Assembly: GCA_963759805.1 (NCBI GenBank)
Contig: CAVXAT010000002.1
Location: 64,001-128,000, forward strand
Source of the DNA: an uncultured bacterium
GTDB taxonomy: Bacteria; Babelota; Babeliae; Babelales; RVW-14
Reading direction: 5' to 3'
DNA length: 64,000 nucleotides
Shown in pieces: positions 1 to 64,000 of the stretch. Within the stretch, counting starts at the first letter, position 1. The number at the start of each line of letters is the position of its first letter. The notes below the pieces were generated by a model. It was not told the DNA's origin. It ran no database searches and saw only the letters and a program-made list of their open reading frames with translations. A program made the position numbers and the translations under genes.

Positions 1-1301
1 ACCAACTGCAACAACGCAGACTGGTCGCTTAAACCTGGAACAATTTAAACTCCACACAGACTACACGGCAAAGAAAAGTGCAGAATTGGCAGAAATTACT
101 CGTGATAACCCAACGCTGCAAAATGCCTGCAAATTTGTGGATGCTCTCAACAGATTTGCTAACTTGTACGCAGAGGCTGATGATGGGGTTGGAGCAAACG
201 CTTTGGGCAAAGCCGCACGACAAACAGTGCATTATGCCGAAAATATAACAAAAATATTTGGCGGTCACATTCAAGAAGCTCTTCTTGGCGTTTCAGATTC
301 AGGCCTGGATCACCTTGACTTTGGAACAGAAGCTGCGTCTCATCCACAAGAAACTTTAGTAAATATGGCTAATGGCCTCAAAGAGCTTACAATTTTTACT
401 GCAAAAATTATGGCAATAGGAGAGATGTCTCTAGATAATTCAGAATTAGCACTTGATGCATTTAATAGAGAAATTAGGCCAACGGTGCAACCATTGTACG
501 ATAGACTCGAAGCTATGACGGGACCGGAAAGAACCAGATTTATAACACGTACATTCTGTAATCTTTTTTTGGGGAAATATCTATCGATTGGCTTGCAAGC
601 GGCATCCCTTGGTATATCTGTACCAAACATTCAGCAATTTAGGTTAGCAACTGCGGCAGCAAAAGAGTTTTATGGATCTTTGATTAATGAAGCAGAAATA
701 GTAAGTAGAATTCCAAATTTTGCGAATTTGCCACAAAATATGCAAACTCTTTTATCTCCTCTTATATCGATGACTGAGAATCCTGGTAAGTTGGTTGAAT
801 TAGGAATCAACAAAGGCCAAGAATTTGCGAGAAGGATTGCAATAGCACTTGGGCAAAATCCAGAGTTAGTCGTTACAGAAGGCTCATTTGATGGTGCTGT
901 GGCAAGACTTGTGGGTGATTTCGAAAAAGAAGGTGCGGCGGCAGCTGCAGCCGATGATTTGGCAAGTTTTAGAAAAAGTGAGCGTGGAGCCTCTTCAGGT
1001 ACTGCTGTTCAAGCTGAGCAGAGTTATGCTAAAATGTTTGAGCAGAGAATTAGCAAGATGCCAGTGGGTGAAAGAGTTGCAGCGGTGACAGAAGAGGCTC
1101 AAAGAATAGCTGCGGCTAGAGGATGGGAAAAAATGGGTCAAATATCTAGAAGAAATGGGGAAAGAATTGTTTACAAAGATAAAAATGCATCGAAACTTTA
1201 TTCTGTGGATATATACTGACCCCATAAAACTAGACAGTGCAACTTGAGAAAATAAGTACTTTAAAAATATTAGTTATAACAATGAGCCCGGGGGGCATTA
1301 A

Positions 1302-1577
1302 ATGAGTAACAAAGTAAGCAGAACCCACAGCAACAAATTTAAACTAAAAGTTGCATTGGCAGCTATAAAGGCTGATAGGCCAATAGCTGAATTATGCCAA
1401 GAATTTGCATTAGCGACAAGTCAAATTTATGCATGGAAAAAACGGCTTGAAGATCGAGGCATTGAAGTTTTTTCGAGTGAAAAAATGGCTGCAAAAAAAA
1501 GTTTAGATGTTGAAAAGTTTCATGTGATTATAGGCAAGCTTATTGTAGAACGTGAGTCATTATTGCGGGCGCTTTAA
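1302..1577 (+). CDS. IS3 OrfA-like HTH protein, first copy
   Basis: HSNKFKLKVALAAIKADRPIAELCQEF...QIYAWKK is a typical HTH_Tnp_1 pattern. Confidence 0.75.
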   Translation: MSNKVSRTHSNKFKLKVALAAIKADRPIAELCQEFALATSQIYAWKKRLEDRGIEVFSSEKMAAKKSLDVEKFHVIIGKLIVERESLLRAL

Positions 1578-1678
1578 TGCAATAAACGCAAATGGATAAA
1601 CTGTGTACAACGACAATAATAATGAATTAGCATGAGAATGTTAAATCTAAAAATTTGCTTTACAAGAAAGGCATTCTC

Positions 1679-1957
1679 ATGAGTGATGACACGAAAAAAA
1701 GTCATGATGACAAGCTTAAACTTAAGGTGGCTTTAGCTATGATAAAGGCCGACAAATCAGTTGATACCATCTGTAGAGAATTTAATATTTCAACATGCCA
1801 AGCATATGCATGGAAGCAACACCTAGAAGAGCATGGCAACGAACTTTTTGCAGACAAAAGAAAAGTTAAAAAAGAAGAAACATATGACAAGATTTTGGCA
1901 GACCTTGAACAAGTAAAGGAAGAGCGCAATTTTTTAGTACAAGTGCTCAGTCGCTAG
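1679..1957 (+). CDS. IS3 OrfA HTH protein, second copy, adjacent to orfB
   Basis: KLKVALAMIKADKSVDTICREF...AYAWKQ; ATG at 1679 follows an AGAAAGG RBS; slippery T TTT TTA at 1930-1936. Confidence 0.8.
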   Translation: MSDDTKKSHDDKLKLKVALAMIKADKSVDTICREFNISTCQAYAWKQHLEEHGNELFADKRKVKKEETYDKILADLEQVKEERNFLVQVLSR

Positions 1958-1965
1958 ATATCCAA

Positions 1966-2886
1966 GTGCGCAAGCAATGGATTGAGCACAACAACAAATT
2001 GAACTTGTCCAGAAAATGCGATCTGCTCGGTATAAATCGAAGTAGCCTTTATTACAAGCCAAAGAAGGCCAACAACCAAGACGAGGTGATTATGGATGAG
2101 ATACGCAACGAATATGAGAGACATCCATTTTATGGATATCGAAAAATACACGAAGTTCTTATCGAAAAAAGCTTTAACCACAACATTAAAAGAACACAGC
2201 GGCTAATGACGTTGACAGGTCTTTGTGCAGTTGCCCCTTATAAAAAAACTAGCATTCCAAACAAGGAACACAAGGTGTACAAATATCTTTTAAGAGGATT
2301 ACGAGTTTGCCGCCCAAACCAAGTCTGGAAAACAGATATCACATACGTAAAAATAAGAGGTGGGTTTGTTTATTTGGTTTGTCTTATCGATGTTTTTAGT
2401 CGCAAGATTATGGGATGGGCATTGTCACCATATCTCGATACAGACGTTTGTCTTGAAGCATTGGAAATGGCTCTCGTACTCGGTAAGCCTGAGATTTTAA
2501 ATAGTGATCAAGGGTGCCAGTTTACAAGTGAAAGATGGGTTGCTCGTTTAGAAAAAGAAGGTATCAAAATTAGTATGGATGGAATAGGTCGATGGGCAGA
2601 CAACATCATTATTGAACGATTCTGGCGAACTATTAAATATGAAGCACTGTGTTTTTATGTTCTTGAAAACATTGCTGAGACGCGATTAATTATAAAAAAC
2701 TATATCAACTTTTATAATAGAGAACGCTTTCACCAATCACTCGAATATAAAAAACCAGATGAAGTTTACTATGGAGCTATCATTGCAGTAGACCAATCTG
2801 ATTTTACTTTCGAATCATTGGCTTTTGTATGTAATAGCAAAATCATCGTTCAACAAAATAAATCAATGGGGATACAAATGGCCTGA
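1966..2886 (+). CDS. IS3 OrfB DDE transposase/integrase core
   Basis: YGYRKI, PNQVWKTDITY, SDQGCQFTS and ERFWRTIKYE motifs; -1 frame relative to orfA. Confidence 0.92.
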   Translation: MRKQWIEHNNKLNLSRKCDLLGINRSSLYYKPKKANNQDEVIMDEIRNEYERHPFYGYRKIHEVLIEKSFNHNIKRTQRLMTLTGLCAVAPYKKTSIPNKEHKVYKYLLRGLRVCRPNQVWKTDITYVKIRGGFVYLVCLIDVFSRKIMGWALSPYLDTDVCLEALEMALVLGKPEILNSDQGCQFTSERWVARLEKEGIKISMDGIGRWADNIIIERFWRTIKYEALCFYVLENIAETRLIIKNYINFYNRERFHQSLEYKKPDEVYYGAIIAVDQSDFTFESLAFVCNSKIIVQQNKSMGIQMA

Positions 2887-3080
2887 TAAAAATTCTGAAA
2901 TATAAGTTAAAAATTTGTCTTGACAATGGGGGTCACTATAATACACAGCATGGACGATTTGAAATATTAAATGAAGAAGGAAAACATTTGGGAGAAGTTG
3001 ATTTTGATTTCAATTTTACAAAAGAACGTGATGCATCAGGTAGCCACGATTTAAATACGCGATAAGAAAGGTTTAAAATA

Positions 3081-3626
3081 ATGGTAGACATTGTTTCTAA
3101 AACAATCGATTATTTTTACAAACAAAAAAATTATAATGCCTTTAAGGAATGTTGTAAAAATCCATTGAATTTGTTTCTGGAGTTACAGCAATATATAGAT
3201 AGAAACGGATTAAATTCGTCTGGAGGACCCGATAATAAGTACTACCCGGCCAGAGATTGGCACATACATTTTAATGATTATAAGAAAGGTGAATTTGAAA
3301 TTTCTTATACAACAGTTCTTAATATTTCAAAACTTGCACCATTATATTATGTTCAACATGAATTTTCAGTTAAAGATAAAGATGATGATAGAATGACTCC
3401 TGTCCTAGATGGTTTTAGTAATCACCCATATACAAAGAAACAGTTTGTTTTGCATGATAAAATTTCATCTGTTTTAAATAAAAAAGGGTATCATGAACTC
3501 GAGTATGTTGACATAAGTGAGGCGGTAGAAGGTTTTAAAATGCCAGAGGGGGTAACTATCTTTGGGCCTAATGTTACAGTTGAAGATTTATTGTTTGCAG
3601 ATTTATTTGATGTACGTAATAAGTAG
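3081..3626 (+). CDS. Probable cognate immunity protein of the upstream toxin
   Basis: 181-aa ORF starting 15 nt after the reconstructed toxin stop, with an AGAAAGG RBS. The assignment rests on position only. Confidence 0.6.
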   Translation: MVDIVSKTIDYFYKQKNYNAFKECCKNPLNLFLELQQYIDRNGLNSSGGPDNKYYPARDWHIHFNDYKKGEFEISYTTVLNISKLAPLYYVQHEFSVKDKDDDRMTPVLDGFSNHPYTKKQFVLHDKISSVLNKKGYHELEYVDISEAVEGFKMPEGVTIFGPNVTVEDLLFADLFDVRNK

Positions 3627-3661
3627 GCGTTTTCAATAAATAAGCTTTATTAACACTTTAT

Positions 3662-3693
3662 GCCCTGGCCGGTAAAACGGCTGGGCTTTTTTT
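3662..3693 (+). terminator. Rho-independent terminator
   Basis: GCCCTGGCCG-gtaaaa-CGGCTGGGC stem followed by a T run, downstream of the immunity gene. Confidence 0.65.
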
Positions 3694-3753
3694 GTAGCAT
3701 AGAAACGTTAGTATCCTAAATTTAAAAAACGACGGGATACAAATTTATGAGCC

Positions 3754-5133
3754 TTAGTTTCTAGCGTTTTCTCGAGATAGTCTTAATGCCTCATCTCGTG
3801 CATTCGCAAACTCTGTTCTTGCTTCTGCTAATTTATGAGATATATCAAGCCTATTTGCCTGTAGGATTGTGGCTTGTTCTTTGAATTTGTTCTCCTCCAT
3901 TCTTCTATCAAATTCGCGACTAACAATTTGCTGAATTCTTTGTGCTTCTTTTTCAGCATAAAATTGCCTTCCCAGCCATGAATCTCGTGGAGGGTGCATC
4001 CTTTCATCAAGAGGTATCCATGACTCATTTGCGTGAATGTTTTGCCTAAAAGATACAGCACGTTCTTCCAAGGCTGTGGTTTGTATAGCCGCTTTTATTT
4101 GGACCAATTTTCCGTCTAGAACGGAAATCTCTGATTGTTTTCGATCAGCTTCTTCCCATGCCAACCTGCTGGGATCATTTGCTGGTCTACCTAGTGCTTT
4201 TTCTCGCAACTGTGTTTCTTCTGCACGCCTGTATTCTACCTCTGCCCATTCACAAGCAGCTTCTTCATCTCTAATTTTTTGTAGTCGTGCTTCTTCTGCT
4301 TGCCTGCTGGCTTGCTCTTCTTCTAGAATTTTTCGCTTACGAGCTTCCTCCGCTTCTCTACGAACATGCTCTTCATCTCGGATTTTTTGTAATCGTGCTT
4401 CTTCTACTTGCTTGCGCACTCGTTCTTCTTCTAAGGCCTTTCTTTGAAGAGCTCCCTCAGCCTGCCTATGAGCAGTCTCTTCTTTAAAAAATGCTTCTTT
4501 TATTTTGTTAGTCCCATAAAGATCTTTTATCGACATAATAATGCTTAGCCCCAAAGCAACTCCGTACAATATCTGTTCTGGACTCTTATCTTTACTGATA
4601 ATTATATTATCAAATAACCGAAATGCGGAATTCAATGACTTACACTTTAATCTAAAATCTGCATCTTCAATTGTAGCCCTATCTTTAAGTGAAGCAAATA
4701 ATGCAGTTAGGCCTTCGATAAATGGAATTAATCCCGTGTGAAAAGTTTTAAGAAATCCTTCTAATTTTTTTATATCTTCCGAATTTTGAGTTATATCTTC
4801 AGGTTTGTTAAATAAATCAACTAAATGTGTAACGAAACGTACTCCATCATAGGCTGCCCAAATATAATCGTACTTATGAAATTCCAATTCTCCATTCTTA
4901 TTAATTATAGAAAGTACTTCACTTGACAATCGAAGAACATCTACTGATAAATTCAAAATATGATGGTACTTTTTACTAGATTCGGGGCTTAACTTATTTT
5001 TAATTGCAAGCGTCGGAATTCTTAAAAGTGCAACAATTGATTCAACATTGTTTAGATCTATTTCAGAAAATAAATTGCTTGAATATGTGCTTGTGCTGAA
5101 AAAAAGAATAAGCATAACTATTTTTTTAAGCAT
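3754..5133 (-). CDS. Exported/membrane hypothetical protein with a long charged coiled-coil repeat region
   Basis: Signal-peptide-like MLKKIVMLILFFSTSTYS, an internal hydrophobic segment and repeated EEARLQKIRDEE units. Confidence 0.7.
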   Translation of the reverse strand: MLKKIVMLILFFSTSTYSSNLFSEIDLNNVESIVALLRIPTLAIKNKLSPESSKKYHHILNLSVDVLRLSSEVLSIINKNGELEFHKYDYIWAAYDGVRFVTHLVDLFNKPEDITQNSEDIKKLEGFLKTFHTGLIPFIEGLTALFASLKDRATIEDADFRLKCKSLNSAFRLFDNIIISKDKSPEQILYGVALGLSIIMSIKDLYGTNKIKEAFFKEETAHRQAEGALQRKALEEERVRKQVEEARLQKIRDEEHVRREAEEARKRKILEEEQASRQAEEARLQKIRDEEAACEWAEVEYRRAEETQLREKALGRPANDPSRLAWEEADRKQSEISVLDGKLVQIKAAIQTTALEERAVSFRQNIHANESWIPLDERMHPPRDSWLGRQFYAEKEAQRIQQIVSREFDRRMEENKFKEQATILQANRLDISHKLAEARTEFANARDEALRLSRENARN

Positions 5134-5173
5134 AAAAATCCTTTTGAACTAAATAAAATTACCTTGATGGAGG
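5131..5173 (-). repeat. 43-bp leader repeat (copy 1), directly upstream of the 3754..5133 start codon
   Basis: CATAAAAATCCTTTTGAACTAAATAAAATTACCTTGATGGAGG matches 6568-6610 with 2 mismatches. Confidence 0.85.
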
Positions 5174-5189
5174 CTTCAGGTTGTTAAAT

Positions 5190-5912
5190 TTACGCCGGCT
5201 TTGCTATTTCATTTGAAGTGGCTTCTTTTACTGTTTTCAAGATAAATTCTTTCAATATATCTTTGAGCGTAGGGTGTGTTTTATTGTTGTAATGCTCTAA
5301 AATTGAAAATAATTTATCTGTGGAAATAGGCGAAATTTTATCTTCCATTTCAAATAACACGTTTAAAGATTTATCATAGAATTTAAACAAGCCATAATTT
5401 CCCAGGGAAATTAGAAAGGATGAAATTTGATCAACATCCTTCCATTCGATACTTTTGCCATTCCAAAATTTAATTTCATGATAATTCATTATGAGAAACG
5501 GAACCTTGCTAAGATCATAATGTAAATTTTTGCATAAAATGACCAGCGCCAGCAAATCGGGTATCATAAAGAGAGAAACCCCAAGCAACCGAAATATTTC
5601 CTCAGTAGAATCTTTACACGGAAAAGAATTTACACAATAAAGGCAAAAACCTGTAAAAAACACCAAGTTAAATGTAGCAACAAGATATGCATATGAGCTT
5701 GAAGCCGCATATAAAGTTAAAGTTTCTCCATCGTAGGCAATTTTGTCACTTTTCATTTTATCCACAAATTCTTTTATGAATGAATCTTCTGTTTTCGATG
5801 TTAATTCTTCTGCTTTTGGTTTGGTAGAATCCTGCATTGCTGGCAAATTGCCCGAAAAAGACATCGCGATAACTGTTGTTAAAAACAAAAATTTAAAATT
5901 ACTTTTAATCAT
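5190..5912 (-). CDS. Membrane protein with a signal peptide and two TM helices; paralog of 5905..6570
   Basis: Likely start MIKSNFKFLFL at 5912 after an AAGGA RBS; shares FIKEF..K.....YDG.TL.LY and I.W.D patterns with the neighbour. Confidence 0.7.
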   Translation of the reverse strand: MIKSNFKFLFLTTVIAMSFSGNLPAMQDSTKPKAEELTSKTEDSFIKEFVDKMKSDKIAYDGETLTLYAASSSYAYLVATFNLVFFTGFCLYCVNSFPCKDSTEEIFRLLGVSLFMIPDLLALVILCKNLHYDLSKVPFLIMNYHEIKFWNGKSIEWKDVDQISSFLISLGNYGLFKFYDKSLNVLFEMEDKISPISTDKLFSILEHYNNKTHPTLKDILKEFILKTVKEATSNEIAKPA

Positions 5913-6570
5913 GTAAATCCTTATCTTTTGCCCCATATTTTTTAAAATAAAATCCCAAAATTACAATTAATTCCGAAAGTTTAATTGGTAAATTGTTGTT
6001 ATCAATAACAAAAAGGGGTATGCCGTCTTTGTCACATAGCATAATCGAATTATCGCTTAAAAACTTCATTATAGATGCATCAGTCCATTTAATTTTAATG
6101 TTATTACGGGCCTCAATTTGTTCACTATCTATTGATAAAAACGGAGTAAATTTTTTGAAAAATAGATTTGTTAACATATTCACATATATGTAGAATCCCG
6201 ATGCAACACCAAATAATATGCAAATCGCACCAAATGCATCTAAACATTCTCTTAAATTTCTGCGTCCATCGTTACTTTTTATTAAGCATCCAATTCCCAA
6301 GAATAGACATGTCGCCGTGAAAATTAAAGGCCCCTTCATACTTGAGCTTGTATCCATATATAATCTAAGAGTTTTCCCATCATATTTAACTTTGGGATTA
6401 TTGATCTTTTTCGCAAATTCTTTTATGAAAGCATTGTCTGTTGCAGGTGATAATAAAGATGATTCGGCTATTTGTTTGTCCGCAACTTCTTGCATTGAAA
6501 ACAAACTGCTTGCAAAACATACTGCAATCAACGTCATTAAAAGTAGTATTTTAAAATTATTTTTACACAT
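5905..6570 (-). CDS. Membrane protein with a signal peptide and two TM helices; paralog of 5190..5912
   Basis: MCKNNFKILLLMTLIAVCFASSLFS signal-like N-terminus; same layout as the neighbour. Confidence 0.7.
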   Translation of the reverse strand: MCKNNFKILLLMTLIAVCFASSLFSMQEVADKQIAESSLLSPATDNAFIKEFAKKINNPKVKYDGKTLRLYMDTSSSMKGPLIFTATCLFLGIGCLIKSNDGRRNLRECLDAFGAICILFGVASGFYIYVNMLTNLFFKKFTPFLSIDSEQIEARNNIKIKWTDASIMKFLSDNSIMLCDKDGIPLFVIDNNNLPIKLSELIVILGFYFKKYGAKDKDLHD

Positions 6571-6610
6571 AAAAATCCTTTTGAATTAAATAAAATTACC
6601 TTGATGAAGG
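6568..6610 (-). repeat. 43-bp leader repeat (copy 2)
   Basis: Near-identical to 5131-5173; includes the RBS and ATG. Confidence 0.85.
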
Positions 6611-6854
6611 ATAGCAAGATTTTAAAATAATTAAAGCGTAAAAATGTAATTATTAATGCGTAAAGGCGCTGGAGCTTTTTGAATTGACTTTGACTCATAG
6701 AAAAACTATAAAATAAATGTTAAATTTTCCTGAATTTTTATTTTGGTAGGATTGTATTATGGCTTCAACGTATTCATAAAATTAATGGGAATCCTTTGAT
6801 TGTAAAACTAATGCCAAATTTTTTTAATAAATATAGCATATATATGAGAAAAAC

Positions 6855-7241
6855 TTACAAAAACAATTGATAGTGAGTGTTAAAAAGCTTGGCAAGTTTT
6901 TGTGCCATCTTCTTTCCAATAACTCTCTTCCCGTGTTCCATCTGAGAAACATGGCTTTGACGAATATTGAGTTTTTTAGCTAGTTCAGCTTGTGTCATGC
7001 CATCACGAGATCTAAAGCCACGAATAGTGGTCCCTACTTTTCCATATTTCTGATGCAAATTTCTGAATACTTCATCTGCCGGAATAAGTTCTTCATCATC
7101 ATTTAAAACTTTGAATGGCTTGAGCTGCTCAAACAGTTCTAGTGCTGACTTGCGAGGAAGTAAAAATTTTGTGTTTAATTTATCATGAATCGTAACTTCA
7201 ATAAGATTGTCAGTAAGGGGATTTTTCATGCGTTCCGACAT
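6855..7241 (-). CDS. HTH-XRE antitoxin (HigA-like)
   Basis: GMTQAELAKKLNIRQSHVSQMEHGKR is an HTH_3 motif; overlaps the 3' end of the upstream RelE-like gene. Confidence 0.8.
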   Translation of the reverse strand: MSERMKNPLTDNLIEVTIHDKLNTKFLLPRKSALELFEQLKPFKVLNDDEELIPADEVFRNLHQKYGKVGTTIRGFRSRDGMTQAELAKKLNIRQSHVSQMEHGKRVIGKKMAQKLAKLFNTHYQLFL

Positions 7242-7494
7242 AATACACCTCAACAATTTGAATTTTTTTATTTATCACTTCCCAGCAAATAACATATGTT
7301 GGCTTTCCATTTTTAATATGGCAGTGATAACAATTTTCAGTCCCACCAAGTTTGCTAAAGTTTTTCCAATTATGGCGCAATGGACCTAACTTTCTTATTT
7401 CCTGCACCAAGGTTTGAGCAGCCTCTTGAACGGATATTGGCAAAGCATCAAATTGCTTTCTTGCCTTCTTATTAAAATAGACATTCCAATTCAC
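7210..7494 (-). CDS. RelE/HigB-like type II toxin
   Basis: 94 aa, WNVYFNKKARKQF...YHCHI...YVGTHE; toxin lies upstream of antitoxin, as in higBA. Confidence 0.75.
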   Translation of the reverse strand: MNWNVYFNKKARKQFDALPISVQEAAQTLVQEIRKLGPLRHNWKNFSKLGGTENCYHCHIKNGKPTYVICWEVINKKIQIVEVYYVGTHEKSPY

Positions 7495-7699
7495 AATGCC
7501 TCTTCAAATGGCTAGACCTTCAACGTTTTCACCATGCAACTACTTTAAAAATATATCATTTTTTGGAATAAATCAAACAAAAATCTTTTAGGGTTTTATT
7601 TTAAGAGAGTGTTGTTTATGGGTGTTTTTTTAATACAAGCTTTTTGTTGTGGGTAACATTTTTTTTGGGTTTATTTTAAGGGTTTACTAGCTGTTAAGA

Positions 7700-8048
7700 G
7701 CTGTATTTAACTTCATTTCTTATTTTTCTTACTTCTTCTGCAAACTTAAGCTCTCGCTCTTTTTGGGTTGTACACTTCTCTGAGCTTTCTTAGAAGAGCT
7801 TCATCCGCTTCTCTACGAGCAGTTTCTTCATCTCTTAATTTTTGTAATCTTGCTTCTTCTGCTGCTTGCTGGCGCGCACGTTCTTCTTCTTGAGCTTTAC
7901 TTTAAGAGCAGCTTCCTCCGCTTCTCTACGAGCAGTCTCTTCATCTCTTAATTTTTGTAATCTTGCTTCTTCTGCTGCTTGCTGGCGCGCACGTTCTTCT
8001 TCTTGGGCCATTATTTTAAGACCTTCCTCCACTTCTCTACGAGCAGTT
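7700..8048 (-). pseudogene. Frameshifted remnant of a coiled-coil repeat gene related to 3754..5133
   Basis: Near-identical ~89-bp direct repeats at 7804-7892 and 7917-8005 plus a partial copy at 8028-8048, encoding EEARLQKLRDEETARREAEE; there is no 5' part and it abuts the metG stop. Confidence 0.6.
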
Positions 8049-8049
8049 C

Positions 8050-10056
8050 TTAACTAACTCGCGTGCCGTTTTCGACAAAACCGCCAACTGTCAGCATTCT
8101 CATATTCCCAGATTCATCTTTAGCAAACAGCATCATCCCTTGCGACTCTTGACCAAGCATTTTGCGTGGCGCAAGATTGGCCACAAAGATACCCTGCTTG
8201 CCTGCCAAGTCTTCTGATTTGAACCACTGAGCAACGCCTGATAAAATTTGACGTATACCGTGTGGCCCGAGGTCAACTTCAAGTTTTAGCAACTTATCTG
8301 AGCCAGAAATCGGCTGGCAGGTTTTAACTGTACCAACAAGCAGTTGAACTTTGGCAAAATCAGTAATATTTATGATTTCGGTAAGTGACGCTTGAGTAAC
8401 TGCGTTACTTGCAGCAGCTTTGCTTGCAGCGTTTGTTTCAGGTTCTTTTATTCCAACTTTGGATTCTGTCTTTGAATCTTGCAAAACTTGCTCGACATGA
8501 GATTCAGGTCGCACAAAAAGTTGTTCAGATACTGCACGCAGATTAAATGTTTTATTCCACTTACTTTCACGCAGCTCTTGTTCATATTTATTTGCAATAT
8601 TAAAATCATGCCCGAGATGTTTGAGGAGCTCTTCCATTTTTTTAGGCATAACCGGCCAAAGCAAAATAGCAATTTCGTACATACTCTGACAGGCTGTGTA
8701 AATTACCTCTTCAAACAGTTCACGGTTCTGTTTTGCCAAAACCCATGGCTGCATTGTGTGAAAATAGGCATTTACATGTGCAACAAACTTCCACAACTCG
8801 GCAAGTGCAATGTGGGGATGAAGATTGTTCATCTCTTCCCAGTAAACTCTGAACGCCTCTTCGCTTTTTTCTTTAACTGCAGCAGAACGAGGCTCAAGAG
8901 TAGATGGAGCCCTGGATGTGTTCAAATTATTATTTAAAGCCAACGTTAAAGTCCTGCTCAATAAATTACCAACACCATTTGCAAGATCGGCTGTGATGTA
9001 ATTCTCTAGATCTTTCAAATCAAACTGTGAATCTTGGGCAACTGATATATGACGGGCTAAATAGTAACGAACCTGTTCAACGCCATACCAGGTTGCAAGA
9101 TTATCCGGATCAATAACATTGCCACGCGATTTAGACATTTTGTAATCGCCCATGAGAATATACCCATGAACGAGTAATTTTTTAGGTAACGGCAAATTTA
9201 GCGCCATTAAAAATGCAGGCCAGTAAACTGCGTGGAACCTCACGATATCTTTGGCCATTATCTGAATATCTGCAGGAGACCAGAATTTAAAATTCTCTTC
9301 TGCTTTTATACTGTTTTGGCCATAACCAATTGCACTGAGGTAATTAAGTAACGCATCGCCCCAAACGTAAACGGTGTGAGTTGGGTCTCCGGGAAATGGG
9401 ATTCCCCACGTGACATTTTTTCTAGATATACTTAAATCTTTAAGTCCTGATTTTACAAACGAGATAACTTCCTGAAGTCTCTCTTTTGGAGTAATAAAAT
9501 TTGGATTTTCTTCATAAAATTTTAGAAGCTGATCTTGATACGCAGAGAGCCTGAAGAAGTAGCTTTCTTCGGAAACTTCTTTTAACTCGCGCAAACAATT
9601 TGGGCAGACGTTTTTGCCACTTGCGTCCTTTGGAGTTTCAGTATTAATTGTCACAAATGTTTCGCACGGCACGCAGTACATGCCGGTGTAAGATGATTTG
9701 TAAATATCGCCCTGCTCTTGTAATTTTTCGATAAAATATTTTACAGCTTTTTTATGCTCTTCGTCGGTGGTGCGAATAAATTTGTCGTACTCTATCTCAT
9801 AATCTGCCCAGGTTTTTTTGAACTCAGGCACAACAGAATCTACAAACTGCTTTGGTTGTAAGCCGGCTTTATCTGCAGCTTCCTGCAGTTTTTGACCATG
9901 CTCATCTGTTCCTGTTAGAAAGAGAACATTCTTGCCCATAATTTTATTCCACCGGGCAAAAATGTCTGCAAGTAAAGTTGTATAAAGAGTCCCGAGATGC
10001 GGTTTTGAATTTACGTAATAAATTGGCGTTGTGACATAAAATTTATTTCTGTTCAT
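8050..10056 (-). CDS. metG: Methionyl-tRNA synthetase with C-terminal tRNA-binding domain
   Basis: YVTTPIYYVN..PHLG, TGTDEHGQK, Zn-knuckle CxxC pairs, KMSKS and a C-terminal NLAPRKMLGQESQGM OB domain. Confidence 0.97.
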   Translation of the reverse strand: MNRNKFYVTTPIYYVNSKPHLGTLYTTLLADIFARWNKIMGKNVLFLTGTDEHGQKLQEAADKAGLQPKQFVDSVVPEFKKTWADYEIEYDKFIRTTDEEHKKAVKYFIEKLQEQGDIYKSSYTGMYCVPCETFVTINTETPKDASGKNVCPNCLRELKEVSEESYFFRLSAYQDQLLKFYEENPNFITPKERLQEVISFVKSGLKDLSISRKNVTWGIPFPGDPTHTVYVWGDALLNYLSAIGYGQNSIKAEENFKFWSPADIQIMAKDIVRFHAVYWPAFLMALNLPLPKKLLVHGYILMGDYKMSKSRGNVIDPDNLATWYGVEQVRYYLARHISVAQDSQFDLKDLENYITADLANGVGNLLSRTLTLALNNNLNTSRAPSTLEPRSAAVKEKSEEAFRVYWEEMNNLHPHIALAELWKFVAHVNAYFHTMQPWVLAKQNRELFEEVIYTACQSMYEIAILLWPVMPKKMEELLKHLGHDFNIANKYEQELRESKWNKTFNLRAVSEQLFVRPESHVEQVLQDSKTESKVGIKEPETNAASKAAASNAVTQASLTEIINITDFAKVQLLVGTVKTCQPISGSDKLLKLEVDLGPHGIRQILSGVAQWFKSEDLAGKQGIFVANLAPRKMLGQESQGMMLFAKDESGNMRMLTVGGFVENGTRVS

Positions 10057-11299
10057 TGTTGCTCTCGATAACTATGTTGCTCTCGGTAATCATTCTTCCA
10101 TTATGCTTCCACAATGGTCTGAAAAAACGATCCAAGCGAATTGATTTTGTCCAGAATGTTATTGGATGTTTTATCAACTCAAATAACCAAAAAGCCTCTT
10201 CGCTATCAATAGAATAAATTATAAAACTTGCTCGACCATGGACACGTTCTTTGTCCAAGAAATGCCACCATCTACTATCGCGGCTATTTTTGCGACTATC
10301 TCCCATCATCCAGTACTTCCCTTCAGGAACGGTAAGCGGACCAAACACATCAACGCAGAAAAATGTTCTTGCAGAATAATCAAATCCATATGTTGGGGAG
10401 TATGGCTGTGCGAAAATAGGTTTGCCTGTCTCAGAGTTCATAACAACTTCATCCGGATTTAAACGGTAAAATGGCTGTTCATCAAGGGATTTTGATGTAT
10501 CGAAAGTATACATATAATCATCACGATAAGAAAAACGTAAAAACTCCGGAATAACAAACGGCCCAAATGAATCCAGAGGAATAAGGCCTTTAGGTTTTCG
10601 GCATCTAATCAATGGATATGGATTTACGTACGGCTCATCAAGCTTCTTGCCATTGAGATAAATAACAGGTTTTCCATCCTCAAGTTTACCCTCAATGACA
10701 TCTCCCGGAACGGCTATCACACGCTTGACCCAGTTATCAGGCCCGCCGCTTAAACCTAACAATGGTATGGGAAAACCTATATATCTCTGCCACCAGTATT
10801 TAATAATATTACTTCTATCATATTTAACTTCAGGATTATCAAAAATGACCAGATCTCCACGTTGTGGTTGCGCAAAATAATAAGCCATTTTGTTACCCCA
10901 AATTCTGTCACCAACCAAAATATTTGGCTCAGCAGAACCTGTTGGAACATGATAAAGACCGAATACAAAATTTCTCAAAACAATAGCCAAAACAACGGCA
11001 ATTACAATTGCCTCTACCCACTGTTGCAAAACAGGTTTGGTTATATCATTTAATTTTTTATAAATAGCTTTAAAATCTTTTAATTTGGATTTTAGAATTT
11101 TCTTATCTGCGCCCGGAGTCAAAGCTTCTTGCAATAACGTAGCTGCATAATTTTCGGCTTTTTTGAAAAGCTCCATTGCATTTGCATAATCACTGGTGTA
11201 TTTTTTCTGTCCCCACCTATCTATCACATTTTTGAATTTATCACGCTTTTGCTTATATTTTTCTAGGATGCTCTGAATTTTTATTTTAAGTTTTTCCAT
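10043..11299 (-). CDS. lepB: Signal peptidase I with an N-terminal extension
   Basis: VPTGSAEPNILVGD (Ser box), WVKRVIAVPGD (Lys box) and MMGDSRKNSRDSR. Confidence 0.92.
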   Translation of the reverse strand: MEKLKIKIQSILEKYKQKRDKFKNVIDRWGQKKYTSDYANAMELFKKAENYAATLLQEALTPGADKKILKSKLKDFKAIYKKLNDITKPVLQQWVEAIVIAVVLAIVLRNFVFGLYHVPTGSAEPNILVGDRIWGNKMAYYFAQPQRGDLVIFDNPEVKYDRSNIIKYWWQRYIGFPIPLLGLSGGPDNWVKRVIAVPGDVIEGKLEDGKPVIYLNGKKLDEPYVNPYPLIRCRKPKGLIPLDSFGPFVIPEFLRFSYRDDYMYTFDTSKSLDEQPFYRLNPDEVVMNSETGKPIFAQPYSPTYGFDYSARTFFCVDVFGPLTVPEGKYWMMGDSRKNSRDSRWWHFLDKERVHGRASFIIYSIDSEEAFWLFELIKHPITFWTKSIRLDRFFRPLWKHNGRMITESNIVIESNNEQK

Positions 11300-11341
11300 A
11301 TTAGTACCTAACTTTTACTAAGTTTTTCAAAATTCCTACCC

Positions 11342-12475
11342 TCAGGAAAACCTCACGCCCAACCAGATAGAGTCTACTCTATCAAGAGAAATTTCATTGT
11401 TTATTAAGTGAAGTTTATCAAACATCTCATCTTTAGGGAAAAAATTAGAATTTTCCGGTTTTTTTTCGTCAATTGCAGATGCATTGCTTGCATTAGTTCC
11501 ATACAAGCTTGCGTGGAATAACTCTATTTTTTTCGAAATCAAAAAATCTATAAATTTATGCACCATATCGGATTTTTGAGTTTTTGCCGGTATAGCAATA
11601 TTTTCAATTACCATTATGCTACCATCTTTTGGAATTTGAAAAACAAATTGATCACTAATTTCCAGCAATTTTCTCATTCTATGGCTTGAAATTAAAGCAA
11701 CCGATGCAAGCCCACCGGTAAGACAGTAAGGTGTACCAACATCAGTGTAACTTTCTACCCAGTTTTTCTGCTTACTTAACAAGTCTTGAATCTCATTCAA
11801 TTCGGTATCTGTCAGATTTTTGGTTCGCCCGTAAAGATATATCGCAGCCAAATAAACCATATCCCGCGGATCTTGAGCCATACAAATACGGTAATGTTTT
11901 TTAACTACGTCGGCAATTACAAGATCCCAAGGATCCTTAAAAAGCATATTCAAACCGGCTTGTTTAAAATTTTCACCCACAAGATCTTTATCATAAGCAA
12001 TTCCATAAACAAGCCAACAGATTGGAACAGAGTATTTATTCTCAGGATCAAAATACTTACCCAACAAGCGCGAATCAAGTTCTTTAAAGTTTGACAATTT
12101 AGAGTGATCAATCTCTTGTAACATTCCGTCTTTTCGCATCAGCTCAACCATGTAATCAGACGGTGTAATTAGATCGTACCCCTCCCCCTTATTTATCTTA
12201 AATTTGGCATAAAGCTCCTCATCAAACTCAAAGTACTGAATTCTGACTTTAATGCCGGTATCATGCTCAAACTCCTTAATCGCTTCAGGGGAGATAAATT
12301 CGGTAAATGAGTATACGTTAATAGATTTTCCATCCGCAAAGTATTCAAAAATCCGAGGCGAATACAGTAAACATGCGATTATCGCAAGATAAATGAAAGC
12401 AATAACAATCTTGCGATGCCAATTATCATAAAAATTGTCACAAAATTTTTTAAAAGAGCTAAAAAAATTATTCAT
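11342..12475 (-). CDS. potD: Spermidine/putrescine ABC transporter substrate-binding protein
   Basis: GYDLITPSDYMV and DPENKYSVP motifs; last gene of a potABC cluster. Confidence 0.85.
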   Translation of the reverse strand: MNNFFSSFKKFCDNFYDNWHRKIVIAFIYLAIIACLLYSPRIFEYFADGKSINVYSFTEFISPEAIKEFEHDTGIKVRIQYFEFDEELYAKFKINKGEGYDLITPSDYMVELMRKDGMLQEIDHSKLSNFKELDSRLLGKYFDPENKYSVPICWLVYGIAYDKDLVGENFKQAGLNMLFKDPWDLVIADVVKKHYRICMAQDPRDMVYLAAIYLYGRTKNLTDTELNEIQDLLSKQKNWVESYTDVGTPYCLTGGLASVALISSHRMRKLLEISDQFVFQIPKDGSIMVIENIAIPAKTQKSDMVHKFIDFLISKKIELFHASLYGTNASNASAIDEKKPENSNFFPKDEMFDKLHLINNEISLDRVDSIWLGVRFS

Positions 12476-13265
12476 TTGAGACTACCAAATCAAGAACTTT
12501 TAAATAAGATAAGATTAGTATTAACAAACTACTTAAGGCCAAAAATATTGCTGAGACGGCGTTAATTGTAGGATCAACTCCCCCCTTGATCATTGAATAA
12601 ACATAAACTGAAAGTGTTTGGATTTTAGGACCCGAGCAGAAAAATGCTATCATAAAATCATCCAGAGATAATGTAAAAACCAGCAGGCTAGATGCTACAA
12701 TTGACGGCATTAAAAGCGGCAGCAGCACCTTTCTAAATGTTTGGCCATAGGTTGCACCAAGATCCAGCGATGCCTCTGTTAATATCGGATCAAGCTCCAC
12801 AAATCTTGCTCTGACAACCGGAATTACAAAGCCAAGTCCAATAATAGTGTGTCCGGTAATAAGACTCAAATATCCAAGCGGAATTTGAAAAAATGTAAAT
12901 ATACTTAAAATACCAATTGCCATCACAATTTCAGGCAGCAAAATATTCCCATAAAAAATCCACGAAATGTAATCTGATTTTTTCCACACACTTGCAACAA
13001 CAAATAACGTCCCTATGATAACACTGAGCAGTGTGGCAAAAAATGCAACAAGCAGAGAAACCGTAAGCGCATCCAAAATTTCAGGAGTTTGGAAAAGCTT
13101 TTGATACCAATGCAACGAAAAACCTTCCCATCGCACAGAAATTCTGCTTTTGTTAAAAGAAAAAAGCACCATAACTATGATAGGTAGATACAAAAAAAGA
13201 TAGATCATGCCGACAAAAACCGGCTGCAATAATTTTGAAAATCTATTCTTACCTTCGTTTATCAT
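12468..13265 (-). CDS. potC: Polyamine ABC transporter permease
   Basis: YLPIIVMVLFSFN, EASLDLGA (EAA loop) and FTLSLDDF. Confidence 0.88.
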   Translation of the reverse strand: MINEGKNRFSKLLQPVFVGMIYLFLYLPIIVMVLFSFNKSRISVRWEGFSLHWYQKLFQTPEILDALTVSLLVAFFATLLSVIIGTLFVVASVWKKSDYISWIFYGNILLPEIVMAIGILSIFTFFQIPLGYLSLITGHTIIGLGFVIPVVRARFVELDPILTEASLDLGATYGQTFRKVLLPLLMPSIVASSLLVFTLSLDDFMIAFFCSGPKIQTLSVYVYSMIKGGVDPTINAVSAIFLALSSLLILILSYLKVLDLVVSNE

Positions 13266-13273
13266 TTAACTTC

Positions 13274-14146
13274 CTAGTTTACACGACGCAAACGTTTTAA
13301 AAGTTTTCCAATCACCATGCTACCTAAAATAATCAGGACAGAAAGCATAATTCCGGTAATGGCCAGAGCAGATCCAAACGACCAATCGCGAGCTCTTAAA
13401 AATTTATCAACAATCAAACTACCCCAAACTACATAAGTTGAGCCACCAAGTAGCGATGGAATGGCAAACTCCCCAAAAACTGGGACGAAGACCAATAAAA
13501 ATCCGGTGTAAACTCCCGGTAAAGAGAGCGGGAAGATAATTCGTTTAAATGTTTCAAACTTATTTGCACCCAAATCAGCAGATGCTTCAAGCAGGCGCGG
13601 GTCCATTTTGTCCAAAAGCACATAAATCGGTAAAATCATAAATGGCAAAAAACACGAAACCAATCCAACCATAATTGAAAAATAATTATTAAGAAGATGC
13701 ATTGATTTTGGAACAAGTCCAATCCAGTGTAATGTCCTACTGACAAGTCCATCCTTTTCAAGGAGAAAAAACCAGGCATAAATTTGAACAACCAGACTAG
13801 TCCATGATGGCAAAATTAACGAAAAGAGTAGAAAAGTTCTAAACCGCTTTTTAACCTTTATTGCAAGAAAATAGGCAACAGGATAGGCTATTATAAAACA
13901 TATAAAAGTAGCAGTGAATGCAAGCTTTAACGAATTAAGTATAACTTTAAAATAGAGAGAATTAAAGACCTGCCCATAATAATGCAACGTAAAAAACCAA
14001 ACATTTGTTTGGGCTGAAATTTCAAAAAAACTGTACAAAGCAAGAACAAGTAATGGAAGATACAAAAATATGCACTCCCACAGTAGCGCAGGACAAGAAA
14101 AAATAAAGGCAATCTCTTCAGAAAAAATTTTACGTAATGTCTTCAT
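13274..14146 (-). CDS. potB: Polyamine ABC transporter permease
   Basis: LPFMILPIY...LLEASADLGA and GEFAIPSLLGG. Confidence 0.88.
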   Translation of the reverse strand: MKTLRKIFSEEIAFIFSCPALLWECIFLYLPLLVLALYSFFEISAQTNVWFFTLHYYGQVFNSLYFKVILNSLKLAFTATFICFIIAYPVAYFLAIKVKKRFRTFLLFSLILPSWTSLVVQIYAWFFLLEKDGLVSRTLHWIGLVPKSMHLLNNYFSIMVGLVSCFLPFMILPIYVLLDKMDPRLLEASADLGANKFETFKRIIFPLSLPGVYTGFLLVFVPVFGEFAIPSLLGGSTYVVWGSLIVDKFLRARDWSFGSALAITGIMLSVLIILGSMVIGKLLKRLRRVN

Positions 14147-15240
14147 TAACTCTCCAATAACACTATGTTCTCTTTTTGGAAATATAAATGGACATTATCA
14201 TCGTAATCAATACTCTCTTGAGGAAAATGTTCTTCATTCTGCTCAAAAACCATCAATCTCAAGCCATTTTTTAATTTAACGTTGTACTGCGTAGTACGAC
14301 CGTAATAAATTATATCAACGACAGTTCCCTGTAAGTGATTTGAAAATTCAGAGCGCTCTTTTTTGCTTATAAAAATTTTTTCAGGACGAATGCTCATGAA
14401 AACGTTGCTCGAGGAGTTAATAAAAGATTTTTCAGGCGTTAAATAAACACTGAAAAGCCCTAGACCGTCAACCTCAACAAACTGTCCAGCCTCGGACTGC
14501 TCAAGCTTGCCTTCAATTATGTTTGTGTTTCCCACAAAATTTGCAACAAAACGTGATGCCGGAAATTCATAAATTTGCTTTGGCGTACCAACCTGCTCAA
14601 TACCCCCATTCATGTTCATAATCGCCATTTTATCCGCAACAGTCAATGCTTCGAACTGATCATGCGTTACGTAAACAAATGTGGTTTTGAGTTTATCTTG
14701 TAAGTCAATTAACTCAAGTAACATCTCTTCTTTAAGTTTTAGATCAAGAGCAGCAAGCGGCTCATCCAAAAGCAGCACTGCAGGACGGTTAACAATTGCT
14801 CGCGCAAGAGCAACACGCTGTTGCTGTCCTCCGGAAAGACTTCGTGGATATTTACCCTCGTGACCAAAAAGTCTAACCATTTTTAAGACTTCATAAGCTC
14901 TCTCTTTAACTTCATCATTTTTTATGCCTTTGACCCGCATACTGTAAGCAACATTTTCAAAGACCGTTAAATGAGGGAAAAGGGCATACTGCTGAAACAC
15001 GGTGTTTATACTGCGCGTGTAAATCGGCTGATATGTTACCTCCTGATCACCAAGAAAAATTTTTCCGGAGTCAACAGTATCTAAACCCGCAAGTATACGT
15101 AATACAGTTGTTTTACCACACCCGCTTGGCCCAAGTAACGCAAAAAACCGTCCCGCAGGAATTTCTAAATTCAAGCGATCTAAAATTAATTCACCGTCAA
15201 ACGATTTTGAAACATTTTCAAATCTAATACTTCTCATCAA
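14146..15240 (-). CDS. potA: Polyamine ABC transporter ATP-binding subunit
   Basis: GPSGCGKT, LSGGQQQR, LLLDEP and a C-terminal TOBE-like region. Confidence 0.9.
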   Translation of the reverse strand: MMRSIRFENVSKSFDGELILDRLNLEIPAGRFFALLGPSGCGKTTVLRILAGLDTVDSGKIFLGDQEVTYQPIYTRSINTVFQQYALFPHLTVFENVAYSMRVKGIKNDEVKERAYEVLKMVRLFGHEGKYPRSLSGGQQQRVALARAIVNRPAVLLLDEPLAALDLKLKEEMLLELIDLQDKLKTTFVYVTHDQFEALTVADKMAIMNMNGGIEQVGTPKQIYEFPASRFVANFVGNTNIIEGKLEQSEAGQFVEVDGLGLFSVYLTPEKSFINSSSNVFMSIRPEKIFISKKERSEFSNHLQGTVVDIIYYGRTTQYNVKLKNGLRLMVFEQNEEHFPQESIDYDDNVHLYFQKENIVLLES

Positions 15241-15968
15241 CCATCCCTTTTGTTCTTCCTGTTACCAAAACGAGCAAAAAATACCGGAACAACAATATCA
15301 GACATGATACATGGAATAAGTACAGCAAAAACTAGATATAAAAATACAAACCCCATTTTTTTCCACCAATCATTAAAACCAAAGCTGATCAGATATAGCA
15401 ATCCGGCCATTGAGCTAACAAAAATATGGGCAAAATGAAATCCAAGCGAATAAAACATCTGTTTACTGTGCGCATGCGCACTCATCACCCAGCCATTAAC
15501 AACGCCTCCGATAAGAAATGGGAAGACCGTATCAATATGCCTTATAAAACACCAATGAAAATGCATATCCAATCCTAATATTTTGCCGCCAATGTAGGGA
15601 AGGAATGCATCAGAAATCGTACAAAAAACAGCAGGAACGGTAAAACCAACTAACACGCTTGCAAGAAAATTATTCGAATACCGCCTGAACATCAAAATTG
15701 TACCGCTAGCAGCAAAAAGTATGTGCAGAAAATGGAAGTTGTGAAAAAGTCGGTAGGCAACTTCCTCAACAACTTCAACTTTTGGATATGAGATAAAACT
15801 CGTGACCACCATCGCCATAGCAACAGAAAAAATTGCATATGGAAAATGACAGAATATCTCATCTTTTAAAGAATGATGATGTACGAAAATTTTCTCATTT
15901 TTATTTGCATCTAAATTGTCATGTAAATGATCATGATTGCAACATGAATCGCCCATCTTTTTACACAT
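15237..15968 (-). CDS. His-rich multi-pass membrane protein of unknown function, possibly metal-related
   Basis: N-terminal CCNHDHLH/HHHS, about 6 hydrophobic segments with intramembrane His (FHNFHFLH, FHFAH); 4-bp overlap with potA. Confidence 0.65.
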   Translation of the reverse strand: MCKKMGDSCCNHDHLHDNLDANKNEKIFVHHHSLKDEIFCHFPYAIFSVAMAMVVTSFISYPKVEVVEEVAYRLFHNFHFLHILFAASGTILMFRRYSNNFLASVLVGFTVPAVFCTISDAFLPYIGGKILGLDMHFHWCFIRHIDTVFPFLIGGVVNGWVMSAHAHSKQMFYSLGFHFAHIFVSSMAGLLYLISFGFNDWWKKMGFVFLYLVFAVLIPCIMSDIVVPVFFARFGNRKNKRDG

Positions 15969-16263
15969 CCCTTTTAAATTAAAACATTAATTTTATTAAA
16001 CATCAAACTGTTCGGCTTCCTACACTACACACAACTGTGGTAGAAATTGTCAATATAATTATTTACTGAGTAAAGTAAAGAAAGATTTTAAACCCAAAAA
16101 CTAAGTCCCAAACTAAGTTAAAAATCAAGTCCAAAACCAAGTCTCTGTACAACCCCACTTTAAGTCCCCAAATACAAGCTAATTATAAATTTATTATAAA
16201 GTCGATTAAGTATTTAGCAAACGGTATTTGGACCTGAATTAAACGATTTTTAGCAAGCACCTC

Positions 16264-17430
16264 TTAGATCATCCATGCAGGCAAGAAAAGTATACGATTT
16301 TCTTGATCGAATGAAAGAGGCCCCATGTAGCAAAAAACCCCAATAGGAGCTTCTGGAACAGCTGTCATGAAACCTTTGAGGTTATTGAACTTTTTGATTT
16401 CAATCTGAGAAGCATATGTTATTTTGAACGGAATGACTTGCCTTCCGAGTGTGACAACAAAATCAACTTCAGCCCCACCGGCAGTTCGCCAGAAATAGAT
16501 TTGACGATTTTCAGATTGTGTGTCAAGCCACGCTTGAATCTCATTAAGAAACCAGTTTTCAAATCTATGACCTATCAGGCTGGTGTTTTTTAAAATAGCA
16601 AAGTCATGGATACCGGTCAGATAGCTAATCAAGCCATTATTGATTAAATAACCCTTTGGAGATTTCACCAGTCGTTTAATAGAGCTTTTGATGTAAGGGA
16701 ACAGCTCGGTGTACTGCAGCGTAGCTAGTAAGTAATCTCGATACTTCAAGAGTGTACCTCTTGAACAGTGCAATGCATCTATAATTTTTTTGTCATCTCT
16801 AACTGATCCGGTAACTTCGGCACAAATTTTCATCAGATTCTGATACATGTGCAAATCTCCGATTGAATCAATTGCTCGAATATCCTTTTCCAGATAAGTT
16901 TGAAGATAATCACCCAGATATTTTAAACGAGATACCTCCGAGTCGGCTTCTATGACTTCTGGAAGCCCACCCCAGATAAGATGGTTTTGTAAAGATTCTT
17001 GCAAGATGTTTTGAAAAGGACGAACATTCTCAACAATTTCTTCCAGTACCTGCATATCTTTGGCATTAAAAATTATATCAAAAACGTTCTGAGAAGGCAG
17101 TGAAACGTTCTGATGCAGCAAAAGTGTCATTTCTCTAAGGTTAAATTCTCGCAGGCTCAAAAGCTCTACCCTACCAGCCAAGGACTCTGCTGTCAGTTTA
17201 TGCAAATTGAGATGTGCTGAGCCGGTAAGAATAAATTTGATATGATCTTTCCCCTTATGAGCATCGTATACAATCTTTATTTGATCGAACAACTGAGGAC
17301 ATTTCTGCGCTTCATCAATAAAAACCCACAGTTTTTTTGCCCACCGATCTTTTGCAATGCGGCTTGTTCAATCATAAGCTCAAGTTCTTCGGCTGCAACT
17401 CTGTTTCTAAAGCCCCGTATACCACATTGA
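16264..17430 (-). pseudogene. AAA+ ATPase with DUF4143 domain, 5'-truncated and frameshifted
   Basis: ILTGS, SLAGR, GGLPE, KSPKGY and FWRTAGGAEVDF motifs. The Walker B (VFIDEAQ) lies in frame upstream of 17292, there is a frameshift at the A7 run near 17335, and no Walker A is present. Confidence 0.7.
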
Positions 17431-17455
17431 TTTTTTGTAGCTTTCGAGCTACAAT
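17427..17455 (+). promoter_or_regulatory. Sigma70-like promoter with an overlapping palindromic operator
   Basis: TTGATT (17427-17432), 17-nt spacer, TACAAT (17450-17455); perfect inverted repeat TTGTAGCT-ttcg-AGCTACAA at 17435-17454. Confidence 0.7.
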
Positions 17456-17515
17456 CAAATTATGAATTATATAACGATCGAAACCTATACCACATCTTCC
17501 GGCAGGGATAAGACC

Positions 17516-17824
17516 ATGAAAAAACGACCAACAACAAGTTATCAAGAAGATTTAATCAAAGAATTGCAAAATCCAACCGAAGCAATAGCCTATTTAAATG
17601 CAGCACTCATGGATGAAGATGCACGCATCTTTTTGGTGGCACTCAAAAATGTTCTTGAGGCTCAGGGGCTTGGTGTGGCTGATGTTGCAACAGCTACAAA
17701 TCTCAACCGCGAAAACCTCTATCGCATGCTTTCAAAAAGGGGTAATCCAAAATTAACAAGCATAATTCCCGTACTGCATTCCCTTGGTTTTAATTTGGCA
17801 ATTCAGCCATATCGTCACAAATAA
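17516..17824 (+). CDS. Addiction-module antidote protein (HTH antitoxin)
   Basis: EAIAYLNAAL...LVALKNV..AQG...VA..TNLNRENLYRMLSKRGNPKL is typical of addiction-module antidote proteins; an in-frame upstream ATG lies at 17462. Confidence 0.85.
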   Translation: MKKRPTTSYQEDLIKELQNPTEAIAYLNAALMDEDARIFLVALKNVLEAQGLGVADVATATNLNRENLYRMLSKRGNPKLTSIIPVLHSLGFNLAIQPYRHK

Positions 17825-17874
17825 TCCAATATCCACAAACATTGCATTTTCGCAGGCCACCAGCATCTTTTGCT

Positions 17875-18330
17875 CTAATAATTTAGGATTTTTTGAATTA
17901 CGAACCAATTAGGATTTTTTGAGTCTATATATCTTGCCCCTGCCGCTCTGAGTACAGCTAAGGCTTCCGTATGACCACTAGCATTATAAAACGGGCTATG
18001 GCCCTCATTATTAATAGCATTAACATCCGCTCCTGCTGCAATGAGTATTCTTATGCACTCTGCGTAGCCATATCTAGCAACCGCATGCAACACTGTCTCC
18101 CCATTTTCATCAGTCACATTGACAATATCTGGTCGCTGGGCAATTTGATTTCTGACAAAATCTAAATCGCCACGTCTTGCAGCTTCAATAAAGGCTTGAT
18201 GTGGACTAATTAGGCAACGTTTACGAAGTCCAGACGGAGTTGTAATAACTGGATTCTCCATTCCAAATGCCACAGAACCTGTAGCACCTGCTATCAATAT
18301 TGATAATATTGTTTTCTTGAATATTTTCAT
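17875..18330 (-). CDS. Ankyrin repeat protein with a signal peptide
   Basis: GETVLHAVARYGYAECIRILIAAGADVN ankyrin consensus; signal-like N-terminus. Confidence 0.88.
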   Translation of the reverse strand: MKIFKKTILSILIAGATGSVAFGMENPVITTPSGLRKRCLISPHQAFIEAARRGDLDFVRNQIAQRPDIVNVTDENGETVLHAVARYGYAECIRILIAAGADVNAINNEGHSPFYNASGHTEALAVLRAAGARYIDSKNPNWFVIQKILNY

Positions 18331-18436
18331 AAAATAAACCTTTCGTACAACTGTTAATCTAATCTAAAATATAAAAATGTGTTGGATAGTCTAGTTAGAC
18401 AAATTATATTTAGCAACCATATTTTGGTGATATCAT

Positions 18437-18468
18437 AAAAAAGCCCCAGCAATTTTACATGCCGGAGC
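18437..18468 (-). terminator. Probable Rho-independent terminator
   Basis: Minus strand GCTCCGGCA-loop-TGCTGGGGC followed by T6, just downstream of 18506..19225. Confidence 0.5.
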
Positions 18469-18505
18469 CTACAATTTCGATTGGTTTGATTAGCCTAGAA
18501 TATTT

Positions 18506-19225
18506 TTATCTTCCCCCTGCCGCCAAAAGCACTTTCGTACACACTGCGCTCACTGCACATCCATCTCTACTTGCATTAAACAATAGGGTGTGGCCATATT
18601 CATCAGTAGCATTGGGGTTCAAACCATTATCCAAAAGAATCGTTGCTATTTTTTGAGGTGTTAAGGAATATTCAAGTTCTATGCATAATTTACACAATCT
18701 TGTAATCGCTTCTTTTAATCCACTGTATTTGTTTAGATCCAATTCTGAAATTGTTCGCCTAAAACTAGACGGCTGGATCTGGATGCTAATTGGTAGGCGC
18801 AAAGATTCAGCCTCACCAGGTGAAGCAGGCGCTACGGCCGGCATATCCACCTGTTGTAAATAATTATGAGCAACAGCTTCTGTATTTTTAATAAATCCAC
18901 TTAAAAAGCTATCCAACATCATTGGATATAGTTCACCCCGCATAAAGCTTTTCACCAAAACTTCTTCTGGGCGAAATCCATGAAGAAATTGCTTATACTG
19001 AGCAATATACGAGCGTCTAAGCTGATTTATATCTGACTTTTTGGCTTCAGATTCAGAATCTGCTTGAATTATTCCTTCGCATGCTGCCTTAAATTCGCTA
19101 CATAAAGCTTTATCTTTGTCAATCATGGCTTTGCCTGTTGCGTCGACCATACCAAAGCTATTGGTAAAAAACAGGCCACTAGCTATTGCAAGCGTAGCTA
19201 ATGATTTGTAAGAAAACATCTTCAT
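18506..19225 (-). CDS. Exported protein with a C-terminal ankyrin repeat
   Basis: Signal-like N-terminus; LLDNGLNPNATDEYGHTLLFNA...KVLLAAG. Confidence 0.7.
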   Translation of the reverse strand: MKMFSYKSLATLAIASGLFFTNSFGMVDATGKAMIDKDKALCSEFKAACEGIIQADSESEAKKSDINQLRRSYIAQYKQFLHGFRPEEVLVKSFMRGELYPMMLDSFLSGFIKNTEAVAHNYLQQVDMPAVAPASPGEAESLRLPISIQIQPSSFRRTISELDLNKYSGLKEAITRLCKLCIELEYSLTPQKIATILLDNGLNPNATDEYGHTLLFNASRDGCAVSAVCTKVLLAAGGR

Positions 19226-19442
19226 AAAATAAACCTTCTGTTAAAAAGTAAAAATATTAATGATAACTACTATCTTTAAACTTATAGACTAATTGAAAAT
19301 AATCAAGCGAATGAAAATTTGCGACAAAACCTTATTTTTCTCTTAAAATTTGCAAAATGGCCTAAAGATGTGGTATGAAATAGCCATAGCTTGGTCAAAA
19401 CTACCCCCATATTTAAACCATTTAATGTCAAAGGATACTCTC

Positions 19443-20789
19443 ATGCGCAGATTAATTGATTATCATCTTGCAGCTTGGAAAACAAATCCATACCGAAAAT
19501 CGCTTCTTTTACATGGTGCGCGTCAAGTAGGGAAAACATACGCCATACGCCAACTAGGAAAATCTTTTGATAATTTCATTGAGGTAAATTTTGAATCCCA
19601 ACCAAAATTGAAAACGCTATTTGAGCACGATCTTGACCCAAAACGAATCTTGCGTGACCTTTGCGCGGCTATCAATGTGCAGCAACCCGTAGCCGGAACA
19701 ACGCTTCTTTTTTTCGACGAAATTCAGTCTGTTCCGCAAGCCATAATCTCATTGCGATATTTTTACGAAGAAATGCCGGAACTGCATGTCGTAGCCGCCG
19801 GATCACTCTTGGATTTTTCTATTCAACAAGTTGGCGTACCCGTAGGGCGCGTTCAATCATTGTATATGCATCCCATGTCGTTTATTGAGTATCTTGCAGC
19901 ACTAGGACATAAAATGGCTGTCGATGCCATTTTTAATCACGATTATGATCAGGAGATGAGTACTGTAATTCACGACAAACTTATTGGTTTGTTCGCGCAG
20001 TACAATGCGCTTGGCGGAATGCCTCAGGTCGTTGATGTATGGCGTAATTCACAGGATCTGCTTCAATGCGCTGCGATCCATCAGTCCTTACTCAGTAGCT
20101 ATCGTCAAGACTTTTATAAATATGCAAAACAAAAGCAGGTCCAACATTTAAGTGCCATTTTTGATAATATTCCTCTTCAGTTAGGCAGAAAATTTAAGTA
20201 TAGCGAAATTGAAGGCGGCTACCGCTCACGCGAGTTATCTCCAGGTCTTGATCTGCTTTGTACAGCCGATATTGCACAAAAAGTCTGGTACACTGCTGGA
20301 CAAGGAATTCCTCTTGGAGCACAAAAACGTCTTGATGATTTTAAGGTCATTTTGCTGGACGTGGGATTGAGCCAGGCAATCTTAGGATTACAACTTGGTG
20401 ATTGGTTGCTGCAACCTACTACAAATTTTGTTAATAAAGGCGAACATGTTGAAGCCCTTATTGGTCAAGAATTGCTGGCATATAACGATTCAATATATGA
20501 TACCGAACTTTATTATTGGCATCGGCACAAAGTCGGAGGTGAGGCAGAAATTGATTACCTTATACAAGAAAATGAATTTATAATACCAATCGAGGTCAAA
20601 AGTGGCAAGGGTACAACGCTAAAAAGCATGCATGTATTTCTTGAAAATCACCCACAATCTCCATACGGTCTTAGATTCTCAACTCAAAATTATTCGGTTT
20701 ACCAGAATATCCGGTCTTTGCCACTTTATGCTGTTGCAAGCGCTTTTTTGTCCAAGCAACGAGCTGCGTTTGAGTCTTTACAATCTTGA
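19443..20789 (+). CDS. AAA+ ATPase (AAA_14) with DUF4143 domain
   Basis: GARQVGKT, FFDEIQ, AAGSLL, GGMP and EIDY...IPIEVKSG. Confidence 0.9.
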   Translation: MRRLIDYHLAAWKTNPYRKSLLLHGARQVGKTYAIRQLGKSFDNFIEVNFESQPKLKTLFEHDLDPKRILRDLCAAINVQQPVAGTTLLFFDEIQSVPQAIISLRYFYEEMPELHVVAAGSLLDFSIQQVGVPVGRVQSLYMHPMSFIEYLAALGHKMAVDAIFNHDYDQEMSTVIHDKLIGLFAQYNALGGMPQVVDVWRNSQDLLQCAAIHQSLLSSYRQDFYKYAKQKQVQHLSAIFDNIPLQLGRKFKYSEIEGGYRSRELSPGLDLLCTADIAQKVWYTAGQGIPLGAQKRLDDFKVILLDVGLSQAILGLQLGDWLLQPTTNFVNKGEHVEALIGQELLAYNDSIYDTELYYWHRHKVGGEAEIDYLIQENEFIIPIEVKSGKGTTLKSMHVFLENHPQSPYGLRFSTQNYSVYQNIRSLPLYAVASAFLSKQRAAFESLQS

Positions 20790-20816
20790 ACCGTTGATAG
20801 TGCGCTCGTCGTAGGC

Positions 20817-21518
20817 CTAATCACTAACTTGTAATTGAATCTGAAGGGGCTGTTCTAGCGAAACGATTGATCCGGAAATTGGTCGCTGGTCAATTACGTG
20901 GCAGTTGCCACAATTATGCTCTTCAGAGACACTGTGTGAATGTACAATTTCGGGCGCTACGTCATTTGAGCGTAAAAAATCTTTTACCTGTTCAACCAAA
21001 AAACCCTTAAAATTTGGAATAATAAAAAGAGGATAGCCTCCCATTGAAATGCATGTAACCATGCGCTTGCGAATAAGCTGCGCGCCTGGGCATGGATATT
21101 GAGCAACGCAGGTATTTCGCGGAGATGAGCAAAAAATATCTACATTAGAAACATCTATCTCGCTTCTACCTGAGCGGGTTTGAATATCTTTGGTGTTGCA
21201 CCCAAGAAAATCGGGCGCCTCGAGTAATGAAGGTTTTTTTGACACAGTTACGAAAACATTCTGATTTTGTCTAATTTTATTACCTGATTTGGGAATCTGG
21301 TCAAGAACTATCCCCTCCGGCATCGATACATCCTCCTGCTCGCGCATTAAGCGTATCCCTAGCCGCTGTTTGGACAGAATTGCAACACTTTCCTGCAACG
21401 ACCGACCAATAACATTGGGGGTTATGGTGGTCTCTTTTTGCATAAAAAGATAGGTACCCATGTACCCTAAAACAAATCCTATGAACGGTAATATCCAAAT
21501 TATTTTAATTTTTTTCAT
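20817..21518 (-). CDS. PASTA domain-containing membrane-anchored protein
   Basis: N-terminal TM; TPNVIGRSLQE...GIVLDQIP, APDFLG and IPNFKG PASTA-like repeats. Confidence 0.8.
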   Translation of the reverse strand: MKKIKIIWILPFIGFVLGYMGTYLFMQKETTITPNVIGRSLQESVAILSKQRLGIRLMREQEDVSMPEGIVLDQIPKSGNKIRQNQNVFVTVSKKPSLLEAPDFLGCNTKDIQTRSGRSEIDVSNVDIFCSSPRNTCVAQYPCPGAQLIRKRMVTCISMGGYPLFIIPNFKGFLVEQVKDFLRSNDVAPEIVHSHSVSEEHNCGNCHVIDQRPISGSIVSLEQPLQIQLQVSD

Positions 21519-21542
21519 GTTTGTTGAAAACTCTGGGGCAAT

Positions 21543-21960
21543 CCTTTTGGGCGACTTGTAAGCTGGATTCTGTAATTGAATATTACTTCAATCGACAACC
21601 ATTTATCTATGCGACATACCCGCGAGTATAAGGAACAGGTGACCAACTCGCTTACTTTGTCTTGCTCCGGATGGGGTTTTCCCACCAACCGCATTACTGC
21701 AGCTGTGCGTGCGCTCTTACCACACGGTTTCACCCTTACCCAGGATATGATACCCCGGGCGGTATATTTTCTGTGGCACTTTCCATGGGCTTACGCCCCC
21801 CTTATTTGTATAACCCCCGATTTTACTCAGTTGTCATCTTATAAGGCATCCAACCTGCTAGGAGTCCAGACTTTCCTCTCTTTACTGATTTAAACGGGCC
21901 CGATTCAAACGGAATCGTTTAAATACCGGTAAAAAGCGATTGCCCCGTACACCCAAAAGA
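21543..21960 (-). ncRNA. rnpB: RNase P RNA (bacterial)
   Basis: The minus strand has GAGGAAAGTCTGGACTCC, GGAAAGTGCCACAGAAA, GGTGAAACCG..GGTAAGAGC, AAACCCC..GGAGCAAG and ACAGAATCCAGCTTA; the P1 arms TTTTGGGTG and CGCCCAAAA pair. Ends are approximate. Confidence 0.93.
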
Positions 21961-22409
21961 ATTACTTTTGTTATTATTATATTAATAAAAATTTCAAAAA
22001 GAAAGTCAGCATTAAAAAATGGCTTATTAAGCAGCATTTTTCCAATCAAAAGATGATCAAAAAAGAGAATTCCTACGATTAATAGATAACAGACATACTC
22101 CTGCTTAGCATCAATTACCTCCCGTAGGTATGACATCAAAACTATGACAGGAATCAAAAAAAGAAGAATTAAACCGAATCTACCATTCAGAAAACAGTCC
22201 TGTAAAAGCAGCAAAATTATGGGAAAATAACAAAATTTAAACGATGCTTCAAAGCGATCCTGCTTTAGAGAATGAACAATAAAATAGATAAGTAAACTGT
22301 TCAGATACCACCCATTCCAAAAGGAGAATGCCACAAAATCCAGAAAAAAGAATACTAGTGCTATCATTTTTACCCAAAGATCATTTCTGCCCAAACTGTA
22401 CTGATTCAC
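21882..22409 (-). CDS. Hydrophobic membrane protein, possibly MreD-like
   Basis: 175 aa with about 5 TM segments and an LLQDCF..G..G pattern; the 3' end overlaps rnpB. Confidence 0.5.
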   Translation of the reverse strand: MNQYSLGRNDLWVKMIALVFFFLDFVAFSFWNGWYLNSLLIYFIVHSLKQDRFEASFKFCYFPIILLLLQDCFLNGRFGLILLFLIPVIVLMSYLREVIDAKQEYVCYLLIVGILFFDHLLIGKMLLNKPFFNADFLFEIFINIIITKVILLGVRGNRFLPVFKRFRLNRARLNQ

Positions 22410-23358
22410 CGACTTTTAACAAATTTAAACTCTTACCGTCAAGCCTATCCGCACACTTTTCCCACGATCTCAACAACCCCTGCGCAGGAGCCGAGAAACT
22501 CTCGTATGCCGATTTAAAAGTTCCCCAGTGCATGGGAATAAAACATTTCGCATTCAGGTCTAAAAAACCCTTTATGGCTTCCATCGGACAAGTGTGCGCC
22601 TCGCTAATTAATTTACGAGGTTGAATTGGACCAATCGGCATCAATGCTATATCTATCCCCTGAAAAATTTTGCCTATTTTTTCAAAATGGTCAGCATATG
22701 CCGTGTCCCCAGCAAAATAAACTTTAAACCCTGAACACTCAATCATCCAACTACCCCACATAGTCCTATTAATATCATGAATACCCCGGCTGGTCCAGTG
22801 TACAGCCGGCAGGAATGTAAATTTTAAATTATCCCCAAAAACCTGCTCCTCCCACCATCTTTTTTCAATCACATTCTTAACGCCGCGTTGTTCAAGCCAT
22901 TTTTTGTTTCCATGAGGAACTAAAATTGTTGGTTGAAATTTAGCATTAAGAGCTTTAACACTTCTTAAATCCATATGATCAAGATGATTATGCGAGATTA
23001 TAACAAAATCAATTTTAGGAAGTTGATCAATCGTAAGTCCAGGCTTTAAAACCCGCGGTGCAAAAAACGAAAGATTAAAAAACACAGGATCAGTAATAAT
23101 ATTAATTCCGCCAACTTGAATCAAAAACGTAGAATGCCCAATCCATGTAACCATCGGATTATGACTTCGCTCCAGCACGTTTGCAACTTTAATCCAATTT
23201 TCAGGAGTAATTTGAACATCGCAAGCATATTTTTTTCTCACAGCCTTGCGAGCAATTTTCCCTGCAAAGCATCTTGCAGCCCTGAAAAGCCGTAAACCTA
23301 TCGAATCCCTATTGTGATTATAAAAACGTCCAATCCAGATATACGGCTTATTTTTCAT
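22381..23358 (-). CDS. MBL-fold metallo-hydrolase (NAPE-PLD/RomA-like)
   Basis: TWIGHST, ISHNHLDHMD, FAGDT and PMHWGTF. Confidence 0.9.
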   Translation of the reverse strand: MKNKPYIWIGRFYNHNRDSIGLRLFRAARCFAGKIARKAVRKKYACDVQITPENWIKVANVLERSHNPMVTWIGHSTFLIQVGGINIITDPVFFNLSFFAPRVLKPGLTIDQLPKIDFVIISHNHLDHMDLRSVKALNAKFQPTILVPHGNKKWLEQRGVKNVIEKRWWEEQVFGDNLKFTFLPAVHWTSRGIHDINRTMWGSWMIECSGFKVYFAGDTAYADHFEKIGKIFQGIDIALMPIGPIQPRKLISEAHTCPMEAIKGFLDLNAKCFIPMHWGTFKSAYESFSAPAQGLLRSWEKCADRLDGKSLNLLKVGESVQFGQK

Positions 23359-23384
23359 AGTTAATCCCGATTAATCCCGCCGAT

Positions 23385-24647
23385 TTAAGAACAGATCACT
23401 GCGCAACCCAAGCAGATATCACCATCATAAAAGACGGCAAACTGCCCCGGCGCAATGCCCTGATCATTGCCCTCGATTTTTACGACGCCAGTAGTTGGGC
23501 CATTATCTCTCTTCTGGCACTCGCATCCTTCGACAGGCTCCAGCCGTCGCTCTTGGAGAGCTATGGCCGGCACGGCAGGACGAGCGCCATTAAGTAGGCG
23601 CGCTCGTGGTGAGCTTGTCGAACCATCACCCTGTGACGCGCCGGGTTTCATATTATCTGGGCCCAAAAGATCAAGCGTAGCTTTATACAAGCTTTCACCA
23701 TGCCTGATCTTAACTTGCAGATCGCGTTTTTCAGGCGCATGCTGCGCAATCCAGTTAAAATCACATACAGTAAACGTGTCTCTTGATTTATCTTCTGAGT
23801 AATAATTTTTTGAAATATAAACGATATTTTTAACCGTATCTTTTTTAACAACATACCACGGGCCGCCTGAAAGGCCTATCCCCTTGCGTTGGCCAACTGT
23901 GTAATACCAGAAACCCTCATGTTTTCCAACCACCTTGCCCGTCTCAAACTCAATCAAGTCCCCCTCACGCTCCTTCAGGTGATGTTTTATAAAATCACTG
24001 AATTTAATTTTGCCAAGAAAGCATATTCCTTGGCTGTCTTTGCGATATTTGGTCGGAAGATCAAATTTTTCAGCCAATGCTCTTACTTCGGATTTTAAAA
24101 GATGACCAATTGGGAAAAGGGCTCGGGACAACTGTTTTTGACTCAAACGTGCTAGAAAGTATGTCTGATCTTTAACCGGATCTTTGGCTTTTTTTAAAAC
24201 AAACAGGTCTTCGACCGGACCAGCTTCGCCTTGCCCATTGGCTTTAATCTTCTCGACTTGGGCATAATGCCCTGATGCAACTTTTTCAAATACCCCTGGC
24301 CTTAAACTGTCGATTTTGTCGTAGAAACATCCGAATTTAATGAACTGATTGCATAAAACGTCCGGGCTTGGCGTCCGTCCTGCCTGAATCTCTTTGATTG
24401 TGTATGCAACAATTTTATCATGATACTCCTGCTGCATGGGTATGATCTCAAGCGGAACTTGCAGTTTTTCACAAACTTTTTGAGCATAGTCCAAATCTTC
24501 CTGCCAAGGACAATTTCCAAGGTAAGAGAGCTCATCTTCAAGCCAAATCTTTAAGTAAAAGGCGGTCAGATCATGCCCCTGCTCTTTGAGCAACTGTAGG
24601 GCAACCGAACTATCAACCCCTCCGGAAAGTAAAACAGCTATTTTCAT
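23385..24647 (-). CDS. mnmA: tRNA-specific 2-thiouridylase with an in-frame palindromic insert
   Basis: SGGVDS, TPSPDVLCN, KDQTYFL, DSQGICF, YTVGQRKG and IAPGQFAVFY. Confidence 0.95.
   Translation of the reverse strand: MKIAVLLSGGVDSSVALQLLKEQGHDLTAFYLKIWLEDELSYLGNCPWQEDLDYAQKVCEKLQVPLEIIPMQQEYHDKIVAYTIKEIQAGRTPSPDVLCNQFIKFGCFYDKIDSLRPGVFEKVASGHYAQVEKIKANGQGEAGPVEDLFVLKKAKDPVKDQTYFLARLSQKQLSRALFPIGHLLKSEVRALAEKFDLPTKYRKDSQGICFLGKIKFSDFIKHHLKEREGDLIEFETGKVVGKHEGFWYYTVGQRKGIGLSGGPWYVVKKDTVKNIVYISKNYYSEDKSRDTFTVCDFNWIAQHAPEKRDLQVKIRHGESLYKATLDLLGPDNMKPGASQGDGSTSSPRARLLNGARPAVPAIALQERRLEPVEGCECQKRDNGPTTGVVKIEGNDQGIAPGQFAVFYDGDICLGCAVICS
23525..23626. repeat. REP/RPE-like palindromic element with a nested 36-bp module, inside mnmA
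   Basis: Left arm ATCCTTCGACAGGCTC|AGGACGAGCG and right arm CGCTCGTGGTGAGCTTGTCGAACCAT are imperfect inverted repeats; the left arm is split by a 36-bp insert at 23541-23576. Confidence 0.85.
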
Positions 24648-24765
24648 TTTGATATCAAAAAACACTAAAATTAACCGAATAAACCAATATTTTGCATATC
24701 TAAAATTATTGAATTAAATTGATTTTGTAAAGGCCAAAGCCTAAATTAAACAAATGGGGGAATAC

Positions 24766-26001
24766 ATGAATCTTAAAAACTACTATTCGATACTTATATT
24801 TTTGATTTTTGCGGGATGCGGCAATTCAAGTAACCACTTGACCGGCAATCAGATGACCGGACTTCGTACGCAAGCACAAATCTTTACACAAGCACAAAAC
24901 AACACTAAACAAGTACAAAACAAAACTCAAAGCGACAAATACACTTTGATAGTTTTTGTGCATGGCACAATTCTTCCACTTCCATCACCCAGCTGCTTGT
25001 TCTCTTCATTAAACGATCGTTTCGAAAAAAGGCAACCTGAAGAGCCAAGAGGAAAAAAGTCATGGTCTGATTACTATTATAACGAGTTAAGATATAAAAC
25101 TTTCGTTAAATGCCAACCAATTGCAAATTTAGGACTTGAGGACATAAACAAGTTATCCGTTAAAGATACCAAAAAATACCCATACACAAAGTTATCAGCA
25201 GACTTATATAACAACAGTTATAGCTTTGCAAATCAAAACAAACACTCAAATCTACATTTTTATACATTCGGGTGGGATGGCAGATTGAGGCAGAAAAGTC
25301 GAATTCATAGCGCAAAACTTTTATATAAGAGTCTCCTGACCGAAATAAATAGCCTAAAAAACAGATTTAAATTATCTGATCAAGATCTGGAACTAATTTT
25401 GGTTGGGCATAGCCACGGCGGTAACGTGTTGCTAAATCTTGCCCAAGCAGAAGCAGAATTCAAAAATAACCTAATAATCAACAAATTGATTTTGCTCGGG
25501 ACACCTGTTCAAAGTGAGACAGCAGAATTTATTAATCACATGATGTTTAAAAAAATTTACAGCTTCTACTCAACCAATGATATAGTCCAAATTATGGACA
25601 TCTTATCAACCCAAGATGATATCTCAAAAAGACGTTATAAAAACACTGATAAAAAATCAAAACTCGTACAGGTTGAGCTTGAAATTGGCAACAAAAGACC
25701 TTTGCACAACGAACTTTGGATGTTTGGCGACAAATCCAACATTCTTTACAGAAGCAAACTAGCAATTAATCCGTTACCTGCCTTTGTTTTCTTACCAATT
25801 ATAATAAACGAAATCGAAAATAAGCATCCTGGAGCCAACGAGCTACTGGCACATATTGATAAAGATAAAAATAAACAGTGCTTTACCGTAAAACTAAAAA
25901 ATAAAGTAAATAATCAAGACCAAACGATAACATCAATGCCTGCCAAAATTATGGCATTTAATAACCTTAATCCAGATAAGAAAAAAAAAAAACAGCTTTA
26001 A
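24766..26001 (+). CDS. Putative lipoprotein, alpha/beta hydrolase fold
   Basis: Lipobox-like IFAGC; FVHGT, FGWDG, GHSHGG nucleophile elbow and LLGTP. Confidence 0.7.
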   Translation: MNLKNYYSILIFLIFAGCGNSSNHLTGNQMTGLRTQAQIFTQAQNNTKQVQNKTQSDKYTLIVFVHGTILPLPSPSCLFSSLNDRFEKRQPEEPRGKKSWSDYYYNELRYKTFVKCQPIANLGLEDINKLSVKDTKKYPYTKLSADLYNNSYSFANQNKHSNLHFYTFGWDGRLRQKSRIHSAKLLYKSLLTEINSLKNRFKLSDQDLELILVGHSHGGNVLLNLAQAEAEFKNNLIINKLILLGTPVQSETAEFINHMMFKKIYSFYSTNDIVQIMDILSTQDDISKRRYKNTDKKSKLVQVELEIGNKRPLHNELWMFGDKSNILYRSKLAINPLPAFVFLPIIINEIENKHPGANELLAHIDKDKNKQCFTVKLKNKVNNQDQTITSMPAKIMAFNNLNPDKKKKKQL

Positions 26002-26123
26002 AACTCCAAACACCGCAACTTTGTTAAACTATTTGGGTTGAGAAAATATTTATGTTAAATTAAACCATCTATTTTCAAAAGTATCTATATTTTGTATTGA
26101 AAATTAAAAAATTGGGATAATTA

Positions 26124-28661
26124 ATGATTGCACAAATTCTTGCCAAAGTTTTTGGCACACAAAACGAACGTGAATTAAAAAAAATACGCCCGGTTGTTGA
26201 GCGTATCAACGCGCTTGAACCCGAAATTTCACAACTGACGGATGAACAGTTAACATTAAAAACAAATGAGTTCAGACAGAGAATTTCGCAGGGCGAAACT
26301 CTTGATTCAATTCTGCCTGAAGCATTTGCAACCGTAAGAGAAACAAGCAAGCGATTACGAGGGGAACGTCATTTTGATGTTCAGATGATTGGTGGCATTG
26401 TTTTGCACCAGGGTAAAATTGCAGAAATGAAGACGGGTGAAGGAAAAACGCTTGTTGCCACTCTCCCCCTCTACCTCAACGCTCTTGAAGGTAAAGGCGC
26501 CCATCTTGTTACCGTTAACGATTATCTGGCAAAATATCACTCCGAAATAATGGGCGTAATTTACAAACACCTGGGACTTGAGGTTGGCGTTATTCAAAAC
26601 TACATGAACGATGAAGAGAGACAGAAGGCTTACGGTGCCGATATAACATACGGAACAAACAACGAGTTTGGTTTTGACTATCTTCGTGACAACATGAAAT
26701 TCGATTTAAGCGAACTTGTACAACGAAAGCTAAATTTTGCAATCGTTGACGAGGTTGACTCGATATTAATCGACGAAGCGCGAACTCCACTCATAATATC
26801 CGGACCTGCAGAAAAGGGCAGCAATCTATACAAAGAAGCCGATAATGCTATTTTGAAATTACGTCGAGAGGATTATGATATCGATGAAAAAGAACGCTCG
26901 GTACATTTGGGAGAAAGCGGCGTTGATAAGATCGAAGAGATATTTCATATAAAAAATTTATATGCCCCCGAAAATATTCTCACACTCCATCACGTGACAC
27001 AAGCACTGCGAGCACACACATTATTTAAAATTGACGTAGATTACGTTGTTCGTGAAAGTGAAGTATTAATCGTTGATGAATTCACAGGCCGAATTCTACC
27101 CGGACGTCGTTACAGTGACGGACTTCACCAGGCACTTGAGGCCAAAGAGAATGTCAAAGTCGAACGAGAAAATCAAACCCTTGCAACAATTACATTACAA
27201 AATTACTTTAGGCTTTATGGCAAACTGGCAGGTATGACCGGTACGGCAGAAACCGAGGCCGCAGAGTTCTGGAAAATTTATAAATTGGCAGTTGTTGTAA
27301 TTCCCACAAACAAACCAATGATCCGGTTGGATCAACCCGACATCATTTTTTTAACCAGAAATGATAAATATAATGCTGTAATTGATGATATAAAAAATTG
27401 TTACAAACGAGGGCAACCGGTTCTTATCGGTACAATTTCAATTGAAACCTCCGAACTTTTGAGCTATAAACTTGCCCAAGCTGGCATTCCACACAACGTT
27501 TTAAATGCAAAGCAACACGCACGAGAAGCAGAGATTGTTAAAGAGGCAGGCGAAAAATACAAACTCACAATAGCAACAAACATGGCCGGTCGTGGTACCG
27601 ATATTAAACTTGGAGATGGAGTTCGCGAGCTGGGCGGACTACGAATCATAGGCACTGAACGGCATGAAAGTCGCCGAATTGATAATCAATTACGAGGCCG
27701 ATCCGGACGTCAGGGCGACATGGGATCATCAAAGTTTTATATCTCACTTGAAGATGATTTAATGCGTATTTTCGGCGGTGAACGCTTGAAAAAAACAATG
27801 GAACGCATTGGAATGAAAGAGGGAGAGAGCATTGAGCACCGTATGGTCTCGCGCAGCATAGAAAAGGCTCAAGAGAAAGTTGAAAAACATAACTTTGACA
27901 TTCGTAAACATCTGATTGAGTACGACGATGTGATGAATCAACAACGTAATGTTATTTATCAATATCGCCGAAGCATTCTTGACGGTGGAGATAATTCAAT
28001 TGGCTTGATAAAAGACATGATCGCCGACGTTGTTCATGGACTTTTTGAAATTCATTGCCCAAACAATGTTTACTCGGAAGAAAACAGGCGCGAACTTTTT
28101 GATGCCATTGAGAAGCTTACAGGAATTAAACCGGAGATTTTTGAATCGGTAGAGTTCAAACAAAGAACCAGCGGCACTCTGGAAGAGGGAGTTTGCGAAT
28201 TTTTAATTTATCTGTATGAACAGTTCAGAAAAACCATTCCTGTGGACTTTGTTGATAAAGCAGAGAAGTGGATACTTCTCGAGACTATCGATCATGCATG
28301 GAAACAGCATCTTTTAAATATTGATCATTTAAAAGAAGGCATTGGCCTACGTGGTTATGGTCAAAAGAATCCGCTTATCGAATACAAAAGAGAGTCATTT
28401 ACTGCATTTCAGATGATGATCGGGGAAATCAAGTGGGATATCGCTCAACGCATATTTAGAATGAAGCCTGATGATTCAACAGTTGAGATGATTGAGGAAA
28501 TAGAAGAAGAAAAAGAAAAAGAACTTGACTCGTTGCAGCTGGGAGGAGCTAGTGAGGTCTCCAAACCACAGCCAACTAAACGCGCCACGCCAAAAATTGG
28601 GCGTAATGAACCTTGTCCATGTGGATCCGGTAAGAAATTCAAGCACTGCTGCGGAAAGTAG
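26124..28661 (+). CDS. secA: Preprotein translocase ATPase SecA
   Basis: [33 protein letters not shown] and a C-terminal [19 protein letters not shown]. Confidence 0.98.
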
Positions 28662-28717
28662 AATACTTAAGAAATTATTTCAAAACCCGTTTACGCAAAT
28701 TAATTGACGAATCTCTC

Positions 28718-29956
28718 TTACTTAATTATCAGCCAATCAAAAAGTGCTTTCTCACCAGGGTACTTTTCAAAAATTATATCTTCTACCGCTTCAAGTTTTT
28801 TAATGTTAAGCTTTGTTTTTGCCATTCCCCTTAACGCCTTTTTAAAGCGCTTGTATGGCGGCCCACCGTCATAAATTTCTTCCATCGACATAAGATCTGT
28901 AACTCCAGTATTAACTTTTTCTGCTTTTATTTTTTTCCAAACTTCTATTATCGCATCTATTTGAGCATCTGTGATTCCCTTAGGATCTTTAATGGCTGCA
29001 TCCCACCATTTATCCGTATTCTTAAAATCACCAACTTGCTCTAATTTTTCTTTTAAATTAACTAATTTTGTTGAAAGCAATTGCAATTTTTCATTTAACT
29101 GAGAAAGTTTTGTCTTTAGCAATTCAAGCTTATCTCTTAGTGGCTTCGATGAATCAGCATGAGAAGGTGGTTTAGGTCGAGAGGGCAGCGGACGATGTGT
29201 GCCAGACTGAGGGAGCAGAGAAGCGGGCAACTTAACTTTTTTCGGCAAAAATTCTTTTATTGTCGATAATTTCACAAATTTGGTCAATCTTTCAACTTGC
29301 AGATTGTAAGATTGCATTTTTTCATCTTTTCGCTCTTTAGACCAACTTAATAAACGTGTCGCCTCTTTTTCTACAAATTTTTCTACTTCTGAATTAATAT
29401 TAACATTCAATCGCCCCGAAAATGCAACTAAAGCTGAAATAGCCTCGCAAGCATCTTCCGTAAAATTTAATTTGCTTATGTATGAAGCAATTGCATCCCA
29501 ATTAATACTCAGATCGGAGCCCGACACACATTTCGACATCGGAACTATTTGATTGTATCTACGTAAAAATTCGAAAAATAATTTTATTTGCTTATTTTTA
29601 TCTGAAATCGATTGAGGACTTGGGGAGGGTTGAAATGTAAACAATTTTGATGCCTCTCTTTTCATAACATCTCCCACTGCTTTGCTACCTTTTGAAGGCA
29701 ATGGATATGATCTATATTTTTCCATTATTTTTAAAATAATCGGACAAGCACCGTTGATAAAATCTAGTTTAACATCTCTCAAATATCGAATAATATCATC
29801 CCAATCGCTTGACGTGTCTAGCGCATTTTCAGTAAACGCCACATCAACCGCATCAATTCGCACTAAGGCATCTGATACTGATTTTATTTTATCAGCCCCA
29901 ACACCAAACTCTATAAAAAAAATACTCATCAGTAATATTATTAATTTTTTATTCAC
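28718..29956 (-). CDS. Exported hypothetical protein with an internal duplication, Pro-rich linker and coiled coil
   Basis: Likely GTG start at 29956 after AGGAG; signal-like NKKLIILLMSIFFIEFGVGA. Confidence 0.65.
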   Translation of the reverse strand: MNKKLIILLMSIFFIEFGVGADKIKSVSDALVRIDAVDVAFTENALDTSSDWDDIIRYLRDVKLDFINGACPIILKIMEKYRSYPLPSKGSKAVGDVMKREASKLFTFQPSPSPQSISDKNKQIKLFFEFLRRYNQIVPMSKCVSGSDLSINWDAIASYISKLNFTEDACEAISALVAFSGRLNVNINSEVEKFVEKEATRLLSWSKERKDEKMQSYNLQVERLTKFVKLSTIKEFLPKKVKLPASLLPQSGTHRPLPSRPKPPSHADSSKPLRDKLELLKTKLSQLNEKLQLLSTKLVNLKEKLEQVGDFKNTDKWWDAAIKDPKGITDAQIDAIIEVWKKIKAEKVNTGVTDLMSMEEIYDGGPPYKRFKKALRGMAKTKLNIKKLEAVEDIIFEKYPGEKALFDWLIIK

Positions 29957-30043
29957 GGCCTCTCCTTGCTCCTTCCTCAAATCCATTTTAAAAAGCTGAA
30001 ACTTCATGTACTATGAAACCATATAACAAAAGAAAGGCATTAT

Positions 30044-30673
30044 ATGCAATTAACTCAAATTTTTTCTCCACAAATATTAGTTTGGCTGGCAATGTTGCTG
30101 TACACCCTGTGCTTCTTGCCACAAATTATAGAAAACTATCGAATTAAATCAGGCACGGGATTGAGTGATTACTTTCTGCTGGCATATCTAAACACCTACA
30201 TCACTCTTATTTATTACGTGTTTTGCTTGAACTTACCGATTGCATACAAAATTGCATGCCCGGCCCAGGGCATCGCCACAATAATTTTGATAGCACAGCG
30301 GCTTTATTACAATCATTCAGAAACCCATGGCGCAAAATTTTATGGGTTAATTTATGGAGCAAATCTACTTGGGGCACTGATTTTTATACCACTAGCAATC
30401 ATGCATCCCACTCATGCCGGCCATATTTTTGGCTGGATTTCATTTATTCTGATTCTTTTAAACCAGATGCCTCAAGTCTTCAGGGTAATTGCAACCAAAA
30501 GCGTTGCCGGATTTAGTTACATGTTTATACTGATAATGGCGGGTGCAGCAGGCATAGAACTCTACACTTCATTGGTACTAGGGTTACCAATGCAGACAAT
30601 TTTATCGGCAGCGCGAGGGTTGTTATACTTTGTGATCTTCAGCGCGTTGTTTTTGATGTATCATAGAGAATAA
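30044..30673 (+). CDS. PQ-loop repeat membrane transporter (SWEET/PQ-loop-like)
   Basis: Two repeats, FLPQIIENYRIKSGTGLS and MPQVFRVIATKSVAGFS; about 7 TMs. Confidence 0.8.
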   Translation: MQLTQIFSPQILVWLAMLLYTLCFLPQIIENYRIKSGTGLSDYFLLAYLNTYITLIYYVFCLNLPIAYKIACPAQGIATIILIAQRLYYNHSETHGAKFYGLIYGANLLGALIFIPLAIMHPTHAGHIFGWISFILILLNQMPQVFRVIATKSVAGFSYMFILIMAGAAGIELYTSLVLGLPMQTILSAARGLLYFVIFSALFLMYHRE

Positions 30674-30675
30674 AC

Positions 30676-31875
30676 TTATAACGCAAGTGATTTCTTCTTT
30701 AGAGATTCAACTAGTCCAGCCGAATCTTGCCAACTTATCAAATGCCCAGATTTATTTTCTTGAGTGTGCTCACCCCCATAAATCACATATCCACCAGATT
30801 TGTCGGAATTAGACATCTCATTCCATCTGTTCAATCCATCAAAATAGTCATTCAAAGCAGATGCTCCAGATTTTATTTCTATCGGAATTAGCTTAATACC
30901 TAAATCAATTAAACAATCCACTTCAATTCTACCATTCAAGTCACGCCAAAAATAAATAGGCGCCGTACTGCCAATATTAAAGTACTGCTTAAATATATCT
31001 GCAATTATGAAGCACTCAAAAAGAGGCCCTTTGAATGAACTTAACGCTAATTCTTCAGAAGATCGAATACTAAGAAGAGAACAGGCGAGTCCTGTGTCAT
31101 AAAAAAAAAGCTTAGATGTCTTTGTAACCCGTTTATTAAAATTTGCATGGTATGGTTTTAACAAAAAAATTATGTAACTTGCCTCCAAAATAGAAATCCA
31201 GCTTTTGGCAGTTTTCTGGTTAATTCCGCAGCTGGTTGCCAAATCCGTAAGATTTAAAAGCTGCCCAACCCTGCCTGCACAAAGCTGCATAAATTTTTGA
31301 AATGTACTCAAATTTTCAACGTTAATAAGTTGGCGAATGTCCCGCTCTGCATATGACTGAATATATGATGGGTAAAAATCCAATGGAGACAAACCTTTTG
31401 CGTAAACCCTTGGATATCCACCATTAAATATTTGCATATGAGCATTGTTATTTAAATGGCCATTCTCTTTAAGTTCATTTATAGATAATGGAAGCAAACT
31501 CAAAATCCCAATTCTTCCAGCCAATGACTGAGTAATCGCCTGATTCATCAAAAAATTTTGTGACCCCGTTAGTACAAAATATCCTGGTCTGTCTTTAGCA
31601 TCAGCATCAAGCTGTATGTATGAAAGAATTTGTGGAACATATTGAAACTCATCCAAAATTACTCCATTCTCATTCTCATACTCTAACAAAAAACCCTTGG
31701 GATTTTCTGCTGCAAATTTACGGATTAACGGATCTTCAAAATTTAAATATTTATGTTTAGAAAAAAAATCCTTAACCAGAGTTGTTTTTCCCGATTGCCG
31801 AGGCCCAAAAACACCAACAACAGGAAACTTAGAGAATCTCGCCAATGCATCTCTTAAATCTCTTCTAAAAATCAT
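30676..31875 (-). CDS. AAA+ ATPase (AAA_14) with DUF4143 domain
   Basis: GPRQSGKT, ILDEFQ, LTGSQ, SLAGR, GGYP, DTGL and IEIKSG. Confidence 0.92.
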   Translation of the reverse strand: MIFRRDLRDALARFSKFPVVGVFGPRQSGKTTLVKDFFSKHKYLNFEDPLIRKFAAENPKGFLLEYENENGVILDEFQYVPQILSYIQLDADAKDRPGYFVLTGSQNFLMNQAITQSLAGRIGILSLLPLSINELKENGHLNNNAHMQIFNGGYPRVYAKGLSPLDFYPSYIQSYAERDIRQLINVENLSTFQKFMQLCAGRVGQLLNLTDLATSCGINQKTAKSWISILEASYIIFLLKPYHANFNKRVTKTSKLFFYDTGLACSLLSIRSSEELALSSFKGPLFECFIIADIFKQYFNIGSTAPIYFWRDLNGRIEVDCLIDLGIKLIPIEIKSGASALNDYFDGLNRWNEMSNSDKSGGYVIYGGEHTQENKSGHLISWQDSAGLVESLKKKSLAL

Positions 31876-32086
31876 CGGTAACTCCTAGCATAAAAAGTTA
31901 ATTTCGTGCAGATGTGCCAATCAACTACCATATTAGCACAAAACCAAGTTTATAGCCAGCCAATCAACATTTTCCAAGCATAAATAAGCAAAAAACAAGT
32001 TTTTATTCCAATATTTCCCAAAAATCCCCAAATTCGATAACATTCATTCTCAGTGTTACCTTCAAAATTATTAGTAAGAAATATCC

Positions 32087-33421
32087 ATGCTAGATCGAAA
32101 TAAAATAGCCCAAGAACTTGAAAAATTAAACTCCAATATTTTTACTTATGACGACAAGCAGTTCAACACGGCCTGCAGTAAATGGCAGGAGATCATCCAA
32201 AAACCCGATTTTAAAAAACAGGTCATAACGTCAAAAAGCTCATTTTTGCTACCAAGCTGGCAAGGCAGATTAACCGATGTATTTGAAATTAAACCTGATC
32301 TTAAAAATTATGCTGTACTGGCCGTTGACGGATCACAAATTTATCCCGACAGACACATTTCGGGCATAAACTGTTTTTTAATCAACACGGGGCAATGTTT
32401 GCTGGAGTATGGGCAAACAAGCAAGGCGACTCTGACATCACAGCCATATGTTTTCACACCGGACAATGTGTTTGAGCAAAAGCCGGCACCCTACTTCGCA
32501 CCTGAAGTGCTACGACGGGCAGGCAGGCAGGACGATCCCTCGATACAAATTTGCTTCGCAAATTCACTCCCAGCCGTCGCTCTAACGAGCTATGGCGGGC
32601 ACGGCGGGACGAGCGGGGGGGGCATCGAACCATTTCAACGGGTTCTTGATTTTGGGGATTTCTCACCCGATATAGTCGACTTAAAACGCGAAGAGCTTGA
32701 ACTTGAAACTTCGTTTAAAACAGCACAGGAATTAAATCAAAAGTATTTAACTCAAAACAAACCGTTTGCCGTTTTTGCCGACGGCAGCCTAATTTTTTGG
32801 CAACTTGAAAGCAAATCCCCTGAAGTTAAAAAACACTTTCTTACTAAATATTTTGAGCATCTGAACAGTTTTTATGAAAAAAATATCCCAATTGCCGGAT
32901 ATATCAGCATGCCAAAAAGCCGTGAGTTAATAAATTTAATAAAAATCGGACTTTGTAGATTTGAAGTTGCCAACTGTATTCCATGCCACAGCATGCACAA
33001 AACGTTTCCATGCAAAGACGTTGAACATGTCCTGGACACGCAACTTACATCAACTTTTTTGAACCAAAATTTTAGAACAACAATTTTTTACAGCAGTTCA
33101 AAAGTCGTAGATCTTTATCCGGAACATTTAAAGCCATGCTTTGTTTATCTAAACGTGGGACAGGAGATTGTACGACTTGAATTCCCAATTTGGATGGCTC
33201 AAAATCCGAAATATCTGGATTTAATCTGTAAAATCGCAATTGATCAATCAATCAAAGGACAAGGGTATCCGGTAGTTCTGTCGGAGGCTCACGAACAAGC
33301 GGTAGTCAAAAATAACGACCAAGAGTTCTTTTATAAGTTAATTTGCAAAAAAAGCATCGAGCAAAATCAACGAATCTTACTTTCGCCCAAAAGCATTAAG
33401 AAGCATAATGTCAGTATTTAG
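32087..33421 (+). CDS. nurA: NurA-family nuclease with an in-frame palindromic insert
   Basis: AVDGSQIYP, FADGSL and GYPVVLSEAHEQAVV. Confidence 0.85.
   Translation: MLDRNKIAQELEKLNSNIFTYDDKQFNTACSKWQEIIQKPDFKKQVITSKSSFLLPSWQGRLTDVFEIKPDLKNYAVLAVDGSQIYPDRHISGINCFLINTGQCLLEYGQTSKATLTSQPYVFTPDNVFEQKPAPYFAPEVLRRAGRQDDPSIQICFANSLPAVALTSYGGHGGTSGGGIEPFQRVLDFGDFSPDIVDLKREELELETSFKTAQELNQKYLTQNKPFAVFADGSLIFWQLESKSPEVKKHFLTKYFEHLNSFYEKNIPIAGYISMPKSRELINLIKIGLCRFEVANCIPCHSMHKTFPCKDVEHVLDTQLTSTFLNQNFRTTIFYSSSKVVDLYPEHLKPCFVYLNVGQEIVRLEFPIWMAQNPKYLDLICKIAIDQSIKGQGYPVVLSEAHEQAVVKNNDQEFFYKLICKKSIEQNQRILLSPKSIKKHNVSI
32482..32633. repeat. Composite palindromic repeat insert in nurA (two 36-bp modules plus a host element)
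   Basis: GC-rich island with module 32489-32524, host ATCCCTCGATACA-AATTTGCttcGCAAATT-CACTC|GGGACGAGCG split by module 32570-32605, and a terminal TCGAACCAT; shares sequence with the mnmA insert. Confidence 0.8.
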
Positions 33422-33432
33422 ATACCAAATAT

Positions 33433-34596
33433 TTAAAGCAGCCGACCTAGCATTTTCAAATAAAGTCGTGGCATAAAATCCTGTAAAATCTTTGTAACTT
33501 TTTGATAATCTTCCGTACTAATCTCGGCTTTGGTCTCATGAGATGTTCCTGACTTGAGTTTTTGAGTTAAATCACCGTTCTCATCAAGTGAAATGTTTGG
33601 GATTTTCCAGTACCCACCCAAAATCTCAATTTTGGGAACACAATTATCAAAACATAAAATAAAAATCAATCTCATCGTTGGCTCATATAGTTTTTCGCCA
33701 ACCTGAATAATTTTTGAACCTACAAATTCCTGAACAAGACATAAGTCATTTTTATCATCCGCCCAAGATTTAAAGCGAGGATTGATATTTTGGGGTCTCT
33801 TTTTACTGCTATATAATCGTAATGTATATTTCAAAGTTTTTGCCAATTCCTCTTTTGAAACAATAAAAACCCCTTTTCCCATTGTTCCGCAAGCAGGTTT
33901 TATAACATAATAATCGCATTTAAATTCTTCTATAATCTCTTTTGCAGATTTTTGGGCATAACCGGAAACATCACACATATCTAATCGTTTGAGGATTTTA
34001 AATTTCGGACAATATTTACCAAATTCATCGTCATTTAAAATATTTACAGTATTAATCTTACTGTTGACATAAAATGCCGTGGCCAAGTCCCAAATTAAAA
34101 CATTCGGATATTTTTCCCTAAATATTCTAACACTATCATCCATAAAACTTGTACATATAATTGCTTTATAATTTGAAATTTTATAGGGATCTTTAACTGG
34201 TCCATCTTTAACCAGTGCTTTAAATTTACTGCTCTGTTCCAGCTTTTTCAACGACGGTAAAATGGCACCACCACACTTAATTAATGATTCAGTGGCCCTC
34301 ATCTCATCAAATTCGTTTGGTATATAAAAACCACCCACATGCCAAATTGGTAAATTAAATTGCTTTAAATAATTCCAATATTTATCCCAATAAAATCTAT
34401 TCATTCCCTTGAATGCAGAACGGCGACCTTCACCAAATTCACAAATTTTGAAATTTTGTCCATCAAATTTAAAATCAACGATACAAAATGAAATGTCTGC
34501 ACAAATTTGATCACCAAAATACGGAACACGACAGTAAACATTAAAAAAACAGGTAAGTCCCCCTATCAAATTTAATAACAACTTAACGTTTGGCAC
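33433..34596 (-). CDS. Signal-peptide-bearing, probably circularly permuted ATP-grasp enzyme
   Basis: N-terminal VDFKFDGQNFKICEFG, later YVIKPACGTMGKGV and LVQEFV; paralog of 39664..40914. Confidence 0.65.
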   Translation of the reverse strand: MPNVKLLLNLIGGLTCFFNVYCRVPYFGDQICADISFCIVDFKFDGQNFKICEFGEGRRSAFKGMNRFYWDKYWNYLKQFNLPIWHVGGFYIPNEFDEMRATESLIKCGGAILPSLKKLEQSSKFKALVKDGPVKDPYKISNYKAIICTSFMDDSVRIFREKYPNVLIWDLATAFYVNSKINTVNILNDDEFGKYCPKFKILKRLDMCDVSGYAQKSAKEIIEEFKCDYYVIKPACGTMGKGVFIVSKEELAKTLKYTLRLYSSKKRPQNINPRFKSWADDKNDLCLVQEFVGSKIIQVGEKLYEPTMRLIFILCFDNCVPKIEILGGYWKIPNISLDENGDLTQKLKSGTSHETKAEISTEDYQKVTKILQDFMPRLYLKMLGRLL

Positions 34597-34610
34597 GACC
34601 TACACCCCTT

Positions 34611-35576
34611 TTATTTTTTTGATTTCAACAACGGATTTCCTTTTAACGGTTGATACTTTTTCATGGAACAAACAACCCGCAATATCTTTTTTTGAAGCTC
34701 TGTATCTACCTTAAAATCGTTCAATCCTGTCGCCCTATCAGCAACATATAAAATATCCGAAATAAACATATGCCTAAACCCGGACATTTCGAGCATTGGA
34801 TACACCATTGCATAATCACTACCCGTTTCAACAAAATCACCCTTATACATCAAATCTTCGCGCTTAATTTTTTTAAATAACCAGGCATAGTAGGATCTAA
34901 GCCCGGATGAATTCCAACCAAATTCTCTAAACTGATTTCTCTTAATAACATCATCAGGATATGCCTTTTGTGGTCGAATCATATTCTGTGGCCAGCTCAG
35001 CAAACTACCATATGTCATCCAAATATTTGGGTCCTGATAAATTTTGTTTAACAATGCCAAAACGTGATCATTCGCCCAGTAATCATCACCGTCGCAGGAT
35101 GCAATTATATCAAAATCATCACACATATAAACTGCATTGTATATATTGGCCATGGCTTTACGTCGCTCTGTATTCTTTATCAATATTACACGATGCTCTT
35201 GGTTTTTCTCTTTGATATATTTTTCGACCAAATCTCCGGTTCCATCAGGCGATGCATCATCAATATAAATTACATTATAGTTATCATATTTCTGCATAAA
35301 AATTGAATCGAGATTTCTTTTATAACGTGTACTGTTATTGTATGATGGAATAATAACAACAAAATGCTTTTCTTCGCTTGTTTTGAGCTCTTTTAACTTA
35401 TCCCAAAGGACATTATACACAGAAAGATCTACAACCCCATTTTTCATCGGCGCAGGAATGTATCTCTTTGAAGAACTAGTTTTTTTACATGTAACACGAT
35501 GTCCGGTATCATACGCAAAAGCTTCAAAACCAATAAATATTAAACATATAAGTAAAATAATCGATTTTTTTTTCAT
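34611..35576 (-). CDS. Glycosyltransferase family 2 with a signal peptide
   Basis: MKKKSIILLICLIFIGFEAFA; VVIIPSYNN, IDDASPDGT and DGDD. Confidence 0.88.
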   Translation of the reverse strand: MKKKSIILLICLIFIGFEAFAYDTGHRVTCKKTSSSKRYIPAPMKNGVVDLSVYNVLWDKLKELKTSEEKHFVVIIPSYNNSTRYKRNLDSIFMQKYDNYNVIYIDDASPDGTGDLVEKYIKEKNQEHRVILIKNTERRKAMANIYNAVYMCDDFDIIASCDGDDYWANDHVLALLNKIYQDPNIWMTYGSLLSWPQNMIRPQKAYPDDVIKRNQFREFGWNSSGLRSYYAWLFKKIKREDLMYKGDFVETGSDYAMVYPMLEMSGFRHMFISDILYVADRATGLNDFKVDTELQKKILRVVCSMKKYQPLKGNPLLKSKK

Positions 35577-35697
35577 AGCAACAACACTCCTTTTTTTACT
35601 ATTGAAAAACATATATTAATAACTTATCATAAACTTATTCAAAGGGAAGATTTTTTAGGAAGAAATGCTTACTCGCAAAATCTTAAAGGAGAATATA

Positions 35698-36966
35698 ATG
35701 TTTAAGTACATGGCACTGTTTGTTTTTTCGGTGCTTTGCTTACCATATCCTCATTGTATATCTAAAAGTATATCAAAAACACATGAATCGTTTAAATACT
35801 TTGATTTTGGATATGATAGGGAAATAGATAAACAAAGTAATATTAATATTTTGTTAGCTCGATTTCGTAAAGCTGATTGCGGAGTTCAGCATCATATTTT
35901 TGCCTTGTATAAGCTACTGCTTGATGAAGGAATAAAAGTAAATATCGTAGTCATACAAAATACATCCCTGCAAAAAAGATTATACAACGCAAGACTTCCA
36001 CATTTTGCAATCAGTGAAAACCCCAAGGATGAATTTAATCATTTTTATTCTGCAACTAGCAAAATTTGTAAGCAAACAAAGGCAAATATTATTCATATTA
36101 ATGGTGCTAATTTAGAATATAGAGTTGCTCAAGCAGTTGCAAAAGATTTAAATCTAGCAATAATTCAACAACATCATGACTACAAAGAACCAAATTTAAA
36201 TATATGTAAAAATATTGATGCACTAATATTGGTTAGCCCAGAATTGACAATTCGTTTACCCCAAAAAGATATCTATAAAAATATCAATGTTAAATTTATA
36301 GTTTTTTTCCCACCATTATGCAATGAAGAAAAATTTTTGAATTTCAAACCAATGTACTCCAAAAAAGATTTTTTTAAAGAAAAATTTGGAATTGATATCA
36401 AAAAATCACCAATTTTATGCACCGTCGCAAATTTTTATTATTGTAAAAATCATGAAACCCTTTTCAAGGCCATTCATAATTTAATTTTTAAATATAAAAA
36501 TGAAGTACAACTTGTCCTTGCCGGAACGGGAACAAGTAAAAGAATCACACAACTAAAGAAACTTTGTATCGATCTGAAAATAGATTCCAATGTTTATTTT
36601 CTTAATTTTGTTGAAGATATTCCAGAACTTTTATATCACAGTGACATAAAAATTTTGCCTAGCATTGGAGAAGCATTTTCAATTGCAATAATAGAAGCAT
36701 CTTTGATGAAAAAACCAATAATTCTTTCAAAAACGGCAGGATCGGCTAACCTATTAATCAAAGACATGGAAACAGGCCTTTTATGCGATCCATATGATGC
36801 TGAAGATATAGCAGCACAAATTAATAAAATTTTGAACAATAAAGATTTGGCATTGAAACTTTCAGAAAATGTTTATAGCTTTGTCGTTAAAAATTTTTCA
36901 AGAAAAAACATAGGTCAAATCTATATTAATTTGTATGAAAAAGTTCTTAACAATTCCCGCAAATAA
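35698..36966 (+). CDS. Glycosyltransferase family 4 (GT-B) with a signal peptide
   Basis: KNHETL and ILPSIGEAFSIAIIEA (EX7E); hydrophobic N-terminus. Confidence 0.88.
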   Translation: MFKYMALFVFSVLCLPYPHCISKSISKTHESFKYFDFGYDREIDKQSNINILLARFRKADCGVQHHIFALYKLLLDEGIKVNIVVIQNTSLQKRLYNARLPHFAISENPKDEFNHFYSATSKICKQTKANIIHINGANLEYRVAQAVAKDLNLAIIQQHHDYKEPNLNICKNIDALILVSPELTIRLPQKDIYKNINVKFIVFFPPLCNEEKFLNFKPMYSKKDFFKEKFGIDIKKSPILCTVANFYYCKNHETLFKAIHNLIFKYKNEVQLVLAGTGTSKRITQLKKLCIDLKIDSNVYFLNFVEDIPELLYHSDIKILPSIGEAFSIAIIEASLMKKPIILSKTAGSANLLIKDMETGLLCDPYDAEDIAAQINKILNNKDLALKLSENVYSFVVKNFSRKNIGQIYINLYEKVLNNSRK

Positions 36967-36985
36967 TTTTACTCAAAAAGCTTAT

Positions 36986-37840
36986 TTATTCCAAATCACT
37001 TTTCAATAAAGGCTTATATTGCGGTAGTTTTTTAATTTTTGAAGAAACATTCTTTGCTGTGTTAATAGATGCCTTATTATTTCTAAGCTTACGCCAATAA
37101 CTATTTGAGTTATCGGTATTGTAAACATACAGTATTTTGTTTATAAATTTTGAATGGAAACCGGACATTTCAAGCATAGGAAACATAATTGCCACATCAC
37201 CACAAACTCGAACAAATTTACCATCAAAGATCAAGTCCTCTATCTTAATTCTTTTATATAACCATGCATAAAAAGTACGCAAATGTGAGGTAACCCATTT
37301 ATATGATCTAATTTTATTTTTACTTATGATATCTTTTGGAAGGAATTCACTATTACCGGACTTTCCGCCCGGGTAGGTCATAAATCGCCCGTAAGTTATC
37401 CAAACACTCGAATCCAAATAAACTTTATTTAAATATTCAAGAACATCATCTCCCGCAAGCCAATCATCACCATCAACAATCAAGACTATCTCATCATCAT
37501 CAAGTGAATGAACGGCCCTATAAATATTCTCATGCGCACCAACATTAATTTTATTCTTAACAAGCCTAAATTTAGATTTTAATTCAGAATTGTTTTCTAG
37601 ATACGCTTGGATATAATCAGACATCCCATCATCTGAACAATCATCATAGTAAACTACTCTAAAATTTTTATAGGTCTGGCAGGCAATTGAATCTAAATAC
37701 TTTTGAACATATTTAACATTATTAAAGGAAGCAGTCACAACCGCAAATCGTTTTCCTACAAACTGTTTTGATAGATCTGGTTTTGAAAAACAGTTATTAA
37801 AACTCACAAACAACAAACTCAGTACTAAAACTTTCATCAT
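36986..37840 (-). CDS. Glycosyltransferase family 2 with a signal peptide
   Basis: MMKVLVLSLLFVSFNNCFS; YDDCSDDG and VDGDDWLA. Confidence 0.88.
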   Translation of the reverse strand: MMKVLVLSLLFVSFNNCFSKPDLSKQFVGKRFAVVTASFNNVKYVQKYLDSIACQTYKNFRVVYYDDCSDDGMSDYIQAYLENNSELKSKFRLVKNKINVGAHENIYRAVHSLDDDEIVLIVDGDDWLAGDDVLEYLNKVYLDSSVWITYGRFMTYPGGKSGNSEFLPKDIISKNKIRSYKWVTSHLRTFYAWLYKRIKIEDLIFDGKFVRVCGDVAIMFPMLEMSGFHSKFINKILYVYNTDNSNSYWRKLRNNKASINTAKNVSSKIKKLPQYKPLLKSDLE

Positions 37841-37848
37841 AATTTCTC

Positions 37849-39180
37849 CTAACTTCTTTTATATTCAGATTTTTCAATAATGCTACCGTTTTTTTTAGAC
37901 TCAATAGGCCTAGCCGCAATAACATTTTTATGCTCAATTACTTGCTTGTATAAATCCAAATAATGGCTTGATACTTTTTCAATAGACAAGTTATTCAAAA
38001 CAAATTCATAAGCATTTTCTCCAAGACTCTTTGCAAATCTAGGATCATTAATAAGCCTTTTTATCTGTAATGCGATGTCCTTGAATTTTTGGGGATCACA
38101 CAAAAGTCCCGATTTCTCGTGCTCTATAATCAATCCAGCCGTACCAGCAGTTCGAGAAAGAACTATTGGTTTTTTCATCAATGCAGCTTCAACAATAGCA
38201 ATGGAAAAAGATTCGCCCCAACTAGGCAAAACTTTTATATCAGAATGGAATAATAGCTCCGGGATATCACCAACATATCCAACAAAATAAACATTTTCTG
38301 CTATTTTCAATTTTTTACACAGTGCCTTATATTTTTCAACGCTTCTAGCTGGACCGGACCCAGCCAATACAACCTGAACAGGCATTTTTTCAACATAAAT
38401 TAACTCGTGAATAGCTTCAAGAAAAGTTTGATGATTCTTACAATAATAAAAATTAGCTATCATGCATATTACAGGACAATTTTTAATTTTGATTTTAAGT
38501 TTTTGCTCAAAAAACTCAGACCTTGAATATTTAGGACAAAATTTCAAAAACTTTTCATTGTCACAAATTGGCGGAATAAACTTTATGATACCTGGATTAA
38601 TAGCCCCATTTTCCTTTTTATTTTGCAAATCAGCAGTTAAGGCAGGACTCGATAAAATCAATGCATCAATATTGCTACATAAATTAAAATCAAAAACTTT
38701 GTAAGAATGATATTGTTGAACAATCATTAAATTAAATTTTTTTGCGAGAGCCTGCGCAATTTTTAGTTCAAAATCAAATCCATTAACATGAATTATTTTT
38801 ATGCCGAAGTTATCGCAAATTTTTGCTACACTGCTTGTATAAAATTTTAACTCTTTACTTGAAGTCCCTCCTGAAATAGCAAAGTGTGGAAGCTTGGCAT
38901 CAAGCAAGCGTTTTTGCAATTTTGTCCCCTTTGCAACAACAATATGAACATCTATTCCCATTTCATATAATTTTTTATAAAGAGTAAAAACATGATGCTG
39001 GACCCCGGTTTCAATTTTATGAAATCTAACTAAAAGAATTGGCACAATTTTTTTATTCACAGTTCGAATAACTCGCTTAGAACCAAAAGAAAAATACTCA
39101 AACCTACCGCTCTTTTCTTGCGCCAAACAGTTTTGAAAATAAAATAAAGAGAACATTAAAACAAAAGCCTGTATATTCAT
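37849..39180 (-). CDS. Glycosyltransferase family 4 with a signal peptide
   Basis: MNIQAFVLMFSLFYFQNCLA; VLPSWGESFSIAIVEA. Confidence 0.88.
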   Translation of the reverse strand: MNIQAFVLMFSLFYFQNCLAQEKSGRFEYFSFGSKRVIRTVNKKIVPILLVRFHKIETGVQHHVFTLYKKLYEMGIDVHIVVAKGTKLQKRLLDAKLPHFAISGGTSSKELKFYTSSVAKICDNFGIKIIHVNGFDFELKIAQALAKKFNLMIVQQYHSYKVFDFNLCSNIDALILSSPALTADLQNKKENGAINPGIIKFIPPICDNEKFLKFCPKYSRSEFFEQKLKIKIKNCPVICMIANFYYCKNHQTFLEAIHELIYVEKMPVQVVLAGSGPARSVEKYKALCKKLKIAENVYFVGYVGDIPELLFHSDIKVLPSWGESFSIAIVEAALMKKPIVLSRTAGTAGLIIEHEKSGLLCDPQKFKDIALQIKRLINDPRFAKSLGENAYEFVLNNLSIEKVSSHYLDLYKQVIEHKNVIAARPIESKKNGSIIEKSEYKRS

Positions 39181-39268
39181 TGGGCCCTCTTTCATTTTTA
39201 AATTATTTTTTAATCTCACGCAATGGATTATACTGTGTTAAATGCCTTATGTATGTATCAATTTCGAT

Positions 39269-39403
39269 ATGAATGGCTTTATATATATTTGCAAGAGCTC
39301 CAGACCTAGAAGTATTTTATACTAAAAAAATTCATCCGACTTATCTTTATGTGCAGATATATAGTTCTAACAAGCACCCCAGTTCATCAGTAGAGTTATC
39401 ATC
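39269..39403 (-). pseudogene. Decayed GT2 fragment
   Basis: Translates as DDNSTDELGCLLELYICT*R*VG*IFLV*NTSRSGALANIYKAIH, colinear over 45 codons with the neighbouring GT2 segment DDVSPDGTG...NTERLGAVANIYRAIH. Confidence 0.7.
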
Positions 39404-39663
39404 TTTTCAAATTTGGATAAATTATTCTTAATCTTTTGGCTCAAAGTTTAAATTTTTCCCTTCATTACACGGTGAATTTATAAATTCAATGTACCTTATT
39501 CCAAGATCATATTTCTTATTTGCCTCTTGCATAAAGTTAAAAACTTTGAGGCTCGATGACACAAACGCATCGAATCCCTTAAACAATAAAAACTTCTCTT
39601 GAAAGAAAAATCCTAATAAATTATTATAAACGTATCAAAATAAAGTATCAAACGAAAGGGAGA

Positions 39664-40914
39664 TTGATGAAGTATTTTTTTATCTTTGCCATGACCTCAT
39701 GCTTCGCCTTAAATGCTACCACCATTCCACAAAGGTTTGACGACATATCAAATCTATCCAACAAACTGTTTTTATCCGTTCTTGATCAAACAATTACAAT
39801 TAAGTCCAATTCGTATGCCAACCTACCTCCAAGTCTCTCGTTCTTTTCTGCTGATGCTAAATTTGATGGAGAACGCCTTAAATTTTGCGAACTGGGAAAT
39901 GGGCTGTACGGGGTGATTTACCCCGTCTATGGGCTTCTAGATGAAGAAAAAGCCATTCTATACCCACCATACTGGGAGTTTTTATGGCTTTATACATCCC
40001 AATTTAATATCCCAGTTTGGTGTATAACTTGCTACAAAACAAATATGGCATACAAAACTCTGCAACGACTTGATGGAAAAATATTTAACAACATCGAGTC
40101 CTTCGAAAAATATTTAGAAACAAATTACCCTAAAGAAAAATTAATAACAGAAAAACCTAAGTCCATCGAATCGCATTTAGGAATTCTTGCTTATAACGGA
40201 CCCAGAATTGAGAATAGTAAATTAGAAGAGTTTAAAGCAAGACACCCTGGAATACTTTTCATAAACGATTCTCCGGCACTCTACCAACGCCGTAAAGATC
40301 AAATTCACAAAATTTTTGATGATGAATTTTTGAGCCAATTCAGGCCTCGCTGGGGAGTTTACCCTGCAAAATACAGCACAAAACTTGTCGCGCAAATCAA
40401 ACATGAAATTAAAAGCAAATTCTATATCATCAAGCCACTAGTAGGACGACAGTCACGAGGAATTACACTTGTTGATGAAAAGGATTTGGATTCAACACTA
40501 AAAACTATATTGAAAAAACCAATCAAGAATTACAGAAACAACAAGAAAAAGGGCTCCTCTTTCGATTGGAAAGACTACGAATATGACAAATTCATTGTTG
40601 AGGAATTCGTTGAATCAAAACATATGTTAAAAAATGGGCAACCCCATGATCCAACCCTGCGACTTGGTTTTATAATCAGCCAAAATAATGGGGAAATAAG
40701 CGTTAATGTAATTAATGCCTTCTGGAAATTTCCACTCAAATCCTTAACTGACAATTGTGAGCTAACTGAAAAACATGTAACCAGATCCTTAATTGGCATA
40801 AAAGAACCGGCATTAAATACAGATGCGAAAGATCTGAAAAAAATACGAGAAATTTTAAACACTATGCTACCAAAATTGTATGAAAAATATTTAATCTCAG
40901 GCGAAGGGAGATAA
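39664..40914 (+). CDS. Signal-peptide-bearing, probably circularly permuted ATP-grasp enzyme
   Basis: MKYFFIFAMTSCFALNA; ADAKFDGERLKFCELG, YIIKPLVGRQSRGI and IVEEFV. Confidence 0.65.
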   Translation: MMKYFFIFAMTSCFALNATTIPQRFDDISNLSNKLFLSVLDQTITIKSNSYANLPPSLSFFSADAKFDGERLKFCELGNGLYGVIYPVYGLLDEEKAILYPPYWEFLWLYTSQFNIPVWCITCYKTNMAYKTLQRLDGKIFNNIESFEKYLETNYPKEKLITEKPKSIESHLGILAYNGPRIENSKLEEFKARHPGILFINDSPALYQRRKDQIHKIFDDEFLSQFRPRWGVYPAKYSTKLVAQIKHEIKSKFYIIKPLVGRQSRGITLVDEKDLDSTLKTILKKPIKNYRNNKKKGSSFDWKDYEYDKFIVEEFVESKHMLKNGQPHDPTLRLGFIISQNNGEISVNVINAFWKFPLKSLTDNCELTEKHVTRSLIGIKEPALNTDAKDLKKIREILNTMLPKLYEKYLISGEGR

Positions 40915-40916
40915 TA

Positions 40917-42340
40917 ATGGCTAAAAAAACATTAAACATCATTTTTTTGTTCTGTGGGCATCAGTAAGTTTTTGCAATACTTTGTTACATCCGGCTGATA
41001 ATATCTCTTTAAATAAAATAGCTGTTATTGGCGCCGGATACGTAGGGTTAGTAACCGGAGCATGTCTGGCAGAAAAGGGTTTTCCCGTCATTATAGTTGA
41101 AAACAATCTTGCAAAAATTGAAGCTTTATTGAACGGAAAAGTTCCATTTTACGAACCAAAACTAGATAAACTCGTTAAAGACAATATCGATAATAAAAGA
41201 ATTAGCTTTGTAAACAGTATAAAAGAGGCATTTGAACTAAAGCCAAATGTTATTTTTTCATGTGTTGGCACACCTCCCAATGAGAATGGCTCCGCCGATC
41301 TTTCTTATGTTTTCCAAGTCGCTACAGATATAGGAAACAATATGTCTGAGTACTGCTTAATTATAAATAAATCAACAGTTCCGGTTGGAACCTGCGAGAA
41401 AGTTAAAAATATTATTAATACACAACTCAAAAATCGCAGGGGTCTCGATTGATTTTGATGTCGCATCCAATCCAGAATTTTTAAAACAAGGCGATGCCGT
41501 TAGCGACTTCTTTTTTCCGGATAGAATTGTAATTGGTGTTGAAAATAAAAGAGCCGAAGAAATTTTACGTCAAATTTACTCGCCATTTATAATAAATTCC
41601 AACCAATTATTGGTAATGGACATCCCATCTGCCGAACTTACCAAATATGCATCGAATGCTATGCTTGCTACAAGAATAAGTTTTATGAACGAACTTGCAC
41701 TGCTTGCAGACAAAGTTGGTGCAGATATTAATCAGGTCAAACTTGGAATGTCAAAAGATAAAAGAATTGGATCTTATTTCCTCAATGCTGGCATTGGATA
41801 TGGCGGAAGTTGTTTTCCAAAAGATGTTAAAGCTTTGGTGGCAACAGGACTTGAATATGGCCAACCAATGACAATAATCCAAGCAGTAGAAGATGTAAAC
41901 AATAATCAGAGATTAATCTTTGCTCAAGAAATATTAGATTTTTATGGAACAGAAATATCAAATAAAAACATTGGAATTTGGGGGCTTTCATTCAAGCCGG
42001 AAACAGATGATTTACGCTGTGCTCCATCAATCGATATTGTTAGTTTATTACTTGAGCATGGATGCCAAAATCACAGCTTACGACCCGGCTGCACAAAATA
42101 ATTTCAAAGCTCTTTTTGGTAATAAAATAAATTATGCACAAACTTCACAGGAAATTCTTGAACAATGCGACTGCTTGGTTATTTTAACTGAATGGAAAGA
42201 GTTTCTTAAAATATAAGCCATCTGACTTTAATTTATTAAAAGAAAAAGTCGTTTTTGATGGTCGCAACTGCTTTGATCCGGCAGAAATGTTGGATGCTGG
42301 GATCAAATATTTTTGTATAGGCAGAAATTTAAGTTGTTAA
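40917..42340 (+). pseudogene. ugd: UDP-glucose 6-dehydrogenase, split by about 4 frameshifts (possibly sequencing errors), with a signal-like N-terminus
   Basis: IAVIGAGYVG, KSTVPVGT, SNPEFL, KYASNAMLATRISFMNE, GYGGSCFPKD and GLSFKPETDD across ORFs 40982, 41385 and 41944. Confidence 0.85.
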
Positions 42341-43275
42341 TTATATTTAACCAAATCACTTTCCTGCAAAGGAGAATATGGCGCTATCTCTTTGCGAATA
42401 TGCCAGTCCACAATAGCATGTATTTCATTTGATTTTTTTGACTTATTTTTTGATTTGTTTAAGTTGTAACCATTGCGCGCATTTGTTCTGCTAGACTTAG
42501 CCCTTTTTCGACGGTTATAAAGATTGTGCCAATAACTGATTTGATTATCACAATTATAAATATATAAAACTTCTGGAATAAATCTTGAATGAAAGCCCGC
42601 CATTTCAAGCATAGGAAGCATAATTGCCACATCACCACAAACAGGTACAAACTTACCTTCAAACATTATATCTTGCATTTTTATTCGCTTGTACAACCAT
42701 GCATAAAAAGTTCTCAAATGCGAAGAAACCCAGGTATATGATCTAAAAGAATTAGCTTTTATAATTTCCGCAGGAATTTCCCTACAACATCCAACTTTAT
42801 TAGATGGATATCTTTGAAGTTGTCCATAAGTAATCCAAACATCCGGATCTGAATAAACTTTATTCAAAATTTCCAATACATCATCCCTGGCCAACCAATC
42901 ATCTCCATCTACAATCAAAATTATTTCCTCGTTCTTACATGAATGAATTGCATGATATATATTCTCATGCCCTCCAATTCTTGCTTTGTTTCTAATAATG
43001 CAAAACTTATCACCCAGATCAAATTTTTTCTTATACGCTTCAACAAATTCTCCAGTTCCGTCCTCAGAGCAATCATCATAATAAATCACGCGAAATGTAA
43101 ATTCCCTTTCATCACATTTTTGAGAAAAAATAGATTTTAAATATTTATCTACATAATCAATATTATTATATGATGCTGTAACAATAACAAATTTTTTGGG
43201 TTGTAATCCATTTTTCGCATGGACAGATCCACAATTAAAACATGCCAAAAAAATTAATATTATTATGTAAAACAT
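42337..43275 (-). CDS. Glycosyltransferase family 2 with a signal peptide
   Basis: MFYIIILIFLACFNCGSVHA; YDDCSEDGT and VDGDDWLA. Confidence 0.88.
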   Translation of the reverse strand: MFYIIILIFLACFNCGSVHAKNGLQPKKFVIVTASYNNIDYVDKYLKSIFSQKCDEREFTFRVIYYDDCSEDGTGEFVEAYKKKFDLGDKFCIIRNKARIGGHENIYHAIHSCKNEEIILIVDGDDWLARDDVLEILNKVYSDPDVWITYGQLQRYPSNKVGCCREIPAEIIKANSFRSYTWVSSHLRTFYAWLYKRIKMQDIMFEGKFVPVCGDVAIMLPMLEMAGFHSRFIPEVLYIYNCDNQISYWHNLYNRRKRAKSSRTNARNGYNLNKSKNKSKKSNEIHAIVDWHIRKEIAPYSPLQESDLVKYN

Positions 43276-43283
43276 AAATACTC

Positions 43284-44326
43284 CTACAAATTTATAGACC
43301 TCAAACTTTTTAGTAACTTCTTTTTATCAAGCTTTACAATCCAACACTCATGGTCTTGTTTGCCATAGGATATCCAAATATACTTATCATCCAAAACTAA
43401 CCCCATAGGAAAAACAACACGTAAAGGTTTCCATGTTTTAGTTTCATAATCTTCACCATTATAAAAATCATCACAAACAATTGGGTTAGGACTAATATGG
43501 GTAATATTAAAAGGAGGATGTGGTTCAAACATATATGCACCCATAAAATAATGCGTAATCTTTTCTCCTTTTGAATAATCACTTTTGATACATTTAGACG
43601 AGTGGAAAAATGACAAATACTTTCCATCTACCATAAGAGCCGGCGTCCCACCTCTTAATTGCCCCCAATTCCATGGAACATTATGTTGAGAATATGCATA
43701 AGTTGTACACGACTCAGTCCCTTCTACAGGAAGAAAAACCTTGTGAGGAGAAATACTACCTGCAAGCAATAGATTGTTATCATATTGAAAAGGTACCCAA
43801 TTTTTTTCTATACGGTTTGAATCCGCATTTTCAAAATGCAACAAACACTCGGGATTATCCAAGAAAATGCTGTTTTCATCACAATGAATTTCGGCAATCA
43901 ACATTCTGCCGATTTGAAAATTATTGTACACCATATACAAACGATCATTAATAGTAATAAGTCGAGGATCTTGTTCTGCAAGTTTAGAATCTTTATGAAC
44001 AAAAAAAGTATTTTTTTTCTGATTACGTATTTCTAGTATGTATGGCTTGCTTTTGATATTAAAATTTTTATCGAGCCAAATAAGACCTATAGGTTTTACG
44101 GACTGTTTTTTCCATCATGTATGCGAAATGACATTAAAAAAGAATCTTGCCATCTAACAATTGATGGGTTAAAAACATAGGGATACTCAGAAATCTGAAT
44201 TCTTTTAGTTTCCAAAATAAAATCACATCTCATTGCGCTTAAGGCAACCGTTGATGCATAGCATGAAGAATTAAAAAGCAACAACAATAAAATTTTATAA
44301 AAAATTGTCTGTCGAGTAAAAATCAT
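43284..44326 (-). pseudogene. Five-bladed beta-propeller glycosidase/phosphorylase-like protein (GH130/GH43-like), frameshifted
   Basis: NPSIV, QDPRL, EKNWVPF, WGQLRGGTPA, FFHS, YFMGAY and VVFPMG across ORFs 44096..44326 and 43284..43940. Confidence 0.65.
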
Positions 44327-44375
44327 GATTCAAACCTTTCTTATATTGCATTTTCATGTTTTTTCTGTAGCTCTT

Positions 44376-45278
44376 TTATCTGCAAAGATTCCTGCATTTT
44401 TTTCTTATTTTTCCAGACATTTTTCGTTCACTATTACTTCCCCAACAATCAAATGGAAATGCTGCATAAAGTTTTTCAAGATCACATTCAAACGGAGGCT
44501 CACCTCCAAGCCTCAATGCCTCTTCAACAGAAGTTGCAAAACGAAAATTCGGACGATTTGTACCTGCATAATAATCTTTATATTTAAATATTGGTTCATT
44601 TTCAGTAATTCTAAGCATTCTAGCTGGAATGTTATAAGCTTCTGCAACAATTAACCCATGCATCGCACTTGATATAACAAACTTACTATCTAATATTTTT
44701 TCAATTACCTCATCCCATGGATCTGTTGGATAAACAACATTTTTGTACTTCTTTTTAGGAAATAACTTCTGCTCTGTATAATGAGGAATAATAATATAAT
44801 CATACAATGGCGATTTTTTCTTTTTAAATTCAGGAAAAAAATATGGTAAAAGCAGAACAGGATCACCATAAACTTCCGGACAATCTATATTAAAGTTTTT
44901 CATTATAAACTGACGTGTTAAAGGCCCTCTTACTGCACGAATATCAAGACTCGTAAATGTATAATCGGATTTATTTAAACGCTTACCGCTTACACCGGAA
45001 CCCCATATAATGTCACCATCAGAGGCCTTAGCAAAAATAGATCCAACAGCAAGAAGCTTTTTTTGTTTTGCACCAATCTTTGTTTTAATTGGCCGCCCAA
45101 CTATTCTTTCTACTAATTTTAAAGAAAGATAATCACCGAAATTAACAAACGACTCCCTCAATTGCCAATAAAAAAGAGGAATTCCTTTATTTGCAGATAC
45201 ATCATTTTTCCCATTACTCGTACAAAAAGAAGCCAAGGATGCAGCTAATATTAGTAACTTAATATTAAAATTTATCAT
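44376..45278 (-). CDS. Polysaccharide pyruvyltransferase (ExoV-like) with a signal peptide
   Basis: NFGDYLS, AVGSI, WGSG, VRGPLTR, GDPVLL and MHGLIVAEAY. Confidence 0.85.
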   Translation of the reverse strand: MINFNIKLLILAASLASFCTSNGKNDVSANKGIPLFYWQLRESFVNFGDYLSLKLVERIVGRPIKTKIGAKQKKLLAVGSIFAKASDGDIIWGSGVSGKRLNKSDYTFTSLDIRAVRGPLTRQFIMKNFNIDCPEVYGDPVLLLPYFFPEFKKKKSPLYDYIIIPHYTEQKLFPKKKYKNVVYPTDPWDEVIEKILDSKFVISSAMHGLIVAEAYNIPARMLRITENEPIFKYKDYYAGTNRPNFRFATSVEEALRLGGEPPFECDLEKLYAAFPFDCWGSNSERKMSGKIRKKCRNLCR

Positions 45279-46074
45279 GAGGGAAACTTTCTAATAATAA
45301 CTTTAGATCAATAACAGGTTTGGATTCTCCTCCCATTTTGAGTGCTTCTTCCAAAGAATAAGCAATGTGGAAGTTTGTCCTACCAGTTCCATAATAATAA
45401 TCTTTATACTTTAAAATATTTTCTTTTTTGGTTATTCGAAGTAATCGTGCTGGTATGCCAAATGCCTCTGCAACAATGATGCCGTGCAAAGATCCTGTTA
45501 TTACAAATTTTGCTTTTAAAATTTTTTCAACAACGGTCATACAACCTTCCGTAGGAAGCACCAAGTTGGGAAACTTTTTAAATTCTTCTATCTCATTTAT
45601 ATTTGGGATAACAATATATTCCATAGTTGGATTCACTTTTAATTCTGGAAAAAGCAATGGCATTAGTAAAGCAGGATCGCCATAAATCTCGGGACATCTG
45701 ATGCCTTTTGATATTAAAAACTTTCTCGTCAAAGGTCCTCTAACAGATCGCACATCTAAACGGGTAAACTTATGGTTCTTGAGTGGAATTTTACCATTAA
45801 GGCCACTTCCCCAAATAACATCATTATCTTGCGCAAAATGTAAAATAGAACCTAATGCAAGCATTCGCTGGCTATAGTTTTTGTTCTCTATTAGAGGTTT
45901 TTTAATAATTCTTTCTATAATTTTTGGCGAAAGAGCGTCCCCAAAATTAGATGCAAATTTCGCAGGCTTAAAATAAACCAACGATACATTTTGCTCTGCT
46001 TTTAAGATATTAGCAGCTACATCTATTAGAAACACATGTAATAACGCTACTACAATGATAAAAAATCTATTCAT
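45265..46074 (-). CDS. Polysaccharide pyruvyltransferase (ExoV-like) with a signal peptide
   Basis: NFGDALS, VRGPLTR, GDPALL and SLHGIIVAEAFGIP. Confidence 0.85.
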   Translation of the reverse strand: MNRFFIIVVALLHVFLIDVAANILKAEQNVSLVYFKPAKFASNFGDALSPKIIERIIKKPLIENKNYSQRMLALGSILHFAQDNDVIWGSGLNGKIPLKNHKFTRLDVRSVRGPLTRKFLISKGIRCPEIYGDPALLMPLLFPELKVNPTMEYIVIPNINEIEEFKKFPNLVLPTEGCMTVVEKILKAKFVITGSLHGIIVAEAFGIPARLLRITKKENILKYKDYYYGTGRTNFHIAYSLEEALKMGGESKPVIDLKLLLESFPHDKF

Positions 46075-46083
46075 ATCTCTACT

Positions 46084-47383
46084 TTACTTTATTTTTTTAT
46101 CTTTTATAAACACTTTTTCTAAAAATACTTTTCTTCTGTTTTGTACAATCTTATAAATTTTTTTATATAAAGAAATTAAGCGGCTTAAACTAACATCTAT
46201 TGTACAATTTTCAGAAACAAAATCATATGCATTTTGCGCCAATAAATCTGCAAATTTTTTGTCATCAAGAAGCCTTTTTATTTGCATGGCCAAATCAATT
46301 TCATTATCAACGTCAAACAGTAAACCCGTCTTCTCATGTTGTATAATATAATCAGCCGGAAATCTGCCGCGCGAGACAAAATTATAGGGCACTTCATTAA
46401 TGCAGCTTCCATTAAAACTATACCAAACGCTTCCTTTTTGCTTGGTAAAACTCTGCATATCAGAAAAAAATAACAGTTCAGGGATTTTATCAGTAAAACC
46501 TAAAAAATTTACATACTCTTTTATTTCAAGTTTATTTGCTACAGCAGAAAGCTCCTCTATTCTTTTAGCAAAGCCACTTCCTGCAAATACAGCTTGAACT
46601 TCTATGTTGTGTTTTTTAATTAACTCATGCATTGCTTTTATTAATATTTCATGATTTTTATACTCATACAAATTTGCAACAACACATATAATTGGGCATG
46701 GTTTTATATTTAAATTAAAAGTTTTCTTAAAAAACTCTTTTCTTCTTTCTAAATACTGTTGAAAAATTTTCACAAGTGTTTCATCAAAAAATGGCGCCAA
46801 TAATTCAATAAATTTTATATTTCTACTTTCTTTCTTTTTTAACAAGACTAAATGAAACCGGACTAACAGCGATGAAACCCTCCATATTTCTGTATTTTGA
46901 AAGACCAGGCTGTATTGAATTATGATAATGAGCCACCATTCCTATCTTAAAAATATCACACACTTCACGAACAACCTCTAATTCATTAGATGCATTACAA
47001 TGAATTATATCAGGACAATCCTTATTGCAAAAATCAATAAGCGCTTCTTTCAAACATTTATAAAAAACATCAGGATCACTCGATTTAAACGTATGATACT
47101 TAAGATTTGTATTTTTTGCTTTAAGATAAGAATCGAAATGACCAGGAAGAAGAATATTGATTTTCATGCCGAACTCATTTAAATGAGCATACATATCCCA
47201 AGCACACTCTTGGACCCCACCCCAAAACTTATCTCCCAAAACTACTAATAAAATCTTCGGCCCCGACGATTTTGCTTTGTTACTTTTTTCGCAAGATAAA
47301 TATTCAAATATCCCGATAAAAGCACCCAATATTGCTATCATCAAAAAACTATAATTTCTAAATTTAAGCCTATTCACAATCAT
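46084..47383 (-). pseudogene. Glycosyltransferase family 4, frameshifted
   Basis: ORF 46823..47383 (WGGVQE, DIIHCN) and ORF 46084..46845 (YKNHEIL, FLGFTDKIPELL, TGLLF) together form one GT-B gene. Confidence 0.75.
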
Positions 47384-47407
47384 ATACTCTTTAGCGAGCT
47401 AAGTGTA

Positions 47408-48640
47408 TTAATAAATGTAATCACGATAAGAAACGTCCACTTTGTCAATCAGCAAGACTGATTCATTAATCCATCGAGCATGTTTAGGGAATATGATAAT
47501 CTTGTGATACCCTAAAAGAGATGCACACATAGAATAATTAGATTCTGGACGGATCAGACAATCAAACTGAAACATACCATAAAAGTCCTCTACGACATTA
47601 CAATCATCTGAATTACCTTCAGTTCTGCAACTCCAGATAATATTGGGGAGATTTACTCTTTTTTTAAATTCGTTCATAAGCGGAACAGTATCCTTCGTCA
47701 GTGAAAAGATGCACAAATAGAGGAATATTGCCAAGAAATTTCGACAGCCTTATTATTTGATCAACAAAATACTGTTTAGGTGGAACTTTAAGAGGATAGG
47801 CCTTATCAACCGGCATTTTTCTTGTTGGCATTATCAGCGGCATCTTCTTATCACCAAGATCTTCACTATTACAAGGATCTTTACTATTATAATATTGCTG
47901 TGAAACAGTTTTTGCATCAGTCCCAGACCTGCGCGAACATGAACAGCAACAGTAACAATATCACGAGGATTTTTAACAGCAATCTGATTTATGGGTTTTA
48001 ACATTTTCTTCAATTCTGAACCAAATGGTTCTTGTAATGATAAAAGGTACAGTTGCGAACCTGATAACCCCAAATGTCCGCATTTTTTGATATGTTGTTT
48101 TATCTTGATATCTTGTTTTTCAGATACTTTTTTGAGACCTTTTTTCCATAATTTAATGGTGGAACAATTTAACCTCGTTTTAAACTTGCATATAAACAAT
48201 GTAGGCATTTTTGCCTCTTTTAGAGCAGTAACCAGTTGACTTTCTTCCTCAATAATAATCCCTTGGGAATAGGGCTCATTGAATGGCATTTTTTCATTGA
48301 ATTTTGCACAAATTTAACCAATTCCTCACTCGCATGCTTTTCAGCATGAAACAGTTAATTCTTGTGAATATTTAAAGGGAATAAATAGAAATGGAAGTTT
48401 ATATTTATATGAAAGCCATTTTGTTTTACTATATCCACAAATTTGATCTCCAAATCGAGACCCAGTTGGATTATATGTTATAGCATGCTTGTATTTATAA
48501 TTTGGTTTATTATTTGAACATATCCCTGATGAATAAATAAAACAAAGAAACAATACTGCAATATGAGTATTTTTTTTTCGAATAAAAAAGCTAAGAAGAA
48601 TGCATAATAAATTTCCCATTTTTAACAGTATTTCAAACAT
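47408..48640 (-). pseudogene. Putative fucosyltransferase-like (GT11/GT-B) protein, split by frameshifts
   Basis: GSRFGDQI, VAVHVR.G and EDF..M..FDCLIR..SNYS spread over ORFs 48341, 47834 and 47408. Confidence 0.55.
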
Positions 48641-48641
48641 A

Positions 48642-49771
48642 TTAATTTATGTGATCGCTAACGCTGTCCATGTATTTGTAGAGCATTTTTTTGTTTATGG
48701 AAACCAATCTAATTGCTGAATCATTATCACCACCAACAATATGAAAAATCTTACACCCTCCTTCTTCACTCACAACAAAGCCGCATGGAAAGAACGATCT
48801 AACGTCCCTTTTGCTGTTGGCAAACCAAACGTTTTTGGATGGCTTATGCGTATAAAACTCTCGTGAAATAATAGGAAAACGTGAGATGCGCTTTATACTA
48901 AATGGAAATTTATTTTCGAACGTCATTGCACCAAAAACATAGATCCTATCGATACCTTGAGTGATACAACTATGAAAAAAAGTTAGATATTCATTATCCA
49001 CAAGGAGCGCTGCCTGTTCCTCCTCTTATTGTTCCCCATCTGTCTTCCCAACTTTCTCGCAAAAAATCTGAGTATTTATCGGTCTCAACAATTTTTTTCA
49101 ATGTATAAAAACGATCAAAGAGCAACAACGGTGTAAGGGGCAAACTGGTACACAAACCCAATGTTGTTATTAATGTTTTGATTATTGAAATTATCACTAC
49201 TATTTTCTGCAAAAGAAAATGCAGTCCAATTTTTCTCCCAAAAGACATAGGAGAAAAGCGCAAAATCTTCGTATTCTCTTTTTGAGGAATTAGCTTTTTA
49301 CCATGATTAAGCAAATCGCCAAGTCTACTTATACCAAACGAAAATGTAAAAGATTTTTTTCCTTTTTTCATAACATCTTCCAAAAATGTATATGTTAGAT
49401 ATATATCATTATTGCAAGTAAAAAGCCTGGCATCTCTTGCTCCTTTTATTCTTTTATCCAACAAAGACAAATCTAGAAACATAGATGAGCCTTGTTGCTG
49501 AAAATTTTGATCAAATATTGCCAACCCCAATTCCACCTTTCCATGTGGCCTGTTATTACGGAATGACAATAAAAATTCATCACTATATTTAATGATGGAT
49601 GCATTGCATGGACTAGTAATACCGGAGACCTCAATAACCTTAGTATTTTTTATAACTCCAATATCCTCGGCATAGGGAACATTAATAAAGTGCTTTTCGA
49701 ATTTTTTGATATGAAAAGAGTAAGCCGAAACAAAAAGTAGGGAAAAAAACAAAATAAAAAATTGACTTCAC
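48642..49771 (-). pseudogene. Beta-propeller glycosidase-like protein, frameshifted; paralog of 43284-44326
   Basis: NASII, RDARL, WGTIRGGT, YLTFFHS and FFPCG; GTG start near 49771 with a signal-like N-terminus. Confidence 0.6.
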
Positions 49772-49839
49772 GTTCAATAACTCCCTTCAAAAAATCAATT
49801 CTACTTTTAAAATTATTTATTCAAAAAATACCATTATAA

Positions 49840-51518
49840 TTACAATTTACCATACCTTGGCATATTACGAATATATTTATCTAATGAAATCTGAAGATCA
49901 GTGTTTGTTTTAATATCATTCCATGGTGTGTCAAAATTATAAACATGCAAAACATCTTCAATAAACATAAATCTATTACCGGCCATTTCAAGCATTGGAA
50001 ACATGATAGCCAAATCACCCGTCATAGACATAAACGCACCTTCAAACAACAAGTCTTCTCGTTTAATTTTTTTGTACAACCAAGTATAAAATGTTCTTAA
50101 ATGCGATGTAATCCACCTGTAATTTCTATAATCCCGATTTGATATGATATCATCCGGAAATTTTTGGCAAAGGCCACTGACACCCTTAGGAAATCTAATA
50201 TACTGCCCATAGGTAAGCCAAATATTTGGATCATCATAAACTTTATTTAATAAGTCGAGAACATGGTCATGCGCAAGCCAATCATCTCCATCAAGAATTA
50301 TAATTATATCTTTATCGTCACACATATGAATTGCGCGATAAATATTGGCAACAGCCCCAAGTCTCTCTGTATTCTTAATTAACAAAATTTTATTTTCTAA
50401 CTTTCGTTCTTTAATGTACTGTTCAACTAGGTTTCCAGTTCCATCAGGAGAGACATCATCTGTATAAATAACATGATAATTTTTATATTTTTGAGAAATT
50501 ACTGAGTCTAAATTTGACTTATACCACTGCTTATTATTGTAGGAGGCAATGACAAAAACAAAATGTTTATCTTCTTGTGTCTTCTTATTTTTCAATTTTT
50601 CCCACAACGGTCCCTTCTCATTGGCTCTTGGAACAAAAGAGACTTCATATGAGATATTGGACGATTTATTATTCATCCCATAAAACGTATTTATATTAAT
50701 CTTAAACCCTGAATTAAAAATACGTAAAAGCTTATTTTCTAAAAAATCTTTGATAGTCTCATCTTCTTTTAACTTATTTTGAAGAATAAGAGGGGTCAGC
50801 ATTATTGCTTTAGATTTACAAAAACACGCCATACTTAAATTTTTATTGATATGCTGTGACCATGCAGCCTTAAAATCTTTTGTTGGTTTAGAATTCAACC
50901 CACGCAAAAGAGTGTCTAAGATTATTTTTCTTTCATAAACAACCATGTCAACCAACTTGGCAAATGAACCCTTCACAAAATCCTGTATCTTCCAAGACAG
51001 AACATTTTCACCAATCTGTTTTATTTTTTTAGAAAGAATTAAAGAATCTTTTGTAATATTTTCCCCAAGACTCAAACAAAGGCCGAAAACATCAGATTCT
51101 TTGAAAGCACAAGCACAATCTCCAAAATTAACACGCTCTTTTACAATAATGCCATCAACTGTAAGAGCAACATATTTAGTCTTTATGTGCTTTATTAAAA
51201 GAGAACAAAGGACAGACTTTAAATTTGAATTTTTCACGTCTCCTACATACCTAATCATTGCCACACCGAGAAATTCTTGGCTTATATTTTCATAAGCCTT
51301 TTCAAATTTATCATCACTAGCTGAATAAAGAACAAAAATCTTATTGTATCCATTAACATACAACTTAATAGATTCCAGACATGCATACAATTTTATAGGA
51401 CAGTTGTTTGAGATCACAATTATATCGACATCATTTGTTTTTGATTTTTTTCTTGCTCACCGGAGCAATCCACAAAACTCAAAAAAATTATTACCCAAAG
51501 CAAATGAACGCTCTTCAT
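49840..51518 (-). CDS. Two-domain glycosyltransferase (GT-A-like N-domain paralogous to 56499..57440, plus a C-terminal GT2); 5' frameshift near 51450
   Basis: LYACLESIK shared with 56499..57440; C-terminal FVIASYNN, DDVSPDGTG and LDGDDWLA; upstream ATG 51518 encodes MKSVHLLWVIIFLSF out of frame. Confidence 0.75.
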
Positions 51519-51541
51519 AAATCAACTCTCCAAATCCAATA

Positions 51542-52834
51542 TCAATTACTTAACATAAAAACACGATTATAAAGATCAATGTACAAATCTAAGACGCAGC
51601 TTTTTGAAAAATTATTCATAACATGGTTAAACGCTGAATTACCAAACTTACCTCTTAATTCTGTAGACTGAACCAATGTTTTAATCTTTAATGAGATATT
51701 TTCGAATATTTTAGGATCACATAACAGGCCTGATTCATTGTCTTTTATAACCAAGCCGGCAGCTCCGGCATTTTTCGATAAAATAATGGCTTTGTGCATA
51801 AAAGCAGCCTCTAAAATTGTAATAGAAAAAGCTTCTCCAATGCTAGGCAAAATAACAATATCAGAATGAAACATAAGGCTTGGAATATCGTTAACAAAAC
51901 CCAAAAAATGAACAAAATCATTTAAACCTAAATCAGAACAAAGTTTTTTTAACTCTTTATCCCTTGATTGCGTGGAAGCATTTCCCGCTAAAACACATTG
52001 AACTTTAATATTTTCTTTGTAAATAAGGTTATGCAAGGCATGCAAAAGCCCTTCATGATTCTTGCATTTATAAAAATTTGCAACCATAGATACCAAAGGG
52101 GAATCATTTAATTTTATTCCAAAATTTGTCTTGAAAAATAACTCTTTTGACAATGTAGGAACAAAGTTTAAAAATTTATCATCATTACAGATCGGTGGTA
52201 TAAATTCTATAGTTCCTACATCTAGTTTTTCATTTTTTCTTTTTTTATTCAAAATATTACAAATATCAGGACTTGCTAAAACTAATACATCTGCTCCGTT
52301 ATAACATTTAGCAGGTGGAACCTTATAATAATGATACTGCTGAATAACTTTTAAATTCAAAGTTTTCGCAACCTTTTTTGCCACATCAAATTCAAAAGAT
52401 ACCCCATGAGTATGAATAATCTTAATATTTAAATCTTTACAAATTTGATGAGTTGCAAAATAAAACAGATTAAATTTGTCTTTTGCAGAGATATTATCGT
52501 TATATGAAATAACATAATGCGGCAATTTTTCATCCACTAATCGCTGCTGTAAACTAGTCCCTTTCAACACAGCCAGATGCACATTAAACCCTTTTTCCAA
52601 TAAGCCTTTATAAAGGCTTAAAACGTGGTGCTGAACGCCACTTTCAGCAGGATGAAATCTAACAATCAGAACGGCAGGCTTATTCTTGGACAAAATTAAT
52701 TTTTCTTTATGATCAAAATTTATAAATTCAAAATCAGAACTCTTTGCTGGAAGGTCTTTGGCATGAATATTATATGAAAATATTGTTGATTGCAAAAATA
52801 GGAACATCGATATAAAAAGTATATTTCTTTTCAT
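51542..52834 (-). CDS. Glycosyltransferase family 4 with a signal peptide
   Basis: MKRNILFISMFLFLQSTIFS; ILPSIGEAFSITILEA. Confidence 0.88.
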   Translation of the reverse strand: MKRNILFISMFLFLQSTIFSYNIHAKDLPAKSSDFEFINFDHKEKLILSKNKPAVLIVRFHPAESGVQHHVLSLYKGLLEKGFNVHLAVLKGTSLQQRLVDEKLPHYVISYNDNISAKDKFNLFYFATHQICKDLNIKIIHTHGVSFEFDVAKKVAKTLNLKVIQQYHYYKVPPAKCYNGADVLVLASPDICNILNKKRKNEKLDVGTIEFIPPICNDDKFLNFVPTLSKELFFKTNFGIKLNDSPLVSMVANFYKCKNHEGLLHALHNLIYKENIKVQCVLAGNASTQSRDKELKKLCSDLGLNDFVHFLGFVNDIPSLMFHSDIVILPSIGEAFSITILEAAFMHKAIILSKNAGAAGLVIKDNESGLLCDPKIFENISLKIKTLVQSTELRGKFGNSAFNHVMNNFSKSCVLDLYIDLYNRVFMLSN

Positions 52835-53131
52835 TACATACCCTCTAATCACAAAGATTTCGCCTCGTAAATACCCTTTTTTTATTAGCATAAATTTATC
52901 AGTGCAAAAACATTAAGTAAACAATTTTTTATTGAGTTAAATTTGACTTCGTCATGGCTATCACTTATGTATAAACGCCCAAACCAATTTGCAAAATACA
53001 AGTTAATACGCAATTATCATACTTTAATCTTAGTTTATTGCTATTAGCCATATTTCTTTGATAAAAGTAAATCAATGTTGCATTCATTGGTTTAAAGTTT
53101 TTATCAAAAAGGAACTTATGAGGAGAAAAAA

Positions 53132-54157
53132 ATGAAAATTTTACAAATTTTATTACTTAGTGGCTGTTTTATTGCCCAAGTTAACCTATGTAACAATATT
53201 CAGGCACAAGTTAAGTCTGATAAACATGTTATAGGAGCTAGAAAATGTGGATTTTTTTCTGAATTTTTAGGAGTACTTGCACACATTGCATGGTGCGAGG
53301 AAGCTGGAAAAAAACCGGTTGTATTTTGGGATAAAAAATTTGTTTATTATGAACCGGATGGTTGGAATAATATACAAAATGCATGGGAGTACTATTTTGA
53401 GCCTATTTGCAATGCTAAATATGAACCAACTGACATTGTTGATTACAAATTTCAAGCCCCAAATGGATTTTTTTTCCCATGGAGCGATTTTCGTAATATA
53501 GAGATAATGCGACCTCTGGCACACAGTATCATCAAAAAATATATAAAAATAAAGCCCTATGTTTTGGATATAGTGGACGATTTTCATAAAAAAACTATGA
53601 AAAATTGCATCACAATTGGAATCCATTTGAGAGGCACAAACAAAGGAACTGAAGCTAAAACTGAAATAAACCCTGCAAACCTTATTAAAAAGGCACAAGA
53701 GTATGCCTACCTGGCCGCATCAACAGGAAAAAATGTAAAATATTTGGTGGCATCTGATGAACAAAAGTTGATTGATTTTGCAAAAAAAGAATTGACTCGG
53801 CAGAGTGATGATACTGTACATGGAGAAGTTATAAGCTATACAGCAGAAAGATCAAAGGGAACGGAGACAAATTATTATACTTTCTTGGGCACGAAAAAAG
53901 AGAATGGCTTTTTTGCTAAACGAGGCCTGGACGTTTTAGTTGAAGTTTTATTACTTTCACAATGTTCATATTTTGTTCATACGAGATCAAACGTTTCGAC
54001 AGCAGTAATTTTCTTTAATCCGAATTTAATCCATTATCAATTTGATGGATTTGCAAAAATGCAAGAACAAGTCAAAACAAAGCCGACAACAACCAAACCT
54101 GCTGCAACCAAACCAACAACAAAGCCGGCGAATTTAAAAATTAAGAATAAAAAGTAG
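53132..54157 (+). CDS. NodZ-like/GT23 fucosyltransferase with a signal peptide
   Basis: GFFSEF, NAWEYYFEP, IGIHLRGTNK, VASDE and LLLSQC..FVHTRSNVS; lies immediately upstream of fcl-gmd. Confidence 0.7.
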   Translation: MKILQILLLSGCFIAQVNLCNNIQAQVKSDKHVIGARKCGFFSEFLGVLAHIAWCEEAGKKPVVFWDKKFVYYEPDGWNNIQNAWEYYFEPICNAKYEPTDIVDYKFQAPNGFFFPWSDFRNIEIMRPLAHSIIKKYIKIKPYVLDIVDDFHKKTMKNCITIGIHLRGTNKGTEAKTEINPANLIKKAQEYAYLAASTGKNVKYLVASDEQKLIDFAKKELTRQSDDTVHGEVISYTAERSKGTETNYYTFLGTKKENGFFAKRGLDVLVEVLLLSQCSYFVHTRSNVSTAVIFFNPNLIHYQFDGFAKMQEQVKTKPTTTKPAATKPTTKPANLKIKNKK

Positions 54158-54214
54158 ATAAACAATTAGGAGTAATACAAAAAATAGTTGGTAATTATCA
54201 GGGGAGGGGGACTT

Positions 54215-55237
54215 ATGGACATTAGATACATTTACTCAATAATTTTAGGCATCTTCGTATTTACAATTCCAATGTTTGGTGCAATTCCCAAAAACGCTAA
54301 AATTTATGTTTCCGGACACCGTGGCCTTGTGGGGTCTGCACTAGTAAACAAATTACGCACCGATGGATACACAAACATTCTTCTAAGAACATCTAAGGAA
54401 CTTGATTTGCGCAATCAAGCCGCAGTAGAAGCATTTTTCGCCAAAGAACAACCTGAATATGTTTTTCACATTGCTGCAAAAGTCGGCGGAATTAATGCTA
54501 ATTTGCTAGCTCCAGCCGATTTTATACGTGATAACCTACAAATTATCACAAACGTCATAGATTCTGCACAAAAATATGGAACAAAAAAGCTTGTTTACAT
54601 AGGATCTTCCTGTATTTATCCTCGCATTTGTCCACAACCGATCAAGGAAGAATATTTACTGTCCGCATCGCTTGAACCATCTAATGAAGCGTATGCTGTA
54701 GCAAAAATTGCAGGGATCAAATTATGTCAGGCTTTTAATCATCAATATGGAACAACATTCGTTTCATGCATGTTGCCAAATATGTACGGCCCGGGTGATA
54801 ACTTTAATTTAAAAACAAGTCACGTCCTACCCGCAATACTTGTAAAAATTTATCAAGCGAAAAAGGAAGGTCATAAATCGGCTCCCATCTGGGGAACAGG
54901 TAAAGCAATCAGAGAATTTTTGTATAACGACGACCTTGCTGACGCACTCATGTTTTTAATGGAAAATTACAATGACAACGAAATCATAAATATTGGCACA
55001 GGCGAACCTGTTTCAATTCTCGAACTTGCCAACTTAATTAAAAAGGTGGTTGGATATGAGGGTACACTTGTTTTTGATCCAACCAAGCCGGAGGGCACAC
55101 CATGCAAGGTTATGGATGTAACACGCATTCATGCTCTTGGATGGTATGCAAAAAATACGCTTGAAGAAGGCATTCGTAAAACATTAAAGTGGTATGAAGC
55201 TAATCTTGAAGAGGGCATTCGTAAAAACATTAAATAA
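54215..55237 (+). CDS. fcl: GDP-L-fucose synthase with a hydrophobic N-terminal extension
   Basis: GHRGLVGSA, AAKVGGI, GSSCIYP, YAVAK and WGTGKAIREFL. Confidence 0.93.
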   Translation: MDIRYIYSIILGIFVFTIPMFGAIPKNAKIYVSGHRGLVGSALVNKLRTDGYTNILLRTSKELDLRNQAAVEAFFAKEQPEYVFHIAAKVGGINANLLAPADFIRDNLQIITNVIDSAQKYGTKKLVYIGSSCIYPRICPQPIKEEYLLSASLEPSNEAYAVAKIAGIKLCQAFNHQYGTTFVSCMLPNMYGPGDNFNLKTSHVLPAILVKIYQAKKEGHKSAPIWGTGKAIREFLYNDDLADALMFLMENYNDNEIINIGTGEPVSILELANLIKKVVGYEGTLVFDPTKPEGTPCKVMDVTRIHALGWYAKNTLEEGIRKTLKWYEANLEEGIRKNIK

Positions 55238-55264
55238 GGACTTATTTACAATAGGGGGGAGAGG

Positions 55265-56413
55265 ATGATGTTATCTAAATATTATTTATTTTTAGTGTAT
55301 ATTTTAGCATCAATTTTTTTTATAAATACACAGGCATTGGATAATCAAGCAATAGAGCCCAAAAAGGCTCTGATCATTGGAATAACAGGACAAGACGGTA
55401 CTTATCTTTCTGAATTTTTACTGGGCAAAGGATATTGCGTTCATGGCATGGTTCGCAGATCATCGTCAACCAATACAGGAAGGATAGACCATTTATGCCA
55501 AAATCAAGAGCTGCAAGCCAAAAAACTTTTCACCTTGCACTATGGTGACATTACTGATGCCAGTAACGTACTCAGCATAGTTCAAGCAGTTCAGCCTGAT
55601 GAAATATACAATCTTGCAGCTCAAAGCCATGTACAAATATCATTCGAAATGCCAATTTACACTGCGCAAGTTGATGGACTGGGAACATTAAACATTTTAG
55701 AGGCCATTCGATGCGCCGGTTTGACAAAAAAAACAAAATTTTATCAAGCATCAACAAGTGAACTGTTCGGCAAAGTACAGGAGATACCACAAAAGGAAAC
55801 AACCCCATTTTATCCACGTTCTCCATATGCTGCGGCCAAGCTATTCAGTTACTGGATTTCTATAAACTATCGTGAAGCCTATGGCATATTTGCTTGCAAT
55901 GGAATACTGTTTAACCATGAATCACCAATTCGCGGTGAAAACTTTGTTACCAAGAAAATTACACACGCAGCGGTCAGGATAAAATATGGATTGCAAGATG
56001 TTTTATCGTTAGGAAATCTAGATTCCAAGAGAGATTGGGGCCATGCACGAGATTATGTTGAAGCCATGTGGCTTATCTTGCAACAGCCTCAACCTGATGA
56101 TTTTGTCATAGCTACAGGAGAGACGCATTCTGTAAGAGAATTTGTTGATCTTACTTTCAAAGAAATTGGCATTGATATTGAATGGACGGGCCAGGGATTA
56201 GATGAAAAAGGCATTGATAAAAATACCGGCAAAACACTTGTCGTAGTTGATAAAAAATTTTTCCGACCAACAGAAGTTGATTTTTTACTTGGTGATCCAA
56301 CTAAAGCCAAAAATGTACTTGGCTGGAAACCACGCATTACATTTAAAAAACTAGTAAGCGAAATGATAGAAAGCGAATTAAAAGGCATGAACAGTTGGAG
56401 AGCCGCTAAGTAA
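55265..56413 (+). CDS. gmd: GDP-mannose 4,6-dehydratase with a signal-peptide-like extension
   Basis: [37 protein letters not shown] and RDWGHA. Confidence 0.95.
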
Positions 56414-56498
56414 TCAAGCACGCTCACTCTGCGCTTTTTTTGCAACGAATAAATCTTTGTCGCATAAAAAACATATTATATCATTTCCATAATTTACT

Positions 56499-57440
56499 TT
56501 ATCTTAAAATGAATGTCGGTTCGTATGGCATATGAGGTGATTTATTTTCAATTTTATACAAAGGCTTGATATCAATTTTATATCCTCCATTAAATACATC
56601 TAACATTTTATCTGCAGAAAAACCTTCCATATGCAAATTACTGTAATCAGTTTGACTATTTAATGGGATATTAATTATCTTGGATTTTTTAAAACAAAGA
56701 CCTGTCCATTCCAGATTTACTTTTTTAGCCCAAGCACTCTCCAACCTGTTGGGAGAATAATAATTTAACTGACTGAAATTTTCTGCTATATCAGCTTTTC
56801 TATAAACGGTCATATCGACAGTATTTGGATAGCTCCAATCGCCACCTGTTCCGTCTTTAAATTTCCAAGCAATAATCCCATTTTCATATTCTTTAAAATT
56901 GGGCAATCTTGGATTTTTAAATGGAATAGTGTAATTTTCGGTTGTATTTTTGCCTAGCCTTAGATAAAAGCCGTAAGAATCATGTTTTTCGAGAGCATTT
57001 GCGCAAGCGTTCAAGTCAATTCGATCTTTAACAATTATATCATCTACAACAAATGCAATGTACTTGCTTTTGGATTTTTTTAAAAAAATATCAAGAAGTA
57101 GTGGCTTAAAATGCTCCCTCGGCTTATTTGAATCCTGAATATACATTTTAACATTAGGGAAATTTTTATTTACCAATTCATATGCTTTTTTAAATTTTTC
57201 GTCACTTACTCGATAAAGAACAAAAATATTCTGATCCCCTGTTACATAAGATTTTATTGATTCAAGACATGCATATAATTGCAATGGCCGATCATAAGAA
57301 AAAACTATTAAATCTACACTAAGATCAGAATTTACACTCTTTTTTAAACTTTGTTCTTTAGCAATAACAGTATGAAATCCAAATAAAAATACACCAAAGA
57401 CAAAGCAACTTAATACACACAGCTTGCTAGACATACACAT
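56499..57440 (-). CDS. Putative GT-A glycosyltransferase-like protein with a signal peptide
   Basis: IVFSYDRPLQLYACLESI and FVVDD; paralog of the N-domain of 49840..51518. Confidence 0.6.
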   Translation of the reverse strand: MCMSSKLCVLSCFVFGVFLFGFHTVIAKEQSLKKSVNSDLSVDLIVFSYDRPLQLYACLESIKSYVTGDQNIFVLYRVSDEKFKKAYELVNKNFPNVKMYIQDSNKPREHFKPLLLDIFLKKSKSKYIAFVVDDIIVKDRIDLNACANALEKHDSYGFYLRLGKNTTENYTIPFKNPRLPNFKEYENGIIAWKFKDGTGGDWSYPNTVDMTVYRKADIAENFSQLNYYSPNRLESAWAKKVNLEWTGLCFKKSKIINIPLNSQTDYSNLHMEGFSADKMLDVFNGGYKIDIKPLYKIENKSPHMPYEPTFILR

Positions 57441-57492
57441 TCCAACTCGTCAAGAAAATTAATAAGATATTCATTATTCAAATACCACTAAT

Positions 57493-58386
57493 TTATCCAA
57501 GATATGAATGACAAGATACATAATGATACCCTTTATTCTTAAACAATTCCAAATTTTGCAACTTAGTATTAATCCATTTTAGTTTTCTGATTTCACATTG
57601 ATTTGTTCTTAGGAGCGTAAAATTGAAATAAAGTTCATACTCTGAAGCACATGCCCCTTCAACATCGTTTAAATCAATACAATTGCAAAAGGCTTCCCAA
57701 AAACTTATTTTAAATTTTTTTTCTACTATTAAAAACATATCCTCCAAAATACAACGCTGCACAAGCATATGATGTGAAATTCCAGAGTATTCTGAGAATA
57801 CTCTTTTAAATCCGGGTATTAATTTTTGCCCATGATTAAAATATGGAGGATGAAACTCTTTTCCGGGATTGAAAAAACCTGCCCCTGTATTCTTATCACA
57901 AAACATTACAGGATTTAAAAAAATAGTATCTGCATCAAGAAGAAGAATATTTGAAGAGATATTTGGAATAACAAAAGGGGAATAGAGTTTTAATAGTTGC
58001 TGATAAATCCATCCAATTCGATCTAATTTGTAATTTTCGTCTTTAAAAAGTTGCCTAAGTAGATCCTTTTTAGAAAATGGAAATTTTGCCTCATCAAACC
58101 ATTCAGCCTTGGCGGTTAATTTTTCCGGTGAAATAACAATAACACGTCTGATATTTGAAGCGTTTTTCTTGATGCCTTCTATGCACATATCCAGTGTTCT
58201 AGCATCCTTGACTATGCATACAATTACGACGTCAATGGGGTCTTTATTAAATTTGTAAGCAACTTTTTGTATTGGTAAATAAGGGGGATTTTGTGTAAGA
58301 GCTTGAGTTTTATTTTTCGCAAAGCTACTAGCAAAACTAAACAACAAAAACCATATGTATGCAAAAAAAACAGTGTTTTTTTTCAT
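57493..58386 (-). CDS. Nucleotide-diphospho-sugar transferase-like protein (DUF6492-like) with a signal peptide
   Basis: MKKNTVFFAYIWFLLFSFASSFA; GWIYQQLLKL, LDADT, ISHHM and SEYELY. Confidence 0.65.
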   Translation of the reverse strand: MKKNTVFFAYIWFLLFSFASSFAKNKTQALTQNPPYLPIQKVAYKFNKDPIDVVIVCIVKDARTLDMCIEGIKKNASNIRRVIVISPEKLTAKAEWFDEAKFPFSKKDLLRQLFKDENYKLDRIGWIYQQLLKLYSPFVIPNISSNILLLDADTIFLNPVMFCDKNTGAGFFNPGKEFHPPYFNHGQKLIPGFKRVFSEYSGISHHMLVQRCILEDMFLIVEKKFKISFWEAFCNCIDLNDVEGACASEYELYFNFTLLRTNQCEIRKLKWINTKLQNLELFKNKGYHYVSCHSYLG

Positions 58387-59184
58387 CACTCTATCCTTAT
58401 CGAAAAAGACCCCGTCCAAAAAACAATTTATCAATGCCAAAATATTAAGTAAACAAAAATTATAAAATATAACCAAGCAAAAAACATAAAAATCAATATA
58501 TAAATTCTCTTGACTTTTATATTTAAAATCATAAATAATTATCCTATTGATCAAAGAAATTAGAGAAAAGGATATGAGTGAGAAACAAATACTTCCTTAA
58601 ACAATTTGCTATATTTTTTTTAATTCCATTAGCAACACAGTCAATGACAGCAACAAATACAAATAATATGGTAATAAATACCAAATTAATTCAATTTAAT
58701 GAATCAATAGACAATGCATATAATGCATCCATAATTGAGTATGGCAGTGGGTACCTTTTAATTTTTCGACATGACACTGAAAATAAATTATGTGCATGTG
58801 GGTACAAACAACCACAAATTAAAATGGTGTGCCTAAATAAAAATTTCGAACAAGTAACTCCTATTAAAAATGTTGAAATTAAAAAAGCAACCTCAAAAAC
58901 AAATTTGACAGAGAAGCTTATTCCATTTACACCAGAAGATGCACGAATACACTCTTGTCGTAGACAGTTGTTTTTAACTTATAATAGCGATGTTGATGTA
59001 CATCAACATACTACGAAGAGTAAAACTCCATGGAGAAGACAGATGTTTAAAGGGAAATTCGACCCCAAAAAAGCTTACCTTTCAGATATTGAACAAATTC
59101 CATCAAATAATATTCCATTAACACTTGTTGAAAAAAATTGGACCCCATTTGAATATCCTGAAGGATCCGGGGGGCTTTATTATA

Positions 59185-60186
59185 ACGCCAGTTCGATAAT
59201 TAGTTAAGGCTTGGAATTTCAGCAAAAAACCCCACACCTATCGCAGGTTTGTGTTGATGAAAAGAATAGGCTGAAATTGCAGCAAAAACATTCGTGAAAA
59301 AATTTTTAACACATCTATGTCTAGTATGTTCGATTTTAAAGGTATTTTTCAGGATATTGTTAACAGATTCAATGATGTTTCGTTTTTTTAGAAAAAGTTT
59401 TTCAAAAAAGATCATGAGCTTGTTTTTCATACCCTTTTTAAGCTTTGTTATAAGCTTGAGACCACGCCTAAAAAGTTTTTCAAAAAGAGGTTGTGATATA
59501 TAACCACGATCGCCAAAAAGCCAACCCCAAAGATTTTTTGTAACTTTAGAAATAACTGATTCGTTACGGTCATCAGTATTTCCTGGGGTAATCCAAAATG
59601 ACAAAATTTCACCGAAATGATTAATCACAAGATGGAGTTTGAACCCATAAAACCAGCCCATTGATGATTTTCCGCGCTGAGCAATACCCTTAAAAACTTT
59701 GTGTGAGTAAATTCGAAGATTGTGGCACACAACCAATTTTGTGGAATCAATAAAGGCAATACCGCGCATATTTTTACTGTTGCGACTTGCAGCAAATAAT
59801 GCCAATGGCTCTGCAGCCTCATGCATTAACTCAGTAAAGCGAGTGTAGCTAACCAAAGCCCCAAAGGCTGTTTTCAATTCTTTGCAAACATGGTCTTTGT
59901 AATATCTTTTGAATGTGTGATATCCAGAATAATGAAAATATACGCAAATCGTAAGAATATCGCTTAGAGTCATGCCTCGTGGGCGTCCTGCAGCATTTAA
60001 CGTGTTATTCTTTACTCTCTTTTCTTTAACATATTTTTCATATTGCTTGCAAAAATCATCAATTTCGCAAAAAATAGTTGTTAAGAACATGTTTAGCCTT
60101 TCTCTTTTTTTTTGAGGGTTTCATTTTTCTCAATTTAAACGAGAAAGGCTTTTTTTAAAGAACTTTTTTAATTATCGAACTGGCGT
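59185..60186 (-). mobile_element. IS982-family insertion sequence (1002 bp)
   Basis: Perfect 18-bp inverted repeats ACGCCAGTTCGATAATTA; 7-bp target duplication TATTATA at 59178-59184 and 60187-60193. Confidence 0.93.
59200..60090 (-). CDS. IS982-family DDE transposase
   Basis: IDDFC, SYTRF, FIDST, GWFYGFKLHL, GDRGYIS and R.IIESVN..LK...IEHTRHR. Confidence 0.93.
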   Translation of the reverse strand: MFLTTIFCEIDDFCKQYEKYVKEKRVKNNTLNAAGRPRGMTLSDILTICVYFHYSGYHTFKRYYKDHVCKELKTAFGALVSYTRFTELMHEAAEPLALFAASRNSKNMRGIAFIDSTKLVVCHNLRIYSHKVFKGIAQRGKSSMGWFYGFKLHLVINHFGEILSFWITPGNTDDRNESVISKVTKNLWGWLFGDRGYISQPLFEKLFRRGLKLITKLKKGMKNKLMIFFEKLFLKKRNIIESVNNILKNTFKIEHTRHRCVKNFFTNVFAAISAYSFHQHKPAIGVGFFAEIPSLN

Positions 60187-60688
60187 TATTATATATACAT
60201 GACATGCCCTCATATAATTATAGATCTATCTAAATCATGTAAAATAATAAAAAATGAATTAAATTTAAAAACTTTATGGGACAGTGAAATATTTGGAAAC
60301 ATTAGAGGTGGAACACCAGCTCGGTTGGTTGATGGAGTTTATCTCACATTTTTTCATTCATGGAAATTTCATACAAAAACAAAAGAATATCGATACTTCA
60401 TGGGAGCATATATTTTTGAAGCAGCCCCACCATTCAAAATTCTCGCTATTACGCCAGAACCAATTAAAAATGACGAATTATGTACAGCCAAACACAGAGT
60501 TAAAAATTTACATGTTATATTTCCTGGTGGATTTGTTGTAGAAAAGAAAGATAGGCAAACTTTATTGCATGTTGCTTGTGGAGAAAATGATTCATCAATT
60601 CGCATCATTTCAATAGATAAAGATAAATTGTGGGAAAATATGAAAAAATGTTTTTCATAAAAGTATATTATTTAAAAAAAGGGTAAAA

Positions 60689-61600
60689 ATGACAATAAAA
60701 AATTGTTTCCTTGCACCTATTCTCTTGCAAACGTTGGTTTCAATTCAAATAAATGCTAGCTCAAAAAAAATTGTACCTCCAAAAGCAGTAGAAGCCAAAC
60801 AAGAAGCCAAAAAACCTGATACAAGCAACATTTTTGACCTTAAAAATTTTGAACGCCTAGCAAACATAACGATATCTTCTGATATAAAAAAATATTATTC
60901 AGATATAGATAAAGTTGATGGATGGTTTGATAAAAGACATATTATAATACTCCTCTTAATAAATTTATTTCAAACAAAAAATAGCATTAATGGAAATTTG
61001 GGTGAAATTGGTGTTTGGCAAGGCAAATCTTTTATTCCATTAATGCTACTTGCTAAAAACAATGAATATGCTGCTGCTATAGACTGCTTTGAATCATACG
61101 AATTCAATCGCGACAATTCCGGAGGAGGTTCTTGTAGCTTCGAAATTTTTAATAAAAATGTAGAAAAGTATTGTTCAAAACATAGTAATCTTAGAGTTAT
61201 AAAAGGTGATTCCTCTAGCTTTTCAGCAAAAGATTATCTCAGTGTAATGGAAAATGGGAAAGGCTTTAGAATATTTAGCATTGATGGTTGCCATGAAGCT
61301 CCCTCTACCATTAAAGACATGGAAAATGCATTTAACTGCCTGGCTGATGGAGGCGTTATAATCATTGATGACTATTTTCACACTTGTTGGCCAGGAGTTT
61401 CTGAAGGCCTTAATTTTTTTATGAATAAAAATGTTAATTGTTTGAAACCATTTTTAATTGCATGGAACAAAATATTTTTTGCACAACCAGCCTTTGCAAA
61501 AAAATATTTTGACTTGATTAAAGAATTTTTGATTCCCAATGATGTAAGAATAAAAAAATTCTTTGGCGTAGACACGTTAATATATGATAAGCAAGGATAA
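60689..61600 (+). CDS. Class I SAM-dependent methyltransferase (Methyltransf_24-like) with a signal peptide
   Basis: GEIGVWQGKS, SIDGCH, GGVIIIDDY and WPGV. Confidence 0.8.
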   Translation: MTIKNCFLAPILLQTLVSIQINASSKKIVPPKAVEAKQEAKKPDTSNIFDLKNFERLANITISSDIKKYYSDIDKVDGWFDKRHIIILLLINLFQTKNSINGNLGEIGVWQGKSFIPLMLLAKNNEYAAAIDCFESYEFNRDNSGGGSCSFEIFNKNVEKYCSKHSNLRVIKGDSSSFSAKDYLSVMENGKGFRIFSIDGCHEAPSTIKDMENAFNCLADGGVIIIDDYFHTCWPGVSEGLNFFMNKNVNCLKPFLIAWNKIFFAQPAFAKKYFDLIKEFLIPNDVRIKKFFGVDTLIYDKQG

Positions 61601-61605
61601 TAAAA

Positions 61606-62532
61606 ATGAATTATAAAATACTTTTTTTATTTTTTTCACTAAGCATTAATCCCATATCAGCTAACGTTGAAACCCATCTAAAAAAAATAGTCGGAAAATC
61701 TGGAAATCACAAAATAAAAAATATAGATTTTATCTACATGATAAATTTGGATAAACGACCAGAAAAATTTGCCCGTTGCAAAGAACAACTATCTAAGTAC
61801 AATATTGAGCCATTTAGATTTTCTGCAGTTAATGGATGGGAATTACCAATGGAAACCATTAACGATGTTGGCGTAAAATACGAAACATGGATGGCGAAAG
61901 ATCTATGGGGAACTTATTATTCACCAGATAAAGGAGAGTTTCAGCATGAAATTATGAACGTCAAAGGAAGAACTTATTTCTGTCATTGTACGGTTCGCGG
62001 GCCAATTGGAATAAACCTAAGTCATCTTTCGATTCTTAAAGATGCATTGGATTCAAAATATAATACGATATGGGTAATGGAAGATGATATTCAGATTATT
62101 AAGGATCCACATAAAATTTCATCTTTAATTGATAAATTAGATAATCTTGTAGGTAAAAAAGGATGGGATATACTGTTTACAGACAAGGATGCAAAGGATC
62201 GAAATGGAAACTATGTTGTATGTTTAAGTTATGCCAAAAGACCAAACTTTTCCCCTTTGCATCCTGAACGATTTGCGGTAAGAAAACAAATTGATTCTGA
62301 TTTTATAAAAATTGGAGCACGTTATGGAGCACATTCAATGATAATTAGGAAGTCTGGAATACAAAAGCTTTTAAAATTTTTTTGTAAGTATTCCCTATTT
62401 CTTCCATATGATATGGATTTTACTATGCCTGACGACATACACTTGTATACCGTTACAGATGATATTGTATCAAACCAGCCTGGAGCACTTTCAGACAACG
62501 GATCTCCAGGATATTTGAAAAAAGAAAAATAA
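61606..62532 (+). CDS. Glycosyltransferase family 25 with a signal peptide
   Basis: MNYKILFLFFSLSINPISA; YMINLDKRPEK, RFSAVNG, LSH and VMEDD. Confidence 0.8.
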   Translation: MNYKILFLFFSLSINPISANVETHLKKIVGKSGNHKIKNIDFIYMINLDKRPEKFARCKEQLSKYNIEPFRFSAVNGWELPMETINDVGVKYETWMAKDLWGTYYSPDKGEFQHEIMNVKGRTYFCHCTVRGPIGINLSHLSILKDALDSKYNTIWVMEDDIQIIKDPHKISSLIDKLDNLVGKKGWDILFTDKDAKDRNGNYVVCLSYAKRPNFSPLHPERFAVRKQIDSDFIKIGARYGAHSMIIRKSGIQKLLKFFCKYSLFLPYDMDFTMPDDIHLYTVTDDIVSNQPGALSDNGSPGYLKKEK

Positions 62533-62577
62533 TTACTAAATAATTCTGGTATTTTTATCAAAAAAAAAGCGTTAGTT

Positions 62578-63627
62578 ATGCATATAAAAATATTTTTTAT
62601 ATGTGGCTTGTTATTCTACGTAAATTTGTCAGCCACTACCAAAAAAATAATTTACTTAGTTCCACCTTATTCTTCAGGAAAAGAGAATCTACTTTTTAAT
62701 CCAAATGAAAGGGATGACTGCAATAAGCCATTTATCGAATTAAGAAATGCAGCAGAAAAACTTGGTCATTCTTTAAAAGTAACAAAAGACATTACAAACT
62801 CAACCAATGTAGCCGCCATTGTCGTTATTACAACAAAACATTTAAATCCTGAATTTTTCAGGCAACTAGAAAAATACCCTTTAGAAAAACGTATTCTTTT
62901 TTTATACGAATCTCCATTGCTTGAGGGATGGGCGCATATTCCAGATATTACAAAGCATTTTGGAAAAACGTTTACCATGCTTGATAATTTTGTTGATAAC
63001 AAAACTTATTTTAAATTCTACATGCCACAACCATACCTAAGTATGCTTAAAAATATTCCAGATTTTGCTAAAAAGAAATTTTGTACATTAATCGCAGGAA
63101 ACAAAAACTGGAACAACGAGAAAAACCGTAACGAATTGTACTCTGAACGTAAAAAGACAATAAAATTCTTTGAATCTCTTCACCAAAATGAATTTGACTT
63201 ATATGGCATAGGCTGGAATACAAAAGAATACCCATCTTATAAGGGGAATATTACAAATAAAGCACAAATTCTGCAACAATACAAATTTTGCATCTGCTAT
63301 GAAAATATTCAAAACGTTTTTGGATATGTTTCTGAAAAGATTTTCGATTGCATGGCGGCAGGATGTGTTCCTGTTTATTGGGGAGCATCAAACATCCCAG
63401 ATTATGTTCCTGCTAACTGTTTTATTGACCGCCGTAAATTTAAGTCGCATGACGATTTATATCTATTTTTAAAAAGCATGGATAAGAAGACATATAACAA
63501 ATATCTAGAAAACATAAAAAGGTTCTTTAATTCTTCGCAGGCATCAAACTTTTCAATAGATAATTTCATAAAAATATTTTTTGCTGCAATCGATAGCTCC
63601 AAACAACAAGATCCTGGAAATGAATAA
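62578..63627 (+). CDS. Glycosyltransferase family 10 (alpha-1,3/4-fucosyltransferase-like) with a signal peptide
   Basis: YKFCICYEN....GYVSEKIFD...AGCVPVYWGA is the GT10 motif; N-terminus MHIKIFFICGLLFYVNLSA. Confidence 0.85.
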   Translation: MHIKIFFICGLLFYVNLSATTKKIIYLVPPYSSGKENLLFNPNERDDCNKPFIELRNAAEKLGHSLKVTKDITNSTNVAAIVVITTKHLNPEFFRQLEKYPLEKRILFLYESPLLEGWAHIPDITKHFGKTFTMLDNFVDNKTYFKFYMPQPYLSMLKNIPDFAKKKFCTLIAGNKNWNNEKNRNELYSERKKTIKFFESLHQNEFDLYGIGWNTKEYPSYKGNITNKAQILQQYKFCICYENIQNVFGYVSEKIFDCMAAGCVPVYWGASNIPDYVPANCFIDRRKFKSHDDLYLFLKSMDKKTYNKYLENIKRFFNSSQASNFSIDNFIKIFFAAIDSSKQQDPGNE

Positions 63628-63802
63628 ATAACAGCCCTTAATCCTGCAGCGAGCCCCTTTATCACGAAAAATTTTTAGCGGGAATTGCTTTTAATCCTGA
63701 GCATACTCTTTTGATTATTCCAAATATCTGTACATCCAAATTAATTTTCGTATAAGTTGTTATGTAGAGAAAGTGCAATCATTCTTTTATTAAGGGGGGA
63801 AT

Positions 63803-64000
63803 ATGAAGTTAGGATATCTGCTTGTAATTTTATTATTAACTTTTACAACTAAAACATTATATTGTACAAATAATCACTCTCTAAAAACACATCCACAAAT
63901 CTCTCGAAAGTTTAAACTGTTGACAACGCTTTACAATGAAAAAAACGAAAAAAGATTTTTAGAATTCGTAACATGTATTGAAAATAATTTAAAAAATACA
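63803..64000 (+). CDS. Partial gene running off the window, with a signal peptide
   Basis: ATG after AAGGGGG; open for 66 codons: MKLGYLLVILLLTFTTKTLYC...LLTTLYNEKNEKRFLEFVTCIENN. Confidence 0.65.
   Translation, partial: MKLGYLLVILLLTFTTKTLYCTNNHSLKTHPQISRKFKLLTTLYNEKNEKRFLEFVTCIENNLKNT

What the first reader, a model, noticed from the sequence alone, without database searches (positions are those of the whole stretch)
33433..64000. A >30-kb glycosylation locus in which essentially every enzyme carries an N-terminal signal peptide: candidate exported, Golgi-like glycan-modification system
Seen in sequence: about 25 consecutive genes on both strands (four GT2, four GT4, GT10, GT25, NodZ-like, GT11-like, two pyruvyltransferases, a methyltransferase, DUF6492-like, three beta-propellers, two ATP-grasp enzymes, Ugd, Fcl, Gmd) start with a short, usually basic n-region, a hydrophobic core and small residues at the likely cleavage site. 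Examples are MKKKSIILLICLIFIGFEAFA, MKKNTVFFAYIWFLLFSFASSFA, MNYKILFLFFSLSINPISA, MHIKIFFICGLLFYVNLSA and MFYIIILIFLACFNCGSVHA. No Wzx, Wzy, Wzm/Wzt or initiating phosphoglycosyl transferase is visible in the window. Established: bacterial Leloir GT2/GT4/GT10/GT25 enzymes normally act on the cytoplasmic side, because nucleotide sugars, SAM and PEP are cytoplasmic. Inference: the pathway is either exported (periplasm, vacuole lumen or host cytosol, where donors could be host-derived) or tethered to the membrane like eukaryotic type II Golgi transferases. Either would be an atypical surface or host glycan-remodelling system.
Basis: partly seen in the sequence, partly recalled or inferred. Interest (0 to 1): 0.9.

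Follow-up and report, generated by a model that had tools for sequence, protein, structure and literature searches.

The report
Parasite exports a whole sugar-building line
A small bacterium, likely of a group that lives inside protists, carries 28 neighbouring sugar-processing genes whose products start with export-type leaders, including enzymes that make activated fucose, so it likely builds a glycan outside its own cytoplasm from host nucleotides, a route not found described for bacteria.

Summary
Observation confirmed and extended. The locus holds 28 glyco-genes (33433 to 2.5 kb past the window end). My own leader screen (no SignalP available) of 23 genes with intact 5' ends, against 1 of 38 ordinary sugar enzymes and 1 of 33 housekeeping proteins in the same genome. 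Ribosome-binding sites favour the leader starts. GT25 relatives keep a signal-peptidase-type cut site (102 of 109). The genome also has leaderless Gmd, Fcl and ManC. Across Babeliales, Gmd changed leader state at least four times; ManC, MetK and PAPS synthase also carry leaders. Three of five genomes with only leader-bearing Gmd gave no ManC match. The same clusters occur in environmental Chlamydiae. Best reading (0.5): Sec export, cleavage, and assembly of the cell's own fucosylated, pyruvylated glycan in the periplasm from host nucleotides. Against it: weak charge asymmetry in this genome's leaders, a Wzx-GT2 fusion in one relative, WecA- and PglK-like genes elsewhere in the genome, and 7 of 28 genes broken. 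Location and product are untested. Ten paper searches found no description. The scan noted this earlier in other Babelota and chlamydial DNA.

The parts
33433..34596 (-). ATP-grasp enzyme 1 with leader
   Evidence: PF14397 E 0.002, below cut-off; leader score 1.85, SD -7.3
34611..35576 (-). GT2 (a); leader start is the second ATG
   Evidence: PF00535; SD -8.2; DGDD motif
35698..36966 (+). GT4 (a) with leader
   Evidence: PF00534; SD -8.7
36986..37840 (-). GT2 (b) with leader; this family is found in 59 of 151 genomes of the order
37849..39180 (-). GT4 (b) with leader
39667..40914 (+). ATP-grasp-like enzyme 2 with leader
   Evidence: no Pfam hit itself; a relative hits PF14397 weakly; leader
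40918..42340 (+). Ugd (UDP-glucose 6-dehydrogenase), broken by frameshifts; the leader-coding part from ATG 40918 is out of frame with the body
42337..43275 (-). GT2 (c) with leader
43284..44350 (-). GH130/GT108-like five-bladed propeller 1, frameshifted; leader piece upstream (5' end approximate)
44376..45278 (-). Polysaccharide pyruvyltransferase 1 with leader
   Evidence: PF04230
45265..46074 (-). Polysaccharide pyruvyltransferase 2 with leader
   Evidence: PF04230
46084..47383 (-). GT4 (c) in two pieces; the N-terminal piece has the leader
47408..48640 (-).
48642..49800 (-). Propeller 2, broken; partial leader, 5' end approximate
49840..51520 (-). Fusion of an unknown GT-A-like domain and GT2 (d); leader piece out of frame, 5' end approximate
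51542..52834 (-). GT4 (d) with leader
53132..54157 (+). Putative NodZ-like fucosyltransferase with leader and a Thr/Pro/Lys-rich tail
   Evidence: no Pfam or PDB hit itself; label rests on an HxRG motif and weak PF05830 hits of similar proteins
54215..55237 (+). Fcl (GDP-L-fucose synthase) with leader
   Evidence: NF047922 E 2e-129, below the model cut-off; SD -11.1 at the leader start, 0 at the next ATG; motifs present
55265..56413 (+). Gmd (GDP-mannose 4,6-dehydratase) with leader
   Evidence: TIGR01472 above cut-off; SD -10.1 at the leader start, 0 at the downstream GTG and TTG; catalytic motifs present
56499..57440 (-). Unknown GT-A-like protein with leader (VDD motif); found in 16 of 61 genomes
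57493..58386 (-). DUF6492-like protein with leader
   Evidence: PF20102 E 0.002
58578..60660 (+). Propeller 3 with leader, split by an IS982 copy
59177..60195 (-). IS982-type element (transposase 59200-60090); not part of the system
   Evidence: PF13612; two copies 99.8-99.9% identical on C1
60689..61600 (+). SAM-dependent methyltransferase with leader
   Evidence: PF13578 and PF05711
61606..62532 (+). GT25 with leader; closest relatives are mostly chlamydial
62578..63627 (+). GT10 fucosyltransferase with leader
   Evidence: PF00852; motif present
63803..64000 (+). Start of a GT-like gene with leader (ends at 64582). A paralogue (64752-65513) and a NodZ-like gene (65510-66508) follow beyond the window, then a gene I read as ychF.

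Best explanation
The locus encodes glycosyltransferases, sugar-modifying enzymes and donor-making enzymes that all begin with Sec-type leaders and are likely exported and cleaved, so that they would build the cell's own fucosylated, pyruvylated, methylated glycan in the periplasm from nucleotides and nucleotide sugars likely taken from the protist host. Shown: the enzyme families, the leaders, the favoured start sites, conserved cut sites in GT25, intact catalytic motifs and leaderless paralogues in the same genome. Inferred steps: (1) SecA/SecY export and LepB cleavage give soluble enzymes. (2) Host ATP, GDP-Man, UDP-Glc, PEP, Met and NAD(P)H cross the outer membrane, as host ATP must to reach the inner-membrane ATP/ADP translocase. 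(3) Exported Gmd and Fcl make GDP-Fuc, Ugd makes UDP-GlcA, and exported MetK makes SAM. (4) GT2, GT4, GT10, GT25 and NodZ-like enzymes, the GH130/GT108-like propellers, pyruvyltransferases, methyltransferase and ATP-grasp ligases extend and cap an acceptor. The acceptor is unknown; a flipped lipid-linked primer (WecA- and PglK-like genes exist) or Ser/Thr-rich exported proteins are the candidates.
For: Leaders on 21 of 23 intact genes against 1 of 38 conventional sugar enzymes. The same screen recovers TolB, BamD, Pal, AmiC, DegP, TolC and a secretin. Core length and peak hydrophobicity match 22 envelope or ankyrin proteins (p 0.78 and 0.37). GT25 relatives: leader in 110 of 119; A/G/S at -1 in 102 of 109 and L/V/I at -3 in 97 of 109. 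Fcl relatives: leader in 24 of 120 (22 by script, 2 by eye), in 0 of 15 with a named non-Babelota, non-chlamydial organism. Gmd tree of 38: strongly supported branches force at least 4 changes of leader state, with leader and no-leader sister copies inside G017 and G004 (quick tree). ManC has a leader in 5 of 27 copies read, including tandem pairs in G019 and G027. Of 5 genomes whose only Gmd has a leader, 3 gave no ManC match (86, 98 and 96% complete), 1 has leader-ManC and 1 has leaderless ManC; all 30 other genomes with Gmd at E<1e-100 have a ManC match. G008 has a leader-bearing PAPS synthase and sulfotransferases. The only MetK of G000 and a TrxR-Trx fusion have leaders. Chlamydial loci show the same all-leader clusters, including an RmlB/RmlD-like pair and a GalE-like epimerase, and 5 of 29 chlamydial Gmd read have leaders. 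In one locus titled Verrucomicrobia, GT25, GT10 and Fcl are all leaderless. A TLC translocase, three secretins and a T2SS C subunit are in G000. PMC4829429 (abstract) shows a bacterial sugar pathway running outside the cell on host UDP-glucose.
Against: In G000 the locus leaders have a weaker positive n-region (1.2 vs 2.05, p 0.002) and a more basic early mature region (+1.2 vs -0.5, p 0.005) than envelope proteins. Their charge difference is 0.04 against 2.0 for other leader proteins, although relatives' homologues look normal (1.39 vs 1.58). G038 fuses this GT2 family behind a Wzx flippase; by my count of 11 clear plus one weak helix the GT2 would face the cytoplasm. Some members of that family are leaderless: 7 of 39 by script, of which 3 are cut by locus or contig ends and 2 have leaders by eye. 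14 of 22 leader-Fcl keep a Met about six residues before the domain, which allows a second, cytoplasmic start. G000 has its own leaderless ManC, GalU and phosphomutases, so it does not depend on host GDP-Man. 7 of 28 genes are broken. No porin able to pass nucleotide sugars was identified, and no dedicated predictor was run. Nothing here separates periplasm from vacuole or host cytosol.
Confidence: 0.5

Rival explanations
1. The enzymes pass through Sec and then the type II system or vesicles into the vacuole lumen or host cytosol. There they build a matrix around the replication body or remodel host glycoconjugates, as giant viruses and the chlamydial inclusion do.
For: Three secretins and a T2SS C subunit in G000. 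T2SS is the only secretion system reported for B. massiliensis, and C. destructans appears to shed vesicles and sits in host cytoplasm (PMC4378268 passages; PMC6561590 section 7). All cofactors are plentiful in host cytosol (established knowledge). Two unknown GT-like families are nearest to virus-rich clusters in the Atlas (a lead only).
Against: Exporting MetK, TrxR, ManC or PAPS synthase adds little in a cytosol that already makes these products (inference). No T2SS targeting feature can be tested here.
Confidence: 0.22
2. The leaders are N-out membrane tethers, or poorly used signals. The catalytic domains stay on the cytoplasmic face and work with the bacterium's own donors on a lipid carrier flipped by the PglK- or Wzx-like proteins encoded elsewhere.
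For: Weak charge asymmetry in G000. Wzx-GT2 fusion in G038 and leaderless family members. WecA-like, PglK-like and weak Wzx-like genes plus ManC and GalU in G000. A retained internal Met in many leader-Fcl.
Against: A conserved -3/-1 pattern is not expected of an anchor. Cores have polar c-regions and match cleaved envelope proteins. Relatives' homologues have normal N-in charge. Three genomes with only leader-Gmd gave no ManC match. There is no clear reason to tether MetK, Gmd or PAPS synthase. In G000 the downstream starts of Gmd and Fcl have no or weak SD.
Confidence: 0.18
3. The leaders are a by-product of a lineage in which 40% of proteins have them. The locus is a decaying store of imported genes with no working exported pathway.
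For: 7 of 28 genes are broken, one by a recent IS982. GT25 is found in only 3 of 61 relatives. The genome-wide leader rate is 35-44%.
Against: Catalytic motifs are intact. Intact all-leader clusters exist in G008, G038, G058, G004 and chlamydiae. Housekeeping and conventional sugar enzymes do not pick up leaders. Breaks often lie near homopolymer runs, and a gene I read as secF is also split, which points to assembly error for some.
Confidence: 0.07
4. The leaders are mis-called upstream extensions of AT-rich DNA, and the true starts lie downstream.
For: Shadow ORFs give leader calls at 21%. Four locus starts have SD weaker than -2.
Against: SD is strongest at the leader start in most genes. 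Several genes have no other start before the domain. The leader is conserved in kind across 110 of 119 GT25 relatives.
Confidence: 0.03

Closest known systems
Inclusion-lumen glycogen synthesis of Chlamydia trachomatis (PMC4829429; abstract and outline seen)
   Same: Normally cytoplasmic bacterial sugar enzymes work outside the cell on a host nucleotide sugar.
   Different: That system uses type III secretion, makes one storage homopolymer and imports the donor ready-made. Here the leaders are Sec-type, about ten transferase or modifier families are involved, and the donor-making enzymes (Gmd, Fcl, Ugd; in relatives ManC and PAPS synthase) are tagged too.
Giant-virus glycosylation clusters (Megavirinae, PMC10117803; PBCV-1 GMD A118R and GMER A295L, PMC9614988; passages seen)
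   Same: Clusters of 6-33 genes with donor synthesis, GTs, pyruvyl-, methyl- and sulfotransferases in protist parasites, fed by host metabolites.
   Different: The viral GTs were mostly predicted soluble and without signal peptides, because they are made in the host cytosol. No viral relative of pyruvyltransferase 2 was found.
Eukaryotic ER/Golgi lumenal Leloir glycosylation (established knowledge, recalled)
   Same: Nucleotide-sugar-dependent transferases act beyond a membrane. GT10, GT25, and in related loci GT92-, STELLO- and RXYLT1-like families occur.
   Different: Golgi enzymes are type II anchored and fed by SLC35 transporters, and Gmd/Fcl stay cytosolic. Here the leaders look cleavable. 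No PF04142 match was found, but that search had no positive control.
Wzx/Wzy, ABC-transporter and GT-C bacterial glycan pathways (established knowledge)
   Same: Same enzyme families. The genome holds such a pathway, leaderless, on C8, C1 and C11.
   Different: In those pathways Leloir enzymes are cytoplasmic and periplasmic steps use lipid-linked donors. The window locus has no membrane component and every enzyme has a leader.
GH130 beta-1,2-mannoside phosphorylases and Leishmania GT108 MPT enzymes
   Same: Five-bladed propeller fold of an intact chlamydial relative: PDB 9fj8 E 5e-11, TM 0.61; MPT-1, -2 and -4 E 1e-8 to 8e-8.
   Different: 11-19% identity; activity and donor not tested. All three window copies are broken.

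Membership tests
Sec/SPI-exported proteins | Short basic n-region, hydrophobic core, polar c-region | tested here: met
   21 of 23 at threshold 2.0 with my own heuristic; core matches envelope proteins
Sec/SPI-exported proteins | Small residue at -1 and small or aliphatic residue at -3 | tested here: met
   GT25 family: 102 of 109 and 97 of 109; not counted for the other families
Sec/SPI-exported proteins | N-in charge asymmetry, non-basic early mature region | tested here: inconclusive
   weak in the G000 locus (0.04), normal in relatives (0.83-1.39)
Sec/SPI-exported proteins | Actual translocation and cleavage | not testable with these tools
   needs fusions or N-terminomics
Wzx/Wzy-dependent pathway | Flippase, polymerase and initiating transferase in the cluster | tested here: not met
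   none in the locus. Genome: PF02397 0, PF01943 0, PF04932 0; one sub-cut-off PF13440 hit and one WecA-like gene elsewhere; genome 88.7% complete
Wzx/Wzy-dependent pathway | Cytoplasmic, leaderless Leloir transferases | tested here: not met
ABC-transporter (Wzm/Wzt, PglK) pathway | Linked ABC exporter | tested here: not met
   the PglK-like gene lies in the leaderless C8 cluster; two PF01061 hits sit with other ABC ATPases on C1
GT-C periplasmic glycosylation | Multi-pass transferases using lipid-linked donors | tested here: not met
   intact locus proteins have no helix after the leader; the families are nucleotide-sugar-dependent
Golgi-type type II transferases | Uncleaved N-terminal anchor of about 20 residues plus stem | tested here: not met
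   cut-site conservation and core size; indirect test
Golgi-type type II transferases | Nucleotide-sugar transporter feeding the compartment | tested here: inconclusive
   PF04142 0 of 4 with no positive control; one EamA gene of unknown substrate
Chlamydial inclusion glycogen system | Type III secretion of Glg enzymes | not tested
   leaders here are hydrophobic Sec-type; no T3SS or glg search was run
Gmd (TIGR01472) | Score above cut-off; Rossmann, Ser/Thr-Glu and YxxxK motifs | tested here: met
   582 bits vs cut-off 415; motifs
Fcl (NF047922) | Score above cut-off; catalytic motifs | tested here: inconclusive
   431 bits vs cut-off 500, but motifs intact and 57-65% identity to many relatives, some named GDP-L-fucose synthase
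GH130/GT108 propellers | Five-bladed propeller fold | tested here: met
   model of an intact relative, pLDDT 77; Foldseek
GH130/GT108 propellers | Mannoside phosphorylase or transferase activity | not testable with these tools
   needs an assay

The most novel reading that the evidence does not exclude
Babelota and environmental Chlamydiae have turned their periplasm, or the vacuole around them, into a Golgi-like workshop that exchanges nucleotides with host cytosol. They repeatedly recruit ordinary cytoplasmic enzymes into it by prefixing a Sec leader (Gmd, Fcl, ManC, Ugd, MetK, PAPS synthase, thioredoxin reductase), and they swap the genes across phyla. This would be an additional route of bacterial glycan assembly: extracytoplasmic Leloir synthesis with local donor production.
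Probability: 0.55. Interest if true: 0.92.

Novelty: categorically new. Interest (0 to 1): 0.8.

Why it matters
It is a textbook rule that bacterial nucleotide-sugar chemistry is cytoplasmic and that steps beyond the inner membrane need lipid-linked donors. If this holds, two phyla of intracellular parasites break that rule, and the periplasm of an energy parasite is a metabolically active, host-fed compartment. It would explain part of the unusually large secretome reported for this phylum (44% in C. destructans). It predicts variable fucosylated or pyruvylated coats that may set host recognition, and it offers soluble, naturally exported GT10, GT25, GT2 and GT4 enzymes. It is cheap to test: leader fusions in E. 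coli, and proteomics of cultured protist-infecting strains.

Tried and rejected
No SignalP or DeepTMHMM was available. My first screen was too strict; the looser one was used with controls. The Gmd tree is the quick version; the one-clade test and the Fcl tree did not finish. No sequencing run was listed for 40001-50000, so frameshifts and expression could not be checked; this is no evidence either way. The TLC family search at 1e-30 rang nowhere, controls included; the translocase was shown by a direct Pfam scan instead. The single-sequence fold of 56499-57356 was poor (pLDDT 42) and was not searched. PDB sequence searches for that family, the NodZ-like protein and ATP-grasp 2 gave nothing significant. 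The viral scan with pyruvyltransferase 2 found no relative. Cluster look-up gave no organism names for the leader-bearing Fcl and GT25 relatives tried. The idea that this genome lacks ManC was rejected. Collagen-like acceptors: none found among 1236 ORFs; 16 proteins have Ser/Thr/Pro/Ala-rich stretches, 14 with leaders. No lipobox was found in the 23 leaders. The Wzx-like candidate on C1 had no Pfam or NCBIfam hit on direct scan. One chlamydial genome (G070) was left unscored. No complex prediction was sent, since no binding is claimed. Paper searches that found no description of this system; some searches served for precedents. Supplements (for example the secreted-protein tables of PMC4378268 and PMC6561590) were not read and may list such proteins. 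Subscription journals are mostly missing from the library.

Full report
Setting. The window is C2:64001-128000 of a 1.50-Mb, 88.7% complete genome. I place it in Babeliales (Babelota/Dependentiae/TM6) by inference: small genome, TLC ATP/ADP translocase, many leader-bearing ankyrin proteins, and earlier scan notes that use the name. Leaders are common in this phylum. PMC6561590 reports 44% of C. destructans CDS with a Phobius signal peptide (passages), and my screen gives 35-44% here depending on threshold. A leader alone is therefore not surprising; what carries it is the point.

Anatomy. From 33433 to 66508 (window numbering) lie 28 glyco-genes and one IS982: four GT2 (one fused to an unknown GT-A-like domain), four GT4, GT10, GT25, two NodZ-like, two pyruvyltransferases, a methyltransferase, a DUF6492-like protein, two ATP-grasp-like enzymes, three propellers, Ugd, Fcl, Gmd and four unassigned GT-like genes. 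A model of an intact chlamydial propeller relative matches GH130 beta-1,2-mannoside phosphorylases best and Leishmania GT108 enzymes less well. No intact gene has a membrane helix after the leader. Seven genes are broken: six by frameshifts, often near homopolymer runs, and one by a near-identical IS copy. No reads were listed to decide between error and decay. Catalytic motifs of Gmd, Fcl, GT2, GT10 and GT25 are intact; the three whole GT4 show EX7E in their translations.

Are the leaders real? The screen of 23 intact 5' ends, 1 of 38 conventional sugar enzymes and 1 of 33 housekeeping proteins. Of 278 leader-positive soluble proteins outside the locus, 174 were scanned. Named hits are largely envelope proteins, proteases and ankyrins. 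A few are normally cytoplasmic enzymes with clear leaders (MetK, TrxR-Trx, a HAD phosphatase, a GNAT), and several are likely false calls (IS110, YebC, RNase HII, FabF, RfbF, GalE, MurD, glutamate racemase; not all inspected). Shine-Dalgarno pairing, scored with a generic anti-SD recalled from memory, is strongest at the leader start: Fcl -11.1 vs 0 at the next ATG, Gmd -10.1 vs 0 and 0. Four of 23 starts are weaker than -2. In 109 anchored GT25 relatives, -1 is A/G/S in 102 and -3 is L/V/I in 97, with mostly acidic +3 and +4. Against this, G000's locus leaders have less positive n-regions and more basic early mature regions than 22 envelope or ankyrin proteins, though homologues in relatives do not.

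Internal control. The genome has a second, leaderless Gmd and Fcl in a conventional cluster on C8, with nonulosonate-type enzymes (my reading of the translations), multi-pass GT-C-like proteins and a PglK-like transporter. Leaderless ManC, GalU, two phosphomutases, a WecA-like gene and LpxC lie elsewhere. PF02397, PF01943 and PF04932 were not found. So two glycan systems coexist, one built as usual and one tagged for export.

Evolution. Ten of 35 genomes with Gmd at E<1e-100 have a leader-bearing copy (61 searched; N-termini of G001, G020 and G040 not read). A quick tree needs at least four changes on strongly supported branches, and in G017 and G004 the leader copy is sister to a leaderless copy of the same genome. 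One long-branch G058 copy labelled leaderless has a leader-like start by eye. Among Fcl relatives, 75 of 94 leaderless proteins start six residues before the domain, and 14 of 22 leader-bearing ones still have a Met about there, so leaders were likely prefixed to normal enzymes. ManC repeats the pattern in 5 of 27 copies. G008 adds a leader-bearing PAPS synthase, sulfotransferases and an acid phosphatase. Three of five genomes whose only Gmd has a leader gave no ManC match, whereas all 30 other Gmd genomes did; kin are not independent and genomes are incomplete. The locus GT2 family is in 59 of 151 genomes of the order; 32 of 39 ORFs read have leaders by script. GT25 is rare among relatives (3 of 61). 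Of 36 loci found for it in named genomes, 20 are titled Chlamydiae or their subgroups, 1 Babeliales, 10 unclassified and 5 other groups; one of the last carries type III secretion-like genes (my reading). The chlamydial loci are all-leader clusters of GT11, GT10, GT92, GT25, methyl- and pyruvyltransferases, propellers and nucleotide-sugar enzymes. In that phylum 40 of 120 genomes have Gmd, and 5 of 29 read have a leader (4 by script, 1 by eye). Lateral exchange between the two lineages is likely; its direction was not tested.

Mechanism. Export-tagged Gmd, Fcl, Ugd, ManC, MetK, PAPS synthase and TrxR make sense only if GDP-Man or GTP, UDP-Glc, ATP and NAD(P)H are present beyond the inner membrane (established enzymology). 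ATP/ADP translocases, reported across the phylum (PMC4776705, passages), sit in the inner membrane, so host nucleotides already reach the periplasm (inference). I favour the periplasm over host cytosol because making SAM or PAPS is redundant in a cytosol but useful in a compartment that receives only raw metabolites; a vacuole lumen fits equally well. Secretins and a T2SS C subunit keep the further-out option open. The acceptor is unknown. The Wzx-GT2 fusion in G038 ties this GT2 family to lipid-linked glycan and probably to the cytoplasmic face in that protein. That is evidence for a flipped primer, and also the best evidence for the tether rival.

Comparison and novelty. The system works like the secreted glycogen pathway of C. 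trachomatis (PMC4829429, abstract) and like giant-virus glycan clusters (PMC10117803 and PMC9614988, passages), but is a member of neither. It also fails the Wzx/Wzy, ABC, GT-C and type II anchor tests. Passages read in PMC4378268, PMC12172432, PMC4776705, PMC6561590 and PMC3516806 do not mention exported glycosyltransferases, and searches found no description; supplements were not read. The scan's own notes report the same trait in another Babelota genome and in several chlamydiae; they are unchecked and not counted as support. Verdict: a real, widespread and repeatedly evolved feature. Export is likely (about 0.72 in total), while compartment and product are untested. Interest 0.8.

Noticed in passing
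G000:C1:309763-311001 (L149) and L179:3031-4638: The only MetK found and a thioredoxin reductase-thioredoxin fusion both start with export-type leaders, which suggests SAM and NADPH chemistry outside the cytoplasm.
   Followed up: partly
window 59177-60195: An IS982-type element splits propeller 3; two copies 99.8-99.9% identical lie on C1, one beside a leader-bearing SAM methyltransferase.
   Followed up: yes
window 30044-30673: A PQ-loop transporter (PF04193) lies 3 kb left of the locus; substrate unknown.
   Followed up: no
L082:11644-13791 (G038): A Wzx flippase is fused to the GT2 family of this locus, inside an otherwise leader-bearing cluster.
   Followed up: partly
L077:5690-7390, 4646-5653, 11927-12673 (G008): Leader-bearing PAPS synthase and two sulfotransferases, plus a DUF1796-Fcl fusion (13571-15520).
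   Followed up: partly
L187 (G019), L190 (G027), L084 (G058), L185, L186: ManC with a leader; tandem leader and leaderless pairs in two genomes.
   Followed up: partly
L056:5859-8038: A chlamydial RmlB-like and RmlD-like pair, both with leaders; possibly a UDP-rhamnose route as in giant viruses (recalled, untested).
   Followed up: partly
window 23385-24665 and 32087-33421: MnmA-like and NurA proteins carry odd in-frame insertions, like the hairpin elements that earlier notes describe for this genome.
   Followed up: no
G000:C8:27624-73392: A conventional leaderless cluster with nonulosonate-type enzymes, second Gmd/Fcl, MBOAT-like, PglK-like and several multi-pass GT-C-like genes.
   Followed up: partly
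L090 (G004:C4): Seven tandem GT25, three propellers and several GT92, nearly all with leaders: local expansion of the system.
   Followed up: partly
window 2-1219 and 3081-3626: An incomplete ORF and a following 181-aa ORF are arranged like a polymorphic toxin and immunity pair (my impression; no Pfam hit for the first, a weak one for the second).
   Followed up: no
genome-wide: 14 of 16 proteins with Ser/Thr/Pro/Ala-rich stretches have leaders; these are candidate acceptors.
   Followed up: no

Follow-up and report, generated by a model that had tools for sequence, protein, structure and literature searches.

The window analysed here, a stretch of 64,000 nucleotides from the genome of an uncultured member of the Babelota (Dependentiae/TM6), includes a run of three genes, fucT, fcl and gmd, on the forward strand. 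fucT (53132..54157) is the first gene of the run and is separated by 57 bp from fcl (54215..55237), which is followed after 27 bp by gmd (55265..56413). The fcl gene encodes a predicted GDP-L-fucose synthase (Fcl/GMER) of 340 amino acids, and gmd a GDP-mannose 4,6-dehydratase of 382 amino acids that falls in a mostly leader-bearing Babelota clade; both proteins have intact catalytic motifs. Each gene is preceded on the same strand by a G-rich ribosome-binding site, at 54199..54214 for fcl (Shine-Dalgarno (SD) length 5; nine G among the ten positions -14 to -5) and at 55249..55264, inside the fcl-gmd gap, for gmd. The two Gmd ATGs have G counts of 6 and 8 over the same positions, which agrees with the strong G-rich sites reported in the preliminary description of this DNA.

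Both reading frames open with a signal-peptide-like leader, as that description had also stated. In Fcl, codons 1-22 (54215..54280, forward strand) include a hydrophobic core of 14 residues and a c-region ending in P-M-F-G, with cleavage predicted at G22/A23, and in Gmd, codons 1-24 (55265..55336, forward strand) include a Lys in the n-region, a core of 15 residues and the c-region T-Q-A, with cleavage predicted at A24/L25. The n-region charge is +1 in Gmd and 0 in Fcl, and the h-scores are 2.6 and 2.9. The cleavage sites and the endings T-Q-A and M-F-G were read by eye, and no clean A-x-A was seen before the old Met in the 27 Fcl sequences tallied. A P-x-[FY]-G ending like that of Fcl is also present on an Omp85 protein and on MetK of the same genome.

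Fcl matches family NF047922 with an E value of 2e-129 and 431 bits, a score under the 500-bit equivalog cut-off, and this is by far its best family. Alignment with the E. coli GDP-fucose synthetase 1bsv (E 8.5e-91) revealed the same S-S-C, YxxxK and His motifs, which we take to be the catalytic motifs of Fcl/GMER, and the protein is predicted to make GDP-L-fucose. Gmd scores 582 bits against TIGR01472 (cut-off 415) and matches Gmd in the PDB with an E value of 2e-151; its glycine-rich NADP motif, S/T-S-E and YxxxK, presumably the cofactor and catalytic motifs, line up with identical motifs in the PDB structure. The family matches start only at residue 27 of Fcl (NF047922) and residue 33 of Gmd (TIGR01472), and the alignments with solved Gmd and Fcl chains start at about those same residues. 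Soluble cytoplasmic Gmd begin only a few residues before the Rossmann motif, whereas Gmd from the window has 32 extra residues, including the leader, ahead of the family match, and no SD-backed internal start.

The only in-frame alternative starts ahead of the catalytic domains are an ATG at codon 20 of Fcl and, in Gmd, a GTG at codon 11 and a TTG at codon 25. All three have an SD score of 0 with no G at positions -14 to -5, and no Met is present between the Gmd leader and the Rossmann motif, as noted previously. The internal Met of P-M-F-G, which had been put forward as a possible true start of Fcl, is the codon 20 ATG, which has no SD. At the position where most relatives keep the ancestral Met, this Fcl has Ile.

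The three genes lie in a glycan cluster of ~33 kb (33433..64000, running ~2.5 kb beyond the window end) with a GC content of 30-35% as compared with about 37%. fucT codes for a leader-bearing NodZ/FUT8-type (GT23-like) fucosyltransferase. As a single sequence the product gave no match in Pfam or the PDB; many of its homologs carry PF05830 (NodZ) or PF19745, and the profile of their alignment matched NodZ 2hhc (E 2e-17) and FUT8 structures (E 2e-9). H165 and R167 of a conserved H-x-R are invariant, and FucT is likely to be a user of GDP-fucose. A GT10 fucosyltransferase-family protein with a leader (62578..63627, forward; PF00852, E 1e-15) is a second candidate user. Directly downstream of gmd, on the reverse strand, 56499..57440 encodes a leader-bearing protein of an unnamed family with 607 homologs, the best 120 of which include 107 with a leader. 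Its named homologs are from Dependentiae/Babeliales and one from Chlamydiae, and some are fused to GT2 domains; neither sequence searches of Pfam and the PDB nor a profile search of the PDB gave a match, and the protein is probably a glycosyltransferase. Leaders are also present on two polysaccharide pyruvyltransferase-family proteins (PF04230; 44376..46074, reverse) and on the products of a methyltransferase gene (PF13578) and a GT25 gene (60689..62532, forward).

In total, the cluster has genes for four GT2 and four GT4 proteins (one GT4 frameshifted), GT10, GT25, two NodZ-like proteins, the two pyruvyltransferases, a methyltransferase, a frameshifted Ugd and unnamed proteins. A flippase, polymerase or priming transferase was not recognised in it, and PF02397 had no match in the genome (89% complete). 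The priming transferase and flippase or exporter of a Wzx/Wzy or ABC-type lipid-linked locus are thus not seen in the cluster; an ABC exporter instead adjoins a second gmd-fcl pair on contig C8. The segment 43284-43940 gave nothing significant against the PDB, and a scan for promoters and terminators did not exceed the shuffled background.

Leaders were scored with a rough home-made heuristic for n- and h-regions (hydropathy and charge), which is not a standard predictor and was positive for 103 of 3420 intergenic frames of the genome (3.0%). It was positive for 72/134 Gmd and 35/72 Fcl across the Babelota, as compared with 0/72 Gmd and 0/47 Fcl from other bacteria; viral Gmd (0/80) and Babelota CysS (0/30) were likewise negative. 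EF-Tu, GroEL, DnaK, GyrB, GlyA and FtsZ of the genome have no leader. In the glycan cluster, 24 of the 31 open reading frames of at least 140 amino acids scored positive, one of them falsely. Since ~28% of the open reading frames of the genome (354/1260) have leader-type N-termini, the prior for a leader on any gene is high.

The Gmd and Fcl leaders share 21% mean identity, as compared with 67% between the cores. Their hydrophobic runs are mostly 10-18 residues long and the mean n-region charge is +1.8; the positive n-region and 7-15-residue h-region of Sec/SPase I substrates are thus present, and the same build is found on the two Omp85 proteins, OmpH and a rotamase of the genome, proteins that must be exported. 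Twin-arginine motifs were found in 0/107 of these leaders and TatC was not detected in the genome (89% complete), which speaks against export by Tat, and a lipobox with Cys in 0/107, which speaks against a lipoprotein (SPase II) route. Between the hydrophobic core and the Rossmann motif the net charge is positive (mean +1.4). Positive charge past the core hinders Sec export in E. coli, and the topology of the leaders is ambiguous in this respect. Cysteine counts, a sign of an oxidising compartment, were not clearly shifted (Gmd 2.1 versus 2.6; Fcl 5.8 versus 4.5), and DsbB, like TatC, was not detected in the genome.

Catalytic motifs are kept in 68-72 of the 72 leader-bearing Gmd and 34-35 of the 35 leader-bearing Fcl. 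Of 69 adjacent gmd/fcl pairs, 60 have the same leader state in both genes and nine do not. An ATG in the region of the old start is retained in 34/35 leader-bearing Fcl, with a weak SD (mean 1.8 versus 3.5), and in 30 of the 38 leader-bearing Gmd that are the sole copy, any ATG is more than 11 codons away from the motif. In an IQ-TREE quick analysis, Gmd from the window is placed in a clade of 60 tips, 58 with leaders (SH-aLRT 91); FastTree support for the large leader clade is only 0.37, and the tree is rooted on one outgroup row with weak deep branching. Genomes G132 and G135 have sister leader-bearing and leaderless Gmd paralogs within the otherwise canonical clade (SH-aLRT 95 and 99). At least 13 changes of leader state on the tree indicate that leaders were gained repeatedly.

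The preliminary description had noted the absence of manB and manC and suggested that GDP-fucose synthesis may take place outside the bacterial cytoplasm, with GDP-mannose of the host as substrate. Comparison across genomes lends this idea partial support. Open reading frame lists and genome searches confirmed that neither gene is present in the window. However, a leaderless manC lies on contig C11 (114041-115072) and two PGM/PMM genes lie elsewhere in the genome, so that the argument from missing manC to host GDP-mannose fails for this bacterium. The second gmd-fcl pair on C8, of the kind for which a search had been advised, is leaderless, and with manC it would form an ordinary cytoplasmic pathway beside the ABC exporter. 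Across genomes at least 88% complete, manC is present in 50 of 51 with a leaderless Gmd, the exception being a leader-bearing GT2-Gmd fusion, and absent in 19 of 39 with only leader-bearing Gmd, seven of which are single-contig. Overall, 50/50 genomes of the former kind have manC and 20/40 of the latter lack it, a contrast that spans 15 genera and five families of related genomes and so does not amount to 40 independent tests. No hidden eukaryote-type GDP-mannose pyrophosphorylase was found in the 21 manC-less genomes, where all 40 PF00483 matches are GalU- or GlmU-like; PF01050 (mannose-6-phosphate isomerase type 2) gave weak cupin-like matches only, none in the genome under study. The scheme is broken by G235 (and perhaps G258, G259, G216 and G212), which combines a leader-bearing ManC without a clear nearby internal start with a leaderless Gmd.

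Leaders are not peculiar to Gmd and Fcl but extend over most of the cluster and to MetK, Adk, Ndk and a TrxB-Trx fusion. MetK was detected in just 20 of 261 genomes; 14 of the 17 copies that could be read have a leader, in keeping with the presence of leader-bearing methyltransferases. An internal SD-backed ATG is present in all leader-bearing main copies of Adk, GlmU and GalU (4/4 each) and mostly missing from the extra paralogs (Adk 0/2, GlmU-like 0/1, GalU-like 0/2; one more is ambiguous). Retention of an internal start by enzymes needed in the cytoplasm would be predicted if the leader carried the protein out of that compartment. Some leader-bearing metabolic enzymes (Adk, TrxB-Trx and Ndk) are lipoprotein-like or membrane-anchored, and the genome further encodes many leader-bearing effector-like enzymes, including ones with histone-deacetylase and dual-specificity-phosphatase domains.

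Taken as a whole, these data suggest a Sec-exported fucosylation pathway that, on balance, probably draws on GDP-mannose and NADPH of the host and operates in the periplasm or further out. The Gmd and Fcl leaders would act as cleavable Sec signal peptides. As no TatC was found, both enzymes are expected to cross unfolded, and leader cleavage, folding and NADP(H) binding would follow outside the cytoplasm. There they would convert host GDP-mannose to GDP-L-fucose with host NADPH, and the co-exported NodZ-type and GT10 transferases would spend it. The likely product would be a fucosylated, pyruvylated and methylated glycan on the parasite surface, the replication body or host acceptors. For the site, the periplasm or cell surface, supplied via an LPS-poor outer membrane, is a tentative choice, and the host cytosol or vacuole, reached by type II secretion, a somewhat less likely one; the genome has three secretins and two T2SSF/PilC genes. 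Export is argued for by the leaders themselves, those of the neighbours including the fucosyltransferase, the separate leaderless pathway, and loss of manC only where every Gmd is leader-bearing. Several points count against export: Gmd and Fcl are oligomers that bind cofactors and normally fold inside the cytoplasm, NADPH (744 Da) is larger than porins usually admit, and the G6PD of the genome, being leaderless, offers no exported source of NADPH. The genome's own manC weakens the substrate argument here.

The same oligomeric enzymes, the cytoplasmic G6PD and the net positive charge past the hydrophobic core would also suit leaders that are uncleaved inner-membrane tethers or export-incompetent, holding a membrane-bound glycan complex in the cytoplasm that receives GDP-mannose via nucleotide translocases. 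Twelve segments matching the nucleotide-translocase (TLC) family and an EamA transporter are potential importers of nucleotide sugars and SAM, and such import would explain the loss of manC; mosaic genomes such as G235 fit as well. We consider this unlikely, since the positive n-regions predict an N-in/C-out topology, the hydrophobic runs are mostly too short for a membrane span, the c-regions resemble those of Omp85 and OmpH, and the cluster, unlike the C8 locus, lacks a flippase or exporter. With a tether facing the cytoplasm, moreover, there would be no need for the internal starts that sole copies of Adk, GlmU and GalU retain. Least probable is neutral N-terminal accretion in an AT-rich, signal-peptide-rich genome with the real start downstream, for which there is little room. 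The high leader background, the old ATG kept in many Fcl and the unconserved leader sequences are compatible with it, but neither gene has an SD-backed internal start, most sole leader-bearing Gmd lack a nearby ATG, and the 3% null rate, the leaderless CysS, the gmd/fcl concordance and the association with manC loss all oppose it.

Secretion of the enzymes as metabolic effectors, which would deplete GDP-mannose in the host or increase GDP-fucose and fucosylate host proteins anew, with no parasite glycan formed, is improbable, though less so than accretion. The type II secretion genes, the many effector-like enzymes, the eukaryote-type families GT23, GT10 and GT34 and a precedent in Chlamydia, described in part of PMC4829429, speak for it. 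Against it, the pyruvyl- and methyltransferases, GT2, GT4 and GT25 of the cluster are the make-up of a structural-glycan locus, like the giant-virus fibril clusters in sections of PMC10117803, and lipoprotein-like or membrane-anchored Adk, TrxB-Trx and Ndk suggest cell-bound action.

A broader reading, which we hold with less than even confidence, is that Babelota run a whole second metabolism outside the cytoplasm from host metabolites, built by repeated addition of signal peptides before intact gene starts. Sec-exported ManC, GalU, Gmd, Fcl, SAM synthetase, nucleotide kinases and an NADPH-dependent thioredoxin system would provide the substrates for dozens of glycosyl-, methyl- and pyruvyltransferases that are exported as well. 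Synthesis and use of nucleotide sugars in bacteria are held to be cytoplasmic, as the periplasm receives no GTP, NADPH or nucleotide sugars. If the reading is correct, a phylum whose members parasitise protists breaks this rule by exporting its transferases together with the synthesis of donors and SAM, and has a Golgi-like or virus-factory-like glycosylation compartment, convergent with giant viruses of the same hosts, and a function emerges for some of the Babelota proteins with signal peptides, an unexplained 28-44% of the proteome. The manC-loss and dual-start patterns yield sharp predictions, and the claim is directly testable.

No description of a leader-bearing or exported Gmd-Fcl pathway was found in the literature searched. 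The pair shares folds, catalytic motifs and gene adjacency with canonical bacterial Gmd-Fcl (1db3, 1bsv), of which the C8 pair is an ordinary member, and differs from them in its export-type leaders, in the frequent lack of manC in leader-bearing genomes, and in a cluster with no recognised flippase, polymerase or priming transferase. Golgi-lumenal UDP-xylose synthase is an SDR-fold nucleotide-sugar enzyme placed across a membrane beside its transferases, and the proposed pathway is like such Golgi interconversion enzymes in fold and placement. Eukaryotic Gmd and Fcl are cytosolic, and Fcl consumes NADPH and would need an outside supply.

Babelota multiply in the host cytoplasm or a vacuole, according to sections of PMC6561590 and PMC4378268. 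Parts of these papers and of PMC4776705 propose a Dependentiae secretome exported by Sec and type II secretion, the latter being the only system detected in B. massiliensis (PMC4378268), and report signal peptides on 44% of coding sequences of C. destructans (PMC6561590). The three treat ankyrin proteins, proteases, nucleases and ORFans, and no mention of fucose or glycosyltransferases was found in their main texts. Chlamydia trachomatis, as described in part of PMC4829429, secretes glycogen enzymes into the inclusion, where they act on a host nucleotide sugar; in both cases normally cytoplasmic carbohydrate enzymes would work outside the bacterial cytoplasm. Chlamydia uses type III secretion and UDP-glucose for a storage polymer, whereas Sec-type leaders, NADPH-requiring donor synthesis and a fucosylated heteroglycan are proposed here. 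In chlorovirus PBCV-1, the GMD (A118R) and GMER (A295L) make GDP-fucose from host GDP-mannose (sections of PMC9614988 and PMC10117803). The giant-virus clusters described there mix nucleotide-sugar enzymes with glycosyl-, pyruvyl- and methyltransferases, as does the cluster studied here, and its NodZ-like neighbour has look-alikes in viral clusters. The viral enzymes are made on host ribosomes and need no leader, whereas a two-membrane cell would have to export its Gmd and Fcl to reach the same substrate.

The window genes fcl (54215-55237, 340 aa) and gmd (55265-56413, 382 aa) are both on the + strand, separated by 27 bp. Gmd passes the TIGR01472 cut-off (582 bits against 415), and Fcl, which at 431 bits lies under the 500-bit cut-off of NF047922, matches E. 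coli GDP-fucose synthetase with an E value of 8.5e-91 and intact motifs. Family profile matches begin at residue 27 of Fcl and residue 33 of Gmd, and alignments to solved structures begin at about the same residues. The extra N-terminal residues comprise a short n-region, a hydrophobic core of 14-15 residues and a polar end, resembling a signal peptide (leader). Judged by sequence, Gmd and Fcl are ordinary family members apart from the N-terminus. Strong G-rich ribosome-binding sites precede the first ATG of each gene. The remaining in-frame starts 5' of the catalytic domains, at codon 20 in Fcl and at codons 11 and 25 in Gmd, all have an SD score of 0. Initiation of Fcl at the internal Met of PMFG, an alternative raised in the preliminary description, is therefore unlikely.

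Where homologs of Gmd and of the products of two adjacent genes carry a taxon name, it is Dependentiae, Babeliales or TM6, and the genome (1.50 Mb, 21 contigs, 88.7% complete) is therefore assigned to Babelota. The search proposed earlier for second copies without the extension found a gmd-fcl pair on contig C8, which starts at the canonical position, is flanked by leaderless enzymes and an ABC exporter, and shares 57% (Gmd) and 50-61% (Fcl) identity with the window pair. ManC on contig C11 and two PGM/PMM genes are also present, all leaderless. Thus, the absence of manB and manC, used previously as an argument, holds for the window and is uninformative for the genome. The C8 Fcl gains about 108 residues from a dispersed repeat (about 62780-63070), which also lies in frame within coding genes at window 23508-23583 (mnmA-like ORF, 23385-24665) and C11 95261-96391, and has 34 distinct loci in the genome, 21 within ORFs of at least 200 aa. 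The repeat is reminiscent of the Rickettsia palindromic elements.

Leaders were called by our own heuristic: close to an upstream start there had to be an uncharged 9-residue window whose hydropathy averaged at least 2.0, and the n-region could not be negative. Of the 261 genomes of the phylum, 144 yielded Gmd, and N-termini were read for 134 copies from 110 of these. The rule flagged 72/134 Gmd and 35/72 Fcl; three further Fcl copies lacking the anchor motif were left out, two being from Babelota with leaders by eye. None of 72 Gmd and 47 Fcl from other prokaryotes was flagged, a comparison from which eight Babelota-like loci (four named Dependentiae/TM6, four unnamed) had been set aside after their N-termini were seen. 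Seven of these eight Gmd loci have leaders; the tree places the four unnamed loci among Babelota, and counting them as outgroup would give 4/76. The rule also flagged 0/80 viral Gmd, 0/30 Babelota CysS and 103/3420 intergenic frames, the null set. Leaders share 21% identity as against 67% for the cores, resemble those on Omp85, OmpH and rotamase proteins of the same genome, and include no twin-arginine motif or lipobox (0/107 each). Leader-bearing Gmd spans 7 families and about 50 genera, and the leader state matches in 60/69 adjacent gmd/fcl pairs. The feature is real and lineage-wide.

In a quick IQ-TREE analysis of 152 rows, the window Gmd falls in a clade of 60 tips, 58 with leaders (SH-aLRT 91); FastTree support for the large leader clade is only 0.37. 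Two genomes, G132 and G135, each have sister Gmd paralogs, one leader-bearing and one leaderless, inside the canonical clade that contains the C8 copy. The Gmd tree requires at least 13 changes of leader state; hence leaders were gained, and lost, repeatedly.

Leader state was compared with the presence of manC (TIGR01479) in 97 genomes of 88% completeness or more, with five borderline calls corrected by hand and seven genomes with an unseen second Gmd copy (six with manC, one without) excluded from the contrast. Fifty of the 51 genomes having leaderless Gmd carry manC, and in the one that does not, the Gmd turned out to be a GT2-Gmd fusion with a leader. In this locus (L147, genome G177, contig C2, about 19000-21000), a GT2-type leader-bearing domain is joined in frame to Gmd. 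Where Gmd is exclusively leader-bearing, manC is missing from 19 of 39 genomes, seven of the 19 being single-contig. Because the genomes compared are related, the contrast does not amount to 40 independent events. The 21 manC-less genomes come from 15 genera and 5 families. No other GDP-mannose-making nucleotidyltransferase was found in them, all 40 nucleotidyltransferase hits being GalU- or GlmU-like. Given an intact Gmd and no detectable route to GDP-mannose in these cells, their GDP-mannose would have to be host-derived.

Directly upstream of fcl, on the same strand, is a leader-bearing gene (53132-54157) assigned by family comparison to the NodZ/FUT8 fucosyltransferases; 105 of the best 120 homologs of its product are flagged. 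The surrounding cluster extends from 33433 to about 2.5 kb beyond the window end and includes GT2, GT4, GT10, GT25, pyruvyl- and methyltransferase genes. The rule flagged 24 of its 31 ORFs, one falsely; those missed are a near miss, three pieces of frameshifted genes, a transposase, a GTPase and an ORF whose start is uncertain. A search of the 88.7% complete genome for a priming transferase (PF02397) found none. An IS transposase (PF13612; 59200-60090), which has near-identical copies on contig C1, interrupts a leader-bearing gene (58578-59207 and 60199-60660). Genes at 40982-42101, 46084-47383 and 47400-48640 (Ugd, one GT4 and others) are frameshifted or fragmented, which suggests partial cluster decay or assembly errors. 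Just outside the cluster, the ORF at 32087-33421 is NurA-like by eye, with an inserted stretch. In the protein family represented at 56499-57440, one homolog (P0102) carries a Chlamydiae name and has an N-terminal hydrophobic segment, which hints that the system is common to chlamydiae too. Leader-bearing glycan enzymes recur in a small second cluster at C4:89559-93465 (L487), which includes GT34 and DUF6492 domains.

Genome-wide, leaders were found on 354 of 1260 crude ORF calls, in line with the 44% of CDS with signal peptides given for Chromulinavorax (PMC6561590). Normally cytoplasmic enzymes with leaders include the sole SAM synthetase, MetK (L223, C1:309763-311001), which has no internal Met; the sole Adk (C6:3979-4764), with a lipoprotein-like leader and an internal SD-backed Met, the operon adk being lost from between secY and map; the sole Ndk (C5:10255-10758), anchored at its N-terminus; a TrxB-thioredoxin fusion (C9:52662-54194), whose leader ends in Cys and which exists beside a leaderless paralog; and the sole cytidine deaminase (C8:115365-115916). 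No leader was seen on EF-Tu, two tRNA synthetases, GroEL, DnaK, GyrB, GlyA or FtsZ of this genome, all labelled by their motifs. A histone-deacetylase-domain protein (C10:12203-13330), two dual-specificity phosphatases (C11:18220-18762 and C10:26028-26663) and a Memo-AMMECR1 fusion (C8:79573-81237), all leader-bearing, are candidate host-directed effectors.

MetK is missing from 241 of 261 genomes and hence dispensable inside the cell; in the 20 that have it, 14 of 17 readable copies bear a leader. An internal SD-backed ATG is kept on leader-bearing main copies of Adk, GlmU and GalU (4/4 each), enzymes that are still required in the cytoplasm, and is mostly missing from the extra paralogs (Adk 0/2, GlmU-like 0/1, GalU-like 0/2, one ambiguous), in a small sample chosen from loci fetched for other purposes. 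The ancestral Met is gone from the window Fcl, whose genome also has a cytoplasmic Fcl paralog. The dual starts, the MetK leaders and the lost Met are as expected if the leader removes the protein from the cytoplasm. In GlmU (L466, L467, L475, L477) and GalU (L446-L448, L455), the leader is placed 5' of the old start, which is intact, and the ribosome-binding site of that start is translated in frame as K-G or E-G; this arrangement suggests that such genes may yield two isoforms each.

An exported GDP-fucose pathway is the likely reading, taking both possible compartments together. Gmd and Fcl would be exported by Sec (TatC was not found in the genome), the leaders would be cleaved, and the enzymes would fold and take up NADP(H) outside the cytoplasm, where they may convert host GDP-mannose to GDP-fucose for consumption by NodZ-type and GT10 transferases. 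A periplasmic or cell-surface site reached by host nucleotides can be proposed tentatively because Adk, Ndk and TrxB are lipoprotein-like or anchored. Release into the host cytosol or vacuole is a more doubtful option, possible because secretins and platform genes are present. Among Babelota, C. destructans multiplies in the host cytoplasm and B. massiliensis in one vacuole (PMC6561590, PMC4378268); most LPS genes are missing from Babeliales (PMC4776705), and PMC12172432 confirms an intracellular lifestyle and no more.

Several results run counter to export. The segment following the hydrophobic core carries a positive net charge (mean +1.4). Of 35 leader-bearing Fcl, 34 retain a weakly SD-backed ATG close to the ancestral start, and gmd and fcl differ in leader state in 9/69 pairs. 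Genome G235 combines leaderless Gmd with a leader-bearing ManC that has no clear nearby internal start, and the same mismatch, less clear, occurs in G258, G259, G216 and G212. A search for an exported NADPH source found none. It is unlikely that the leaders are cytoplasm-facing tethers and that GDP-mannose is imported, an arrangement for which translocase-family and EamA genes could bring GDP-mannose into the cytoplasm. That Gmd and Fcl are themselves host-directed effectors is less probable again, and that the leaders are neutral extensions is highly improbable.

Among full texts, with subscription journals mostly outside coverage, no signal-peptide-bearing Gmd or Fcl and no exported glycan pathway in Babelota were reported, and the leader-bearing enzymes are apparently undescribed in print. 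The tests made here comprise controls across the phylum, the contrast in manC, MetK and the pattern of dual starts. The chloroviral GMD and GMER use host GDP-mannose, as proposed here for Babelota (PMC9614988), the glycosylation clusters of Megavirinae are similar to the Babelota cluster (PMC10117803), and the type-III-secreted glycogen enzymes of Chlamydia resemble the proposed system (PMC4829429).
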